Source: Protoeuglena noctilucae (lineage: Eukaryota). Taken from it: DNA of 64,000 nucleotides. The position numbers and the translations under genes were made by a program. The notes below the pieces were generated by a model. It was given only the letters and a program-made list of their open reading frames with translations, made no database searches and had not been told where the DNA came from. The stretch covers positions 558,001 to 622,000 of the forward strand of contig OY253682.1 of NCBI GenBank assembly GCA_958009085.1. Reading direction: 5' to 3'. Shown piece by piece: positions 1 to 64,000 of the stretch. Position 1 is the stretch's first letter, and each line of letters begins with the position of its first letter.

Positions 1-1054
1 GAGGGAGGAGGTCGAACTGCCGGATGAGGTCGCGCCGGCGCAGGTAGAGACGCCGCGTTTTCCCCGATCGATCGATTCGGACCACCTGCGGGAGGCGCGG
101 GCGGCGCGATCGGCGCCGGCGTCCAGGGCTAGCTGCGATATCCAGCCGTGCTGCCGCCACTCGCCTCGTACACCGCGCGCCCCACGGAGACGCCCTGGGA
201 CCCGTCGCTTGCGTCTCCTTCCGAATCGAACAGCTCCGGCAGCAGATCGACGTGGCCATGGCCCATCCCAGCAGCCAGGTCGTCCGCCGCTGGTGTGGCA
301 TGGTGGTCGTGTGGGCTCCGGTGCTCACCGACCCTCGCCGCGTCCCTCTTCGTTTGCTGCAAAGCAAGTGAAGCTTGCAGTTACCACCACTCTCCGGCGG
401 GCGATGCCCTCGCGCGATGGCAGCTGCCTGGGCCACGAACCTTGGCCGAGCTCCAAATTTCGCTGAGGATGGGGTCCCGGGATGGACTCGCCGCCACCAC
501 ACCGTCCTCATGCGCCACGCCCCGGCGTCCACGTCTCAGCGGCAGCTTGTCCCTGGCGCAGAAGTGCGGGCTCCGCAGGTCCCGGACCTGCAGTGCAATA
601 TGCGTGGAAAAAAGTCACGCGTGGAGCCGCCGACCAGTATGCCGATTGGGTACGACGTGACGAGGCCCATCGCCTTCCCGCTGAGGCCAGCTCAGCGCCC
701 AGCCTTTCAAAAGGCCCTCACAACTTGTCGTCGTCGCTATCTCGGGAGGGCCCGCGCGAGGCGTCATGCGGATATGACACGAACGTTGCCTAAAGTCACC
801 TGTCTTGGTGCGACACGTCCCCCGTCCAGCGCACGGGCGCGCAAGGCGCCCTGGTTGCACGCGGCCAATCTCCCCGTCCACCGCGCTCGCGCGGAGGTCC
901 CCGCCTCCATTTCAGCCACCGGCGCGGACCACAGACTTCCACTTGCTCTCTCCCCTGCACGAGAAGGCTCGGCGGCGGAGTGCGGCCGCAGATCGGCTGC
1001 TTGCGACGCAGCATTCAGTTGCACGCCGGCGGAACGCCGACTGCTTCGCAGCAT
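1..1054 (-). CDS. MRS2/MGT (CorA-family) magnesium transporter, probably the plastid type; 5' part only, runs off the window start
   Basis: Spliced model: 1054-800, 587-441, 356-165, 85-<1. The junction across GC-AG intron 164-86 gives VGRAVYE|VVRIDRSGKTRRLYLRRRDLIRQFDLLP, resembling the MRS2 N-terminal motif (RRxLLR...L.PRD). The first two exons are inferred from phase-compatible GT-AG sites. The GMN motif lies outside the window. Confidence 0.7.
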
Positions 1055-1545
1055 CGCACACGGCGGCCTCCGACGCAAAAAGCATGTCGCGAAACGCTCT
1101 CCCGATCGCCTGACCTGGCTCGTAGACCAGCCGCGCAGGGGGGACGCACCTGCCCAAGTGGCCGTTCCCGCCGCAGCCCGGCCCGCAGGTGCTGCGTGCG
1201 CGGGTGGCTTGCGAATAGATGTTGTGGATGTTTGCCAGCTGTCAGGCCCGAGACGACGTCGTCGCTGGCCTGCTGGGGGCGCGGCGAGTGCAGCCAGCGA
1301 AGCCTGACGGTGTGTCCCCACGACGACGGCGCTCGACAACGCTATCTGCGCTAGGGATGGAGTGGCACTCCCGCTTTCTCACGCGAGTACCGCTTCCGCG
1401 GGGGAGCCAACGGCCGAGCCATTCGTTCTGGCGGCAACATCTGGCGAAAGAATTCGCGTTTTTGGCGCGACGGCGAGGTCATGCCTCGCGCTCTCCATTC
1501 ACTCCTTCCGTTTCCGCGTCAGCGAGCCCACTCAGGAGGCGCTCC

Positions 1546-4500
1546 ATGATTCACTCGCTCGCCCCTCAGGTGACGCGGAGCGCAGCATGCCGACGTTCGA
1601 CACATCGGGCGGCCCAATGGCATCTGGCCGATCGCCACGCTTCTTTCCGACCTTGCGTTTTTTGGAAGCGGCCACGTCGAGTCTGCTCGACTGCCCGCGG
1701 TGCCTGCGGCGAGGGGCGAGCCGGTCGCGGTTGCCCGCCGAAGCATCGCCTGGTTTCCGCACCGATGCCCGTGCGGCGATGCGCTGGGAGTAGGATCTGG
1801 ACGTTCGTACCAGAGGCGCCCAAAAACGCGGCGCAAAGGCGCCGTCGCTGGTGGCCTGGGCGCATTCATCTGGTTGCCATGAATGAGGTCACGCCCGCCG
1901 CCGCGCGCGCCCCGGCCTTGGGGGGTACTGGAGACTCTGCGGTTGCATTTATACTTCCATTTTGGGTCCCCACCTGACGCGCGGAGCTGGGTTTCGCTGA
2001 GGCGCCTCATAACGGCCCTCGTCCCCGGCCGGCGCGTCCCCCCGCCCCTTTCCGGCCCGAAGGCATGCCCTTGCTGCTGTTCTGTGATCTGTGGACTCGC
2101 TCGTTTCGCTCAAGTCCCGGACTTCGCGGCGGCGACGCCGAGGGGCACCTTCAGTTGGCAAGGGCGGGACGTCGATCGGCGCGCGCCCTGCGGCCGCGCC
2201 GTGGACGCGCGTCGGGTGCATCGGGCTGTTTTCCATTGCATGAGCGACTCAGATTCCCCCCCGAGCTCGCTCGCTGCTCAGATACGACGAACGAGTGTGT
2301 TTTGCCTCCCTGGTCCTGCAACCCGGAGTAGCGCGGAGTCTTTGGATCTTTTCCCCCGATGCATGCTGTCAACGAAGGGACAGAGCGGTTCCCCCACCCA
2401 CGGCGAACCGCCATGCCTTGCCTTCCCCGCAGGCACTGCCCGCCTGTGGGCCGGTGCCCCGTAGCCTGGCCCGCGCCCCGGCCACGGCCGGCGCTCCTCC
2501 GACCCGCTCCTCCGATCCCCCGCGCAAGGCGAGGAATGCTGGGTCGGCGTTCCGGCTCGACCGCGCCGTGGCGGCCCGCGCCGTGGCCGATGCCCCCAGC
2601 AGCCCTGCGCTCAAGCCCGTCTTCACCTTCGGCAAGGGCAAGGGCGCCGGGGACAAGTCCATGAAGGGTCTTTTGGGCGGAAAGGGCGCCAACCTCGCGG
2701 AGATGTGCAAGATTGGCCTCTCAGGCGAGTCCCTGCGCCTGCCGTATTCACCTCGCGGCGACTCCCGCACACGCGCTGCCATGACATGCGCCAAGGCCCT
2801 CCCGCGCAGTCCCTCCCGGCCTGACGATCACGACGGAGGTCTGCGCTCAGTTCCACGAGGCGGGCGGGAAGCTCCCCACGGGCGTGTGGGAGGCGGTGTT
2901 GGAGGGTCTCAAGGAGGTGGAGGCGGAGATGGGGGCGCGCCTGGGTGACGCGTCGTCCCCCCTGCTCCTGTCGGTTCGCTCCGGCGCGGCCGTGTCCATG
3001 CCCGGTATGATGGACACCGTCCTCAACCTCGGCCTCAACGATGCCACGGTCGCGGGCCTGGCCGCCAAGACGGGCAACGAGCGCTTCGCGTGGGACGCCT
3101 ACCGCAGGTGCGTGCCGCGCCGGTCGCCGGGGCTCTCGCGCTGCCTGCCGACTCATGCCGACGCTGCTGGTTAAGCAAGTGCGGTCGTGCATAGGTGAGA
3201 GCAAGCGTGGAGTTGCGCATGCAGGTTCCTCGACATGTTCGGCGATGTGGTGATGGGCATCGACCACAAGCACTTCTCGAAGGAGATGGAGAAGCTGAAG
3301 GCGGCTCGGGGGATCACGGAGGACACGGACCTGACCACGGACGACCTGAAGGAGCTGGTGGCACAGTACAAGAAGGCGAGTGGCAGTGGTGGTAGTGATG
3401 GTGGTGGCGATGGTCGTTGTGAGGAGCGAGCGGTGCGGCATGAGGAAGTGAGCACAGCACAGCGATAAGGTGCGTCGGTGGCGACGCATGGCAGGGTTTG
3501 GTGAGGGCCTGGGCTGCGTCATTACATCCAGGGTGGGAGGCGATCCATGCATGCTGGTGTAACGGTGCAGTCGCCTTTGCATCGCAGGTGTACATTCGCG
3601 AGGGCAAGGCGTTCCCGGAGCAGCCCATGGACCAGCTCCGCAACGCCATCTACGCCGTGTTTGACTCGTGGAACAGCGACCGTGCCAAGACGTACCGCGC
3701 TGTGCAGCAGATCGTGGGCCTCCGGTGAGCCTCGAGTACGATTGCAGGCATGCTGGGCTGATATGCACATGGATTTAGTGGCGAACCTCCTCTTGTCGGT
3801 GGCGGTGACTGTGACGATGCGGCATGCAGCGATAGGCAAGCTGGGCGTACTAAGTCCCGGTCGTGGGACAAAGCTCGGTTTGGCTATTCTTGCAGGGGCA
3901 CGGCCGTGAACGTGCAGGCCATGGTGTTCGGCAACATGGGCCAGACGTCCGGCACGGGCGTGTGCTTCACCCGCGACCCCAACACGGGCGAGCGGTACCT
4001 GTACGGGGAGTACCTTATCAACGCGCAGGCGAGGGACTCCTGCTTTGCTGCTTTCTCTTTATACCTATGTTAAGTAAGACTCACGGTTTGGATCGCTGCG
4101 CGTGCAGGGTGAGGACGTGGTGGCGGGCATCCGGACGCCGGCCGAGATCAAGACGCTGAAGGAGGCGCTGCCGAAGGCGTACGACGAGCTGATCGAGAAC
4201 TGCGAGATCCTGGAGCGCCACTATAAGGACATGCAGGTGCTTGGGGCACATAGATGAGGCGCCCGTCAGCACCACTGCATAGTTCGTGACCCTCCACGCA
4301 GCCGAGAGGGTGCCAGGGAGCCAAGCAACTTGCCATCACACTGACACTATGACCATCATCGCAGGACATCGAGTTCACGATCCAGGAGGGCAAGCTCTTC
4401 ATGCTGCAGTGCCGCAGCGGCAAGCGCACGGGCGCGGCGGCCCTGCGCATCGCGATGGACCTGGTCAAGGAGGAGCTCGTGGACATTCCCAAGGCCATCA

Positions 4501-6378
4501 CCATGGTGGAGCCCGGGCACCTCGACCAGCTCCTGCACCCCAACTTCGTCGACGAGGAGGCGTACAAGAAGGACGTCATTGCCAAGGTGTGACATATGCC
4601 GCTGGCTCGCACATGGCCCGCTGTTAACGATCGTGCGCCTTAGTTCAGAGTGCTGGACCTCGCGCTTTGCATGCTTCTTCTGCAGGGCCTCCCCGCTTCG
4701 CCCGGTGCGGCGGTGGGGCAGATCGTCTTTAATGCGGAGGACGCCAAGGCGCTCAAGGCTTCGGGGGGCAAGGCCATCCTGGTCCGCGTCGAGACGTCTC
4801 CGGGGGACGTGGGCGGCATGGACGCCGCCGAGGGGGTGCTGACGGCGCGGGGCGGCATGACGTCGCACGTGGCCGTGGTGGCGAGCGGGTGGGGCAAGAC
4901 GTGCATCTGCGGGTGCGGCGCGCTGGCGATCGACGAGGAGGCCGGCACCATGTCCGTCGGCGGCGTGAAGCTCCGGGAGGGCGACTGGGTATCGCTGAAC
5001 GGCACCACGGGGGAGGTCATCCTGGGGCAGCACGCCGTGGCACCGCCGGAGCTCACGGGCGACCTGGCCGAGTTCATGACGTGGGTCGATAAGTACCGCA
5101 AGCTCCAGGCAAGCGAGGGGGCGGTAGTTGGCAACTGGCACCCGCCAAGCGGTGCGCGGAGAGCAGGGTCACGCGATGGACGTCCTGACACCCCCGCGAT
5201 GCTCTTGTTGCGTGGCGCAGGTGCTGACCAACGCGGACACGCCCGAGGACGCCGCGACGGCCCGGCGCAACGGCGCGGAGGGCATCGGCCTCGTCCGCAC
5301 CGAGCACATGTTCTTTGGCGCTGGGGAGCGGATCAAGGCGGTGCGCCGGATGATCGTGGCGCAGAGCACCGAGCAGCGCCGCAAGGCCCTCGCGGACCTG
5401 CTGCCCTTCCAGCGCAGCGACTTCGAGGGCATCTTCGAGGCCATGTCGGGCCTGCCCGTCACGGTGCGCCTGCTCGACCCGCCCCTGCACGAGTTCCTCC
5501 CGGAGGGCGAGTCGCTCGACGAGATCGTGGAGCAGATGTCGCGCGACACGGGCATCTCGCGCGAGGCCCTCGTGCACACCATCGAGTCGATGGAGGAGCT
5601 GAACCCCATGCTGGGCTTCCGCGGGTGCCGCCTGTCCATCGCCTACCCGGAGATCGCTGAGATGCAGGTGGGTGGTGGACATGGACACATGGACGAGGGT
5701 GTTCAACTGGCACTGCCCATGATGGCCATGACAGTGTTGTTTCATGTGCCAGGGTGTGACGCTCTGCGCTGGGTGCCCGATACGCAGGTCCGCGCCATCA
5801 TCGAGGCGGCGCTCAACTGCCTCGAGCGGAACGTCGACGCGCGCCCGGACATCATGGTCCCGCTGGTGGGCTCGCCCTCCGAACTGCGTCACCAGACGGC
5901 CCTCGTGCGCCGGGTGGCAGAGGAGGTGTTTGCCGAGCGGGGCGCGCGGGTGCCGTTCCGCGTGGGAACCATGATCGAGGTCCCCCGGGCGGCGCTGCTC
6001 GCGGGGGAGATCGCGGAGGATGCCGAGTTCTTCTCTTACGGCACGAACGACCTGACGCAGATGACGTTCGGGTTCTCGCGCGACGACGTGGGCACCTTCC
6101 TGGGCAGGTACTTGGAGCTGGGCATCCTCAAGTACGACCCGTTCCAGGTGCTCGACCAGGAGGGCGTGGGCGCGCTCATCAAGTCGTCCAAGGAGGCGGG
6201 GAAGGCGCGCCGGCCGGGGCTCAAGGCCGGCGTGTGCGGCGAGCAGGGCGGGGAGCCCATGTCCGTCGCCTTCTGCCAGGAGATCGGGCTCGACTTCGTC
6301 TCGTGCTCGCCCTTCCGCGTGCCCATCGCGCGGCTGGCCTCCGCTCAGGCCGCCATCAAGGCCGCCAAGCTCGCGTAG
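1546..6378 (+). CDS. PPDK: Pyruvate, phosphate dikinase with a predicted plastid transit peptide
   Basis: Exons: 1546-1569 (tentative, MIHSLAPQ), 2433-2724, 2810-3107, 3225-3375, 3588-3724, 3896-4028, 4108-4236, 4365-4586, 4686-5108, 5221-5667, 5788-6378. Motifs: [53 protein letters not shown] (phospho-His), [40 protein letters not shown]. Confidence 0.97.
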
Positions 6379-7322
6379 TAGCAGTAGCACGTGTTTAATG
6401 TGTCCTGGGGGTCCTGCAAGCCGGAGCGGCAGTCTGCAGCGCTCGCTGCGACCAGCAGTACAGGGCCGGGCCAAGTGCAGATGAGTGGCGCAGGTGGTTT
6501 CTGACGTCAGAAGCGGGTGGCGTCGCGGGTGTCGTCCGCCGCGCCCGGCCCTCGGAACCCGCATGTGTTGTTACTGTATTGACTCATTCCCGCCGCAATA
6601 CGCGTGGCGGGAGTTGGTTTGTGACGACTTGACGCCAGGAAGCCGCTCCGCAGCAACCGTTCGACAACCCCGGCCTGCTAAGCGGGTTTGCAACGCTAGC
6701 GTGACAGGTGCCTTGCTTGGCAGGGGCTGGGATCGGCCACGAGCGATGCACTTTCAGCCACCATCGATCGCACGCAGCTGCCGGCCCACGGGCGCGGCAG
6801 GGGACGCGGCGTTGCTAATCTCAGATTTTCGATCCACCCGTCGCCTCTGAGCGCCGTGGAGTCGCGCAGCCAGGCTCGGTTGGCACAGGGGCACACTCTC
6901 GAGCGCTTCTGCAGGCGCTAGCTGTTCCCCGGGCTTTTCGCAGCATAGATATGGAGCTGCGCGGGCCCCTCCGCGCGGACACTGCCCTACCTTTCCAAGC
7001 GGGCAAGGGTTGTCGCGCGAGCGCGCCGTCCCCACCTCCTGACGTAGCCCTGGTCTCCTGACGGAGGTCTGTTTCCAGCCCCACACGCTGGCCATCCCTC
7101 GTTGCCCGCAGCTTTCGGGAGGCCAAGGTTTTGCTTGTACCATGACGTCTTGTGTGTGTGCTTGAGATGAGGCCCCGCCGGGCGCGCGACACGGCAGGGG
7201 GTGCTACGATGCGCCTTTCCAGCGCACCTCGCGCTGGCCGCGCGCACGGGGCGACACAGGGATGATCGCGAGTGCCCGCAGTGTTTTCCTGCTTTGCACG
7301 TATGCGGGCCCCGCCGGGAGCA

Positions 7323-10300
7323 ATGCTGGCGGGGATTCGCAGGATGTGCGCCGCCCTGCAGCTTCTCGCGCTGCTGGCCGCGGTCGCGCTCCCAGGGGCG
7401 GCAGTTGGAGGGACACCAGACCTGGCAGGGCCAGGGCTGAGGTGACGCGCCGCGGCCGGCGGGGCTTGACATCATAAACATCTGGGCCTCGCCTGGCACC
7501 CACCGCGCTCGTTCGCCCGCTCACAGGCCGCTTATGTATGAAACAACTCAAGAGGGAGCGGTGCGCTTCAATGCCACCGCCCCCTCGGTACCTCTGATCG
7601 AAGTCATGTCTGGTGAGCATCTTGGTGACGAGTTCGTGCGCCGCGATTCGCGCCACAGCCGGGGGGATTCCACCGCAACACCGCCTCCCGCCCCGACCCG
7701 CAGCACGCCGATCCCTCCTCGTCGCGGACTCCCGCCATGCGCCCATCATGAGCGGGATTCCGCGGCAGAGGTTCTGGATCCAGGACGCCGTGAGCCCGGG
7801 CGGCCGCCCCGGCAACTCGGCGAAGGAGTGGATGATGAACACGCTGCAGGTCCAGGACCGCGGCGACTACGTCAACCGCATCGACTGTCAGATCTGGGAC
7901 GAGCCGCAGGGCAACAACCCGCCCTCGACGTGGGCCACGGTCGCCAAGGCGAGTGCCGGCTGTGATGCGGCGCGGCGCGTGTGATGTGCCAGGCTTTCGA
8001 GCATTGGCTCCCCCGTCTCCGCTGCGGCGAGCGCTCGTCTTTTCACTATGGGATGCGACGCACGGGGGAGATGAGTTTCGCGCCGGGCAGGCTGGCGTGT
8101 GGATCAACGCGCTCGCCCTCCGCTGCGCCCGCAGGACCAGCTGTTCTTCAACTGCCCGACCAACCAGCCCTTCCTCGTCCAGAGCCGTACGGGCAGCCAA
8201 ATCGACGTGAGCACGACCCTGTGCGGCACGTACATCACGGGCCACGGCACCAACACGCTCCTGGACAGCAGCGGCCTGAGCATCTACGGGATGCAGACCC
8301 TCATGCAGCAGCTGTGCTTCCGGACGGACGATGTCAATCCTAGTGAGTTGCAGCGTGCGATCGCGTTTTGTGCGCCGAGCCTGGCTCGCTGCCCTGCCCT
8401 GCGTGTGTGCCCTGTGCCTGACGCGTTTGCGCAAACTGAGCACTGCCCGGCCCCTTCCCCGCCCCAGTCCGTGGCAAGCGTCGCGTGATCTACACGATGA
8501 CCAACTCGGACCAGTCCGGCAACAGCTACCAGGTCGACTTTTACCAGACCGTGACGGTCGTGGGGACGAACAACGTGCCCAGCATCTGCCCCTACAAGCC
8601 CGGCGATGGGCAGGCCTGCACCACCATGCAGAGCACGTTGCTCTACATCCAAGAGCCCGTGGCCCCCGCCAAGGCCACCCTCTTGCCCGTCATGCCGGAC
8701 ATCCATTGAGTCGTCATTGCTCAGCCCATGCATGGCCGTCCCGTCCTTTGCAAGCATTCTATCTTGTCGAACGCTCGCCCCTGATGTCCCTCCTCCGCAG
8801 CATCAACACGCTCGAGTCGCCCACCTCGACGTTCACCACAGTGACGCTCACCATCCCGACGGCGCCCCTCACCACCGCCCGCCTGGATGGCGACTCGCTG
8901 GCCATCGGTGAGCGACCGCTGTCGCCCCCTGGCTAGCGCTAGGATCGTGTCAGGGTCTCTTGGCAGCGCCAGCGTGCCAGCCTGTCTGTTTCTGACCAAT
9001 AGTCGTACTGTCGGCCACCGCAGACCCGACGCGCATCCCAACCGGCTTCGCCTACACGTACGGCGCGTGCCCGGGGTCCACCATCTGCGTGACGACCGTG
9101 GCGAACGTGGATAACATCCAGGTCACCATCACCGGCTACCCCGACGCCGACTCGCTGGCCGCAATCCTCCGTGCCTTCGTGTACAAGGTGGGCGCCTGAT
9201 CCCTGCGCACTGCACCATGATGCACCCCCCCGCTGGCCGGTGGCAACAAACCTCCCCATGCTGCCTCTATCTCACGTGGCTACCTGTCGTTGTGCGTTGC
9301 AGAAAATCGACAACCTGCCCACGTCCCCCGTCGGTGGCATCGACATCTCGGTCGTGCCGCGGGTCGTCACGGTCCAGATCACGGACAGCCGGCCGGCTCA
9401 GAACGAGCAGTCCGACGGCGGCAGCAACGGCCGCCAGGACGGCGGCAGCGGCGGGGGCGGGAGCGGCGGTGGTGGCGGCGGCACGGGCGGTACAGCCGGT
9501 GGGACGACCCCCACGCCCAAGCCCACCTCGACGCCCAAGCCCGCCGGCGGGTCGGAGCGCACGGGCGGGGGCAAGTGGCACCGCCGCCGCCTCATGGACT
9601 CCGGCAGCTTCGACTGGGGCTTCTACTACGGCGGGTGCAGCTCTGGCGGCACGACGTCGGGGAGCACCAACACGAACGACGGTGGCAGCGGGGGAGGGTC
9701 CACCACGAGCCAATACAACAACTGCAGCACCTCCGGGTACGGCGGCTACAACGACGGTGGCTCCGGCGGCGGGGGTGGCGGTGGTGGGGGCTCTGGTGGC
9801 GGGGGCGGGGGCGGTGGCTCTGGCGGTGGAGGCTGGGGCGGCTCCCGTCGGTCGCTGATGGACAGCTACGGCGGCTACGGTGGCTACGGCAGCTACGGTG
9901 GTAGCTACGATCCGTACAGCTGCTGGGGGAGCAACGGCGGCACCAGCTCCGGGTCGACCAACCAGAATGACGGCGGCAGCGGTGGCGGCGGTGGCAGCAG
10001 CTACTGCTCCTACCCCCAGTACAGTGGCAACGACGGTGGCTGGTCCATCAACACTGGCGATGGCGGCTCGGGTGGCGGCTCTTACAACACCAGAGACGGT
10101 GGCTCGGGTGGCTCGGGTGGCGGCTCGTACTATGGCCGCGGCTCAGGCGGCGGGAACAACCAGGACGGCAGCTCGGGGGGCGGTTCCCAGTGCAACCTGG
10201 TGCAGTACGACGACCACGAGTACAACGACGGCAGCTTCACGTGCGGCACCCCGCAGCCGCGCACGTGCGAGCCCGTGGTGGTCACGATCAACATCAACCG

Positions 10301-13300
10301 CCGGCCGGTCGTGGGCGGCCTCGTCAACGCGACCTTCTACGAGGATACGGTCGTGGGTGCCATCCCCAACGGCACCATCACGCCGCCGCCCTTCACGGGC
10401 GCGCTGCTCTTTGACGCCGACGGCGACGCGCTCGCGCGCGCCGAGGTGACGGTGTCCAGCGCGTCGCCGGACCACCACCTGTCGTGCGCCCAGTTCTTGT
10501 GCACGACGCAGTCGACGTCGTTCAAGGGCACGACGCCCAAGTCGACCAAGATGACCGGGCAGTACTACAACCTCTGGGAGGTCACGACCCCGGGGGCCAC
10601 GTCTGCCAACTGCCCCTACGCGAGCCCCTCGTGCACGGTCTGCGCCCCCGTGGCGTACCCGGCGGGCCTGTCGTGCGAGCCCGACGCGGCGACCACGGTC
10701 GACGGCGGCTACGGCGTCCCCGCCGCGAGGAAGCTCGTCTTCGTGTCGACGGGCGGCGACACGACCGCCAACTTCCAGGGGGCCCTCCGCACCATCTTCT
10801 ACGTCAACACGGGCGGCGACAACGTCAACCCTGCCGGCGCCGACGTGCTGGTGCAGCTGTGGGACGTGCGCCTCGACGGCGTGCCCGACGTCGACACTAA
10901 CAACGACGGCATCCCCGACCTCGACGTGGGCACCAACAGCCTGCCCGTGGTCAACACGGTGTCGTGCTACCAGACGTGCACGAGGCACAGCCCCCTGCTG
11001 CACATCTCGGTGGTGCCCTACAACAACCCGCCGGTCGTCGTCGTCATCCCCAACGCCGCCATCGTGTGGCAGGAGTCCGCGGACAACACCCCCGTCTACG
11101 TGGGCCTCATGTCCAACGAGACCACCTTCACCATCACGGACGTGGACAGCGGGGTCGCCACCGTGACGCTGGCGCTCTCCAGCGGTGGCACGGGCCGGCT
11201 GCAGTGCGGCAACGGCGCCACCAGCGCGGCCGCCGTGGCGGGTTTCACCTGCCAGGTCGCGGCGGGCGGCAAGAGCATCACGCTCTCGTGGCCGTCGGCG
11301 GGCGGCGGCTCGACGTCCGCGGCCGTGTCGGCCATCAGCCAGGTCTTTTACACGGACGACATCAACACGCCCGACGCGGGGTCCTACTCCGTCCTCGTGA
11401 CGGTCGTGGACGCGGCGCTGCAGGCGGGGCAGGTCAGCCCGACCTTCACGGTGGCCGTCACGGTTAACAGCTACAACGACACGCCGACCGTGACGGGAGC
11501 GCTCCTGTCGCCCTGGACGGAGCAGGCCTACCAAAGCGTGCCCTTCCCGCTCTTCCAGGGCCCCACGGGCACCGTCATCGCCGACGTGGACAGCTTCGAC
11601 CGCATCCACCACGTCGACGTCACGCTCGTGCCGCCCTCGGGCACCTCCACGACGTTCCCGGGGCACCTGATGTGCGGCGCGCTGCCCACGGCCATCGCCG
11701 AGAGCATCGTGATTGAGAATGGCGCCAAGACGGCCGCCCTGGGCTTCGCGCCCTCGACGTTCCGCGCCACAGTGGCCTCCTCCTCGTCCAACGGCGCCAC
11801 GCTCTTCTTCTGCGAGATGCTCGAGAACCCCACGGGCACCACGGGCTCGTGGACGGTCCCCACGGGCGCCACCTCGGCGCGCCGCCTCACCAAGCGCGTC
11901 AAGGCGGGCAAGGGGGCGACCGGAGCGTGGAACCGTGTCGACATGACGGCCGCGGAGGCCACGGCGTTCCTCCAGGCGTCCGTGTCCTACTTCAACGAGT
12001 CCAACCTGCCCCGGCCGGGCGCCTACTCGGTCACGGTGACCGTGGTGGACGACGGCGACACGGGCGCAGCACTGGGCAACTACCCCACGCCCATGACGGC
12101 CAACGTCTCGCTGCCCTTCACGGTGTCGAGCTTCGAGGACCCCCTGCAAGTCTGCATCCTCGGCATGTACTGCACGACCACGGACCTGGGCGCGGCCGCC
12201 TCGTGCGCCTGGCCCAACCTGGTCTGCACGGCGGCCGCGGACGTGGAGCCGAGCGCGGGGTGCAACTGCTACTCGGGCAGCAACTACACGACGCTGCAGC
12301 GGGTGCAGATGAACCCGCCCAACCCGGCCGTGTACCAGCCGACGTTCGTGCCGGGTCAGACAGGCGTGGTCCTGTTCCCCATCCAGAACGCGACCTGGGA
12401 GGGCGTCCTGGCCAACATCCCCCAGGCCAACCTCTACCTCATCAACCGGGAGTACCAGGACCAGAAGAACGTTACGCTAGGCACGGTCATCACGGCGGGC
12501 GACGTGGTGCCGAGCCACGACCTCCTGCGGTCGTGCACCGCCACCAACGGCACGTGCGCCACCATCCTGCCCGGGTCGTGGACGACGTACCTGACGGCGC
12601 CCCCGTCCTCCCGGGCGCTCTCCTTCACGTCCATCCCCAACCTGAGCAAGCTCGCCTACGGTTACGACAACACGGTCCCCGACGCCAGCAACCCGGCGGA
12701 CCAGGACCCGCGCGTGGTGCAGCTGCAGTTCCGCAAGAGCGACACGCAGACGGCCGAGAAGCGCGCGGAGGTGCGCCTGCAGGTGCTCTTCAAGCAGGTG
12801 CCGGCGATCATCATCGTCCCGACCGGGCCCAGCTCGCCCCCGACGCCCTCGTCGGCCTTCATCGAGGGCGACAACCCCTGGACGCCCGTCACGCTCGCTA
12901 CCGTCCTGGGCACCACCAACAAGACCTACACCAACTCCTTCCGCCTGAGCGTCCTCGACCGGGGCACGGGCTTCCAGAACGCGGTCAACTGCTCGCCCAC
13001 CCAGAGCGCCTGCTACTTCGGCCAGATCCAGCTCACGGTCAACCAGGCGGGGCAGGGCCTCCTGGTCTGCAACAGCACCGACGCACGCGTGGGGTGCACG
13101 TCGGTGTCCAGCAGCACAGTCCTTCTCTACTTCAAGACCTCCGTCTACGACTCGACCAACAAGATCACGCTCACGCTGGACCAGCAGGTGGCGCTCGTCA
13201 ACCAGGCCATCAACGACTTCGTGCTCTACTCCAACCGCGGCGACGACCCCAAGGCCGGGACGTCCAACTACACGGTCTCAATCTGGGACCTCGCGGGCGA

Positions 13301-16300
13301 CAAGGCGACCATCACGGTCAACTTCGACGTGGTGCCCGTCAACGACGTCCCCGTCATCGCCGTCACGAGCGCCCCGACGTACCTGGAGCAGTCGGACCCG
13401 ATCCCGATCTTCACGACGCCCACGGTCGCACTCAAGGACGGTGACCCAAGCACAGCCTCGGACATCACGCAGCCGGAGAACCGCCTCGTGCAGCTCAAGG
13501 TCACGCTGGCGGGAGGCGCCACGGGGCTCAGCTGCTCGGGCGCGACCGGCCAGGCCATGACGTGCGCCGTGTCGGCGGGCGGCAACGTGGTGACCCTCAC
13601 GTCCCCCATGCCCATCCTGCCGACGTCCGTCGTGGCCGCCATGGTGGCCCTGGTGCGCTACCAGAACACCTCGTGCGACGCGCTGCAGAGCGGGTCGGTC
13701 GGCGCGACGGTGGCGGTGACGGACGAGCTGGGCGCCACGGGCCAGTCGCCTATGACCATCACGCTCACGGGCATCTTCGACCCGCCCAAGCTGGCCAACA
13801 CGACCACGGTGACGGACACGGTCGGGGAGACGCAGTTCAACCCCAACGGCTACCTGCCCTTTGCCAGCGGGAGCGTCTTTGACGAGACCACAACCGTCGA
13901 CATTGAGTTCGGCCTGGGGTGCAGCCCCACGAGCCTGACGGACGGCTGCGACGCGTTCGACGGCGCCAAGGACGTCCTGCAGACGCTCGTCCTCTCCGTG
14001 GCTGCCGGCTACCCGCAGAGCGCGCTGTCATGCAACGGCCTCCCGGGCCCCGTGCAGCCGCCCCCGGGCACCACGGTGACCTGCCAGGCCACGGCCACGA
14101 GCGTGACGCTCAGTTACATCGGCACGGGCACCAACGACGTCCCGGACGTGTCCCTCGCGCTCAAGAGCCTCCTCTACACCAACACGGGCCTCTCGCTGTG
14201 CGGCGGCGGGCCCCTGGACGCCAACCAAGACACGGTGCTGCTGTCCGTGACGCTGACCGACACGGCCAACGAGTCGTGGTCGCTGGCCAACAAGTTCAGC
14301 CTGGGCGTCACCACGGTCAACTCGGCGCCCGTCGTCACCAACGCGACCTTCGTCGACAAGCACTTCCTGGAGCAGTACTCCGACAACGGTGCGGAGGACA
14401 ACCAGCACGTGCCCATGGCCATCTTCGCCATGGGCGAGGTCCGCGTGCGCGATGTGGACAGCTGCGACCTCCTCGCCTCCGTGAGCGTCCAGATGACGCC
14501 CCCGGCCACCACCGGCGACCTCGGCCTGCTCACGTGCGGCACGGCGGCCGAGGCCGTCTCGCCCCTCTACTTCGACGCGGCCACGGGCGCCCTCATGTCC
14601 CTCCCGGCCCTCGTGCCCGGCTCTCCCTACTTCCAGTGCTCCTTCTCGGGCACGGGCTCCAGCTCCCTCGCCACCGTGACCAAGGTCGTGTTCAAGTCGA
14701 CCGGCACCTTCGCGCCCACGACCATGACCGAGGCCGACGCGGCCGCGGCCCTCACGCTCGTGCGGTACGAGAACGAGTCGGATCACCCCGTGGCCGGGCA
14801 GTACACGGTTCAGGTCAAGGTGACGGACGCCGGGGACCATGGGAGCGACCACACGCCCCGCGACTCTGGGTGGGTGCCCATCACGCAGAACGGCTACTCG
14901 TTCGATGTCACGCCCTCCAACGACCCCCCCGTGTACTGCACCGACCCCGGGCCGTACTACCACAAGCACCCGCCGCACGTGACCCCGGCCGCGGCCTTCG
15001 CGCCCGTCACGTGCGCCAACGCGGCCAACTGCGGCTGCGTCAGCGCGGTCACGCTGACCGACTACTCGGACTTTGTCGAGGCTGGTGCGGGCGGCGTGGG
15101 TGCCAACTCGGCGCCTCTGCTGGTGGGGTCGGAGATCCCGTACCTCGACGACGCGGACCTGGTCGGTCCCTGGACCATGACAATCGTGCTGCTGTGCAAC
15201 GGGCAGTGCCACCCCGGCGACACCATCTACTGGACGGACGGCACCACCCGCATCGACGGGACGGCCGTGAACGACACGCGGCGCGTGGTTCTGACGGCCA
15301 CGACAGTCGACGTGGCACGCACGCTCCTCCAGCAGCTGGTCTACTACAGCACCGACGACCACCCCAGGGCGGGCTACCGCGACGTGCTGGTGACGGTCGC
15401 GGACCCCCTGAACGGCACCTGCACGCTGTCGTCCAAGATCCAGATCACGCCCACCAACGACACGCCCCAGTGGAACGGCCGGTACGACTGCTTCGCGGGC
15501 GGCAACAACGCCGTCAACCTGACGCTCAAGTCCACCAGCACCTTCTCCATCTACGGCGGATCGGCGCTGCAGTCCTTCCTGGCCGTCAACCTCGCGCCGG
15601 CGCTGGGGTCGTGCACGGTGGTCAACGTGGCGGTGCAGGCCACCATCACCCACCCGCTCGTGTCCGACCTGGCCGTCAACCTCCGCGCCCCCAAGGGTCA
15701 GTCCGCCAAGCTCCAGGCCGGCCTGCCCCCCGTGGCGTGGTCCAGCGTGGCGGTCAAGTACCAGGACGGCGGCCCGGCCGCGCCCACCACGGCGCTGAGC
15801 AGCACGAGCGTCGTCATGGCGCCCCTGACTCCCCTGGCCACGACGTTCGCGGGGATCGACCCCACGGGCATCTGGACGCTGGAATTGGACGACTCGGAGG
15901 CGGGGCAGACGACGAGCTCCGTTGGCACGCTCAACGGATGGGGCGTGGTCTTTAGCCTCTCCTGCTCGGCGCCCAACACGACGTCGCCCTGCCAAGACTA
16001 CACGGCGCAGTACACGGAGAAGGACGTCGTGACCCCCGGCCCCGACCGAGGCGTCTCCTTCACGCGCCTCCTCGGGTCGTACCCCACGTACGTGCAGGAT
16101 GACAGTGCGCTGGCGGCCGGCCTCAAGATCACCATCCAGGGCACCGCCGCCTCGACCGACTTCATGTACGACATGCTCACGTGCGGCACGACCGTGTACC
16201 ACGGGACCGCCAACTGCGCCCAGGGGTCCGCCTGGGACGTCAACCGCTACCTGACGCCCTTCGACGGCATCGCGTGCGGCCAGGCGGCGCTCCGGGACGC

Positions 16301-19300
16301 CTCGGGCAACCCCACGCCGATCGTGACGTACCTGACCCCCGACATCGCCTGCACGTACGTCTACCCCACGCTCACCATCGCCCCCGCCACGTCCACGTCT
16401 CCGCCCCTGACCCTCTCGACCCTTGACCCCCTGCTGGGCAGCGTCTACTTCAGCACCTGGACGGACGCCCCCAGTGCCACGCCGCGCACGGTGGCCCTGT
16501 CGGTGACGGACGTCCCCGACGCCGACAACTACTGCCCGACGTCGTGCACGGCGCCGTGCGTGCCCTGCGCCCAGACGGGCGGCAGCACGGTCTACGTGAA
16601 CGTGACGCCCACCAACGACCCCCCGCCCGTCGTCACCTGCCCCGGGCTGAGCCTGGTGGAGCAGGTGGCCGACACGACGGGGCCGATCTTCTGCGACTCG
16701 TCTACGTCCGTCACGGACTACGACTCGCCGCTCCAGGAGATCCTGTCAGTCTACATCGTCATCACCAAGAACTTCGACGCGACCCAGGACGAGCTGCTCT
16801 ACGTCCCAGCCAGCCCGTCGCTGTGCCCGGCGGTCGACACGTCCGCGACGCCCCTGCCCTCGTCGCAGGGCGTGCTGCCCAACTGCCAGTTCGACTGCAG
16901 CGTCGCGGCGGCCATCCTGGGCAACCCGCTCCCGAGCACGCCCACCGAGTGCTGGCAGGCCATCGAGGGCCCTCCCGCCACCGAGGGCCAGGTGTTTGTG
17001 GTGTGGTGGCAGTCGGAGGGCCGCCTGTCTATCAAGGGCACGGTCACGCTGTCTCACGACGAGACCACGGCTATCCTCAAGCGCATCACGTACGACAACC
17101 CCAGCAACACGCCCTCGGGCCTGCAGCGCATCGCCACCGTCACGACGTTCGACGACAGCGGCGTGCAGAACACGGTCATTAACGTGCCCATCCAGATCAC
17201 GCCCATCAGCGACCCGCCCAAGGTCAACCTGGCCACCAACTGGTCGGTCAAGTGGGTCGAGTCGCCCGACGGTCGCAACGTGACGGTTCAGCTCCTGCCG
17301 CCCGCCGCCTACGTGAGCACGTCCGACATCCCCGGGGGCCTCCACGACCCAGACAGCTACGTCCAGGCCGCCCTGAGCATGGTGAACGAGGGCACGGGCA
17401 CCATCCGGTGCTTCGACGCCACCGGCACGACCCCGGCCACCACGGCGGGCATCTTCACGTGCCTGGAGGACGGCGACGGCATCCGGCTGGTGCGGTACAT
17501 GAACGGCGTCGAGTACGGCGGCCTCGACACGGACCTCAAGGCGGCCCTGTCATACGTCTTCTACCAGGACAACAACCAGAACCCGATCGAGGCCAACTCG
17601 CCGCCCTCCATCCCGGTGACCCTCACGCTCGAGGACATGGACTCTGACATGCCGCTGTCGGAGAAGTACGTGTCGACCAGCTTCACCCTCTACATCCAGT
17701 CGTACAACAACGCGCCGGTCGTGGACGCGCCCCTCACGGCCATCAACTTCTCCGAGCTCTACAACCAGGGGCAGGCGTTTGACGTCTACCCTGCGGGGTC
17801 GGTGCTCGTGTCGGACGTGGACAGCCAGACCAAGATCCAGTGCGCCCAGGCGCAGCTGTTCGCGCCGCCGGGCAGCCGCGACCCCGGCCAGCTCATGTGC
17901 GGCACGGACCCGACGGCCCTGGCCAAGGCGGTGGCGGTGGACAGCGTGGGCACGACAGTGCTGGCGCTGGCCTACTCGCTGACCACGGGGGCCGCGGTGG
18001 ACCCGGCCACGGCGACGGACGCTACGCTAGCCTTCTGCGAGGTGCAGGGCTACACGCGCGGCACCGGTGGGGCCTGGTCTCTGACGGGCACGCGCGCCAT
18101 CCGCGTGCGCCACCGCACCCGCGCCACCAACGGCACGGCCACCTGGTGGGCGGACGCGGACATGACCACGGCCGACGCGGCGGCGCTGGTGGAGGCATAC
18201 TTGCTGTACTTCAACACGAGCGACCTGCCCCGCGTCACGACCACCGTGCCGTACCAGATTCAGCTGACGGTCATGGACGACGGGGACAACCTCAACGACC
18301 CCTCGCCCGAGTCTGGCAGCGGCGCGTCGCAGCTCACGATCACCGACTTCGAGGACCCCCTCGTGCTGTGCATCCTCACGGCCGCCTGCCCCGCCAGCAA
18401 GCTGGGCCAGGCCGCCAACTGCGCCGACCCCAACGTGCTGTGCCCGGTGCCCCAGGACGTGCTGCCCGACCTCGCCTGCAGCTGCTACTCGAACAATCCG
18501 CAGAACCGGTACGCCCAGTTCACCACGCTGCACCCGACCCCGCCCCAGTCGGCGCCCTACAGCCCCACGTACGTCGAGATGAGCGCGGGCGTGAACATCT
18601 TCCCGGTGCAGAACGCGGCGTGGGACCCGACGGTCGGCACGGGCTTCAACAGCGTGCCGCTCAGCCACGTGTACCTGATCGACTGGGAAACGGCCGACGG
18701 CCGTGGGATCACCGCCTCGGTGTCCCTCGCCCCCGGCTCGCCCACTAACGGAGAGGACCTCTTCACGACCTGTACCGCCACCAGCGGCCCGTGCGGCGCA
18801 GCGCTGACGGCCGGGCAGCTCGCGTCCTTCACGACGTTCCCGTCTGCCGGGGTGGTGCAGCCCCTGTCCGAGTCGGCGGCTCTCGCCACCATCTCCTACA
18901 CGCACGACAACACCAAGCCGGACGCCCAGGACCTCAGCGACCTGCGCCCGCGCGAGGTCAAGCTCGAGTTCACCAAGAGCCTGAACAACGACACGAGCAA
19001 GCGCGCCCAGGTGCACGTGCAGGTGCAGCTGCAGCCCGTCAACAGCCCCCCGACCATCTCGGTGGTGCCCACCGGGCCCAGCTCCCCCTCGTCGGCCAAC
19101 GCGCGCTTCATCGAGGGCGACACCCCCTGGACGCCCGTCACCCTCGCCACCGTCCTGGGCGCCACCGGCAACTACTTCCGCCTGAGCGTGTCGGACGTGG
19201 AGCAGCGGGGCTTCCGCAACGCGCCCTCGTGCGACCCGACGCAGACGACGAGCGCGTGCTACTTCGCCGAGGTGTCGCTCACGGTCAACCAAACGGGGCA

Positions 19301-22300
19301 GGGCCACCTCCTATGCCCGGCCACGACGGTGGCGCAGGTCGGGTGCGCGCTGATCGACGATTTCACGCTCCGCTTCTACTTTACCGACGTGGCCTTCACC
19401 AACGGGGTCCTGACGCCCGCCATGGCGCAGCAGGAGGCGCTCATCGGCCAGGCCCTGAACGACTACGTGGTTTACTCCAACCGCGGCGACGACCCCACCG
19501 CCGGCACGAGCAAGTTCACCGTCACGCTGTGGGATGACGGCGACCAGATCGACGCCCCCGCGAGCACGACCCTGCCGGTGCCATTCCAGGTCGTTCCTGT
19601 GAACGACGTCCCCGTCATTGTCACCACCAGCGCGCCAACGTATCTGGAGCAAGAGGATCCCATCGCGGTCTTCGTTCCGGGTACCACGAGCCTCAAGGAC
19701 GGTGACTCGAGCACCGACGCCGACGTGACCAAGCCCGAGAACCGCCTGGTGCAGCTGGACGTGGCGCTGCCGGCCGGCAAGACGGGCCTCAGCTGCGCGG
19801 GCGTGTCGCTCGGCCCGCTGACGTGCCAGGTGCTGAACAGCGGCAACGCCGTGCGGCTGCACACGGCGACGGGCACGGCCACGCCGACCCAGGTCGTGGC
19901 GGCCATGGAGGGCCTGGTTCTGTACCAGAGCCCCGATGGCGATGCGCAGCAGAGCGGGACGCTGTCGGTCGCCGTGACCGTCACGGACGACATGGGCGCC
20001 ACGGGGCAGTCGTCGTGCGCCATCACGCTCGTGGGCATCTTCGACCCCCCGCGGCTGTCGTACACGACCGAGGTGCAGCGCACCCTCGCGGAGCCCCAGT
20101 TCAAGAACGGCTACGAGCTCTTCGCGTCCGGCAACATCCTGGACGCCAGCACGTTCGTCCCCATCGTCTGGGGCCTGGGGTGCATCTCGGAGAGCCTCGT
20201 GGACGGCTGCGACGCCTGCGACGGCGCGCACGACGTGATGCGCACGCTCACGCTGACCGTGACGGGCAACGCCTTCGACCAGCACCGCCTCTACTGCAAC
20301 ACGCTCCCGGCGATGGGCCAGCAGGGCCCCAACGACCTCGTCACGTGCGACACGGCGGCCACCGGCGCCGGCGTCACGCTCACCTACCTGGGCGGCGGCG
20401 GCGACGGCCGCGCCGCCATGACGGCCGCCATCACCAACGTGCTGTACGTCAACACGGGCAGCATGCTGTGCGGCAGCTGCCTCTACTCCCTCGCCAACGG
20501 CAGCTTCGAGAGCTGGAACAGCGCCTTCCCGGCCGCCTTCAGCGAGTGGACGATCGAGAGCTCGATGAAGGTCTTCCGCCTGTGCAGCTCGTCCGCCGCC
20601 AACTACTACACCACCCCGGCCTTCGTCGTCCCCACGGGTGGCAACCCCTGCATGGGCATGAACTACTTTGCGTCCCTGCTTGGGTCCAACCAGTCCACCA
20701 CGCCTCTCCCCGACGGCGCGGCGGCGCTGGACCTTCCCTTCGACGGCAGCGGCGGCAAGGCGACCGTCATGAGCAGCGTCTACGCCCCGATGACCGACAA
20801 GGTCCTGCGCCTGCACTTCCACATCAACGCGTCGCTGCAGGTGGGCGCCCAGGCGCGCCATTTCAGCATAATGCTGCAGGACGTCGACGGCAACGAGCTG
20901 CAGCGCACGCTCGTCCTGTCGGCGGAGGCGGGCCAGTCGACCACGGTCGTGGACGCGAATGGCAACTCCGCCTTCATCGGCTATGAGGTCCCGCTGGCTG
21001 CCGTCACGGCGCCCTTCCGCATCGTAATCGAGTCGTCCGTGCCCGAGGCCTTCACGGGACCGGGAGAGCTCATCGTCGACAACCTCGTCTTCGCCGCGCC
21101 CAACGACCCATGGTCCCCCAACCTCGGCGTCGTGGCGCCCTCCCCGTCCCCGTCGGGCCTCTCGTGCGTGCGGACGGCGCCCCTGGCCACCCTGCCCCAG
21201 ACGTACCTGAACGCTCGCACCGCCGAGCTCGCCACCCTCGCCTCCGGGCGCCGGCTGCGCGAGTACGAGGACTGGGTGCTGCCGGTGGGCCACCCCGCGC
21301 GCCGCCGGCTGATGGCGGCCCACCCGCAGATCTGCCAGCTGTCGGCCCGCAACGCCAACGCGGACGGCTTCGACCTGCAGATATCGATGACGGACACGGC
21401 CAACGAGACGTGGACCAACAAGTCGTTCCACGTGCAGATCGCCACCGTCAACGACGCTCCCGTCGTGCGCCCCACCAACGCGGGCTTCCACGTCAAGCAC
21501 TGGGTCGAGTTCGACCCCGTCAAGGCCGTCCCCGTCAACCGCGGCGTCCCCTTCGCCTTCCTCCTCCAGGACGAGATCCGCATCACCGACGTCGACAGCT
21601 GCGACCGCATCCAACGCGTGGACGTGTCCCTGGCGGTGCCGGCCAATGCCACGGCCGACGTCGGCGCCCTCATGTGCGGCAGCGACGCCACGGCCACCTC
21701 GCCGGTGCTCTATAACCCCGCCACGATGGCGCCCCTGCCAGCCACCTCGGTGGCCACGGGCGGCACAGTCCTCATGTGCACCTTCTCCGGCCAGGGCAGC
21801 GCCTCGACGGTCACCTTCCTCAAGCGCACGAGCAACGGGCAGCCCGACATGACCACCTGGCCGGCGGTGGACATGACGCAGGACGAGGCCAACAGCGCCG
21901 TGCTGCTGCTGCGCTACTTCAACGCGTCGACCAACCCCCAGGGCGGCCAGTACACGGTCACGATCAAGGTCACGGACGACGGTGACCACGGGTCCGACAC
22001 GGCGCCCAAGTCGACGAGCCTGGCCCTGGTCGAGTCCACCACGCTCAACTTCACGTTCGACGTGACACCCTACAACGACCCGCCCCGCTGCGGCACCCCG
22101 CCGGCCGCCTGCCCGCCGGACATCTACCTGTCCGACAACGTCGTGTTCGTCGAGATGGGACCGGACGCGAGCGGCACGGACCCGTGCCCCACGTGCACCA
22201 ACGCGGCTCGCAACGTGTTCATGGTCGACGCCGCCACTGAGTCTGCGCCGCTCCTCGTCAAGTCCACGCTCCCCACCGTGACGCTGCTCAACCCCGCGAC

Positions 22301-25300
22301 CTTCTCCCTCGACGTGACGTTCACGGGCCCCACGAGCGCGGGCGATCCGAACGACAGCCTCGTCTACACATCGGCGAGCGGCGTCGCGCAGACCGGCACG
22401 TCCCTGCACTTCGTCAACCAGCAGATGTCTGACATCATGGGCGTCATCCTGCCCGGCATCCAGCTCCGCAATCCCTCGGACACCCCGCTGGGCGGACTGC
22501 GCGAGTTCACAGCCGTCATCACGGGCACGACGTCCGTCATCACCATCCACGGCAAGATCCTCGTCGTCCCCACCAACGACATCCCCAAGTGGGTCGCGCA
22601 GGCGCCCCCGGTGCAGTACATTGAGGCCACCTCGGCCGGCGCCCCCGGGACGTGCGCGGCGGGGTCCGGCCCCGACCGTAGCGTGACCTTCATGCCCGTC
22701 TGGCCCAACCTCAAGGTCGCCGACGACTCCAAGCTCCTCGACCGCGTCGTCTTCACCATCGCCGCCACCACCTCCCCCACGGGCTCGCCCTGGGACCTCC
22801 TGGCCTGCTCCCCGCCGGGCGCGGCGCCCACGCTCGGGTCTTGCGTGCCCTCCCACTGGGTGGCCGTGTCCAACGGCGCCTCGCCGCCCGTCTCCGGGTA
22901 CCTCGCCCCCAGCGACTACATGGCGTGCGTGCAGAACCTCATCTACCCCAGTGCCAACCCCGCCTCGGGTCGGTCCGAGGTGGTGACGTACCTCGACACG
23001 GCGCAGGCCTTCAAGTGCTCGTTCGGCAAGGACGGCACGCCCACGCTCGTGGTTTCCAAGGCGGACGGGTCCGGCATGACGCTGGCGGAGCTCAACGCCC
23101 AGATGGGCGGCGTGAGCTTCAGCATTTGGTACGACCACCCGGCCGCCGCCACGCGCACGATCAACGTGACCGTGTTCGACCGCGCTGACCCGGACGCCGT
23201 GGGCTGCAAGGCGCCCTCGGCCGCGGGCAACGTGTGCGACCTGAAGAAGGACGGGTGCTCGTGGGCCACCCCTCCGCCCGACCTGTCGTGCGCCTGGCAG
23301 GTGCCCACGACGTGCCTGGCCTGCCCCCAGAAGAGCGCCACGATGCCCGTCACCGTCTCCATCACGCCCAAGAACGACCCGCCCGCCGTGTCGACGTGCG
23401 CGACGCTGAACGTCCTCGAGAACCCCACGGCGGACCCCTCTCCTGGGAACCTCTTCTGCCCCGGCACGACCATCACCGACTACGACGACACGGACACGTC
23501 CGCGGATGGCGTGTCGTCCATCAGCGTCGTCTTCACCAGCGGGTACCAGCCCACCGAGGACCTCCTTTCAGTGGCCGACGGCACGTGCGGGGTGCTGGGC
23601 AACTCGACGGCGTGCACGGTCACGTGCGCGATGGCCGCGAGCGACACGGGCGACGCGGCGCACTTCGCGAGCGCCACCCAGTGCTTCCGCCTGACCAACG
23701 ACGCTAGCGGCCCCACTCGTGTCTATGCCGCCTGGTCTGCCGGCCCCGGCACGCTGTACATCCGCGCGGGCGGCGTCATGTCCGCCGCCACTGCCGCCGT
23801 GGCCATGCAGCGAGTACTGTACGTCAACACGGCACCCTACACGCCCAAGACGAACCCGCGCCTGCTGACGGCGACGGTGGTCGACGGCCCCGGCGCCTGC
23901 ACCCAGGTGCAGATCACGGCGACCATCACCCCCGAGAACGACCCGCCGCACCTGACGAACCTCCCCGACACGGTGCAGTTCTACGAGTCTGGGCTGTGGT
24001 CGACCGAGTACACGCCCGACATGCTTAACCACGACACGGCCGTGGGCCAGGGGGCGTACTACTGGGACCCCGACTCGTCCTACAGCATGTTCGCGCTCGT
24101 GACCATCGCGCTCAACTACTCGGGGTACCCCACACGGACCGAGGACAACCTGGGATGCACGACGGGGCTCATGAACGAGTACGTTCAGAGCCTGCAGTGT
24201 CAGGTGGCGGCGCTGTACGGCTACGCCATGCCCGGGTGCCCCGCGCTCACGGGCCCGGCGGTGTGCCAGGGCAGCCAGCTGCCCGACCACCCCTGCGACA
24301 ACTCATGCGTCGACGCGGCTTCGACCGCCACGTGCAAGTCCCTCAAGCAGAGCCTGCTGGACACGACGGCCTACTACGAGTCTCTCGGGTCCATCGAGGG
24401 CCTCTCGCTCCGCTGCGACTTCGCCCCGGTCACCGGCGCCCTCTACATCTGCTGGCCGCGCGACCCCAACACGCTCTGCTACAAGGAGGTGCCCTGCGCG
24501 GACGGCTCCGGCGCCATCTGCGACGCCACCAAGCTCCCGCCCATTGAGACATACGCCATCCCGATCCCCGTGATGAACGCCGTGCTCCAGACCATCTATT
24601 ACGAAAACACGAACGACAACCCCAACCCGACCCCGCGCCGGCTCAGCTACACGGTGTGGGACTGCTACGACGACGTGGACTCGGGCATGACCGTCACGGC
24701 GCCCGGCGGCAGCGCCATCACCCCGCCGCCCGGCAGCACGGCCACCCTGCCGCCCGGGGAGCTCTTCACGCCGGCCCCCGGCACGACGGTGCACCCGCGC
24801 ATGTGCAAGTGCACAGAGAGCGACCCTCAGAAGTGCTTCGACACGGCGTTGGACGCGCAGCTGAACCCCACGATCATCATCCACCGCACCAACGACCGCC
24901 CGGGCCTCCTCGGCCAGGGTTCGGGCGTGGTGGTGTACGAGGGCCCGGACCCGACGTCCGGCCCCAGCTTCACCAAGGTGCTCACGGACGTGAAGGTAGT
25001 CATGATCGACTCCCTCTACATCCAGCGGGCCTCCATCGAGGTGCAGCAAGTCACGGCGGGCGAGGACGAGCTGGCCTGTTTGGATACTACAGGCACGCCG
25101 TACGTGTTCTGGTGCGTCAGCACCGACCCCGCCGGGGCCCCGCACATGGTGCCCTCGACCCAAGTGACCCTCACGAACGCGCCGGTCCCGTCGTCCTGCA
25201 ACGTGCTCGCCCTCCCCATCGCGTGCGGCACGGCCGCCGGCTGCAACGTCTCCCAGGTCCCTCCCGCCTGCTACAGCATCTTCACCGCCGTGGGGTGCGC

Positions 25301-28300
25301 CACGCAGGTGTCGGCCTCGACGCAGCTGGCGCCCATCCCCGTCTCCTGCATCTGGTCGAAGGACGCAGCCTCGGGCCGGTACGCCCTGATCATCGAGCGC
25401 GTGGGCGTCGTCGACACGCTCGCCCCGGGCGCCACCACGGCCGACGGCGAGGCCGCGGGCCCCCACGGCCTGCGCGGCCCCGAGGCCACCATGCTCGTCC
25501 AGTCGGTCGGCTACCGGAACGACAACCCGCACCACGCCACGTGCTGCGCCACGTGCCCCGCTACGGGCCCCGGCTCCCAGCGCCGCCTCCAGGTTACGGT
25601 CTACGACCAGGTGCCCATTGACGTGTCGATATCCAACACCCCGGACCCCACCCCGAACGCCACGTGGAACCCCACGGTCACGGAGCTGGCGCCGTGGTTC
25701 CTCGGCCGCGCGAGCACGCCACTCAACCGCGACCTCGCGTTCGAAAACTACAACAACAAGCCGGTGCTGACGGTGCCGGGCACGGGCGGGACGTCCGACG
25801 GGTACGGCTCGGCGGCCCTGCCGATCCAGCGCAGCTGGGTGGAGGTGAACGGGCCGTCCGTGTACCTGGGCAACCTGCCCAGCGAGCAGTACAACGGCTT
25901 CGTGTACCTGCTGCCCAACCTGCAGATGTCCGACGACAGCACGTGGTTCCAGTTCGCGTCGTTCGAGATCACCGGCAACTTTCACGGCCGCCAGATCGAC
26001 CAGACGACATGCAACCTCCAGTGCCCCAACGGCAACTGCGGCTGCTCGGCCTTTTCGGGCCCAGTCGAGGACCTCCTCTTCTGCGACCCGACCGCCGCGT
26101 CGCTGGCGCCGTGGAAGGGCAGCCTGCCGCCCAACGTGCAGTGCCAGTGGCAGTTCGACGAGACGACCAACACGGGCCGCCCGCGCCTGGTCATCCAGGG
26201 CTTCAACGGGGCCTACGTGAAGCCCAGCGACCTGCTCGCCGCCGTCCAGTCGGTGGGGTACAAGAACACGATGGCCTTCCCGCACTGGGGCGACAGCGAG
26301 CTCCGCGCCATCACCTTCACGGTCGCCGACTCGGACCCGCTCCAGGCGGACCCTAAGGGAGAGGAAGAGCAGTGCGCCTGGCAGCCCACGGGCTCGGCCT
26401 CGAGCTCGCTGTACCTGACGGTGCACGTGCAGCCGCACCTGGACGACGTGCTGTTCTTCGAGAACATGCAGTGGAGCATGTGCACGGCCCCCGACTGCAT
26501 CCAGACGCGCAACCCCATCTGCCAGGACCACCAGTGGAGCTGGGGCCCGGTGATGAGCCTGGACGCGAGCGGGAAGTCGACCACGACGCCGGTGACCATG
26601 ATGGTGGGCGGGAAGCCCCAGGTGCTGGAGACGGTAGTCTTCGTGCCCCAGTTCAAGCCGGACGGCACGCCCTACGTGCAGCCGGCCACCTTCTGCGGCC
26701 CCATCCCGACCATGTCGCAGTCGTGCCCCTTCGACCAGTGCCCGCGCTTTCAGTGGGTCACGTCGGCATGGAGTCCCTGCAGCGCCACGTGCAACCCCCA
26801 GGGCACGACCCTTACGGGCACCCGCACGCGCTCGGGCTTCTGCAAGGCCGTGGGCCTGCCCTTCTACGTTCCTCCTTCCCAGGCGGGCTGCTCCCAGTGG
26901 ACGACCGCGGACATGAACAGCACGGTGCTGCAGGTCATCACGGGCACGGTGTCCAAGTGCACCTGCATGGCCTCGGACGTGCCCGCGCTCGTGTCCCAGT
27001 GCACCCCCACCACCTCCTGCCAGGCGTACCAGATCGAGAGCGGCCAGTGGTCCTCGTGCTCGGCCTACTGCGGCTCGGGATCCAAGTACCGCGTGGGCGC
27101 GTGCTACCACTACGCCTCGACCGGCAAGACCCAGGCCTCCTGGGACCAGTGCTTCGCGGCGAGCACGTCGGGCACCGGCATGACGTCCACGGACCCCTCC
27201 AACCCCTGGAAGTGCCCGGACTTCAACGTGGGCAGCAAGTGCACCCTCACGAGTGGGGGCGTCACGCGCCAGTGCCAGGTGTCGTCGTCCAACGGCTTCC
27301 TCACCTGCGTCGAGAAGGCCGCGTGCAACACGGGCGCCTGCCCCAGCTACTTCTGGGACTTCCAGGCGTGCGACAACTGCGACGCGCAGGGGTGGGGCCC
27401 GTGCCAGGCGGCGCCGGGCGCGGCGGCGTGCTCGGACGGCCAGCGCACCCGCACGGCGCAGTGCATGCTCAGCACGGCCAACTCGGTCGCGCCCACCACG
27501 GACCTCGACTGCGAGAACAACGGCATCCCGCGGCCGATCGAGTCGCAGTTCTGCGTGGCCCAGTGCGGCTGCTCGGCCCCCATCGCCCACGACCCCTCGG
27601 GCATCTTCCTCAATGGCACCTGCTCCGGCGACCAGCTCACCTGCGACCCCGGCTACCACCTGGAGAGCGTTTCGACCTCCTCGGGCACCGCCTGGCAGTG
27701 CGCCCAGGACCCTGCCTGCCCCAAGGATCAGTTCTACTTCTACGGACCCATGGTCGGGAGCTCCAGCCCAGCCTCCTGGATGTGCTGCGCGGGCATCGAC
27801 AAGTCCGGGGCCTGCTGCGGCGTCGGGATCTACGCCGACAAGGTGAGAAGGGTAGCTTAGCAGCCCCTTTGCTTTTGCATGTCTTATGTTGTCATGTTGG
27901 GGAGGCTTGGATGTCACGCGATGCTGAGCGTGCAGCGTTGCATAGGCCACGTTCCGCTGTTGGCGACGTGCACAGCAACCGACCCCCCCGCCATCTGCAC
28001 GCAGGACCGCAACTGCTGCCCGGCGGGCAACCTGGTGGACGGCTGCGGCGACTGCTACGACCCCACCCAGTCCTCCGGCGGCGTGTGGTCCATCGTGGAC
28101 GGCCAGTGCTGTGTCACGGGCGAGATGGGCGCCGACGGCTCGTGCTGCCCGGCCGGGTCGCCCGTCGACGACTGCGGCGTGTGCGGCGGCAACAACGAGT
28201 GCAACGTGGTGTCCACCGTCACCACCTACCTCTCCACGGACAGCACCACGTCGACGCCCACCCCGACCCCCGTCCCCCGCCGTGGCCTGGCCGCCTCCTC

Positions 28301-29985
28301 CACCGACTGGTCCTGCTGGGCCATCCAGGTGCGCCATGCGCCTGGGTGATACCCTCACAGCAGCCATCACTCCCTCACAACAGCCAACACCCACTCACAG
28401 CAGCGGTCACAGCGGACTCATCTCACTTGTATTCTGTGTATTACTCTCGGCGTTGTCGTCCTTATCCCACGCGCACCCCACCCTCACCCCACCGTCTGCA
28501 ACTCCCATCTACGCCTGCAGCTCTTCCTGGAGGCCATCTGCGGGGAGCGCCTGGGCCTGGACTGGTCCCAGCGCTGCCAAGTCACGGCCATCTCCGCGGA
28601 GTCCACGCAGAGCATCCGCCGCCTCCTGCAGTCGCCCACGGGGCAGTCGGCCAATGTCGTCGTCACCTTCTCGGTGAGAGGCTGAGCACGTCATATGTCG
28701 ATGCGATGGAACCGGGTCCCTGCTGCGCTGAGTTGTTTCAACTACCGCAGCGTGCGCCATAGGCAGCAAGCCCCCCAAAAGCCCTCTCCGGCATGCGCCT
28801 TGCGCTGGTCCCCTCACCGCCCCGCCCCTCCTGCACCCACGCACGCAGGTCCTGGCCCCGACGTCGTACGGCGACAAGTCGGTCTCCATCCAGGACGTGC
28901 AGACGGCCCTGAACACCAACTCCGGCACCTCGTCGGTCATCGTGAGCAGCGTCCAGAACACAACGTCCTCGGGCGTTTGCGGCAACTTCCGATGCGAGAA
29001 CGGCGAGAACAACACAACCTGCCCCCACGACTGCGTGGTCAAGGCCACCTCCCAGGTCTGCCCCTCGCCCACCACGGGCGTCGGGAGCACCCAGATGGCC
29101 TGCGGCGGCAACGGTGTCTGCTCCTACGGCGCCTGCGTGTGCAACCAGGGGTACCGCGGCCCCGCCTGCGACTACTGCGACACCGCGGCCGGGTTCCAGG
29201 CCTACGGCTCCGTGTGCATCGGAGGCGTCGTCACCAACTCCACGCCCGCGCCCACCGCCGGGACCGCCGGCACTGGCAGCGGCTCCACAGGGTCCGGCAC
29301 GTCGACCGGCACGGGCACGGGCGCAAAGGCACCCTCGGGCAGCACCGCCCCGGCGCCCTCCGGCTCCGGCAGCACCCTCCCCGGCGCGGGGTCCTCCTCG
29401 ACCTGGCCCCCGCCCTCGTCTGGCACGCCCAGCACGCCCTCGGCTGCGCCAGGCTCGCCCCCGACGTCCCCTGGCGCCTCCGGGAACTTCGGGCAGAGGT
29501 GAGACGCTTTGTGTTTGGTGCTGATATGATGCGGAATGCTCTGGCAGCCCTGCCCGTGATTGCGAGCCTCGGCTGGGCACAAGCGCTCTGGTGCTGAACC
29601 CTCGCAAACCTCCTCCCCCCGCAGCCCCAGCTCGTCGCCGCCGGGCAGCGTCTCGGGAGCGGGCGCCAGCACCGCCACGATGGCCCTCATGGCGGTGGGC
29701 TTCATGGCGGCGGGCGCGGGCATCGTGCTCTTCGCCGGCCTGGTCGTCCGCGTTGTCAAGCGCCGCAAGGAGATGGCGCAGGTCGGCGTGGCACCCATCG
29801 TGCTCAACCCGGCCCCGATCGTCCCCAAGCCGGTGGCCGTGGCCGCCGCACCTGCCTCGGCCGCGTCGACGGCAGAGCCCGCCGGGTCGCGACCCATGTC
29901 GGCCGTCCGCACCAACGCCGTCACACCCATTGACGCCCCCGCGGAGGACACGGGGTCCGTCGACGACGTCGTGGTGCACTCGTGA
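7323..29985 (+). CDS. Giant (~7,064 aa) type I transmembrane adhesin-like protein: signal peptide, ~26 cadherin/Ig-like repeats, P-domain, CBM-like domain, TSP1 repeats, Cys-rich repeats, EGF-like domain, TM helix, short tail
   Basis: Exons: 7323-7441, 7527-7612, 7704-7948, 8135-8342, 8468-8705, 8801-8907, 9024-9187, 9303-27842, 28005-28328, 28521-28673, 28849-29498, 29625-29985. They sum to 21,195 nt with all phases compatible; the 8705/8801 junction needs a TT donor. The N-terminus MLAGIRRMCAALQLLALLAAVALPGAAVG is signal-peptide-like. TM MALMAVGFMAAGAGIVLFAGLVVRVV is followed by KRRK. Confidence 0.9.
9405..10190 (+). repeat. Gly/Ser/Tyr-rich low-complexity coding segment with ~10 xxDGG(S) units and two RRxLMDS motifs
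   Basis: Translation shows QSDGGS, RQDGGS, TNDGGS, YNDGGS, QNDGGS, GNDGGW, TGDGGS, TRDGGS and NQDGSS, separated by poly-Gly (GGC/GGT runs). Confidence 0.9.
11016..23930 (+). repeat. Internal tandem duplication of a 10-domain block (copy 1 ~11016-17201, copy 2 ~17202-23930)
   Basis: Colinear paired motifs: FEDPLQVCIL/FEDPLVLCIL; FIEGDNPWTPVTLATVLG/FIEGDTPWTPVTLATVLG; YSNRGDDPKAGTS/YSNRGDDPTAGTS; VVPVNDVPVIAVTSAPTYLEQ/VVPVNDVPVIVTTSAPTYLEQ; GIFDPPKL/GIFDPPRL; DVDSCD/DVDSCD; GDHGSD/GDHGSD; GPDRGVSF/GPDRSVTF. Confidence 0.95.
15510..15960 (+). other. Proprotein-convertase P-domain-like module inside the giant protein
   Basis: ITHPLVSDLAVNLRAPKG ... PLATTFAGIDPTGIWTLELDD ... VGTLNGWGVVFS matches the H..xDL.I.L.xP.G / F.G...G.WTL.V.D / GTL..W pattern of P-domains. 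Confidence 0.8.
26750..27570 (+). repeat. Three thrombospondin type-1-like repeats
   Basis: WVTSAWSPCSATC...RTRSGFC; SGQWSSCSAYCGSGSKYRVGAC; GWGPC...CSDGQRTRTAQC. Confidence 0.85.
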
Positions 29986-30800
29986 CGCCCGCCCGGGCCA
30001 GCACCTTTGAATAGGCTCTGCATAGACCAATAGAACCCACTTCCATGTCTACCATGCATGCGCGCCCGGCTTGGCACCTCGTGCCTTCCGGGCCCGCACT
30101 TTCCGTCCCTGTGCAGCTCGACCCGTGACTGTGTTCCCCATGACCATCCTCACACCTTTTTGGGGGCAGTTGAGCCCAGTCAGTCCTGCTGGTGCAGCTC
30201 TGCACAGCGCCGGGCTGCACGCGCCCACCAGCCCGTTGCTTTGTCATGTTTGGAGGAGGAGGGGCGGCTGGAGCCCCAAGGCAACCTCACCCGCGGCGGT
30301 GGCTGTTTTTAGGTCGGGCACGTGGCGACCCCTCGTGCATCTCCCAGCTGCACCTGACCACCCCCGCTCTTTTGGGCGAGCGGGGGTGGTGGGCGCCGCA
30401 GGGCTCGAGTGGGCGTCTCGCCGGCTGCATGAGTTTGTTTTGTTGGCGTGGAGGAATGAGGCCGCGGTGGCCGGATGCTTTGTGTGCCGGCGCCTTCCCG
30501 ACCGCACACGGCGGGTGGGGGGAGGCTGAGGGGTGGAATTTGCTCTATCTGCATTGCGTGGCTGGATGCGCCGCGGTCGGACCCGGCTATGGCAGCACTC
30601 TGTTTCCCTCCGCTGCCGTTCTGTTGAATTCAATGCACAATGCAACACCATCATCTGACACTGACGTGCCTCTGGCACGGCGGAACAGCTCTGTTATGAT
30701 CCCCGCCCTGCGCTCGTGTCGCCAACGATCAGGCACGCCCTGCAGTGTTCCGGCCGAGGACCCCCCGGGCCGACTGAAACATTGAGCACCATTCCTGTCC

Positions 30801-31281
30801 ATGCGGCGGGAGTGGGTTCCGATAGCGGGGGGCATTCTCGTGGTCTCCGGCGCCTTCCTAGTGACGAGAGTGACGGTAAGCACGCACTGAGGAGCACGCA
30901 AGTCGCTGCAACGGCCGAATCGAATCCTTGGCTCACCGCTTGCTGATCGCTCGCCCGATGGTCGCCGCAGAACGGATACGACCGGCGGACGGGCGCGGCG
31001 CGCGATCCTCTGAAACTATTGCAGCAATTGGAGGTGGAGGGGAAGGCACCAACGGGGTCTCTCGCGCGCATTGAGCAACTGTCGTCCATCAAGGACCCGC
31101 GGGAGTCTCTCGAGGCCATGCTCCAGCACGGGAAGGACGATGGCGGCCGGCGTGGCGCGTGAGTGCTTGCTGGAATGCATTAGAGCATCAAACCGATGCG
31201 ACCCGGCCGCTGGATGACCCTGCCTTTTGCACCGATGCTTGCAGGTCGCCTCCACCGCGAGGGAGCCAGCCTAGCGCCTAG
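30801..31281 (+). CDS. Hypothetical 99-aa protein with an N-terminal transmembrane segment
   Basis: Exons 30801-30875, 30971-31158, 31245-31281 (GTAAGC and GTGAGT donors, CAG acceptors, 300 nt): MRREWVPIAGGILVVSGAFLVTRVT|NGYDRRTGAARDPLKLLQQLEVEGK...PSA*. Confidence 0.7.
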
Positions 31282-31394
31282 CAAGCCGTGGATAACAATC
31301 ATCTAGGTAACGTTCTTCCGTTTCAGTGTCGCTACTTCTCCATTCAACCGCACATGACGGCAATCAACACCCTCTTGAATGTATTTTGCGCTTG

Positions 31395-32008
31395 CTACAC
31401 GTCGAATCCCTCGGACCTGCGTGGCACAGCACATGCGATGGCGAGTGAGACCAACGTCGACCGCAGCCTGCTTCGAAACCCCTAAACCTGGCGAGGGAGG
31501 CTTGCTGCTCACCGCAGACACGCCTTGTGGGCCTCGATGAACCGCTTGCACTCCGGATGCTCCTCCCCAAACATGACCACGCACTCGTCTCGGGGCTTGC
31601 GCGTCTCAGGGCACGAGCAGCAAATCTTCTTCCCCGACTTCCCGAGCTTGGCCGCGGTGGGTTCTGCAGGGGCTTAAGTTGCGGGGACCTCGGGCCTCAA
31701 TTTGGACCCACACCGATCGCGGGCGTCACATTTCTGCTCAAAGAAACCAGCGAGGCTGAAGCGACGCCCAGAGACGCTCGGCTCACCCTCTTTTTTCTCC
31801 GGCTTCGCACCGCCCTGCGGGCGAGACACAGAACGCGCCCTCAGCCACGCGCAGCGGCACGAGGGCAGCATAGCATCGAAGACGACAGTGCGATGAAACA
31901 CATCGCGGGAGCGGGCGTCGCGGATCCGGGGGGAGCGACGGGGGCAGCACTGCGTTGCGAAGTGTGGCCAGCACTCACCCACAAGCTCGCCAACGCCCCC
32001 CAAACCAT
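31395..32008 (-). CDS. COX17: Cytochrome c oxidase copper chaperone (76 aa)
   Basis: Exons 32008-31979, 31814-31787, 31663-31513, 31416-31395 give ...[47 protein letters not shown], with the CCxC copper motif and twin CX9C. Confidence 0.96.
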
Positions 32009-32385
32009 ATCTGACGCCCCCGTTATCGTCAAATAAGTGCAGCAGGGGGACGAAGCTGCTAAGAAGATCTCAGGATGGTCGCTGCAGAGGCGCTGCTGGG
32101 TTCTAAGGCGCAAGCGAACTCTCTCCGCAGTTCTCTGAAGCCACCAGATCCGTATATATGCAGAGTCTCGCTAGTGTTGCGCATGCAGAGAGTGGAAGCC
32201 GGGAACATTTGGTGAAGACGCATAAGCACGGTTCGCCAGCCTCTGGCGAGGCGCAGTGCTGCCAGCGAGGGCAGAGCGATGCTTTGAGGTCGCGCTATAC
32301 GCAACATCCATCGAGTCGAGCTGTCGCTTGACCGCTGTCCCCAGGCGGATCTCCTTTGGAGCACTCAAGAAGAGTTTGCAGCTTC

Positions 32386-35300
32386 ATGGACGGGGGGGAG
32401 CACGAAGGGCCGGGCCCGCCGGGCTCCGTGAGGAGGGATGCAGACGGGTTTGTGATGCCGGACCTGCCAGTCAAGTCTCCCGCGAAATCGGAGGGTCCCC
32501 GTTTGGTTGAGCGCGAAGGGAAGGACGATGGCTTCCCTGTCCCGCCCCCGCGCCCGATGTCTCGGGACACCGGCGCAAGCGCCGCCTTGGAGAAACCCAA
32601 TTCTTCAGCTCAGGTCGATGGGGCTGCTGAGGTGACTGCGGAGCGGCGCTTGGGTGCACCATTGTGCGTGAGTGACACCGGCACGCCGCGACACCTGCTG
32701 AACCGCGGTCTCTGCTCGCATGACGCAGGGAGAACCCGCGGTTCCTCAGGCTGCAGAGGGGGACGCAGAGGGAGACGCAGAGGTGACTTACCAGGCCTGC
32801 AACGTAGCCCCTGCACTCTGAAGGGCCTTTTTCCAACGGCTTCGTCGCTCGATTGCAGGCGCGCCAGGCTGTGAAGCCCCCAAGCACGTACACGCCTCCC
32901 GAATGGGCTGGACGGCCCGGGGGCGACCCTTACCGCCTGGACGTGCTTCGCGGTGGGGTCCTGCTGGGATCGGTGCAGTTGACGGAGATGGACCACTTCC
33001 GTTTCGGCAGGGGACCCACGTGCGAGATCGTCACCGACCATCCCACCTGCTCCCGCCTCCACGCGGTGCTGCAACTCAAGTGCGTGTTAAGCTGTGGCCA
33101 TCGAACACGCCCTGTCCGTTTCCCTGCCACTCATATATCGTCGTTGTGACGCCCTATGAGCTCTTCCTCCCCCGCGTGTCCCTAGGGCGACGGGCGAGGC
33201 GTTCCTGGTTGACTGCGCATCCACGCACGGCACGTTCCTCAACAAGCGCCGGCTGAAGCCCTACGCCTTTGCCCCCGTCCGCGTGGGGGACATGGTGCGA
33301 CTCGGGGAGAGCTCCAGGCTCTACGTGCTCGAGGTGAGTTTGTACTGGTGAACCCAGGCCAGGGATACCCAGGAAAAGGGCTGGGTGGTGTGTCGGGAAT
33401 CCCCAACATGCGCACTTGCTGACCCGTAACTGACTGCATCCCTGCCCTGACGCAGGGACCCCCGGAGCTGCGGGGCGAGGACGACGCAGAGGTGGCCGAT
33501 GCGGAGGCGGCGGCCCGGGTCAAGCTGGCGGAGCAGGCGCGGGCGACGCGGCACGCGGAACGGGAGCGCAAGACGGCAGAGATCCGCGCTGCGATTGGTG
33601 GGGTCACATGTGAGTGGTTGGACCATGCATTGGCTTGGCTTGTGTACTATCTAGCGCAGTGCATCCAGTGTTCTCTTCTGTAACCTGTGTGTGGACAATG
33701 TCTTGGCTTGTGGGTCCTATGTACAAGCGATTAGTGAGCTGCCGCACGAGCTGCAGCATTTATGGGGAAGCTCGACATTTGCTGCTCGTTGCTGCCACTC
33801 TCGCCTGGCGAGTCACGCATTGTCACTCTCCCAACCCACTCCGTGCAGGGGGCGTGCCAGAGGACGCGCCAGAAACGGAGGACGGTTTGGACCTCGAGAT
33901 CGACTGGCGCAAGATGCTGGGGCAGAACCAGTTGAACGACAAGCAGCGGGATGCGGCGAACAAGATTCGATTAAAGGAGGCGAAGCTGGAGAGATGCCGG
34001 GGGGAGGCGGACCGACTGAGGAAGAAGGACCGGGACTCTGCGGACGGGCTGAGGTGCGTGGAGAGGGGGGGTGTGGGTGCGGCAAGGGAGCGCGTGGGGA
34101 GAACGAGGGCAAGGGAACGAATAAGACATCAAGCCCACATTTGTTTGCCCGCTTTGGTGCTCACACCGGTCATGCATGCCTCGGCGCACCTGTCCCGCCA
34201 AACCACACGCCCACCGCCTCGCATTCACCCCGTGCTCACTACTGTGCCTTGCAGCGCGGGCCAGGCCCAGGCGCTGCGAAACCTGGAGATAAAGGCGGAG
34301 AAGCTGGAGGAGGAGATTGGAGAGATGGAGGAGGAGCTGGAGGAGGCACTGAGGGAGAGCGTGATGGCCAAGAAGGGTCTGTCCCAGGGCAAGCGATCGG
34401 CGCTGGAGCGGCAGCGGGGGGCGCGGCGGAGGGCGAGGGGTGGCGACGGCAGCGATGGGGAAGGGTCTGACGACGACGACGACAATCTCCTCGATCTGAC
34501 CAAGCGGGGGAAGAAGGCGAGGGGGCCATTGTGTTGTGTGACGTGCGACCATGCGTCGTTGCGTGCCTCCCACCTCTGTGTCACCTCCTTCCCTTTGCAC
34601 CTCGCCACCTCTCCCCTCCTCCTGTTCTCTCTGTGCTGAGGTTGTCCCTCACCGCCTCTCTGCCACTCACTCATCCCTCGTGGCCGCCCCACCCTCTCAC
34701 CACCGTCAACCCCCTCGCTCTTTGCAGAAGGCTCGCCAGGGCCCAGCCGGCTCTGCGGGCTCTCACCCCGAGGCGGAGGTGGTGACGGTGGAGAGTCTCG
34801 CGGGGCAGAAGGCAGCGCTGGAGGTGGAGAAGAAGCGACTGGAGCAGGCACTGGCGGTCGAGGAGGCCACGCTGGCGATGGATGAGAGGAGCGGGAGGTG
34901 AGCAGAGGTGGAGGTGGCTGTGTTGGATGAGAGGGGCGGGAGGTGTGTGAGGAGGAGAGGTGCGTACTGTTAATGGGTTTTTTGCGCCGATCGTGCATGA
35001 AATCCCGCAGAATCCCGTGGTGCAACTAGGTACAGCGTTGCACTGCCTCACAGGGACGGCGGCGGCAGTGGCGGCGGTGAGGGTCCGTCGGCTGCGTATG
35101 GTTCGGATGACTTGGACGCCTTCATGGCGGAGATTCAGCAGAAGGTGGATAAGGACAAGGTGCAGAGGATCAAAGACGAGCTGGAGCAAGTGGGTGAGGG
35201 AGCAGCATGGGCGGAGATCGCTGGGACATGCAGTGTGATGGGACTGGCGAGCGGGACACTGTGCGAGCTGCCCAGCGAGGGGTGATCGACACAGCGCAGG

Positions 35301-36276
35301 GTCAGGCAGGTTGTTGGTATTAACAAAAGTGCCTGTCCGGTTCCTCACCTCGCCCCTGTCCTTGCTGTGTATCTGCAGACGCGAAGCTGTCGCGGGTGGG
35401 TCGCCTGCTGGACCTGGCGGACCCAGACGGGTATTACCGGCCCAAAGAGGGTGACCTCGAGGCACACAAGAGGGAGGCGCAGAGAAAGATGGCGGAGGAG
35501 CGGCTGAGGAAGATGCAGGAAGAAGCCGCAAGGCGCCAGGCGGAGATCGACGCGAAGAGGGCGAAGGAACTGGCGGAGAGGCGGGGGAGGGGGCGGCGGG
35601 GGGCGGAGGTGGTGGAGGAGGAAGAGGAGGGGACTGGGGAGGCTGGGGCGAGCAGTCAGGGAGAGGCGGGGGCACGGAATGGGGTGGAGGCGGGTGCGGG
35701 TGGCGGAGCAGCGGGGGGGCTGGGACGAGGAGATCGGGTGATTGAGCGGGAGGGAGTGGGGCTCGCGGGGCTGCGGGCAGCGGAGGGGCAGGGAGGGGCG
35801 GTGGCAGGGACAACCCGGGTGCCAGTTTCTGGGAATGGGGACGAGGAGGGCGGTCTGATCGTCCCTGCAAAGAGGGCACAGAAGGTGGTTAAGGAAGGCA
35901 AAGGGAGAGGGACGCCGGGATCTGCATCTGCGAGTGGGCCCCCAAACCCCAAGTCCACTGCACCGTCATCGGCCGCACCGTCAACGGCCGCAGCAGGTGA
36001 GGGGTCGGGGATGTCTCATCTACCACCCTGCCATCGCCCCTTGTATCGACTGCACCTTGTGCCCCACCCACCACACACTCGTTTGCCTGTGTGTCTTGAC
36101 CTGCAGCGGCCCAGGCTCGCGTGCGGGAGGAGCTGCAGCGTCTGTTGCGGGCCAAGCAGGGCGTCCGGGCAGAGACGGAGGGCACGGGGACTGGCACCGG
36201 GGAGAGCTCCGAGGAGGCCTTTGCTGGTCAGACGGGGGACGGCCGCACACGGCTCAACGACAAGTACGGCTACTGA
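32386..36276 (+). CDS. Kanadaptin (SLC4A1AP)-like FHA-domain coiled-coil protein, multi-exon
   Basis: YTPPEWAG..., FGR...DHPTCSRLHAVLQ and STHGTFLNKRRL (FHA domain); DDLDAFM; LLDLADP; characteristic C-terminus GQTGDGRTRLNDKYGY*. Not all exon borders were resolved. Confidence 0.9.
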
Positions 36277-36432
36277 GGCTGCCTGGATTTGAACAAGAGA
36301 TGTTGTTCGTCGTTGAAATTGTTTTCTTTATGCACAAGTGGGGCGTGGGGCAGCTGGGCAGTGGATTCGCATACAGAGCTTGACTTTCAAAAATGTTGCC
36401 TCAGACCGTGAAACACCAGTCAATACTGATCA

Positions 36433-39006
36433 TCAGTTCTCGTCTGCGCCTACGACCAGGGTCGTGAACACCGGCCCCTCCCACTCAAGATCGCCCCTGT
36501 CCAGGAACACCAGGCGGGCAGCCATCGACGTCAGGAAGGCATCGGCCCCGCTGTCCATGCACGGCTGCCCGCAAAAGCACGTGCTGTGGTTGAACACGCA
36601 CACGCGCAACCGCGCCGTCCCTAAGCCGGACTCGGCCACGCCTCCGCACCACGATGCCACGCCCTCGCCCACCCTCCCGCACGTCTGCGCGCAGTGGGGC
36701 CCGACGACGTCGATGACTCTAGTCGCCACATGACATTCCCCACAACACGGGGCCAGCTCAAGAGATGTGGGGGCCAACCATAGCCATCGCGCCCACCACG
36801 GCTGCGCATCGTGCCGCAGCCGTCCCCGCCCCTCGCCTTGCAGCTGAGTATGCCTGCGCTGGACAGCCGCCGGATCCCATCCGCACTGCACCCTCCCTGG
36901 CGCCTCTGCCACACCGTCAGGTAGTGGGCCGTGTCCGTCCAGTTGGGCAACGACACCACCTGCGTCCACAATCGAAATGAACGTAAGCGTGCTTGCCCCC
37001 GTCATACCCTCGTCGTCTGTACAATAACTGTGATGATTCTGCCAAATCCGTCGCACGCGCCCCCTCGCCTCCTTCAAGTCGAATTTCCCAAAAAGGAGCC
37101 TCGTGAGACTCGAAGTCCCGGTGTGCCCCTCGAACTCCCCCACCAGGAAGACCGCATCTGCCCCAGACTGGCGCACCGCCACTTCGCCGGCCTCTGACTG
37201 GGGCGGGGGGTAGCAGAGGAGCAGGCACGGGCGCCGCATCTCGGGAGGGAGGCTGTGCGCGTCTGCCGCCACCACCTGTGTAAGTGGGGGGCAAGCAGGG
37301 TTTGCCAGTGCCACTGCACATGTCGCTGGGTTTTGAGCGACCATCTGTTGAGCGTCACGGGCCGTGCCTTGCGCATCCCAGCGCATCCACGTACCTTGGT
37401 GACCGGCGGCACGTTGCCGTGAAACAGGTTCGCGAATCGTCGGCGGCCGGTGCCCGAGGGCCCTGCTGCCACGCCCTCGCTCGGCTCCTCCGCCACCTCC
37501 CCCTCAATGGACTCATTGTTGTACAGCAGACGTGGGGTTGGGTGAAGGTCTGTGGCGAGGACACGAACTCCCTCTGCCCGGAGGGCCCTGGCCCAGTAGC
37601 CCACCCCCGCGCCAATCTCCAAGACCTCTTCACCCTGCATGGCAACACAGTTGGGGTGTGCTGAACCATGCGACATGCAGCGGCACGGATGACAGCCAAG
37701 AAACAGCCACAGGAAATGGAGAGCGCGAGACCTCGCCTGTGCCCATCGCTGGATGGCCTGCACGGCAGCCCTCGTCACGGGGGCGAAGGCGTACAAGTGG
37801 CACGGCCATCCGCGCGCAGCATCTCGGTAGTCCTGCAACTCTGGATAGGCGGTCTTGGGCGCGAGGACCGGCAGCGCCGATCCGTCCTCCGACGTGCTGT
37901 AATCCGCAGGCGACGTGCTGTGCCCTGCAACCGCCGCGGCCTCCTCGTCGCCACTCGCCCCTGCCTCCCCAGGCCCGTGCTCATGCTCATGCTCCCCTAC
38001 CCATCGCAGCAACGCCCCGTCTCCAGCTTGGTCCACTGCCTGCAAAGACGGGCTAGGGCACTCACATACACTACAGAAGCGCCTCGCTGCAGCAGCACTA
38101 CGATATGCCCAACACGCACCTGCTCCATCCTCGCTTCCTCCATCGCCTCCCCTCGCGTGCCCAGCCCTCGCGACCAGAGCAGCAAGGCCCCCTCCTGCCA
38201 TCGGCTGAGCATCACTCGGCCCAGAGGGTCACCTGCAATGATTCACGCACTCCCTTGCCTTGCAAGTCAGCACAATGCGCCCCTCGCCTCACCCACTCGC
38301 GATGTCGGCAAAGCGATGTTGTCAATTGGCCATCACCTGACGATGCGAGCTCCTTGATAGGCGCTAGGAAGTCCGACAGCCCCGGGAAGCGGCCCTCTAG
38401 AGCCTTAGCTGCATCGACCGCCCCGGAAGCACGACACACGGCGTCGAACCAGGTGGGCGGGTCCGGCAGCGCCGGGGTGGGCCACCCGCAAGCGATCTTG
38501 TGGCTCAAGAGGAGGTAGTAGCCTCGATCGAGGGCGCATGCCTGAGCCACAGCGGCACCTTCGCCGTCGGCTGCGGCAGCGTCCGCCTCCTCCAGCGTCG
38601 TCAGAAGGTCCAGCGCAAGGTTCTCCGCCAGAGTCTTCGCCCACGTCATGCGAGCGAGGTGGCTGGCCGAGTCGCGCGCGGCGAGGAGCAGCTCCTGGGC
38701 CAGCTGATGGGCGGTCCGTATCAAGGCCATGCCGCGACCCGAGTGCTCGGTATCTACCGCAGCCACGCGAGCCGCCGCGAGGACAAGGCCGAGATGAGCC
38801 AGTGTGGATGTCACGTGCGCCATCCCCGGCTCGGACAGCAGCTTGGAGGGAGGCTGCGGGACGCCCCACAACTCAAGGCCTTTAGCCGGCTCAGCAGCGA
38901 ACGGGTGCCGCTCCCACAAATCCTGCCGATCATCTATCAATACATCCTCGACATCGGAGCCAAATTGGAGCCCCAGCGACTCGAACGGGGCCCAGTCCAC
39001 ACCCAT
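36433..39006 (-). CDS. Class I SAM-dependent methyltransferase-like protein with Cys-rich (MYND-like, degenerate) segments
   Basis: Motif I VLEIGAGVGYWARAL...VLATD, then LLLCYPPP, VGEFEGHTGT and LPNWTDTAHYLTVWQR; C-terminal C..C/LRVC...FCGQPC segment. The start MGVDWAPF at 39006 is inferred. Confidence 0.75.
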
Positions 39007-39244
39007 CGTGGATGCCAGGCAATCAGGGTCACAAGTTCTCGCGAAGGAATTTAGAGTGGACTTGGCATAGATGTGTCCTAGGAAGCGATAATTGAGTTCG
39101 ACTGTGAGCCAGGAACAAACAACGTTCTGCCAGACGTGCTGCAGCCCTTCGTGTCTGGCCGTCAATGAGTTGATGAAAATCCCTGTGGAACTCCTCTTAC
39201 ACTTTCAGGCTCTGACTGGAAGGCGCAGGGCGCGTCTCTCTGTG

Positions 39245-40078
39245 ATGGACCCCGCCGGGGTGGTGGCCGTGTTTCTCGTAACGGCAAAGGGGCAAATCCT
39301 ACACGAGCGAACACTCAGCAATGTGGAGGCGGGGTGAGATGCCTTAGAGATCCTCACCCGGCTCAAGGGTTAGGGCGCGGGCGAGGACGGCACAACGTGC
39401 AGCCTCGATGCGCGCGGGCACGGCCGATCCTCTGCTCAGCGAGATGACATATACACAAATATGTTGCTGTGGACGCGTCCGCAGGGCCCTCGTCAAGCTC
39501 AAGCTGTGCTTGGCGGAGCTCATGTCCTATGCGATGAACGAGCTCATGGCGGGCCAGCTGCAAGTGGCCACCGTTCCTGTTGGCGACGCGGACAGGTGTG
39601 GTGACAAGAAGAGTCGTTCTCGCGTCTGGCGTCCGCACCAGTGGCCTCATGCAGTCGCTGCCGCTGCAACTGTGCTCCCCAGTTCGCTCCCTCGCAGTCC
39701 GGTCGTTTTCAAGAGGATGGATGACGTCATCGTGCACGTGGTGGGGACGCCGATGCATGGGCATCTGGAGCTGTCCGTGGCAAGTTGCTGGGAGCTGCGG
39801 GCTTGGGCCAGGCCGCTGTACGGGCCCTGCCGATACGGGGCGACCAGCCTCACTGTATGTGACATCACCGCCGCGCGTTTTCGCCACAGATGCTTGAGAA
39901 CGTATGCGTGGGCGTGCGAGAGATGGTGCAGGGGCGCCGGGTCTCGGAGCAGGCCGTGCTGGACGCGTACGGGCGCGTCTGCCTCGCTGTGGACGAGGTG
40001 CTGGCCGTGGGCGGGCTGGACGAGTTGCGCGCCAAGGACATCCGGGAAGGGGTCGAACTCAAGGAGCTCGACAAGTGA
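39245..40078 (+). CDS. Longin-like sigma/zeta-type adaptin small subunit, most similar to TSET/TPLATE-complex TSPOON/LOLITA
   Basis: Exons 39245-39333, 39485-39595, 39698-39779, 39890-40078: VVAVFLVTAKGQILHER...VVFKRMDDVIVHVVG...SEQAVLDAYGRVCLAVDEVL...IREGVELK. This parallels the plant LOLITA sequence as I recall it (GNILIER, TER.FLDKYGRICLCLDEIV). Confidence 0.75.
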
Positions 40079-40298
40079 TGGGACACCAGCAAAGTCCCTA
40101 GGCACCCGGTCCGACCGGGCTAGGGTGACCACAATGCCCTGGCCCTGCCGGCTGCTGCAGTCCGTTCCGACCGTGTTAGGCACCGTCTGTGCCGTAACAC
40201 TCTCAACCCTTTGCGTTGCAAGGAACGGGGTTCAAACCGCGTGCGCAGCCGTGCTTCCGCAAGCCCGCCCGGCTGGCCCAGACCCCTGCGCTCCCCCC

Positions 40299-41494
40299 TT
40301 ACGCGGACGCGGACTTGTTGACAAGGACGCCGTCGAACTTCGACTGGAACCACTTCATGGCATCCTCCTTGGTGACGCGGTGGGGGGCACCCACCCGCGC
40401 CAGCCGGGAGCGGCGGCGCGCCACCCGGTCGCCGGCCCGCTCCAGCACGACGTAGAAGTCCATGCCTGCGGGTCGCAGGGGGCGGCGCGGATCGAGCGCG
40501 CGCGGCTCCGGCGGCCGGCGAACGCGGCGAGCGCGCCGGCGATGGTTTCCCCGCCGCGGCGCGCGCTCCCCCCGCCTCGGGACGCGAGGGGAGCGAGGGG
40601 GCCGCGCCGGGTATCGCTTTGGCACCGAGCTCATACACTCGCCCCCTCGGCACCGCGTCGGGGCGAGGCAATCAGTATTTGCGATGCCGGTCGCCTGCGG
40701 CGGCGTGCGCCCCCGCTCACCGTAGATGCCCGTCGAGGGGTCGTACTTGATGCCCAGGTCGATGTGCTCCTGGATGCCGAACCCGAAGGACCCCGTGGAG
40801 GAGAAGTTCTTCCTCTCAAGCTCGTACTCCTTCACCTTCAAGCCGGCCTCGATGAGCTCCATGGCCTTCTGCCCCCGGACCGTCACGTACGTCGAGATCT
40901 TGTCGTTGCGGCGCGTCCCGAAGCTCCGGATGGTGAACCGGGCCCGCCCGAAGCAGGGCTGCTGCCCCGTCAGCTGCTCCAGCACCTTGGCCGCCCTGAG
41001 CACCTTATCGCCACCCTCCCCCACGCAGCAGTTCAGGACCAGCTTGGACACCCGGATGTCCCGCATGGGGTTGGCGGCCTTGTCCGCCTGCGGCCACGAG
41101 ACGGGTGCGCGGGGCTGGTCACCCCACCGCCGCGGCCCAGCAGCGGCTTGCAGCGGCCCGACCCCATCCCATCATCCAAGCAGTCAAGCCAACGCTGGTG
41201 GGGCAGCGCGGACGCCAGCCACGCCCAGCGGGACCCAGACCGAGCCGGGGAGCCCCCGCTGGGCAGGCCGACGCTCCCAGCGACGCAAGAGGAGATGAGT
41301 GGAAAAATCGACCGCGGAAGATGCGCAGCGGGTGACGCGAGCGCCGGCTGCTCGACGCCCCGACCGGGCGCGCCCAGCCCGCGAGCCGTGCGCCGGCCGA
41401 GAGCATCGGAGCGCCTCGCACTCGAAAATTCACCCACGTACGGCCGGTGCAATCCGGCGATGCGCGCGCCGCTCGGCAGGGGGCTCACCGGCAT
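40299..41494 (-). CDS. RPL11: 60S ribosomal protein L11 (uL5)
   Basis: Exons 41494-41489 (tentative, ATG CCG), 41087-40721, 40465-40299. Motifs [56 protein letters not shown]. The 255-nt intron is in frame and stop-free. Confidence 0.97.
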
Positions 41495-41842
41495 CGCCAA
41501 TCCCGCTTCCTCACACGTCGGCGAAAGGCCGGGAAAAGCGCCGGTAAAAGAGGGAGGCAGCGGTCGGGCGCGGGGACGCATCAGCGCCGGGGGAGCGAGA
41601 GTGTTTTCTGGCGCGGCATGCTGCGCCAGGGTCTCCTGCTCGCGGGCAATCCTCTTCATGGGACTGCCAATGCTCATGATATTTGCATGGAAACGCGGCT
41701 GCGTGCGGAGTTTCATTGGAGTTGCCCCCGTCGCCGAGAGGGGACTTGGTCACTGCGAAGCCTTTGTCCCAGCGGAGAAGACGATTTACGGGCTATCACA
41801 TTCGCGAAACACTCGCTCTGTAGCAAAGAGGCACTGAAAGTT

Positions 41843-42383
41843 ATGTCGGTCGCGCTGGGGCCGCAGAAGCGGCAGGCGGGCGCGCTGGAGCGGAGTCGGG
41901 ATCCGGGGTGCAAGAAGACGGTGAGCGACCCGGTAGGGGCACGTTTGGAGGCTCTCGATGCCACTTCATACTCTGTGTGCCATTGATGTGCGAGCGCGAC
42001 CATCAGCCAAGCTTTAATATCGCAGGTGACCACGCACACGGGGCGAGAGGGTCGGATGGCGACGAACGGGGGCAGCCTGAAGGATATGGCCAAGCAGCGG
42101 TCGAACGAGGCGGTCGGGGAGGCCAATATCTTCTCAGGTGCCCTTGCCTGTCGAGACCGAGCTGGCGGGTGCAGCTGCTCGTGCCCGGTCAGCCCACCCA
42201 TGCGCGTCCGCCCTCGCCCCACTCGCAGAGGCGGGCGCGGCCGTGTCTCGTGCGGCGCAGGGCCTGCAGAACGCCATCTCCGGCGCAGTGGCTGCCCTCG
42301 TGAGCAACCTCGACCGCTTGGGCGGTGCTGTGCTGGGCGCACCCCCGCAGACCCCCCAGCCCGCAGGCCGCCCTCGCAAATAA
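41843..42383 (+). CDS. Hypothetical 114-aa protein
   Basis: Exons 41843-41920, 42026-42137, 42229-42383 with phase-compatible GT-AG sites; Ala-rich amphipathic C-terminal half. No family recognised. Confidence 0.55.
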
Positions 42384-42510
42384 CGCGGCCTCGCTTGCTG
42401 GACCTCTCCGAGTTGTATAGGCTTTCAGCAACGCAGGTATCCTCTGATACAAGCGTGTGCTGCGCGAAGAATGCTCCTCCAGCAGGCCTGCCCGCGTGAA
42501 CAAGCAGGCC

Positions 42511-42574
42511 TCAGCAGAAGTAGGCATTAGCAAAAGTAGGACTCGGCAAAAGTTCGCTTCAGCAGAAGTACGTG
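42511..42574. repeat. 4 x 16-bp degenerate tandem repeat overlapping the PA200 stop codon
   Basis: Units tcagcagaagtaggca / ttagcaaaagtaggac / tcggcaaaagttcgct / tcagcagaagtacgtg start at 42511, 42527, 42543 and 42559. Confidence 0.8.
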
Positions 42575-45500
42575 GCGGGTGCGGCGAGGGAACGAAACGA
42601 GTCCCAGTCGTTGTCGTCAAAGTGCCGCTGCAGCTTGGCGATGCCCGTCTCGCGCTCGTGGGTCTTGTGGAACTGGGAGAGCGCCTCCGTGACCAGGGGC
42701 TTGACGCGCCTGGGGTTGCAGTGGGGTCAAGCACGGTACAGCACTCGGCGCCACAACTACCGCCTCAACATCACACCAAACTCCCTGCCCTCTCCAGGAC
42801 ATCTCACCTAGATGCAAAGCCACACCGGATGAGCTCGGCAATGACACCGGCCATCCAGTCCGGCACGTCGTAGGGATACGCGATCACAAAAGCGCTCAGA
42901 CCCCTCACGATGCCCTGCAGCGCCTCGATGACGCCGACGGGGCCCGACGAGCCCCCCTCTGCAGGGGAAGCAGTGGAGGGTGCAGTTCGGCCAGGGCTGC
43001 AACTAAGCCGGCGTTGTACCGGGCCCAACAAATCATCGCGTCAGGTGCCAGGCCAGGTCCCGCGAGCTGGCTCACCTTTGCCCTGCCCCTTAAACCCGGC
43101 GGTCAGCTGCCGCAGCTGCTCCGCCCGACTCAGCAGCCGCGCCCGCATCTCCTGGTGCTGCTGCGGAGACAGGAGGCGCAGCAGGCCCGCGAGGCACTGC
43201 GTGGCGGCCTTCTGGACGTCCGGGCGCGTATCAGATAAAGCGGCCTCCGCCATGCGGACCGCGGTGGTTGTGGCGGCCGGGGTGCCGCCCAGGCAGTGCT
43301 TCCACGCAACCAGGTGCGCGTGGCCGAGGGCGTGGACCGCGACCATGCGCATCGGGGAGGCCGCGAGCGTCGAGAGGGCCGCCGTCGCCTGGGCGATGTC
43401 CTCTGGCGCGTACAGCGGGAGGGCCGCGAGCATGCGGCACGTCTCGAACGCCACGGTCCGCAGCTGCTGCAGGCTGGGCTCCCGCACGCCCTGCAGGAAG
43501 ACAAGCGCCTCCCGCTGCCGCAGCAGCGTCGCGTGGGCGTGGGACGGCTGCCCCGAGAAGAGCAGCGTGCTGAGGAAGCGAACGGCCGACCCGGCGCGGA
43601 GCACCGCTGGGAGCTGGGCGAGGGGCGCAGAGTCCCCGCCGGCCTGGGCCTCGGCCTTCCCCACTGTCGCCTCCGCGCTCTCGACACCGTTCCTCAGTGC
43701 AGGCTCGCCGGCGTGCGTGTCGTCCGCCCACGCGCGCAGGGTCTCCACGCCCTGCGCCACGTCCTCCTCCACCGTCCGCAGCATCGCCGCCAGCGCCTTG
43801 AGGATCGAGGCCACGTGAGCATCGCCATGGGCCTCGGCCTCTGCCACCCCAGGCGCGGCCAGGTCCACCAGGGGCCTGTTGATCGCCACCAGCAGGGACA
43901 TGAGCTCCGACACGTCGTGGACCAGCGTCGGGTGGCCGCGGAGGTCGCCTGCCAGTGTCAGCGCCTCCTGCAGCATCGGACCCGCCTCGGGCCACCGCCA
44001 CAGGCCCGTCTCCACCAACTCTTCCACCAACTCCTTCACTGCAGGTAGAAAACAGCAATGCACAACTCAGCAAGTTGTGAGCGATGCGACATGCGCTTGC
44101 ACACGCGCATGATGGGAAGGCTTTGTGCGCATCACTGCAGTATGAAGGGTGCCAGTTGCTTGTCAAGCACACGCCCCATGGGCCGCGCCGTGACTCGCCT
44201 CGCTCGATGTGTTTCTTGAGCGCCACGGTGCCGGTGTCCTCGGGGCGTCTTGCCGCGAGCGCAACCACAGCCGCCACAGCGGCACGCACTGCCGGGGGCT
44301 GCCCCACCTCGTATTTCACGGGCATGCCGCGCGCGTCCCACCGCACGGGACGCTCCCCACCCACCAGGCACGCGACCGCGTACCGAGGGATCACGGCCCA
44401 GGTGCCAGAGAGCAGCGTCGGGTTCGCGGCCATCCCCATCGCCAGCGCCTGCCTCGCCCACGCCTCCCACTCGCTGGGGCCCTGCCCCGCCGCGCTCGCG
44501 AACGCGGGAAGCGTGCTGCACGCGGCGGCGGTCGCCTCGGCTCCCATGGACCACCAGGGCAGCTGGTCCTCTCTGGCTTGGCAAGGCACGCCTCCACCAT
44601 ATGGCGCATCGCTCGGGCCGCGGGGGCCCCACCCGCCAGGCACAGGCCGCGCAGGAAGGCCAGGCGCTCGGCGGAGAAGCTGCCGTTGTTCAGCGGGGAG
44701 TCGAACATCTGGGGGAAGCGAGGCCACGTGCCTGCGGGAGGGTGAAAGCGAGGGAGTGCCTTTCATGAGAGGGCCGAGGGGGCGAGAGGGAGCCCCGCTC
44801 GACAGTCACAGCCCCACACCCCTGCAGTAGATGCAACTGTGCAGTATCTCCATTCCATGCCGTCGTCAGTGTGACGTCTGCCAACAAGGCCCCGCTGCGT
44901 ATCAACGCCTGCACCGCTGCGTATCTCACCGTTGAGGTTGAGGAGGCTCGCGGCGGTGGCGGCCACGGTCTGGTCGCTGGACATCTTGTGTGACGCGAAA
45001 AGGTCCGCGAGCCTCTCCTGTGCCGTCACGGTCCCCAGCTTCAGCTTCCTGCCGTGCACTATCGACGCCAGCAGCTGCTCCGCGTACGCATCGGGGCCCA
45101 TGGCGCCTATCACGCCCTGCGAGTGGCCAAGCACATCACAAGGGTTCCATCGCTTGCGTGCAGTCGATGTCAATACCCATCGCTGACACAGTCGATGCAA
45201 GCAAGCTGCGCCTACCACCCCACGTGTCCCCACGGCACCACGACAAGTCGCATGGGAACTCCAATTGCGCCCCACGAGGTCTATCCCAGTGCATTGCTCG
45301 CCTGGATGGCCCCTTCGACGGCCTCGCGATACTCGGCGGGCGTGCACACCGCCTCTACCTCGTACCCGTCCACCACACGTGCCGGCCAGCCCCGCCTGGA
45401 TGGCCGAACCGCGCCGACCTCCTCATACGCGGCCACGGTGCGTAAGAGGAGGACGAGGGCGGACCGTGCCACGCTGGCCATTGCCGGGATGGGCATGACG

Positions 45501-48500
45501 CTGAGCTTGGTCAGGTTGCTGGCCAGCAGCCGCGCCAGGCGAGCGTGGCACAGGGGCACGAAGTGGAGCAGCATGCTGTACAGGTACACGGCGTTGCGCC
45601 TGCGAACGGGGTGAGAGGGGACATAGCGTCGAAGTGTAGTACTAGCACACAGGGTGAGCGAGAGGGCCGGGTTGCATGGAGGGCAAGAGCTGGCAGAGCG
45701 CCGGCAACAAGGGACCCTGCTTAGCCCACAACCGTGCCCCATCCGCTCGCTCACCAGTGCGTCGGGGGCTTGGCAGCGGCTGCGTCGGGGTTCAGCTCTC
45801 CTGCCAATAAGGCGTGCAGGGCCGCCTGGATCTCTGGGGCCAGGGGCTGCCCCAGCGCGGAGAAGGTGAGCCCGACGCGGCGGACGTTGCGGTGGAAGGC
45901 CATGACGAGGTTCACGAGGCAGCCGGGGGTCTGGGACGATGGGTGGTGTGCAAAGTCGAGGGTGCGGTGCAGGAAGGGGGCCATAACGGAAGGGACCCGG
46001 ACCGCGCGGTCGATGCAAAAGTTGGACTGCGGAGAAAGAAGAGGGGTGGAGGTTGTAGGGGTGGGTTGGTACTAGTTAGGGTGGCGCCGCGTGTGTGTGG
46101 GGAGCGAGCGGGAGGCGGGGCGGTGTGGGGCTAGTGACGCTAACCGCACTGGTATCCGGAGTGTGCTGGCCTCACCAGGGATGCCGTGCCCAGGAGGAAC
46201 GAGTCTTCGGTATAATCGGCTCCTGCGACCTCCACGGCCTTCTTGGATCCCTCCCCAGCCCCGCCGAGGGTCTGGAAGCCAGAGAAGTAGAGGGCAACAG
46301 TCATGGCATGGACGCGTGGCCCACCCTGGCGCAAGGCCGGCACATGGCATGGACATCGCAGCTGTATGACAGACCCATACAAATCCTGGCCAGTTCTACT
46401 ATTATTCAGACCAGTCCCATTTCGCCCTCCTTGCCACTCCCACTACCACTCCCACCATCTTCGCTCACCCCCGCCATCTCCATGTACCGCAGCGTCTCCT
46501 CGGCCACCACGTCGTGCAGGGGAGGGAACCGGTCCAGGGCCGTGCTGAGGCACTGGACCGCCCCGTTCTGCACGTGCTTGTACTTGTTCAGCGCCAGCTT
46601 CGACAGGGTGCGGGCGACCAGGACGACGTCGGGAGAGACGGCAGACAGCGGCAGGACCGGGTGCTGGACCATCAGGTGGCGGTAGCTGCCAAATAACGCA
46701 CGGCGGATGAGGATCTGCAGGGGTGCGACCGAGGTGATGGCATATGTTCACATGCAACTGAGCATGCGATCGCTTAAGGTTTACCTCGTATGATGAGCTG
46801 CAGCGGAGCATACAACTGATGAAGACTCATCATAAACGATACAAGCTGCAACAGAACATACAACTAAAACAAAGGCTCGCCTTGGACTCGACGTGCTGCA
46901 GCAGCAGCAGGCGTGGGTAGCGCGGCCTTGAGACGAGTGAGAGGCCGGCGCTGGGTCCGTCGTCGTCGTCGTGGAGGGTGTCACGAAGGGGTGACCCCAG
47001 GAACTTGCCCCTCTCCAGGCCCTCCACCGCATGGGCCAGAAGCGGTGCCGTCATCCGCTCGCCTGCGGGAGATGGGGTCAGGCGAGGTGCGGTGCGGTGC
47101 GGAGGGCGGAGGGGCGGAGAGATGGCGGGGAACAGAAGGGCGCTCCCACCCGAGTGCGCAAGGCTGAGCGCTCTTCCAGCGCAATGGTGTTCCAGCACAG
47201 CACAGAGGTACTCACCGAAAACGCTGCCGTTGTGGAAGATGGCGTGCTTGATGGCGTAGAGGAGCGCCTCGGCCCCACTGCCGTTCGTCACGCGCGTGAG
47301 GCACCGCGAGAGGGCATGCAGCGCCTGGGAGTCCATCTGCGAGCCCTGCAGGTCCACCAGACGCGCGACGGCACGGCACAGCCGCGCGCGCACCCCAGAC
47401 AACACCGGCTTGTCCCCGGGCAGGCTGCCCGGCCAGTCGCCCACCAGGCAGCATGGCAGATGAGCCTCCGCCAGCCTCGCCCGGTCGTCCGGTTCTTGCA
47501 GCGCCCGCTGGGCGTCCTCCGGGCTAGAGCACTGCCGCCCTCGCATGCCCTCAAACGCGTACCCCTTGATGCCCAGCCCTGGGTCGGCGCTGTTGGCATG
47601 CGCCTTGGCCACCAACTCCTCGTACTCGGGAGTCAGTCCGAAGGACTCGGCAGACGCCCCCGATGACTCGAGGCACGTCGTCACCAGGTCCGCCGCCACG
47701 TGCACCGCGTCTGAGAGCTTCCTGGGCGAAACGAAAGGAAGGGTGGTTACAGATGCGTCGCCCTTGCCGGAGAAGCACGGACGGGAGTAGGGCGGATTCT
47801 TGCAACTTAACAACCATGGTGCCTTCGAGTGAATGTGCTTGGCGTATGTCTCATCCCACCTGTGCCCCCACCGCCCCACGTGCGCCTTGCCGTCCGCAAA
47901 CGCCTCCAGGTCCTCCAACGCTGGCATCGCAAACGCCCTAAAGATCTCGTCCAGCGCCTGCCGATCGTAGTCCCGATCCGTAGACCACTTGGGGGCATCC
48001 GGGTCCACCCCGGCAGCCATGCCTGCGGCCAGGGACGGGGCGACGGTGTTAAGGGCGCCGTCCAGACACATGCAAAGACTGACAGTCGTGACCAAATCAC
48101 ACCATTTCTGTTACTTGTACACGTATTACACGTGATCATCCACTCCCAACCCCTGCTAGTAGTGTAACCCCGCAAGCGCACAGCACGTTTGCATACATGA
48201 CGGCCGTCGCAATCTCTATGCGCACTCACGCTTGGGTGCCGCGACGGACCGGAAGGCCTCGACGCCCCCTGGGACGGCGCGCAGTGCCGAGGGGAGCGTG
48301 AACTCGTCCATGTTGATCATGGCGTGGGCGATGATGGCCTGGCCTAGTAGCCCCTCTGCCGCTTGGCGCACCGGGGGAGTCTGGGTGGCCATGGCCGCAC
48401 GCACCACCCCAATGGTCAGGCGGGTCATCTCCGGGACTGGGATGTTGTCCACGGATGAGATGCACGTCCCGATGCCCCACATCAGCTGCGGGGGCGGTGG

Positions 48501-51500
48501 GATGCAGGGCGGAGGGGTGACGGGCCCGGTGCCCTAAACAATATCTTACACGTCCGTGGGCCTCTGACAACGCAGCCAGCCTCTTGTCAGCATGATCGCC
48601 AATCAACACCAATGCAGCCAGCGCTCAGTCAACACTGCCACACCTGCCGCTCGAAGGACTGAGAGAACTTCTCGTCGTCTTTGTGCTCCTCCAGCTCGCT
48701 GATGAGCGCCTGGGCCGTCGGCGCGAAGAGCTCCCGGAAGGCGAGGTGGGTGTCGCAGAAGCGCACTGTGGGAGGGGGACAGAGAGCAAGGTGTGGGTCA
48801 TGTGAACGTCACAGTCTAGTCACTACTCACCGCACATGACGATGGCCATATCATCCACGGTGCTGCCGAGGGTTCCTTCGGACCAACCAAAGACCCTCAT
48901 CCCACACGTGACCTCGGCTCACCGCACATGACGATGACCATGGCGTTGTCGGTGTTGCTCTCAAAGGTATTGGCCCGGATGAACTGCACCGCCTGACGGC
49001 ACGCCTCCCTCTGGATGGTCTTGGGCAGGCGCGTGAAGAAGAGTACCATGCACAGGGCGAACTCACGCTGAGCGCCGCCCAGCTGCGAGGGGAACAGCGA
49101 ACCGGCGCCACGGCCGCTGCCGGCGCCCTCCCCTCGCTCGGCCGGCTCTGAGGTGTCCAGGTTGGAAAGCAGGGCAAACACACGGGACAGGAACTCGCTC
49201 GCCCAACTCTCGAGCTCCATGGGCAGGCGGGGGGTGTCCCTGCGAGCGAGGGGTGGGACGAGGGTCGTCGCCACAGGTACCGATGTGTCAGGTACTACCA
49301 CAGCCATGCGGGCTTGTCGTCATGTACATGACATATTGTTACGTTTTCATCACACGACCCTGACCCTGACCACCCCTGCATCTCTGCCGACCCACCGTGT
49401 GCCCCACCTACCCCCATCGCACCTGTGTTGTTCCGGGATGTCCTCCTCAGGTACGCTCTCGTCCGCGATGCACGGCAGCGAGGCGAAAAGCTTTCCCAGA
49501 AAGACAAATGCCTCGTTGGTTTTTCCAAGGTCGTTGGCATCCAGGCACAAGAGCAGCTCTGTCATGGCCTGGGCGATGAGGCGGAGAGCCATGGGACGTT
49601 GGAAGGTGCGCAAGGCGGGCAGCGTGGTTCTGAGGTAAAAGGGGGAGGGGTGACACGCTGTTGTTGCATGGTGCGACCATCGCAGTGGCTGCGAGCGAGC
49701 CGCGCCGCTTGCAGTGGCAGGGGCTGGGATGTAGGGCAGGCGAGGTGGCTCCGCAACAGGTGGGCCCACGGCTGGTGCAGCTGGTACCCTGCAAACCTTG
49801 CTATAGATGTTCGTTATGCATTCGCCGCCATGCCTCACGTGTGCTCTCCCGTTAGGGCTTCGGCCAAATCCAAGGACGGCTCCGTGCCCGTGCTAATGAC
49901 CCTGGGCCCCTCCGTGGCGCTGATGCCGACCAGCCCCGTCTCGGGCGCGATACCGGCCACCAGCATCGGCCGCAGGGCGTGGGTGAGGGCCTGCGGGAGG
50001 GTGCCGTCACGAAGTGGTGGGTCTCAGGCGCCCCGCAGCGCAGTCCTAGCAAGAAACATGGACTTCATAGTCCTATTACCATGTAAGTTGGTGGGAGTAG
50101 ATGCACTAGCCGTGCCTCACCTGGATGGATCGCGTAAGCTGGTGGGAGGCGGCGATGGCGGTGAGGGAGTCGGCAAATCGCTGCACGACCATGGGGAACA
50201 CGCGTTCCGGCACCAGGTGGACGATGTTCTCGAGGACGCTCGCGGCCGTGGATGACAGGGAGCTGCTCTTGCTGAACATGGCGCGCTCGCACAGGCGCAG
50301 GATCTGCGAGCGCCATGGGGAGGTGAGCGGGGTGGGCGGGTCGTGTTTCATGTACAAGCTAGGTGCGACACAAGTGGATTTGATGTGCCCTCGAATCACA
50401 AAATCCGAGCCCCTCGCCTGGTTGGCGCAGAATCGCGCGACGCTGGCGGGCACCATGGCGCTCTCGGCCACGTCCTCGACGCAGGGCTTGTGCCCCTGGA
50501 TGCGATTCCTGGCCTCGGCGACGAGGTGGCTCTCGAGGGTGCTAATGAAGGAGTCGCAGAAGCGGAGAATGGAGGTGGTCCACGCGCCCTCGTTGCCCGG
50601 GTGCGCGTAGTGCTCCAGCTGCGCACGGGACATGAGGTGACACGAGGTGACAAGAGGTGGCTGGAAGGGTGGTTCCTAGCGGTGCTGACTTGTAACGCGG
50701 TGCTGGCCGTGCCTCCGAGCATGCCTCAACAGTTGAGCCTATCCAGTCACCATCGCCCATGCCCCTCACCAGCGTGACCATGCGTCCCAGGGCCTGTGGC
50801 GCCTGGGAGCACCGGCCCATGAGGCAGGCGAGGATGTTGGCGAAGGTGCGCTCCAGGGACTGGTGCTTGCCACCGTAGATGAAGCTGACGCTGTGGGGCA
50901 CCGGGGCGCCCTGGGGCTCCTTGCCGTCCGCCATGCCCACCGGCTGCGGGCGAGAACCGAGTGATGGGGTGCGTGAGTGTCGCGCTCAAATCAAAGCAAC
51001 AACACAGCAACCGTAATGGATCAAGACTCAGCGATATCAAGCACATGCGAGGACGACGAGATTGTGAAACGTGCTGTGAAGGAGATGCGACTGCCGAGCC
51101 GGATGCCGGCCATCGCACAGACGACCACAGAAGCCCACGCGCCCTGCCCTACCCTGCCCGACTCGCCATGTTGTAGGCGTGCAGGAACAGCCCACATATG
51201 TCCGCGCCGTGCGTCTCCCAGTCGATGGAGTTCTTCCGGTCGTCACGCAGGGTCCGCCAAAGCAGCTCGGCCCACCGGGCGGTCCAGTAGTGGCAGATGG
51301 GGATCTCGCGGCACAGGGCCAGCCAATCGCGGATCCAGTCGTCCCAAGGGGCAGCGCCAGGGGCACGGTACAGCTCGGGCGTGGGCAGGAACACCACCAG
51401 CAGCGACAGCGCATGGAAGGCCGTGTCCTGCGATGCGTGGGGCGGCAGTTCGAATGTGGAGGGAATGACATGGGGCAGCACAGCGTGACGAGGTCACCAG

Positions 51501-52212
51501 GTGAGAGGGTCACCGGGTCGCAGGTGCGGGCTGAGGTGGTGCATGCATCACTCACCTGGTTGACGGGTCGCAGGTGCGGGCTGAGGTGGTCGACGATCTC
51601 CTTGGCGCTTCCGATCGGGAAGAATGGGCGCAGCTTGCTTGTGAGGGACACGATGACGTCGCACAGCTCCTGCGAGGGCGGGCTGCCTGCATGGAGCCCA
51701 CCGCCCACGCACCGCGCATCGCAAGGCGCATGCAGGCCCTGGCAACGCACACAGCCCACCTGTTGCGACTGGAGCGGCGTGACTCCCGAGGGCGAGCGGA
51801 TGCACCTCTTGCAGAAGAGCTCGAACAGCGGGCGCCAGGGCACCTCGATCGTGCCGTGCAAGAGGCGTTTGTAGACGTTGAGGACGTCGGTGACGGACGA
51901 GCCCACGAAACTGATGAAGCGCGCATCAAGGTCTTCGTCCAGGACCATCTCGACGCCCAGCTTGACGTAGGCGACAACGTCACGGACCCGGAACTCCGAA
52001 AGCGCCCCGCTCTGGGTGAGCGTCATGAGAGAGCCCACCAGCCGGTCCATGGAGATCTGGTGCTCCCCGAACGACGCGTAGTCGCCCGTCTTCGACTGCC
52101 GGTACAGGCGCTCGAGTCGGTAGACGCACGCGGCGAAGTGGGCGGCCTCGCTGTGCATGATGCGCTCGCGAAGGCCAGGCGGCGCCCACTCGACGGACAA
52201 GAGCGGCCGCAT
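42559..52212 (-). CDS. PSME4: Proteasome activator PA200/Blm10 (HEAT-repeat), many exons
   Basis: Motifs IEVPWRPLFEL, LRPFFP, LLVVFLP, LEHYAHPGNEGAWT, CLDANDLGKT, DVQKAATQCLAGLL, AFVIAYPYDVPDWM, ALSQFHKTH, and C-terminus TYFC* (the YYA/YFA-type tail). Start MRPLLSVEWAP at 52212. Confidence 0.92.
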
Positions 52213-52803
52213 GGCTGAGCGCGCCGCGACCTGCCCCGCCGCGGGCTCGGAATCTGCGAAGGTACGCTCAGCTATGGTAAGTACGCAGATCTTTGTCTGC
52301 ACGCTGAAGTGCCTGGCAAACGGCATTCTCCGATACGTAGGAAAACCATGAAACTCGCAGCTGCCGGAGGGCGAGCGGCGCCAGAGCACGGCAGGATGGG
52401 CACGCACGCCCTCAACGAGGGGGAGGGCCCAGGCGCGGCAGCCAGCGCAATTATACAGCGCAGCGGATGAGATCTCGACACATGGGATTTGTAGAACCAG
52501 GCGCGTGAATACTCGCCCGAGGAAGACGCGCGTTTGGGCGAGAACAGTTTGGCGAAGACGAACGCAAACCTATGCCCCGTTTGTCGGTCCTAGACCGTTT
52601 CAGTGGTCTCCAGTTGTTGTCGCAGCCGTCATTCTAAGGGTGCGCACCAGCAAGTGGCATGCAGGGTCCTCAGGTGCTGTCGTAAGTGAATTTGCAGTTT
52701 TCAAGGAGGTAGGGTTTAGGGAGGGCAACAGTCCCACGCGTCTTTCTGGTTCTACGCGATACCACTGAAGCCTGATTCTGTCCTCGTTGGCAACAAAACG
52801 CTG

Positions 52804-54059
52804 ATGCTCGCAACCGCTGCCGCTGCTGCTGTCGCAGCAGCCCGTGGGGCATGTTTGCCGGTAGCGTGGTGTCGCATGGTGGCCTCTGCCACGGGGAGGC
52901 AGGGGTGAGCGTGGCGCTGGGCCTTCGACCTTCACCGGTATCTCAGCGACTCACCCGGTGCCGTCCCGATGCCACGGCAGGCTAGCGATTCCCGAGCTTG
53001 ACGCGGGCGCCATCGCCGCCGAGGCATTGGAGCGGATGGTGGTCCGTTCGCCGACGCCGACCGGCGGGCCTGCGTCACAGGAGACAAGCGGGCAAGAGCC
53101 GGGCGCGGGACGACACCCTCTCCTCATCAGGGGCCTCTGCGCAGAGTGGCCCATTCGATCCCTCTTTAACACGGAGAAGGGCGGCGGCTTTGTTGAAGCC
53201 TTCCGCAAGCTGCCCGGGGACGAGGCGAGGCACACTGCTCATGAGCTATGGCGCTGAATGATCATGGCGTTGAGCAGAAGATGCCCGAGCTATAGCGCTG
53301 CATGCTGGGCTGGCGTTGAGCAGAGCAGGCCCAGCATGCTCGGAGTCCCCGACCCCGCAGGCGGAGTCGTTGCTGCAGCACCGCGTCCCCGTGGAGGCGT
53401 CGATCCGAGGCGGTGACTACCGCGACCACTTCCTGCCCGGGAGCGTCGTCCGCAGCGCGGCGAGTGGCCCGCCCGCGCCTGGGCAGGAGCGGCGGTTCGA
53501 GGCGGGCGTGGTGGTGCCCCTGAGCCACTTGCTCGAGCACATCGACGCCGTAAGGCGCGGCCAGGGCGGGGCGGGGTCGCCGGAGCAGCGTGAAAGAGAG
53601 CCGCTGCTCCTGTACCTCGCACAGCACGATCTTGTCGGCGATCCCGGCCTGGCGCCCATCCTGCAGCGCGTGCATCCCCCGCCGTTCCGGTCTCTCATCG
53701 ACCGCGTCGACAGGGTCAATGTCTGGCTGGGGCCTCAAGGCACCGTGTCGCCCCTGCACCGGGACCCGTACGACAACGTGCTGTGCCAGGCCGTCGGGGT
53801 CAAGTCAGTGGCCCTGGTGGGCCCCGCGCACGCACACGCCGTGCGCGCCTACGCGGAGTCCGAGAGCCGCGTGCTGAGGAACACGTCTCGGCTGGACGTG
53901 CCAGACCCACGCCACATGGCGTCACAGGAGCCATTTGCCAACGCCGAGGTGCTGCAAGGGGTCCTGCGCGCCGGCGACGCGCTCTATGTGCCACGCGGGT
54001 GGTTCCACGTCATACGCGCCGAAACAAGCAGCCTCTCTGTCAGCTTCTGGTGGACCTGA
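52804..54059 (+). CDS. JmjC/cupin-8 2OG-Fe(II) oxygenase (JMJD5/KDM8-like)
   Basis: Exons 52804-~52904, 52981-53224, 53361-54059. Motifs PLLIRGLCAEWP, YLAQHDL, NVWLGPQGTVSPLHRDPYDNVLCQ and YVPRGWFH give the HxD...H triad. The N-terminus is Ala/Arg-rich and transit-like. Confidence 0.9.
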
Positions 54060-54117
54060 CGGTCGCTGCTTATGGCATGCGTACTATCTGATCGCACCCT
54101 TGAAAATAAGCGGCGCG

Positions 54118-57100
54118 CTATCGCTTGGCAGCTGCGCTGCCCGCGCCGCGACTCCTGCTGCGGGCTGGCGGTGGGTTTGAGCCAGATGAAGCGCCTCGCG
54201 TATGGCCCGCACCCCTGCTCCCCGCTGCACCCCCGACGCCGGGCGCCTCCCCAATGGACCTCCTACCCTGTCTCGCCGGCAAGGGAGCCCCCGAAGGTGC
54301 CAGGCGCTCGACGCCCGCACCGGCGCGGTCGTTGGTGCCGGCCATCATGCCCGGCAACACGCTGGCGAGGGTGGCCAGCGCCGCCATCCCCGCGTTCCGC
54401 TCCTCCTCCACGTTGCGGGAACCGGACATCAGCGACGTGGCCCCAGGAGGGCGCTGGAAGGGTCGGTCGGGCTTGTGCGACTCGTCCTCCTGGCCCCACC
54501 GGCTCCGCCGCCGCTCCCTCTGAGCCTGGCCCCCACCCGCCGCCTCCCGCATCGCCCGCGCCATCGACCGCCCCGGCAGCTGCACGCCCCCTTGGGGTGC
54601 CGCCCACGCTGCCTCAGAGCCTGTCGAGGCAAACTGCCCGCTCGGCCTCTGCCGGTCTCCCTCGGACGCTCCCGACTCCGCATCGTCTGCCATCGCGTCC
54701 AGCTCTCTCTGCACCGCCGCGAGCAGCCGGTCCAACACCGCCGCGCTCGCCACGCCGTCCGGCAGCCACGACCCCCCGACGCCCCCAGCGGGCGCGTTTG
54801 CGGCGAACTGCACCCGGCGGTCGGGGGACCGCCGCGACGCTCGCCCCTCGCCACCCTGGCCGGGCGATGCGTCCAGCTCCGTTCTTTGATGCTCCGCGCG
54901 CATCTCCAATAGGCCCATCTCCATGCCCAGCTGCTGCGGCTGCTGCACCCCGGCACGCGTTTCAGGACCGCCCATGCCTCTGTCACCGGTCAGGTCTACA
55001 TCTCTCAAGTCGTCGTCGTCCTCCAGCCCTGCACCAGTGCCCAGCCATCGCTCGCCGTCGCCCGGCCCGGGCGCACCGGGCTGCAGCTGGGACCAGCTGA
55101 GGGCCCCCGCCTCCGCCCACGGAGCCTGGTGCTGCAGCAGGGCACGCGACTGCGCCAGCAACTGAGTCAGCTCCTCACGGAGGGCGTCCGCGTCCGTCAT
55201 GAGCGCACGCATCACGCCGGGTGGGCCATCGGACGGGGCAGCCGATGAGCCGGGAGCGTCCTGACCAGGGCCGCTGTGGATTGCCTCCATGGCGGCGAGG
55301 GAAGCGCCCGCGAACCGGGTGCCCACAGAATCGCTCCCACGCACGTAGCCTCCACCCACGCCTGCCGCACCGGGTGTCGCACCGGTGGGGGAACGGCGAG
55401 GGCGGTTGCCCGCTCTGCTGCTCGTCGGAGGGGCGCCGGATGCCGGGCCCACCCTGGCGGCCCCCGATTGCGATGAGGGCAACTCGGATATGGCGGCATG
55501 TCTGCTTGGCGGCGCGTCTTTTGACATCCCTGGCCGCCGAGGTGAGGAGCTCGTCGGGGCCACGCCGGACTGCACCATGGCGCGCACGGCGCTTGCCAGG
55601 TCGTCCAGCTGGGCTTGCCGGTTTGTAATGGCCGCCGCAGCCACCTGCGACGTACAGCGGATTGCCGGCGTCTGTCACCTGGAGCCATGCCGCACAGCAC
55701 ATGCGCAAGCGGTGGCAACAACATCGAGCTGATACTTTGGTGTAAACTGCCCGCTCTCTCACCTGTCTCCGCAAACCGCGCGCCTCTTTCTCCGACTCCC
55801 CTGCCAGGTCTCGCAGCCGCTGCACCTCTCGATCCGCCCCGTCCCGGATCTGGCTCAGCAGCACGAGGATCTCTGAAACGTTCGAAGACATGCGGCCGAG
55901 TGCCTCGGCGCTGGAGCTCTCCACGCGGCCGGCAGCAGCTGCGGAGGACGGGGCCACCCCGGGATCGTTTGTCGCCTAACTCTGGCGAGGCACCACAGCC
56001 GCCAGCGCCGTCGCAAAGGGGTCTCACCGTCCGTGCGCTCGGCATGCGCCGCAAGCAGGGCCTCCAGGCTGCCCTGGAGCTCTTCCTTGAGCCGCGCGAG
56101 GTGCTCCCTCAGCTCTCGCTGCGCCGTGGCCCGGTCCTCCACCAGGGTCGTGGCGGCCTGCAGGCGCTCCTCCGCCCGCACCAGCGCCTCCGCCTGCTCT
56201 CGCACCACGCGGTCTCGCTCGTCCACGGCCCGCTCCAACTCGGCGACGCGGGCGCCTCTCGCCTGCAGAAGCAAGCACAGGCCGTCATGTGAGACGTCAC
56301 TTCGGTGGTGCCTGGACACCACAGACGAGCAATTCTAACTACTCCAACCTCTCCCGCAGAGCCACGCACCTCCACGACCCCCGTCAGCTTGGTGCGCTCC
56401 GCGAGCAGGTCAGCCACCCTGTGCTGCAAGGCGCTGGACCCCAGCGTGGCCTCCTGCACCATCTTTGTGTGCAGCTCACGCAGGTCCCGGACGCTGCGAG
56501 AAGGAAAGCAGCGTTTGCGAACGAGAGCATTCCACCGAACACAGTGTATCTGACTCTACACCACACACAGCCGTGATCCGCCCAATCGTACCTGGCAAAG
56601 AGGTCGTTGAATCTGCCCTGCAGCTGCCGCAGCTCGTCCGTGTTCCTTTCCATGTCCGTCTTGTACCCCAGCATGTCCTCTGTGACGGTCAGACCCACGT
56701 CTGCCGTCCTGCAGGGGCAGGGGGGCTGAGGGGTGCGAATGGCGACACAGCGATTGTGGTCAGGGGAAACCCACTCCGCACATGCTGCACCCACACCTGC
56801 GGAGTTTCCTCTCCCACTCCCTCGCCCGGCTCAGGACGTCGTCGACCACGTTTGCCCACCGCATGTCCGCGCACGTCCCGACCAACGCCGCTGCCTCCAG
56901 CACCCCCTCCACCTCGCCTGCGTCGGGGATGGCGACCCTGGGACCCAAGGCCGCGCGCCCGGCGCCAGTGCGGCCGTGCGTCGGTGCGGCGTCGCCGGCG
57001 ATGTTGAGCGTGGCCACGACTCCCTTCAGCCGAGTGATCTCGCGCATCAGGAACTCCCGGGAAGCCCCGTGAACCACGTCGGCCTCGGCGATGCGGAGGC

Positions 57101-57765
57101 GTTGGTCCACGAGGCCCCGGATAACCTCGTCGATCTGACGCTGACCCTCGCGGGTGAGGTGCAGGGGAGGCTCCAGCGCAGGCGGCGCGGTGGCCGCTTG
57201 TTGCGGTGGCCCTGCAATCAGCCGGGGGTGGGTGGTGTGCGGATGGTGCGGTGTGTGGTCGGTGACGCAAACGGCTAAGAAGGACGCCGTGTGGCGCTCA
57301 GGAGGTCGGCTTCTCACTCGTGGCCGCCTGACGGTCCTTCATGTCCGATATGGCCTCGCGCAGCAAGGACCAGAGCGCGTCACGTGTCTTGTCCGCCTCC
57401 CTGCGCGCACGAAACCGGCGTCCTCTAGGCTCTGCAAGTACTCTGATACCTAAATGGCTGAGGAGCGACTAGAAAAGCGCGAGAGGCGGGTACCTGAGGT
57501 CGTCCACGAGGCGCTGGCTCCGCTGGACGCCCTTGGACGCCTTGAGGGACGCAATCTCCTCCTTCAGCTCCTGCTGGGCGGCTATGGATGATTTCAATCG
57601 GCCTTTAACGTCGAGATATCCTTGGACGAGGTCTTGCACGCATCCCGCGAGGCGCTGAGAGCGTGCAGATGCTTTCCGGCTCGCATCGCGCCAGCGCGCG
57701 AACCAGGCCGGCTCGCGCGCGATGACCTCGCCCCCCAGCTCCTCATGCTCGCGCGTCAACACCAT
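54118..57765 (-). CDS. Hypothetical coiled-coil protein with a long disordered C-terminus, multi-exon
   Basis: Successive minus-strand ORF segments with heptad character (QQELKEEIASLK, RVAELERAVDERDRVVREQAEAL, EVQRLRDLAGESEKEARGLRR) are flanked by splice-like sites. Exon structure and ends are approximate. Confidence 0.6.
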
Positions 57766-58043
57766 GGTTCACGCCCTCGCTAGCGCGAATCGGCGGTCAA
57801 GCCAGCAATTGTCATGAGGTGGACACAGCGAGGCAGTATTCGAAACGTGGTTGCTCAAGTATCTCGCCACCGCATCCAAAACCTTCAACGCTGGGAGCAC
57901 TATCGAATGTCCCTTGCGGTTTGGAGCGCGACGCGCACTGCTGTCAGCCGTCATGACGTGCATGGTTCGCTGCAGCACAAGCGGCCTCTCTAGAGCTCGC
58001 GGGAAGCCTTAAGTCTTGCTCGTTGCAGCACGTCACGGCACAA

Positions 58044-59989
58044 CTAACACCGCACGGCGATGCGCGGGATGGCCCACAACGCCCGCACACCCTCACCCCC
58101 CACATGACTGCACTCCTCCAGCCGCACGTAGTGCAGGTGGGGCAGGGTGGCCAAGAACTGCGCGACGCCGTGGTCGGTGACGGCCCGGCACCGGGAGAGG
58201 TCCAGCACCCGTAGCGCGGTGAGCGACTGAAGGCAGGACAGACCCGCGTCCGAGATGGCAGTCGACGCGACGTCCAGTCTGGTCAGCGCCGTCAGGCCGC
58301 GCAAGTGGGCGAACGCGGCGCCCGTGACGCGGGAGCACTGCGCGAGCTCGAGCTCCCGAAGCCGGGCCAGGCCGCGCAGGGATGCAAGGCCGGCGTCCGT
58401 AAGGGACACGCACAGGCTCAGCAGCAGGACCTGCAGCGACGTCAGCCCCGCGAGCGACGCGAGGCCATCGTCAGAGACACCCGGGCAGTCCCGCAGTGAA
58501 AGCTCCTCGATGCCCTGACAGCCTGACAGCGACCCGAGATCGGCATCGCACAGGCCGCGAGCGCTCTCCAAGTTGAGGCGCCGCAGGGCACTGAGCGAAG
58601 CAATGCCATGTATGCTCGGTCTCGACGTTTCCGCCGCCTGCAGATCTGTCAAACGCGTCAGCGCCGTGACTCGGCTCAGCCCCGTGCCCTGGCACACGAG
58701 GCCCCCGATGTCCAGCTGCTCCAGTGTCCTCAGCTCCCCCACTTGCGCCAGCGCCCCGTCTGTCAAGCGCCGGCACTTCCACAGAGAGAGTGACCGGAGG
58801 CGCGGGAGCGTCCGGAGCGCCGCCAAGCCCCCGTCGGTGATGCGCTCACAGACGGAGAGGTCGAGGTTTGTCAGCCCCCTCAGGCTGCCCACGTGCGCCA
58901 GCCCCGCGTCTGTGACGGCGGTGCCGGCCAGGCTGAGGGCCTGCAGCGGCAGCTGCGGTAGGCGCTCGACCGCCGCGTCCGTCACGCGGCGGCAAATTGA
59001 CAGCCGGAGGGACGTCAGCTTGGGGCAGGTCGACGCCAGCGCCTTGACGCCCACGTCACCGACATCCGTGCGGGAGAGGTCCAGCTCGCACAGCCCCGGC
59101 GGCAGGTGCGCGACTGCACTGTCCCCGACGCGGCCGCAGTCGCGCAGCACCAGCGACGTCAGGCCGGCCAAGCGCTGGACGCTCGCCATGCCCGCCGACA
59201 TGACGTGCGCCGACCCCGAGAGGTCCAAGCTCTGGAGACGCCTGAGCCGCATCAAGTGGCCCACACCCGCGTCCGTGATGTCCAGCGGACGAGCCCGGGG
59301 TGCGATCACGTCCTGGTGAGGGCTGGCGTCGCGGCTGCGCGAGCGAGCCGCCAGGACGAGGTGGCGCAGGGTGGTAACGCGCCCCAAGCTCTGCAGGCCA
59401 CGGTCAGTGACATTGCACCCGGCCAGGTCCAGCGATTCCAGCGCGGAGAGGGACGCCAGGTGGTCTAGGCCTGCGTCCGTCACATCCTCGGCACACGCCA
59501 CGGACAGGTGCCGCAGAGCTCGGGTCTTCACTGCCACGATGCGGAGTGCCTTGTCCGTCGCGACGGTGCACCACGAGAGATCCACATGCGTGGCATGCGG
59601 CCCCAGAACTGCGCCAAGCCGCTCGCACGTCAGGAGATGCTCGAGTCCGTCATCCACAAAGCTGTACCGCGAAAGGACCTTCCTGAGTGTGCGTGGCGCT
59701 GAGGATGGCTCGCGTTGCATGCCACGCAGCTGTCTTGCTGCCACTGGACCAGCCTCTCACCCGCCGTCGGCAGCGTCCCTCAGCCTCCTGCTTACAGCCG
59801 ACGCGCTCAGAACTGCCCGCACGCTCCCCGTGTGGCGGAGGATGCGCTCGATCAAGGTGGCTGGCAAGTCGTCCAGCGTGACCTGCGAATGCGCTGACAA
59901 CGGCGCGGTCTCTTGTATCGTCAGCGCGGCTGGCGGAGGGCTCGCTCGGGGCTTGTAACTACCTGCGCCTGTCCGTCCGTCCCCTCCAT
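58044..59989 (-). CDS. Leucine-rich-repeat protein (cysteine-containing/AMN1-FBXL type) with an F-box-like N-terminal motif
   Basis: About 19 LxxLxLxxCxxVTDxGL repeats in ORF 58044-59744; upstream exon VTLDDLPATLIERILRH...VSRRLR is F-box-like. The 5' splice structure is uncertain. Confidence 0.85.
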
Positions 59990-60275
59990 GATGAGAGGGC
60001 GACACTGCCTCACGCGATGTCAGCGGCAGCAACCAGTGCCACCAGTCAACACGAGAAGCTTTCGGAAACTCGTCGCCAGTCTCGCCGCTGCCAGAGCACC
60101 ACCAGGGAGCCCTGTTCCGCGCAAGGATCGTGTGCGAACGAGCGACTTTGCCAAGTCCTGCTCGCGGGGGCTGCCCTCGCGAGTCGCAGGGCAGCGAGGG
60201 CTGCGGGCATTTTAACGAAGGCTCGCGACCGAAGCAACGGATGGGCGAAGCCATCCAGCGCTCGAGGGGCCGGAC

Positions 60276-61721
60276 ATGGTGCTGTTGTATCACGAACGTC
60301 AAGTCGCCGCGCTCTGCGGCGTGCATTGCCTGAACACGCTGCTGCAGGTGCGCTGCGAGCAACGGCGTCGTCTCGTTTACTGTGCGCTCGCAGATCCGCG
60401 ACGCTTGACGTCTTGCGATGCGTGCAGGGTCCCTGGTTCAGCGAGGTGGAGCTCGCTCAGATCGCTAATGATCTCGACGCGAAAGAGGTGAGCGCAGCAA
60501 CGACGGCGAAGGCGCCGGGGTAGTCATGGCGTTTTCATACAATTGCTATGCTCTCCCTCCACACAGAAAGCACTGCTGGGAGGGAACGTGGAGGGCTGGG
60601 AGCACGCCAATTCCGCCATGGATGGTATGTTCTCGGTCCAGGTCCTGTCCGAGGCCCTGCAACAGTTTGGCCTGAGGATCGTGGGGCTACACCACCCGGA
60701 TCTGCGGGAGACTGCGGCCAAGCACCCCGAGAAGGAGGCGGCGTTCCTCGTCAATCTCCGCGAGCACTGGTTCACTATCCGGCGCGTGGAGGACGGCACC
60801 TTTTGGGACTTCAACTCTTTGCACCCGGCTCCCAAGAAGCTCTCAAACTTCTACGTGGCTGCGTACCTGAGCACCCTGGAGCAGCAGGGGTGGCAGATCT
60901 TCGTGGTGCAAGGCACCCTCCCGGACGTGCAGTACAACGGGCCGGGGCCGGGGCGGTGGGTGCGTGACGTGGACGCGGAGGCGGAGACCAAGTCCGCGGA
61001 GGGCGCCAGGCAGCAGGGATACCTCAAGGCGGCGCTCGAGGGGGCGCTGGTGAGGGCATGTGACACGAGACGCATGCCACACTAAAAGTGTTGTGCTGGG
61101 GCTGGCGCCGCCTGTGCGTATCTGCGTGCAGCGTGCGGACGTTTGGCTGTGCGACCGCGCCCGCAGGCCCGTGCGGACAAGGGGCAGGTGCTGTCGTCGG
61201 CAGTATCGGCTTCAAAGGACACCGAGGAGGACGACCTGGCTGCGGCCATCGCTGCGAGCCTGGAGGAGGACTCCGGGGCCGACGCGGACCTGAAGGCAGC
61301 CATCGCGGCCAGCCTGAGGGACGCCGAGGGGCACGGCGAGGCTGGGCCCAGCGGGGTGGGTGCCTTCGCTGGGGACTCGCCGGATCGCGACGCCCCGGCA
61401 GAGGCGTCTGGCGGGCTGGCGACGGCGCCAAGCCTCGACCGGGAGCGGGCGTGGAACGCGCAGCCGCCCGAGGGTGCGCCCTGTGTGGCGCTCGTGTTCC
61501 GCCTCCCGGGCAGCCGCCGCATCCAGCACCGTTTCCCGCCCGGGGCCACGGTGGGTGACGTCGCGAGGTTCCTGGCCATGGAGTCTGGCCTGGACATGCG
61601 GAGCCTTCAGCTGGTCAGGGCGTACCCGCGGCAGGTGGTGCGGTTGTCCGACGCGATGCTGACGCTGGCGGACGCGGGGATTCAAGACAAGGACAGCCTC
61701 ATCGTCGAAGAGATCAAGTGA
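60276..61721 (+). CDS. ATXN3: Ataxin-3-like Josephin deubiquitinase with two UIMs and a C-terminal UBX domain
   Basis: Exons 60276-60347, 60428-60487, 60567-61049, 61167-61721. Catalytic triad in YHERQVAALCGVHCLN, EHWFTIR and FNSL. UIMs EEDDLAAAIAASL and DADLKAAIAASL. UBX: FRLPGSRRIQHRF...YPRQ...LTLADAGI. Confidence 0.92.
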
Positions 61722-61872
61722 AGCAGCTCTGGAGCTGCAGGGAGCGAGCAGAGGAGAGCACGGCTCACGGCACGCGGCGGCCTCGTCCTAGCCACGCGCA
61801 TTGGCGGGCAACACTCAGATAGTCGCCGGTGCGAGCCGACGTAGACATGATTCTAGCTTTTGTGGAAATGAA

Positions 61873-63226
61873 TCAACTGATGGCTTGGTAACGACCCCCC
61901 GACCCACGGCGCATGGCCCGGTCGCTGCTCTTGGTCAGACGCACGGCTAGGAGCACGAGGGCAGGGACGAGAAGGGCCAGTCCCGTCGCCAGCAGGGCGT
62001 ACCCGACGGTGGCGGCATAGGCGCTCCCTGCCAGCACATCCAGCGAGCCGTTGGTGGCGTCCAAGGCCGCGAGTAGGGGGTCGCCGGCAATGCGCACCAC
62101 CACCTCGGGGGCGGTCGTGGATGGGAGGGAAGGGAAGGACCCGTCGTTGGGGGCGGGGAGCGCCAGCCATCGCACGGGACTCCACCGGGTTGTCGGGTCG
62201 CAGCCCACACGCGCGACTGCGCCAGAGTCCCAGGCCGGCGCTGGGTCTGCACTGGGGTCCACGGCGGCGCCCGTCACTGGGCTCCGGAAGCGGCCCTGCC
62301 CCGGGTCATACACCCCGCATATGTCGTGGGCGAGACGGTACGTTGTGCACATGCCAGATGAAGCGTATCCCTGCCTCTGATAGACGCAGTGCTTCCAGTT
62401 CGAGTCGCCCACCTCCTCTTGCATCACCAGGGCCAACCGGAGGAACGCGGCCCGGCCCGACCCATCCGCGCGCTCCAGGGCCAGCGACATGTCGGTGTCG
62501 GATAGCCACGAGGCGTCATCGGCGGTCGGCGGCTCGCCCTGCACGCACGGTGGGGTCAAAAACACGTCAGCATGCACCCCAAACCCGCATGTTTACAGAC
62601 TGCATCTGGCAGCTGCGGCAGACCTTGGCAGCTCGGGCGTCGTCCACCGCCTGCAGCAGCGTCGTCGACCCTGTCGACAGGTAAACCTCCGTGTAGGTGA
62701 CCTTGGATATCGACGGCAACGGGTCGGCACCCTCGTTGACCACCACCTCCAGCGGTACCTGCACCCTCTCTCGCCGGCCGTCCCGGGCGTCGGTGTACTC
62801 CACGCTCAGCGTGAGCACGCACGAGGTGACCTCCACGCAGAGCTGCTCTTTGATGGACGGCGTGGCACGAGCCCAGGCGGACACGGCTGCCTCGTAGCGA
62901 TGGGCGATGCGTTGCGCGTGTCGCTGGACTGCAGCTTGAGACTGCGGGCGCGAGCCGGGCAGCTTTCGCAACAAAACTACCGCTGTGAATGCAAAAAGGC
63001 AGCGCCTGCGCGGGCTTACCAGGAAAAGTCCACCGATGGCGAGGGAGGACACCGACGCTGCCAAATATGCCGTGAGGAAGCCCCCCGTCGCTGCCTGGGA
63101 CTCCGTGACGCTACGTCGCGTGCCACCGCCACTCTCCAGGTCAGAAATGCCCGAAGACTGCCCTCTGCGCCCGTCGATGTTGCGCGCGTAGGGCGAAGGG
63201 CGCCCTAACCGCTTGTCGTCGGCCAT
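61873..63226 (-). CDS. Hypothetical membrane protein with N- and C-terminal hydrophobic segments
   Basis: Exons ~63226-62624 and 62538-61873; hydrophobic stretches FLTAYLAASVSSLAIGGLFLV and VGYALLATGLALLVPALVLLAV, with Cys-containing sequence between them. Confidence 0.65.
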
Positions 63227-63432
63227 GACGACGGCGCGACTGCCCCGCCATTCCTCTAAGGTGTGTTGTGGCCCTGTACATGCAAGCTCCTGCATCGTTG
63301 TCGCATGGGGGGTCGATGGCTCTGGCATGAAAACCCTGCTAGAAAACAAGCGGGGGGGTGTTCTTCCGAGTCCAAATGCGCACCACAGTGCGCGTGCATG
63401 CCCAAGGTCCCCCTCGCACGCTGCCAGCAGCC

Positions 63433-63813
63433 ATGCAGGCCACCACGTCAGTCTCATCCGCATGCGTTCCTCGCCCTCCATCATCGCAGCGTCCAAATGC
63501 GGGCGCGGCGTCCAGTGCTTGCTGCTGTACGGGGTCGCGAACGCCGCAACTCAGGGCGCGTGTGCTTACACGGGCGAACGGCGATGAGGAGCGCGATTTC
63601 TGGCAAGGAGTAAACTGGATGACGCTGCTTCCCCGCCTGCCCTTGTCGATTCGCGATTCGCAATCTCCCATCGACAAGCGCAGGGAGGGAGAGCAGTTTG
63701 AGATGGTCGGCAAGGTGTTTTACTACTTCGTCCCGATCCTGGCCGCCCTCGGCCTGGTCGTCGGCGCTGTCGCGTCCCAGACGTACAACACGGGGGCTGA
63801 TGTCTTCATCAAG
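63433..63813 (+). CDS. Small plastid-targeted single-pass membrane protein, 5' part (probably continues beyond the window)
   Basis: Ser/Ala/Arg-rich transit-like N-terminus MQATTSVSSACVPRPP...RVLTRA. Across GC-AG intron 63603-63683 it reads DFWEGEQFEMVGKVFYYFVPILAALGLVVGAVASQTYNTGADVFIK, followed by a probable donor at 63814. Confidence 0.65.
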
Positions 63814-64000
63814 GTGCCCAGCGTCATTGCGACCCACAGCGCGCAAAGCATAGCAGCGCTTTGCCTCAAGTCTTCAGCTCAGCAGCGCCTGGATCCCTCC
63901 GCAGAGCGCAACAAGCGACGACAGCTCTGCGCTGCTGATTCCAGCAAAGGATCTGCTCCAATGACGAGCTCAATCACAAGCACCGCTAGGCATATACAGA

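Follow-up and report, generated by a model that had tools for sequence, protein, structure and literature searches.

The window analysed here is a stretch of 64,000 nucleotides from Protoeuglena noctilucae (contig OY253682.1, positions 558,001 to 622,000 of the forward strand), and at 7323-29985 on its forward strand it holds a single gene whose full model encodes a protein of 7,072 residues (Table 1). Most of that length is contributed by one 18.5-kb exon (9303-27842), which lies within a frame (9093..27860, +) that is open across 6,255 codons; base composition at this GC content predicts about 0.02 stops per codon, so a frame of this length is far beyond chance. The neighbouring genes are eukaryotic (PPDK, uL5, Josephin, UBX, JmjC and LRR), and the best named relatives of the neighbouring PPDK are from Chlorophyta and plants, at 57-63% identity. 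The label 'algal' as used below has its support in the relatives of this PPDK gene only.

Gene structure and expression

Table 1. Features of the gene, with positions in the window and the basis of each assignment.
Feature	Position	Strand	Basis and remarks
Exon 1 (predicted): start codon and signal-like peptide MLAGIRRMCAALQLLALLAAVALPGAAVGG	7323..7441	+	sequence reading, gene model; GC3 only 0.74
Exon 2 (predicted, weak, uncertain)	7527..7612	+	in-frame GT..AG sites; GC3 0.57
Exon 3 (predicted, GC donor)	7704..7948	+	in frame; GC3 0.95
Exon 4 (predicted): part of first divergent unit, ending ...LCFRTDDVNP	8135..8342	+	GC3 0.93
Exon 5 (predicted; 3' end provisional)	8468..8706	+	GC3 0.92; in-frame TGA 8707-8709
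Exon 6 (predicted; 5' end provisional)	8802..8907	+	GC3 0.94
Exon 7 (predicted)	9003..9187	+	GC3 0.90
Giant exon 8, 18,540 nt: Gly-rich linker, 24 repeat units, P-domain, CBM-like insert (a lead), TSP1-like modules	9303..27842	+	open frame; 3' end fixed by RNA joint; GC3 0.95
Gly/Ser/Tyr-rich low-complexity stretch, two ~90-aa repeats each with RR[RS]LMDS	9400..10229	+	GC3 0.86
24 tandem beta-sandwich units, 151-459 aa, the largest containing an insert	10500..26462	+	hand split, alignment, profile
Super-repeat copy 1, giant-frame aa ~638-2700	11004..17189	+	self-BLAST; 30-56% identity to copy 2, collinear blocks
Unit chosen for structure model, giant-frame aa 1422-1574	13356..13814	+	AF2
Proprotein-convertase-type P-domain, super-repeat copy 1 only	15624..15950	+	Pfam PF01483, E 7e-9, 36.1 bits vs cut-off 21
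Super-repeat copy 2, giant-frame aa ~2700-4940	17190..23912	+	self-BLAST
~250-aa all-beta insert in the loop before the last strands of a copy 2 unit (split unit)	20568..21340	+	comparison with copy 1 unit
Three TSP1-like Cys-rich modules, W..W..CS..C type	27000..27700	+	Pfam TSP1_ADAMTS E 4e-4, 3 stretches
Exon 9: Cys-rich CCPAG...C(G)xCGG repeats	28005..28328	+	RNA joints in 3 runs; frame
Exon 10	28521..28673	+	RNA joints; frame
Exon 11: EGF domain 29098-29172, then Ser/Thr/Gly/Pro-rich stalk	28849..29498	+	RNA joints; Pfam
Exon 12: TM helix 29680-29757, KRRK, 75-aa tail, stop 29983-29985	29625..29985	+	RNA joint; frame

The locus is expressed in the sea. RNA contigs from three marine metatranscriptome runs of one study (X1, X2 and X3, the first two from the same sample), placed on the window from 10101 onward, span 11411-30100 nearly without gaps, and at depths of 17-41 they show expression whilst giving no ranking of its level; the marine metatranscriptome runs X1-X4 contain 56-93% of sampled words. 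Within the giant exon, the X1 contigs (11411-16643, 16622-17423, 17412-17931, 18069-19020 and 19036-27840) have no internal joints and leave two short gaps. The joints 27842|28005, 28328|28521, 28673|28849 and 29498|29625, all of them closing GT..AG introns, are carried by one contig in each of X1, X2 and X3, and a single contig of 10,948 nt that starts at 19036 crosses all four; the frame so joined continues to the stop codon and encodes the TM helix and the 75-aa tail. In the DNA run X7 none of the four joints is present, and the whole 20-kb stretch lies within one 89.7-kb contig of even depth (~66). The gene structure is thereby shown from 11.4 kb to the 3' end, where a single gene closes with its TM anchor. 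At 10225, 11971 and 14988 some RNA contigs have loose ends that run into sequence absent from the window, an observation counted against the main reading set out in the last section.

An earlier note on this DNA had described a complete 12-exon model, of which the four 3' introns were confirmed by RNA, whereas completeness at the 5' end was overstated, exons 1-7 being predicted. In that predicted part, in-frame GT/GC..AG sites are present at six of the seven introns; no position could be assigned to the junction of exons 5 and 6, since an in-frame TGA lies at 8707-8709 and splice-site inspection found no good donor that fits. The ATG at 7323 would begin a hydrophobic signal-like peptide, and the case for secretion is therefore made by predicted exon 1 and by features of extracellular type further along, namely the Cys-rich modules, the EGF domain and the TM helix. 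GC3 is otherwise uniform across the gene (0.95 for the giant exon and 0.92-0.98 for the four exons at the 3' end), with predicted exons 1 and 2 weaker (0.74 and 0.57), and the profile of the repeat units matches residues 149-257 of the model, in the predicted exon 4 region, at E 1e-4.

Repeat units and other modules

The stalk comprises about 26 units with a common motif, 24 in the giant exon (which was divided by hand) and two in the predicted 5' exons; the hand split and a profile built from 15 units bear out the number in the earlier note, and both strings it quoted as examples, ILKRITYDNPSNTPSGLQRIATVTTFDD and VLQTIYYENTNDNPNPTPRRLSYTVWD, are found in the frame. On the full model the profile recovers 24 of 27 stretches at E < 0.01, nine of which had not been used to build it. 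D28 never varies among the 15 aligned units, and C70, Y102 and D123 are each conserved in at least 90%. Units are mostly 150-320 aa long with 2-16 Cys apiece, at least two Cys being present in every one of the 24 giant-exon units, and the 7,072-aa model as a whole contains 3.3% Cys and 54 N-x-S/T sequons.

That the units are beta-sandwiches, as had been proposed, is backed by an AF2 model of one of them (pLDDT 77, pTM 0.72; input, the one unit with a shallow alignment of 15 paralogues), which folds as an Ig-like sandwich of seven strands and one helix. Its fold matches are Ig-like sandwiches of adhesins, pilins and PKD domains, including, at Z 6.3, the CDHR3 cadherin, a CSPG4 repeat and the RTX adhesin 9cse; the best is the N-domain of B4GALNT1 (Z 9.0, rmsd 6.2), and most fall at Z 6-8, middling values that may reflect only a common arrangement. 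A PDB profile search matched the PKD domain of KIAA0319L (E 0.003) and protocadherins and cadherin-23 (E 0.013 to about 1) over profile positions ~125-160, the last two strands and N-D-x-P linker, which suggests that this C-terminal part of the units is cadherin-like.

Further modules lie in and beyond the repeats. The P-domain is absent from super-repeat copy 2, as follows from the self-BLAST block coordinates. The insert in copy 2 has no Pfam match, and an Atlas hit to CBM_4_9/DUF642 at 0.90 provides a lead, and only a lead, to a carbohydrate-binding module (the single-sequence AF2 model, at pLDDT 43, was unusable). The TSP1 modules named in the earlier note survive as three TSP1-like stretches, but at 21.0 bits they stay below the Pfam cut-off of 23.8. 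The exon 9 repeats have no Pfam match, and the EGF domain is matched by EGF_Teneurin at E 9e-9 (35.7 bits against a cut-off of 24.3).

Relatives and comparison with known systems

In an unbiased search, 5,151 proteins match the profile of the algal units at E <= 1e-3, of which 267 reach E <= 1e-30, and 148 of the 150 best matches are bacteria-like giant proteins poor in Cys (< 1%), against which the algal Cys content is indeed an addition, as the earlier note had it. Named examples are P0005 of Oculatella sp. (a cyanobacterium) and P0040 of a Magnetococcales MAG. RTX repeats occur in three of ten bacteria-like relatives scanned; a T9SS tail, Cadherin, Cadherin_3/4/5 and CLSTN_C are also found among the relatives by Pfam scan, and P0101 likewise pairs a P-domain with these repeats. 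Near-full-length unit matches (at least 130 of 161 profile positions) number 492 in 114 of the 150 top proteins; the best bacterial ones score 40-50 bits, and their E-values refer to this set of 150 proteins. Profile against profile in hhalign, the algal units and the ~130-aa units of the relatives match with a probability of 99.0% (E 7e-18, 137 columns), in a comparison that is partly circular since the bacterial units were picked with the algal profile itself. In the Atlas, every one of the closest clusters is bacterial, among them a RapA2 cadherin-like one at 0.95. The cadherin, Big and CLSTN_C models of Pfam and NCBIfam do not reach their cut-offs on the algal protein, so the family link, which the earlier note had drawn to giant bacterial adhesins and which these searches uphold, rests on our own profile. 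In a unit tree with 60 sampled bacterial units, the algal units fall in a near-exclusive group of 27 eukaryotic units and one bacterial unit, apart from the other 59 (split support 0.85).

Giant bacterial adhesins (the RTX/T1SS substrates LapA, SiiE and MpIBP) represent the functional class, and proteins such as P0005 and P0040 the relatives in sequence. The bacterial repeats share with the algal ones the motif order Y-x-E, D-x-D-S, L-x-f, Y-x-x-A-L-x-x-I-x-Y-x-N-x-S-x-x-P, R-x-V-x-x-x-V-x-D, V-x-x-V-N-D-x-P, and both kinds of protein have dozens of tandem copies with extra binding modules in or between units. Ca2+-stiffened extension is described for this class in PMC7493085 and PMC12153261, the former for RTX adhesin extender repeats. 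In contrast, the algal protein lacks RTX nonapeptides, a T1SS/T9SS signal and an N-terminal retention module, in place of which stand a predicted signal peptide, TSP1-like and EGF modules and a TM anchor; the algal units exceed ~130 aa in length, bear Cys and carry N-glycan sequons.

Among animal proteins, calsyntenin, at about 1,000 aa, combines two cadherin domains with an LNS domain and is, like the algal protein, a type I membrane protein with a cadherin-type ectodomain and a similar motif (L-x-x-I-x-Y-x-N...P...R). The resemblance noted earlier holds indirectly: nine of 13 bacteria-like relatives scanned match CLSTN_C (PF19699) as whole proteins (E 1e-39 to 1e-7), but the algal protein does not, and no single stretch passes alone in the bacterial proteins (stretches = 0), making the link transitive and weak. 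FAT, cadherin-23 and protocadherins (metazoan/choanoflagellate) are TM-anchored rods of tandem beta-sandwiches, a form that the algal protein would share; it differs from them in having no Pfam Cadherin (PF00028) match, no catenin-binding tail and a different unit middle (L-x-C, helix, Y-x-N motif). The CSPG repeats of CSPG4/NG2 and FRAS1/FREM (Pfam Cadherin_3) are cadherin-like sandwiches with Y-x-H/N before the last strands, as in the algal units, and Cadherin_3 is found in the bacterial relatives P0019, P0118 and P0061 but is not matched by the algal protein. The sexual agglutinins and FMG-1B of Chlamydomonas are very large, glycosylated, rod-like green-algal surface proteins for adhesion; they are hydroxyproline-rich or otherwise unrelated in sequence, and are set apart here by description only.

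A putative extender rod and its alternatives

We consider it probable that the locus is a single nuclear gene, belonging to a marine green alga, and that its product of ~7,070 residues is a type I membrane glycoprotein acting as an extender rod. The units are homologues of the cadherin-like extender repeats, ~130 aa long, that occur in giant surface adhesins of bacteria (substrates of type I secretion/RTX and of type IX secretion), from which they differ by extra Cys, N-glycan sites and loops. From the N-terminus, the protein would run from a predicted signal peptide through two divergent repeat units and a Gly-rich linker to 24 beta-sandwich units, which make up two super-repeats of ~2,070 aa and some extras and carry the P-domain and, in a split unit, the CBM-like module; three TSP1-like and other Cys-rich modules, one EGF, a Ser/Thr-rich stalk, the TM helix and the 75-aa cytoplasmic tail would follow. 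As the stalk repeat is otherwise found mostly in giant bacterial adhesins, the product is probably a long sticky or sensing rod. Like the earlier note, which proposed a very long Ca2+-stiffened rod, we infer that the tandem sandwiches line up as a rod with a length on the order of 100 nm, kept straight by seawater Ca2+ at the unit junctions, where the conserved E near residue 11, D-x-D near 28-30, the T/V-x-D that precedes the last strand and the N-D-x-P linker may serve as ligands. Such a rod would hold two lectin-like modules and a tip off the cell, with glycans on other cells, on particles or on the alga's own coat as possible targets of adhesion.

Less likely, though the foremost alternative, the protein would be a structural or templating part of the alga's extracellular coat (scales, hairs, wall, mucilage) and not an adhesin, its rod and lectin-like modules binding the cell's own polysaccharides. 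The rod, P-domain, CBM-like lead, EGF and TSP1-like modules and TM anchor suit this role as they do the extender rod, as does expression in the three RNA runs; moreover, PMC12153261 cites bacterial cadherin-like domains that serve as carbohydrate-binding modules, and RapA2 as a lectin whose ligand is the exopolysaccharide of the cell itself. Self and non-self ligands are not separated by the present data, and narrow searches did not find homology to a described scale or wall protein.

A receptor or mechanosensor, with an ectodomain relaying ligand binding or shear to the 75-aa tail and possibly processed by proteolysis at RR[RS]LM sites in the manner of calsyntenin, Notch and adhesion receptors, appears more doubtful still. 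A TM helix and tail are present, the architecture recalls calsyntenin, whose CLSTN_C model the units' bacterial relatives match, and RR[RS]LM occurs three times, a number reached in 0 of 2,000 shuffles; but two of the three sites lie in the duplicated low-complexity segment and so are not independent, the tail is Ala/Pro-rich with no domain recognised on reading, and Pfam finds no GAIN, SEA or other autoproteolytic domain in exons 9-11.

That what looks like a single gene is in fact a set of separate genes, an assembly error or a junction of algal DNA with bacterial contamination is very improbable and already largely refuted: the nearest repeat relatives are bacterial, the 5' exons are predicted and the database represents the locus solely by an ORF call in prokaryote style (6,000 aa), but against this stand the RNA contig through all four spliced junctions, the evenly covered X7 contig, Cys-rich units in a near-exclusive group of their own, uniform GC3 and eukaryotic flanking genes.

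Gene structure and expression

The gene at 7323-29985 on the forward strand encodes a transmembrane-anchored protein of roughly 7,000 residues, the body of which consists of Ig-like sandwiches in tandem, homologues of the extender repeats found in giant adhesins of bacteria, and it is expressed in the sea. Among the public sequencing runs listed, ten contain 20101-30100 in whole or in part, and six of these are recorded as RNA; four marine metatranscriptomes of a single study have 56-93% of the words sampled from this interval. Three marine metatranscriptome RNA runs (X1-X3, all from one study, with X1 and X2 representing one sample) and a probable DNA run (X7) were mapped onto 10101-30100. 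In all three RNA runs the joints 27842/28005, 28328/28521, 28673/28849 and 29498/29625 are found in one contig per run, removing introns of 162, 192, 175 and 126 nt that are all GT..AG; none of the four joints is present in X7, where the entire 20 kb lies in a single contig at an even depth of about 66. One X1 contig of 10,948 nt follows the genomic sequence without splicing over 19036-27840 and continues across the four joints, with further X1 contigs at 11411-16643, 16622-17423, 17412-17931 and 18069-19020 and coverage in 30 of 30 depth bins. Thus, the giant exon is intron-free from 11.4 to 27.8 kb and shares an RNA with the 3' exons. The spliced frame ends at a stop at 29983-29985. Exon 9 encodes Cys-rich CCPAG...CGxCGG repeats, exon 10 is short, exon 11 holds an EGF domain followed by a Ser/Thr/Gly/Pro-rich stalk, and exon 12 supplies a transmembrane helix MALMAVGFMAAGAGIVLFAGLVVRVV, then KRRK, then a 75-residue tail, which places helix and tail in the RNA-supported frame.

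The earlier note had put forward 12 exons, some 7,000 residues, a transmembrane helix and a tail of about 75 residues, and this description holds; the last five exons are now proven by RNA, and the first seven stand as a prediction from sequence alone. In this predicted portion an ATG at 7323 begins a hydrophobic signal-like peptide, in-frame GT/GC..AG sites bound six of the seven introns, and GC3 reaches 0.90-0.95 in exons 3-8, with lower values in exon 1 (0.74) and exon 2 (0.57). An in-frame TGA at 8707-8709 falls at the exon 5/6 junction, where none of about 50 enumerated in-frame GT/GC..AG pairs was convincing. An exact 30-nt pattern from exon 5 had no match in metagenome contigs, and the 7,072-residue model carries an X at this junction.

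GC content across the gene region is 0.67-0.70. The forward frame remains open over 9093-27860, or 6,255 codons, far beyond chance given that only about 0.02 stops per codon are expected at the local base composition by our estimate. The ORFs around it are unremarkable eukaryotic genes for PPDK, ribosomal uL5, a JmjC/cupin protein, an LRR protein and a Josephin/UIM/UBX protein. The top named relatives of the PPDK fragment are from green algae and land plants (Ostreobium, Pleodorina, Tetraselmis, Pyramimonas, Ostreococcus), which backs an algal origin at the level of the green lineage, and their identities of only 57-63% indicate a host without a close named relative in the protein database; the best match overall is an unnamed sequence at 72% identity. 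The only database entry for the locus is a prokaryote-style ORF call of 6,000 aa. A word-index search with residues 450-5400 returned this same ORF at near lengths and nothing at shorter lengths, and so no closer homologue, which is weak evidence of absence because such a search requires shared 5-mers.

Features of the locus and its surroundings (window coordinates)
Feature	Position	Strand	Remark
Pyruvate phosphate dikinase (PPDK) fragment	4644-6375	+	flanking ORF
Predicted 5' exon	7527-7612	+	
Predicted 5' exon	7704-7948	+	GC donor
Predicted 5' exon	8135-8342	+	
Predicted 5' exon	8468-~8706	+	
Predicted 5' exon	~8802-8907	+	
Predicted 5' exon	9003-9187	+	
Giant exon (exon 8)	9303-27842	+	
Gly/Ser/Tyr/Asn-rich stretch	9400-10229	+	~300 aa, low complexity, between second and third units
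RR[RS]LM	10560-10574	+	model residue 491
RR[RS]LM	10824-10838	+	model residue 579
Super-repeat copy 1	11004-17189	+	
Unit modelled by AF2	13356-13814	+	
Super-repeat copy 2	17190-23912	+	
Antisense open frame	19311-23567	-	1,418 aa, opposite giant exon
CBM-like insert	20568-21340	+	within copy 2
RR[RS]LM	22278-22292	+	model residue 4397
Antisense open frame	24303-28394	-	1,363 aa, opposite giant exon
Other flanking eukaryotic ORF	40302-41171	-	
Other flanking eukaryotic ORF	53274-54056	+	
Other flanking eukaryotic ORF	58047-59756	-	
Other flanking eukaryotic ORF	60492-61718	+	

Repeat units, modules and fold

Cutting the giant exon at N-D-x-P / F-E-D-P boundaries yields 24 units of 151-459 aa, to which the predicted 5' exons add two divergent ones, for a total of about 26 in the 7,072-aa model. 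An alignment of 15 units, from which the unit profile was built, has the consensus ...E...D-x-D-S...V...L...G-x-L-x-C...C...A-A...Y-x-N...P..G...T-V-T-V-x-D...V-T-P-x-N-D-P-P, with D28 invariant (15/15) and C70, Y102 and D123 each in at least 90%. Read by eye, an E stands near residue 11 in 12 of the 15, and N-D-x-P or F-(E/D)-D-P closes 23 of the 24 giant-exon units; a regular expression recovers this boundary in 19, the four missed having F-(E/D)-D-P just ahead of its 14-residue window. Across the full model the profile places 24 of 27 stretches at E < 0.01, nine of them outside the training units, and both motif strings quoted in the earlier note are present in the translation. Individual units carry 2-16 Cys and account for most of the 54 N-x-S/T sequons in the model, which fits passage through the ER and Golgi.

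Self-BLAST pairs residues ~638-2130 with ~2700-4500 in collinear blocks of 30-56% identity, and residues 2316-2690 with 4526-4934; the stalk (11004-23912) is a super-repeat of about 2,070 aa that has been duplicated once. A P-domain at 15624-15950 (PF01483) scores 36.1 bits where 21 are required (E 7e-9) and aligns to profile positions 3-85 of 86. It is confined to copy 1 and an inserted module to copy 2, from which it follows that modules were gained or lost after the duplication. Pfam finds no subtilisin catalytic domain on the algal protein. The insert is an all-beta module of about 250 aa that occupies the loop after the Y-x-N-T-G...C motif, ahead of the last strands, and for this reason the unit that holds it is split around it. 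It has no Pfam match at E <= 1; nearest-cluster comparison in the Atlas leads, as a lead only, to CBM_4_9/DUF642 carbohydrate-binding modules (score 0.90, 136-144 shared features), and a single-sequence AF2 model (pLDDT 43) was too poor for a fold search. Elsewhere on the protein, EGF_Teneurin passes its gathering score (35.7 bits against 24.3, E 9e-9) and EGF_2 falls just short of its own (21.9 against 22.1). TSP1_ADAMTS, at 21.0 bits, stays below its cut-off of 23.8 (E 4e-4, three stretches), as does TSP_1 (17.3 against 21.6), and a W..W..CS..C pattern is visible in these TSP1-like modules.

One unit was modelled with AF2 from the alignment of 15 paralogues, giving pLDDT 77, pTM 0.72, seven strands and a single helix directly before the Y-x-N motif; for this unit the model supports the beta-sandwich that had been anticipated for the repeats. 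The best Foldseek matches in the PDB (E 8e-4 to 1e-2) are the B4GALNT1 N-domain, Gram-positive pilins and MSCRAMM adhesins, with PKD, cohesins and an integrin leg domain in the same range. A search independent of Foldseek places B4GALNT1 at Z 9.0 (rmsd 6.2) and YcnI at Z 8.6, followed at Z 6-7.5 by a long list that includes cohesins, pilins and the colH PKD domain. A CDHR3 cadherin domain, a CSPG4 repeat and a piece of an Aeromonas RTX adhesin score Z 6.3 each, the CDHR3 match (rmsd 3.0 over 99 aligned residues) being equalled or surpassed by many unrelated sandwiches. On the calibration that comes with the search, these results show a predicted Ig-like beta-sandwich with Z values that point to no specific family.

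Existing family models capture little of this. In three 2,000-aa chunks Pfam returned nothing at E <= 0.01 except the P-domain and weak TSP1, and in 15 units searched singly the best values were Big_13 at 0.0035, Big_9 at 0.073 and PKD at 0.14, each in one unit. No cadherin family model (PF00028, Cadherin_4/5, Big_9) reached its gathering score on the algal protein, and the NCBIfam tandem-95 repeat scored 22.6 bits against a cut-off of 90. Compared with PDB sequences, the unit profile matches only over its last ~35 positions, a strand-loop-strand of the form Y-x-V-x-V-T-D...V-x-V-x-x-V-N-D, in KIAA0319L PKD (E 0.003) and collagenases, and in protocadherins, FAT4 and cadherin-23 (E 0.013 to ~1).

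Bacterial relatives, proposed origin and possible use

Searched without word filters against 1.84 billion representatives, the unit profile matched 5,151 proteins at E <= 1e-3, of which 1,718 also pass E <= 1e-10 and 267 pass E <= 1e-30. The top relative, of 7,041 aa, scored E 8e-177 relative to the whole library over 43 matched stretches, and relatives reach up to 44. Among the 150 best-scoring, 148 contain less than 1% Cys, and the relatives display bacteria-like traits such as N-termini of the M-F-N-L-R-K-L-E-x-R-I-V-L-D type and RTX-type C-termini. HemolysinCabind was found in three of ten scanned and a T9SS sorting tail in two of 16, alongside DUF4347, Cadherin, Cadherin_3/4/5, Big_9, VWA and PA14 domains; one relative (P0005) comes from the cyanobacterium Oculatella, where it is annotated as a hypothetical protein, and another (P0040) lies in a Magnetococcales MAG. 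BLAST of the whole algal protein against the 150 representatives retrieved only the eukaryote-like P0074, bacterial matches appearing only at the level of profiles. There, 492 unit matches with a median length of 130 aa span at least 130 of the 161 profile positions, the best bacterial ones at 40-50 bits with E-values relative to the 150-protein set. Bacterial units keep the algal order of motifs, for example from Y-T-E-G...I-T-D-x-D-S...A-T-V-x-L...D-x-L-x-F through T-G-x-A-T-x-A-x-Y-Q-x-A-L-R-x-I-T-Y-x-N-T-S-D-x-P to R-T-V-x-V-T-V-x-D-G...T-I-x-V-x-P-V-N-D-A-P. Aligned with hhalign to 60 bacterial units, themselves chosen with the algal profile, the algal alignment scores 99.0% (E 7e-18, 137 columns), and the nearest Atlas clusters of three algal units are all bacterial, including a 'RapA2 cadherin-like domain' at 0.95. 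These profile comparisons place the algal units in a large repeat family that is mainly bacterial and poorly modelled.

Membership of the repeat family does not extend to the secretion system. RTX/T1SS adhesins have an N-terminal retention module and end in C-terminal RTX nonapeptide repeats and a T1SS signal, whereas the algal C-terminus consists of EGF, stalk, transmembrane helix and tail, and Pfam finds no HemolysinCabind (RTX) match on the algal protein. Lacking both RTX repeats and secretion signal, it is not a member of that system and would be comparable at most to the extender, or rod, of an RTX adhesin or giant cadherin. The link to animal calsyntenins is an indirect one. CLSTN_C (PF19699) is matched by nine of 13 bacteria-like relatives scanned, with whole-protein E-values of 1e-39 to 1e-7 summed from weak stretches, which suggests at sequence level that the unmodelled bacterial repeat family of ~130 aa overlaps the animal model. 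The algal protein itself has no CLSTN_C match, so the link is transitive, and the calsyntenin resemblance raised in the earlier note has a real basis by way of the bacterial relatives.

P0074 is the only clearly eukaryote-like protein among the 150 best-scoring relatives. It has 2,997 aa, 2.9% Cys and no Pfam matches, belongs to a six-member cluster whose metagenome contigs reach 330 kb, and is 29% identical to the algal protein over 1,892 residues; its cluster and the algal protein have unit order in common. A tree of 27 eukaryotic units (15 algal, six from P0074 and six from P0157) and 60 bacterial units, one per protein, separates the 27 and one bacterial unit from the other 59 (support 0.85), with two label changes against 17-23 in shuffles. 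Units of the two eukaryotes interleave by type, and adjacent types remain adjacent. Being an unrooted tree of short domains collected with an algal-biased profile, it does not indicate a donor. This topology fits one old origin of the eukaryotic unit set followed by duplication and argues against recent transfer or contamination; on the history proposed next, the shared unit order and near-exclusive grouping would suggest a family that is old and conserved in marine picoeukaryotes.

A broader history can be proposed in which a green-algal lineage acquired a bacterial adhesin extender repeat long ago, and may have acquired with it the habit of placing lectin-type modules in split repeats. The repeat would then have been rebuilt for eukaryotic secretion with disulfides, N-glycans and a TSP1-like/EGF/transmembrane anchor, yielding a ~100-nm rod that holds or selects bacteria, particles or mates and so mirrors the bacterial adhesins that grip algae; the C-terminal region of animal calsyntenins, itself little understood, may be built on the same repeat family. 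Taken as a whole, from uptake and rebuilding through an old family and use as a rod to calsyntenins, this history is tentative and somewhat doubtful.

By analogy with bacterial adhesins, the protein probably forms a rod on the cell surface, stiffened by Ca2+, on which lectin-like modules are displayed for adhesion. Sandwich units are typically 4-5 nm long, and about 26 of them would produce a rod of the order of 100 nm. Putative Ca2+ sites are the E near residue 11, D-x-D at 28-30, the T/V-x-D before the last strand and the N-D-x-P linker, acidic and Asn positions that would coincide with inter-domain Ca2+ sites of cadherins and RTX-adhesin extenders; Ca2+ from seawater would keep the rod extended. 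According to the abstract of PMC7493085, Ca2+ in the linkers stiffens extender repeats. PMC12153261 makes the same point for Bap- and RTX-type adhesins; in it, bacterial cadherin-like domains are cited as modules that bind carbohydrate, and RapA2 as a lectin that binds Ca2+.

Three rival explanations are rated lower. The protein could be a structural component of the alga's own coat, which we regard as unlikely. Still less probable is a receptor or mechanosensor with processing, a role to which the transmembrane helix and 75-residue tail could be put. An artefact is very improbable for a gene with four splice joints in three RNA runs.

Picoplanktonic green algae are major primary producers and, to our knowledge, the molecular basis of contact between such small cells and bacteria, viruses, particles or mates is largely unknown. 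The gene product would rank among the largest proteins of such a cell and, on inferred values of both rod length and cell size, a ~100-nm rod would be a sizeable fraction of a micrometre-scale cell diameter. The gene also shows that a repeat family abundant in giant bacterial adhesins, and one that Pfam covers poorly, occurs in eukaryotes too, in a presumably disulfide-rich and glycosylated form, and the algal protein offers a concrete candidate for phycosphere adhesion and a possible bridge to the uncharacterised C-terminal region of calsyntenins. A search of open-access full text with a few terms returned no such algal protein, nor any calsyntenin-like repeats in adhesins of bacteria, a weak negative. 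The components and the principle are familiar; their combination, the host and a repeat adapted to eukaryotes in this way seem not to have been described. Were it only a coat protein, it would still be a useful marker, and an illustration that prokaryote-style ORF calls hide such genes.

Minor observations along the locus

The two long antisense open frames were considered as genes and rejected, being attributed to a coding-strand GC3 of 0.95 over 9303-27842. Nine relatives match CLSTN_C (P0005, P0007, P0019, P0031, P0040, P0070, P0118, P0061 and P0135), with no single stretch passing alone. The Gly-rich stretch includes two repeats of ~90 aa and lies in an open frame with GC3 0.86; RNA was mapped from 10101 only, and it may contain an internal intron. 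Despite an Arg content of 2.7%, RR[RS]LM occurs three times, a count that none of 2,000 shuffles reached, with two copies in a Gly-rich segment that is itself duplicated and the third where the CBM-like insert ends; the motif resembles an R-x-x-L / dibasic type of processing consensus, and these may be proteolytic processing sites.

Loose RNA contig ends recur at 10225, 11971 and 14988 in all three RNA runs, and also occur at 12210, 19153/19159 and other places. The sequence beyond them (up to 255 nt) has no match anywhere in the window; upstream exons were considered as its source and rejected, and it could come from paralogues, from a divergent allele or strain, or from chimeric contigs in the assembly. 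In X7, a contig of low depth (11.7 against ~66) skips 213 nt at 17492-17704, exactly 71 codons in frame within a unit, with a shorter side of only 21 nt, which may reflect a variant in length or an assembly artefact caused by the repeats.
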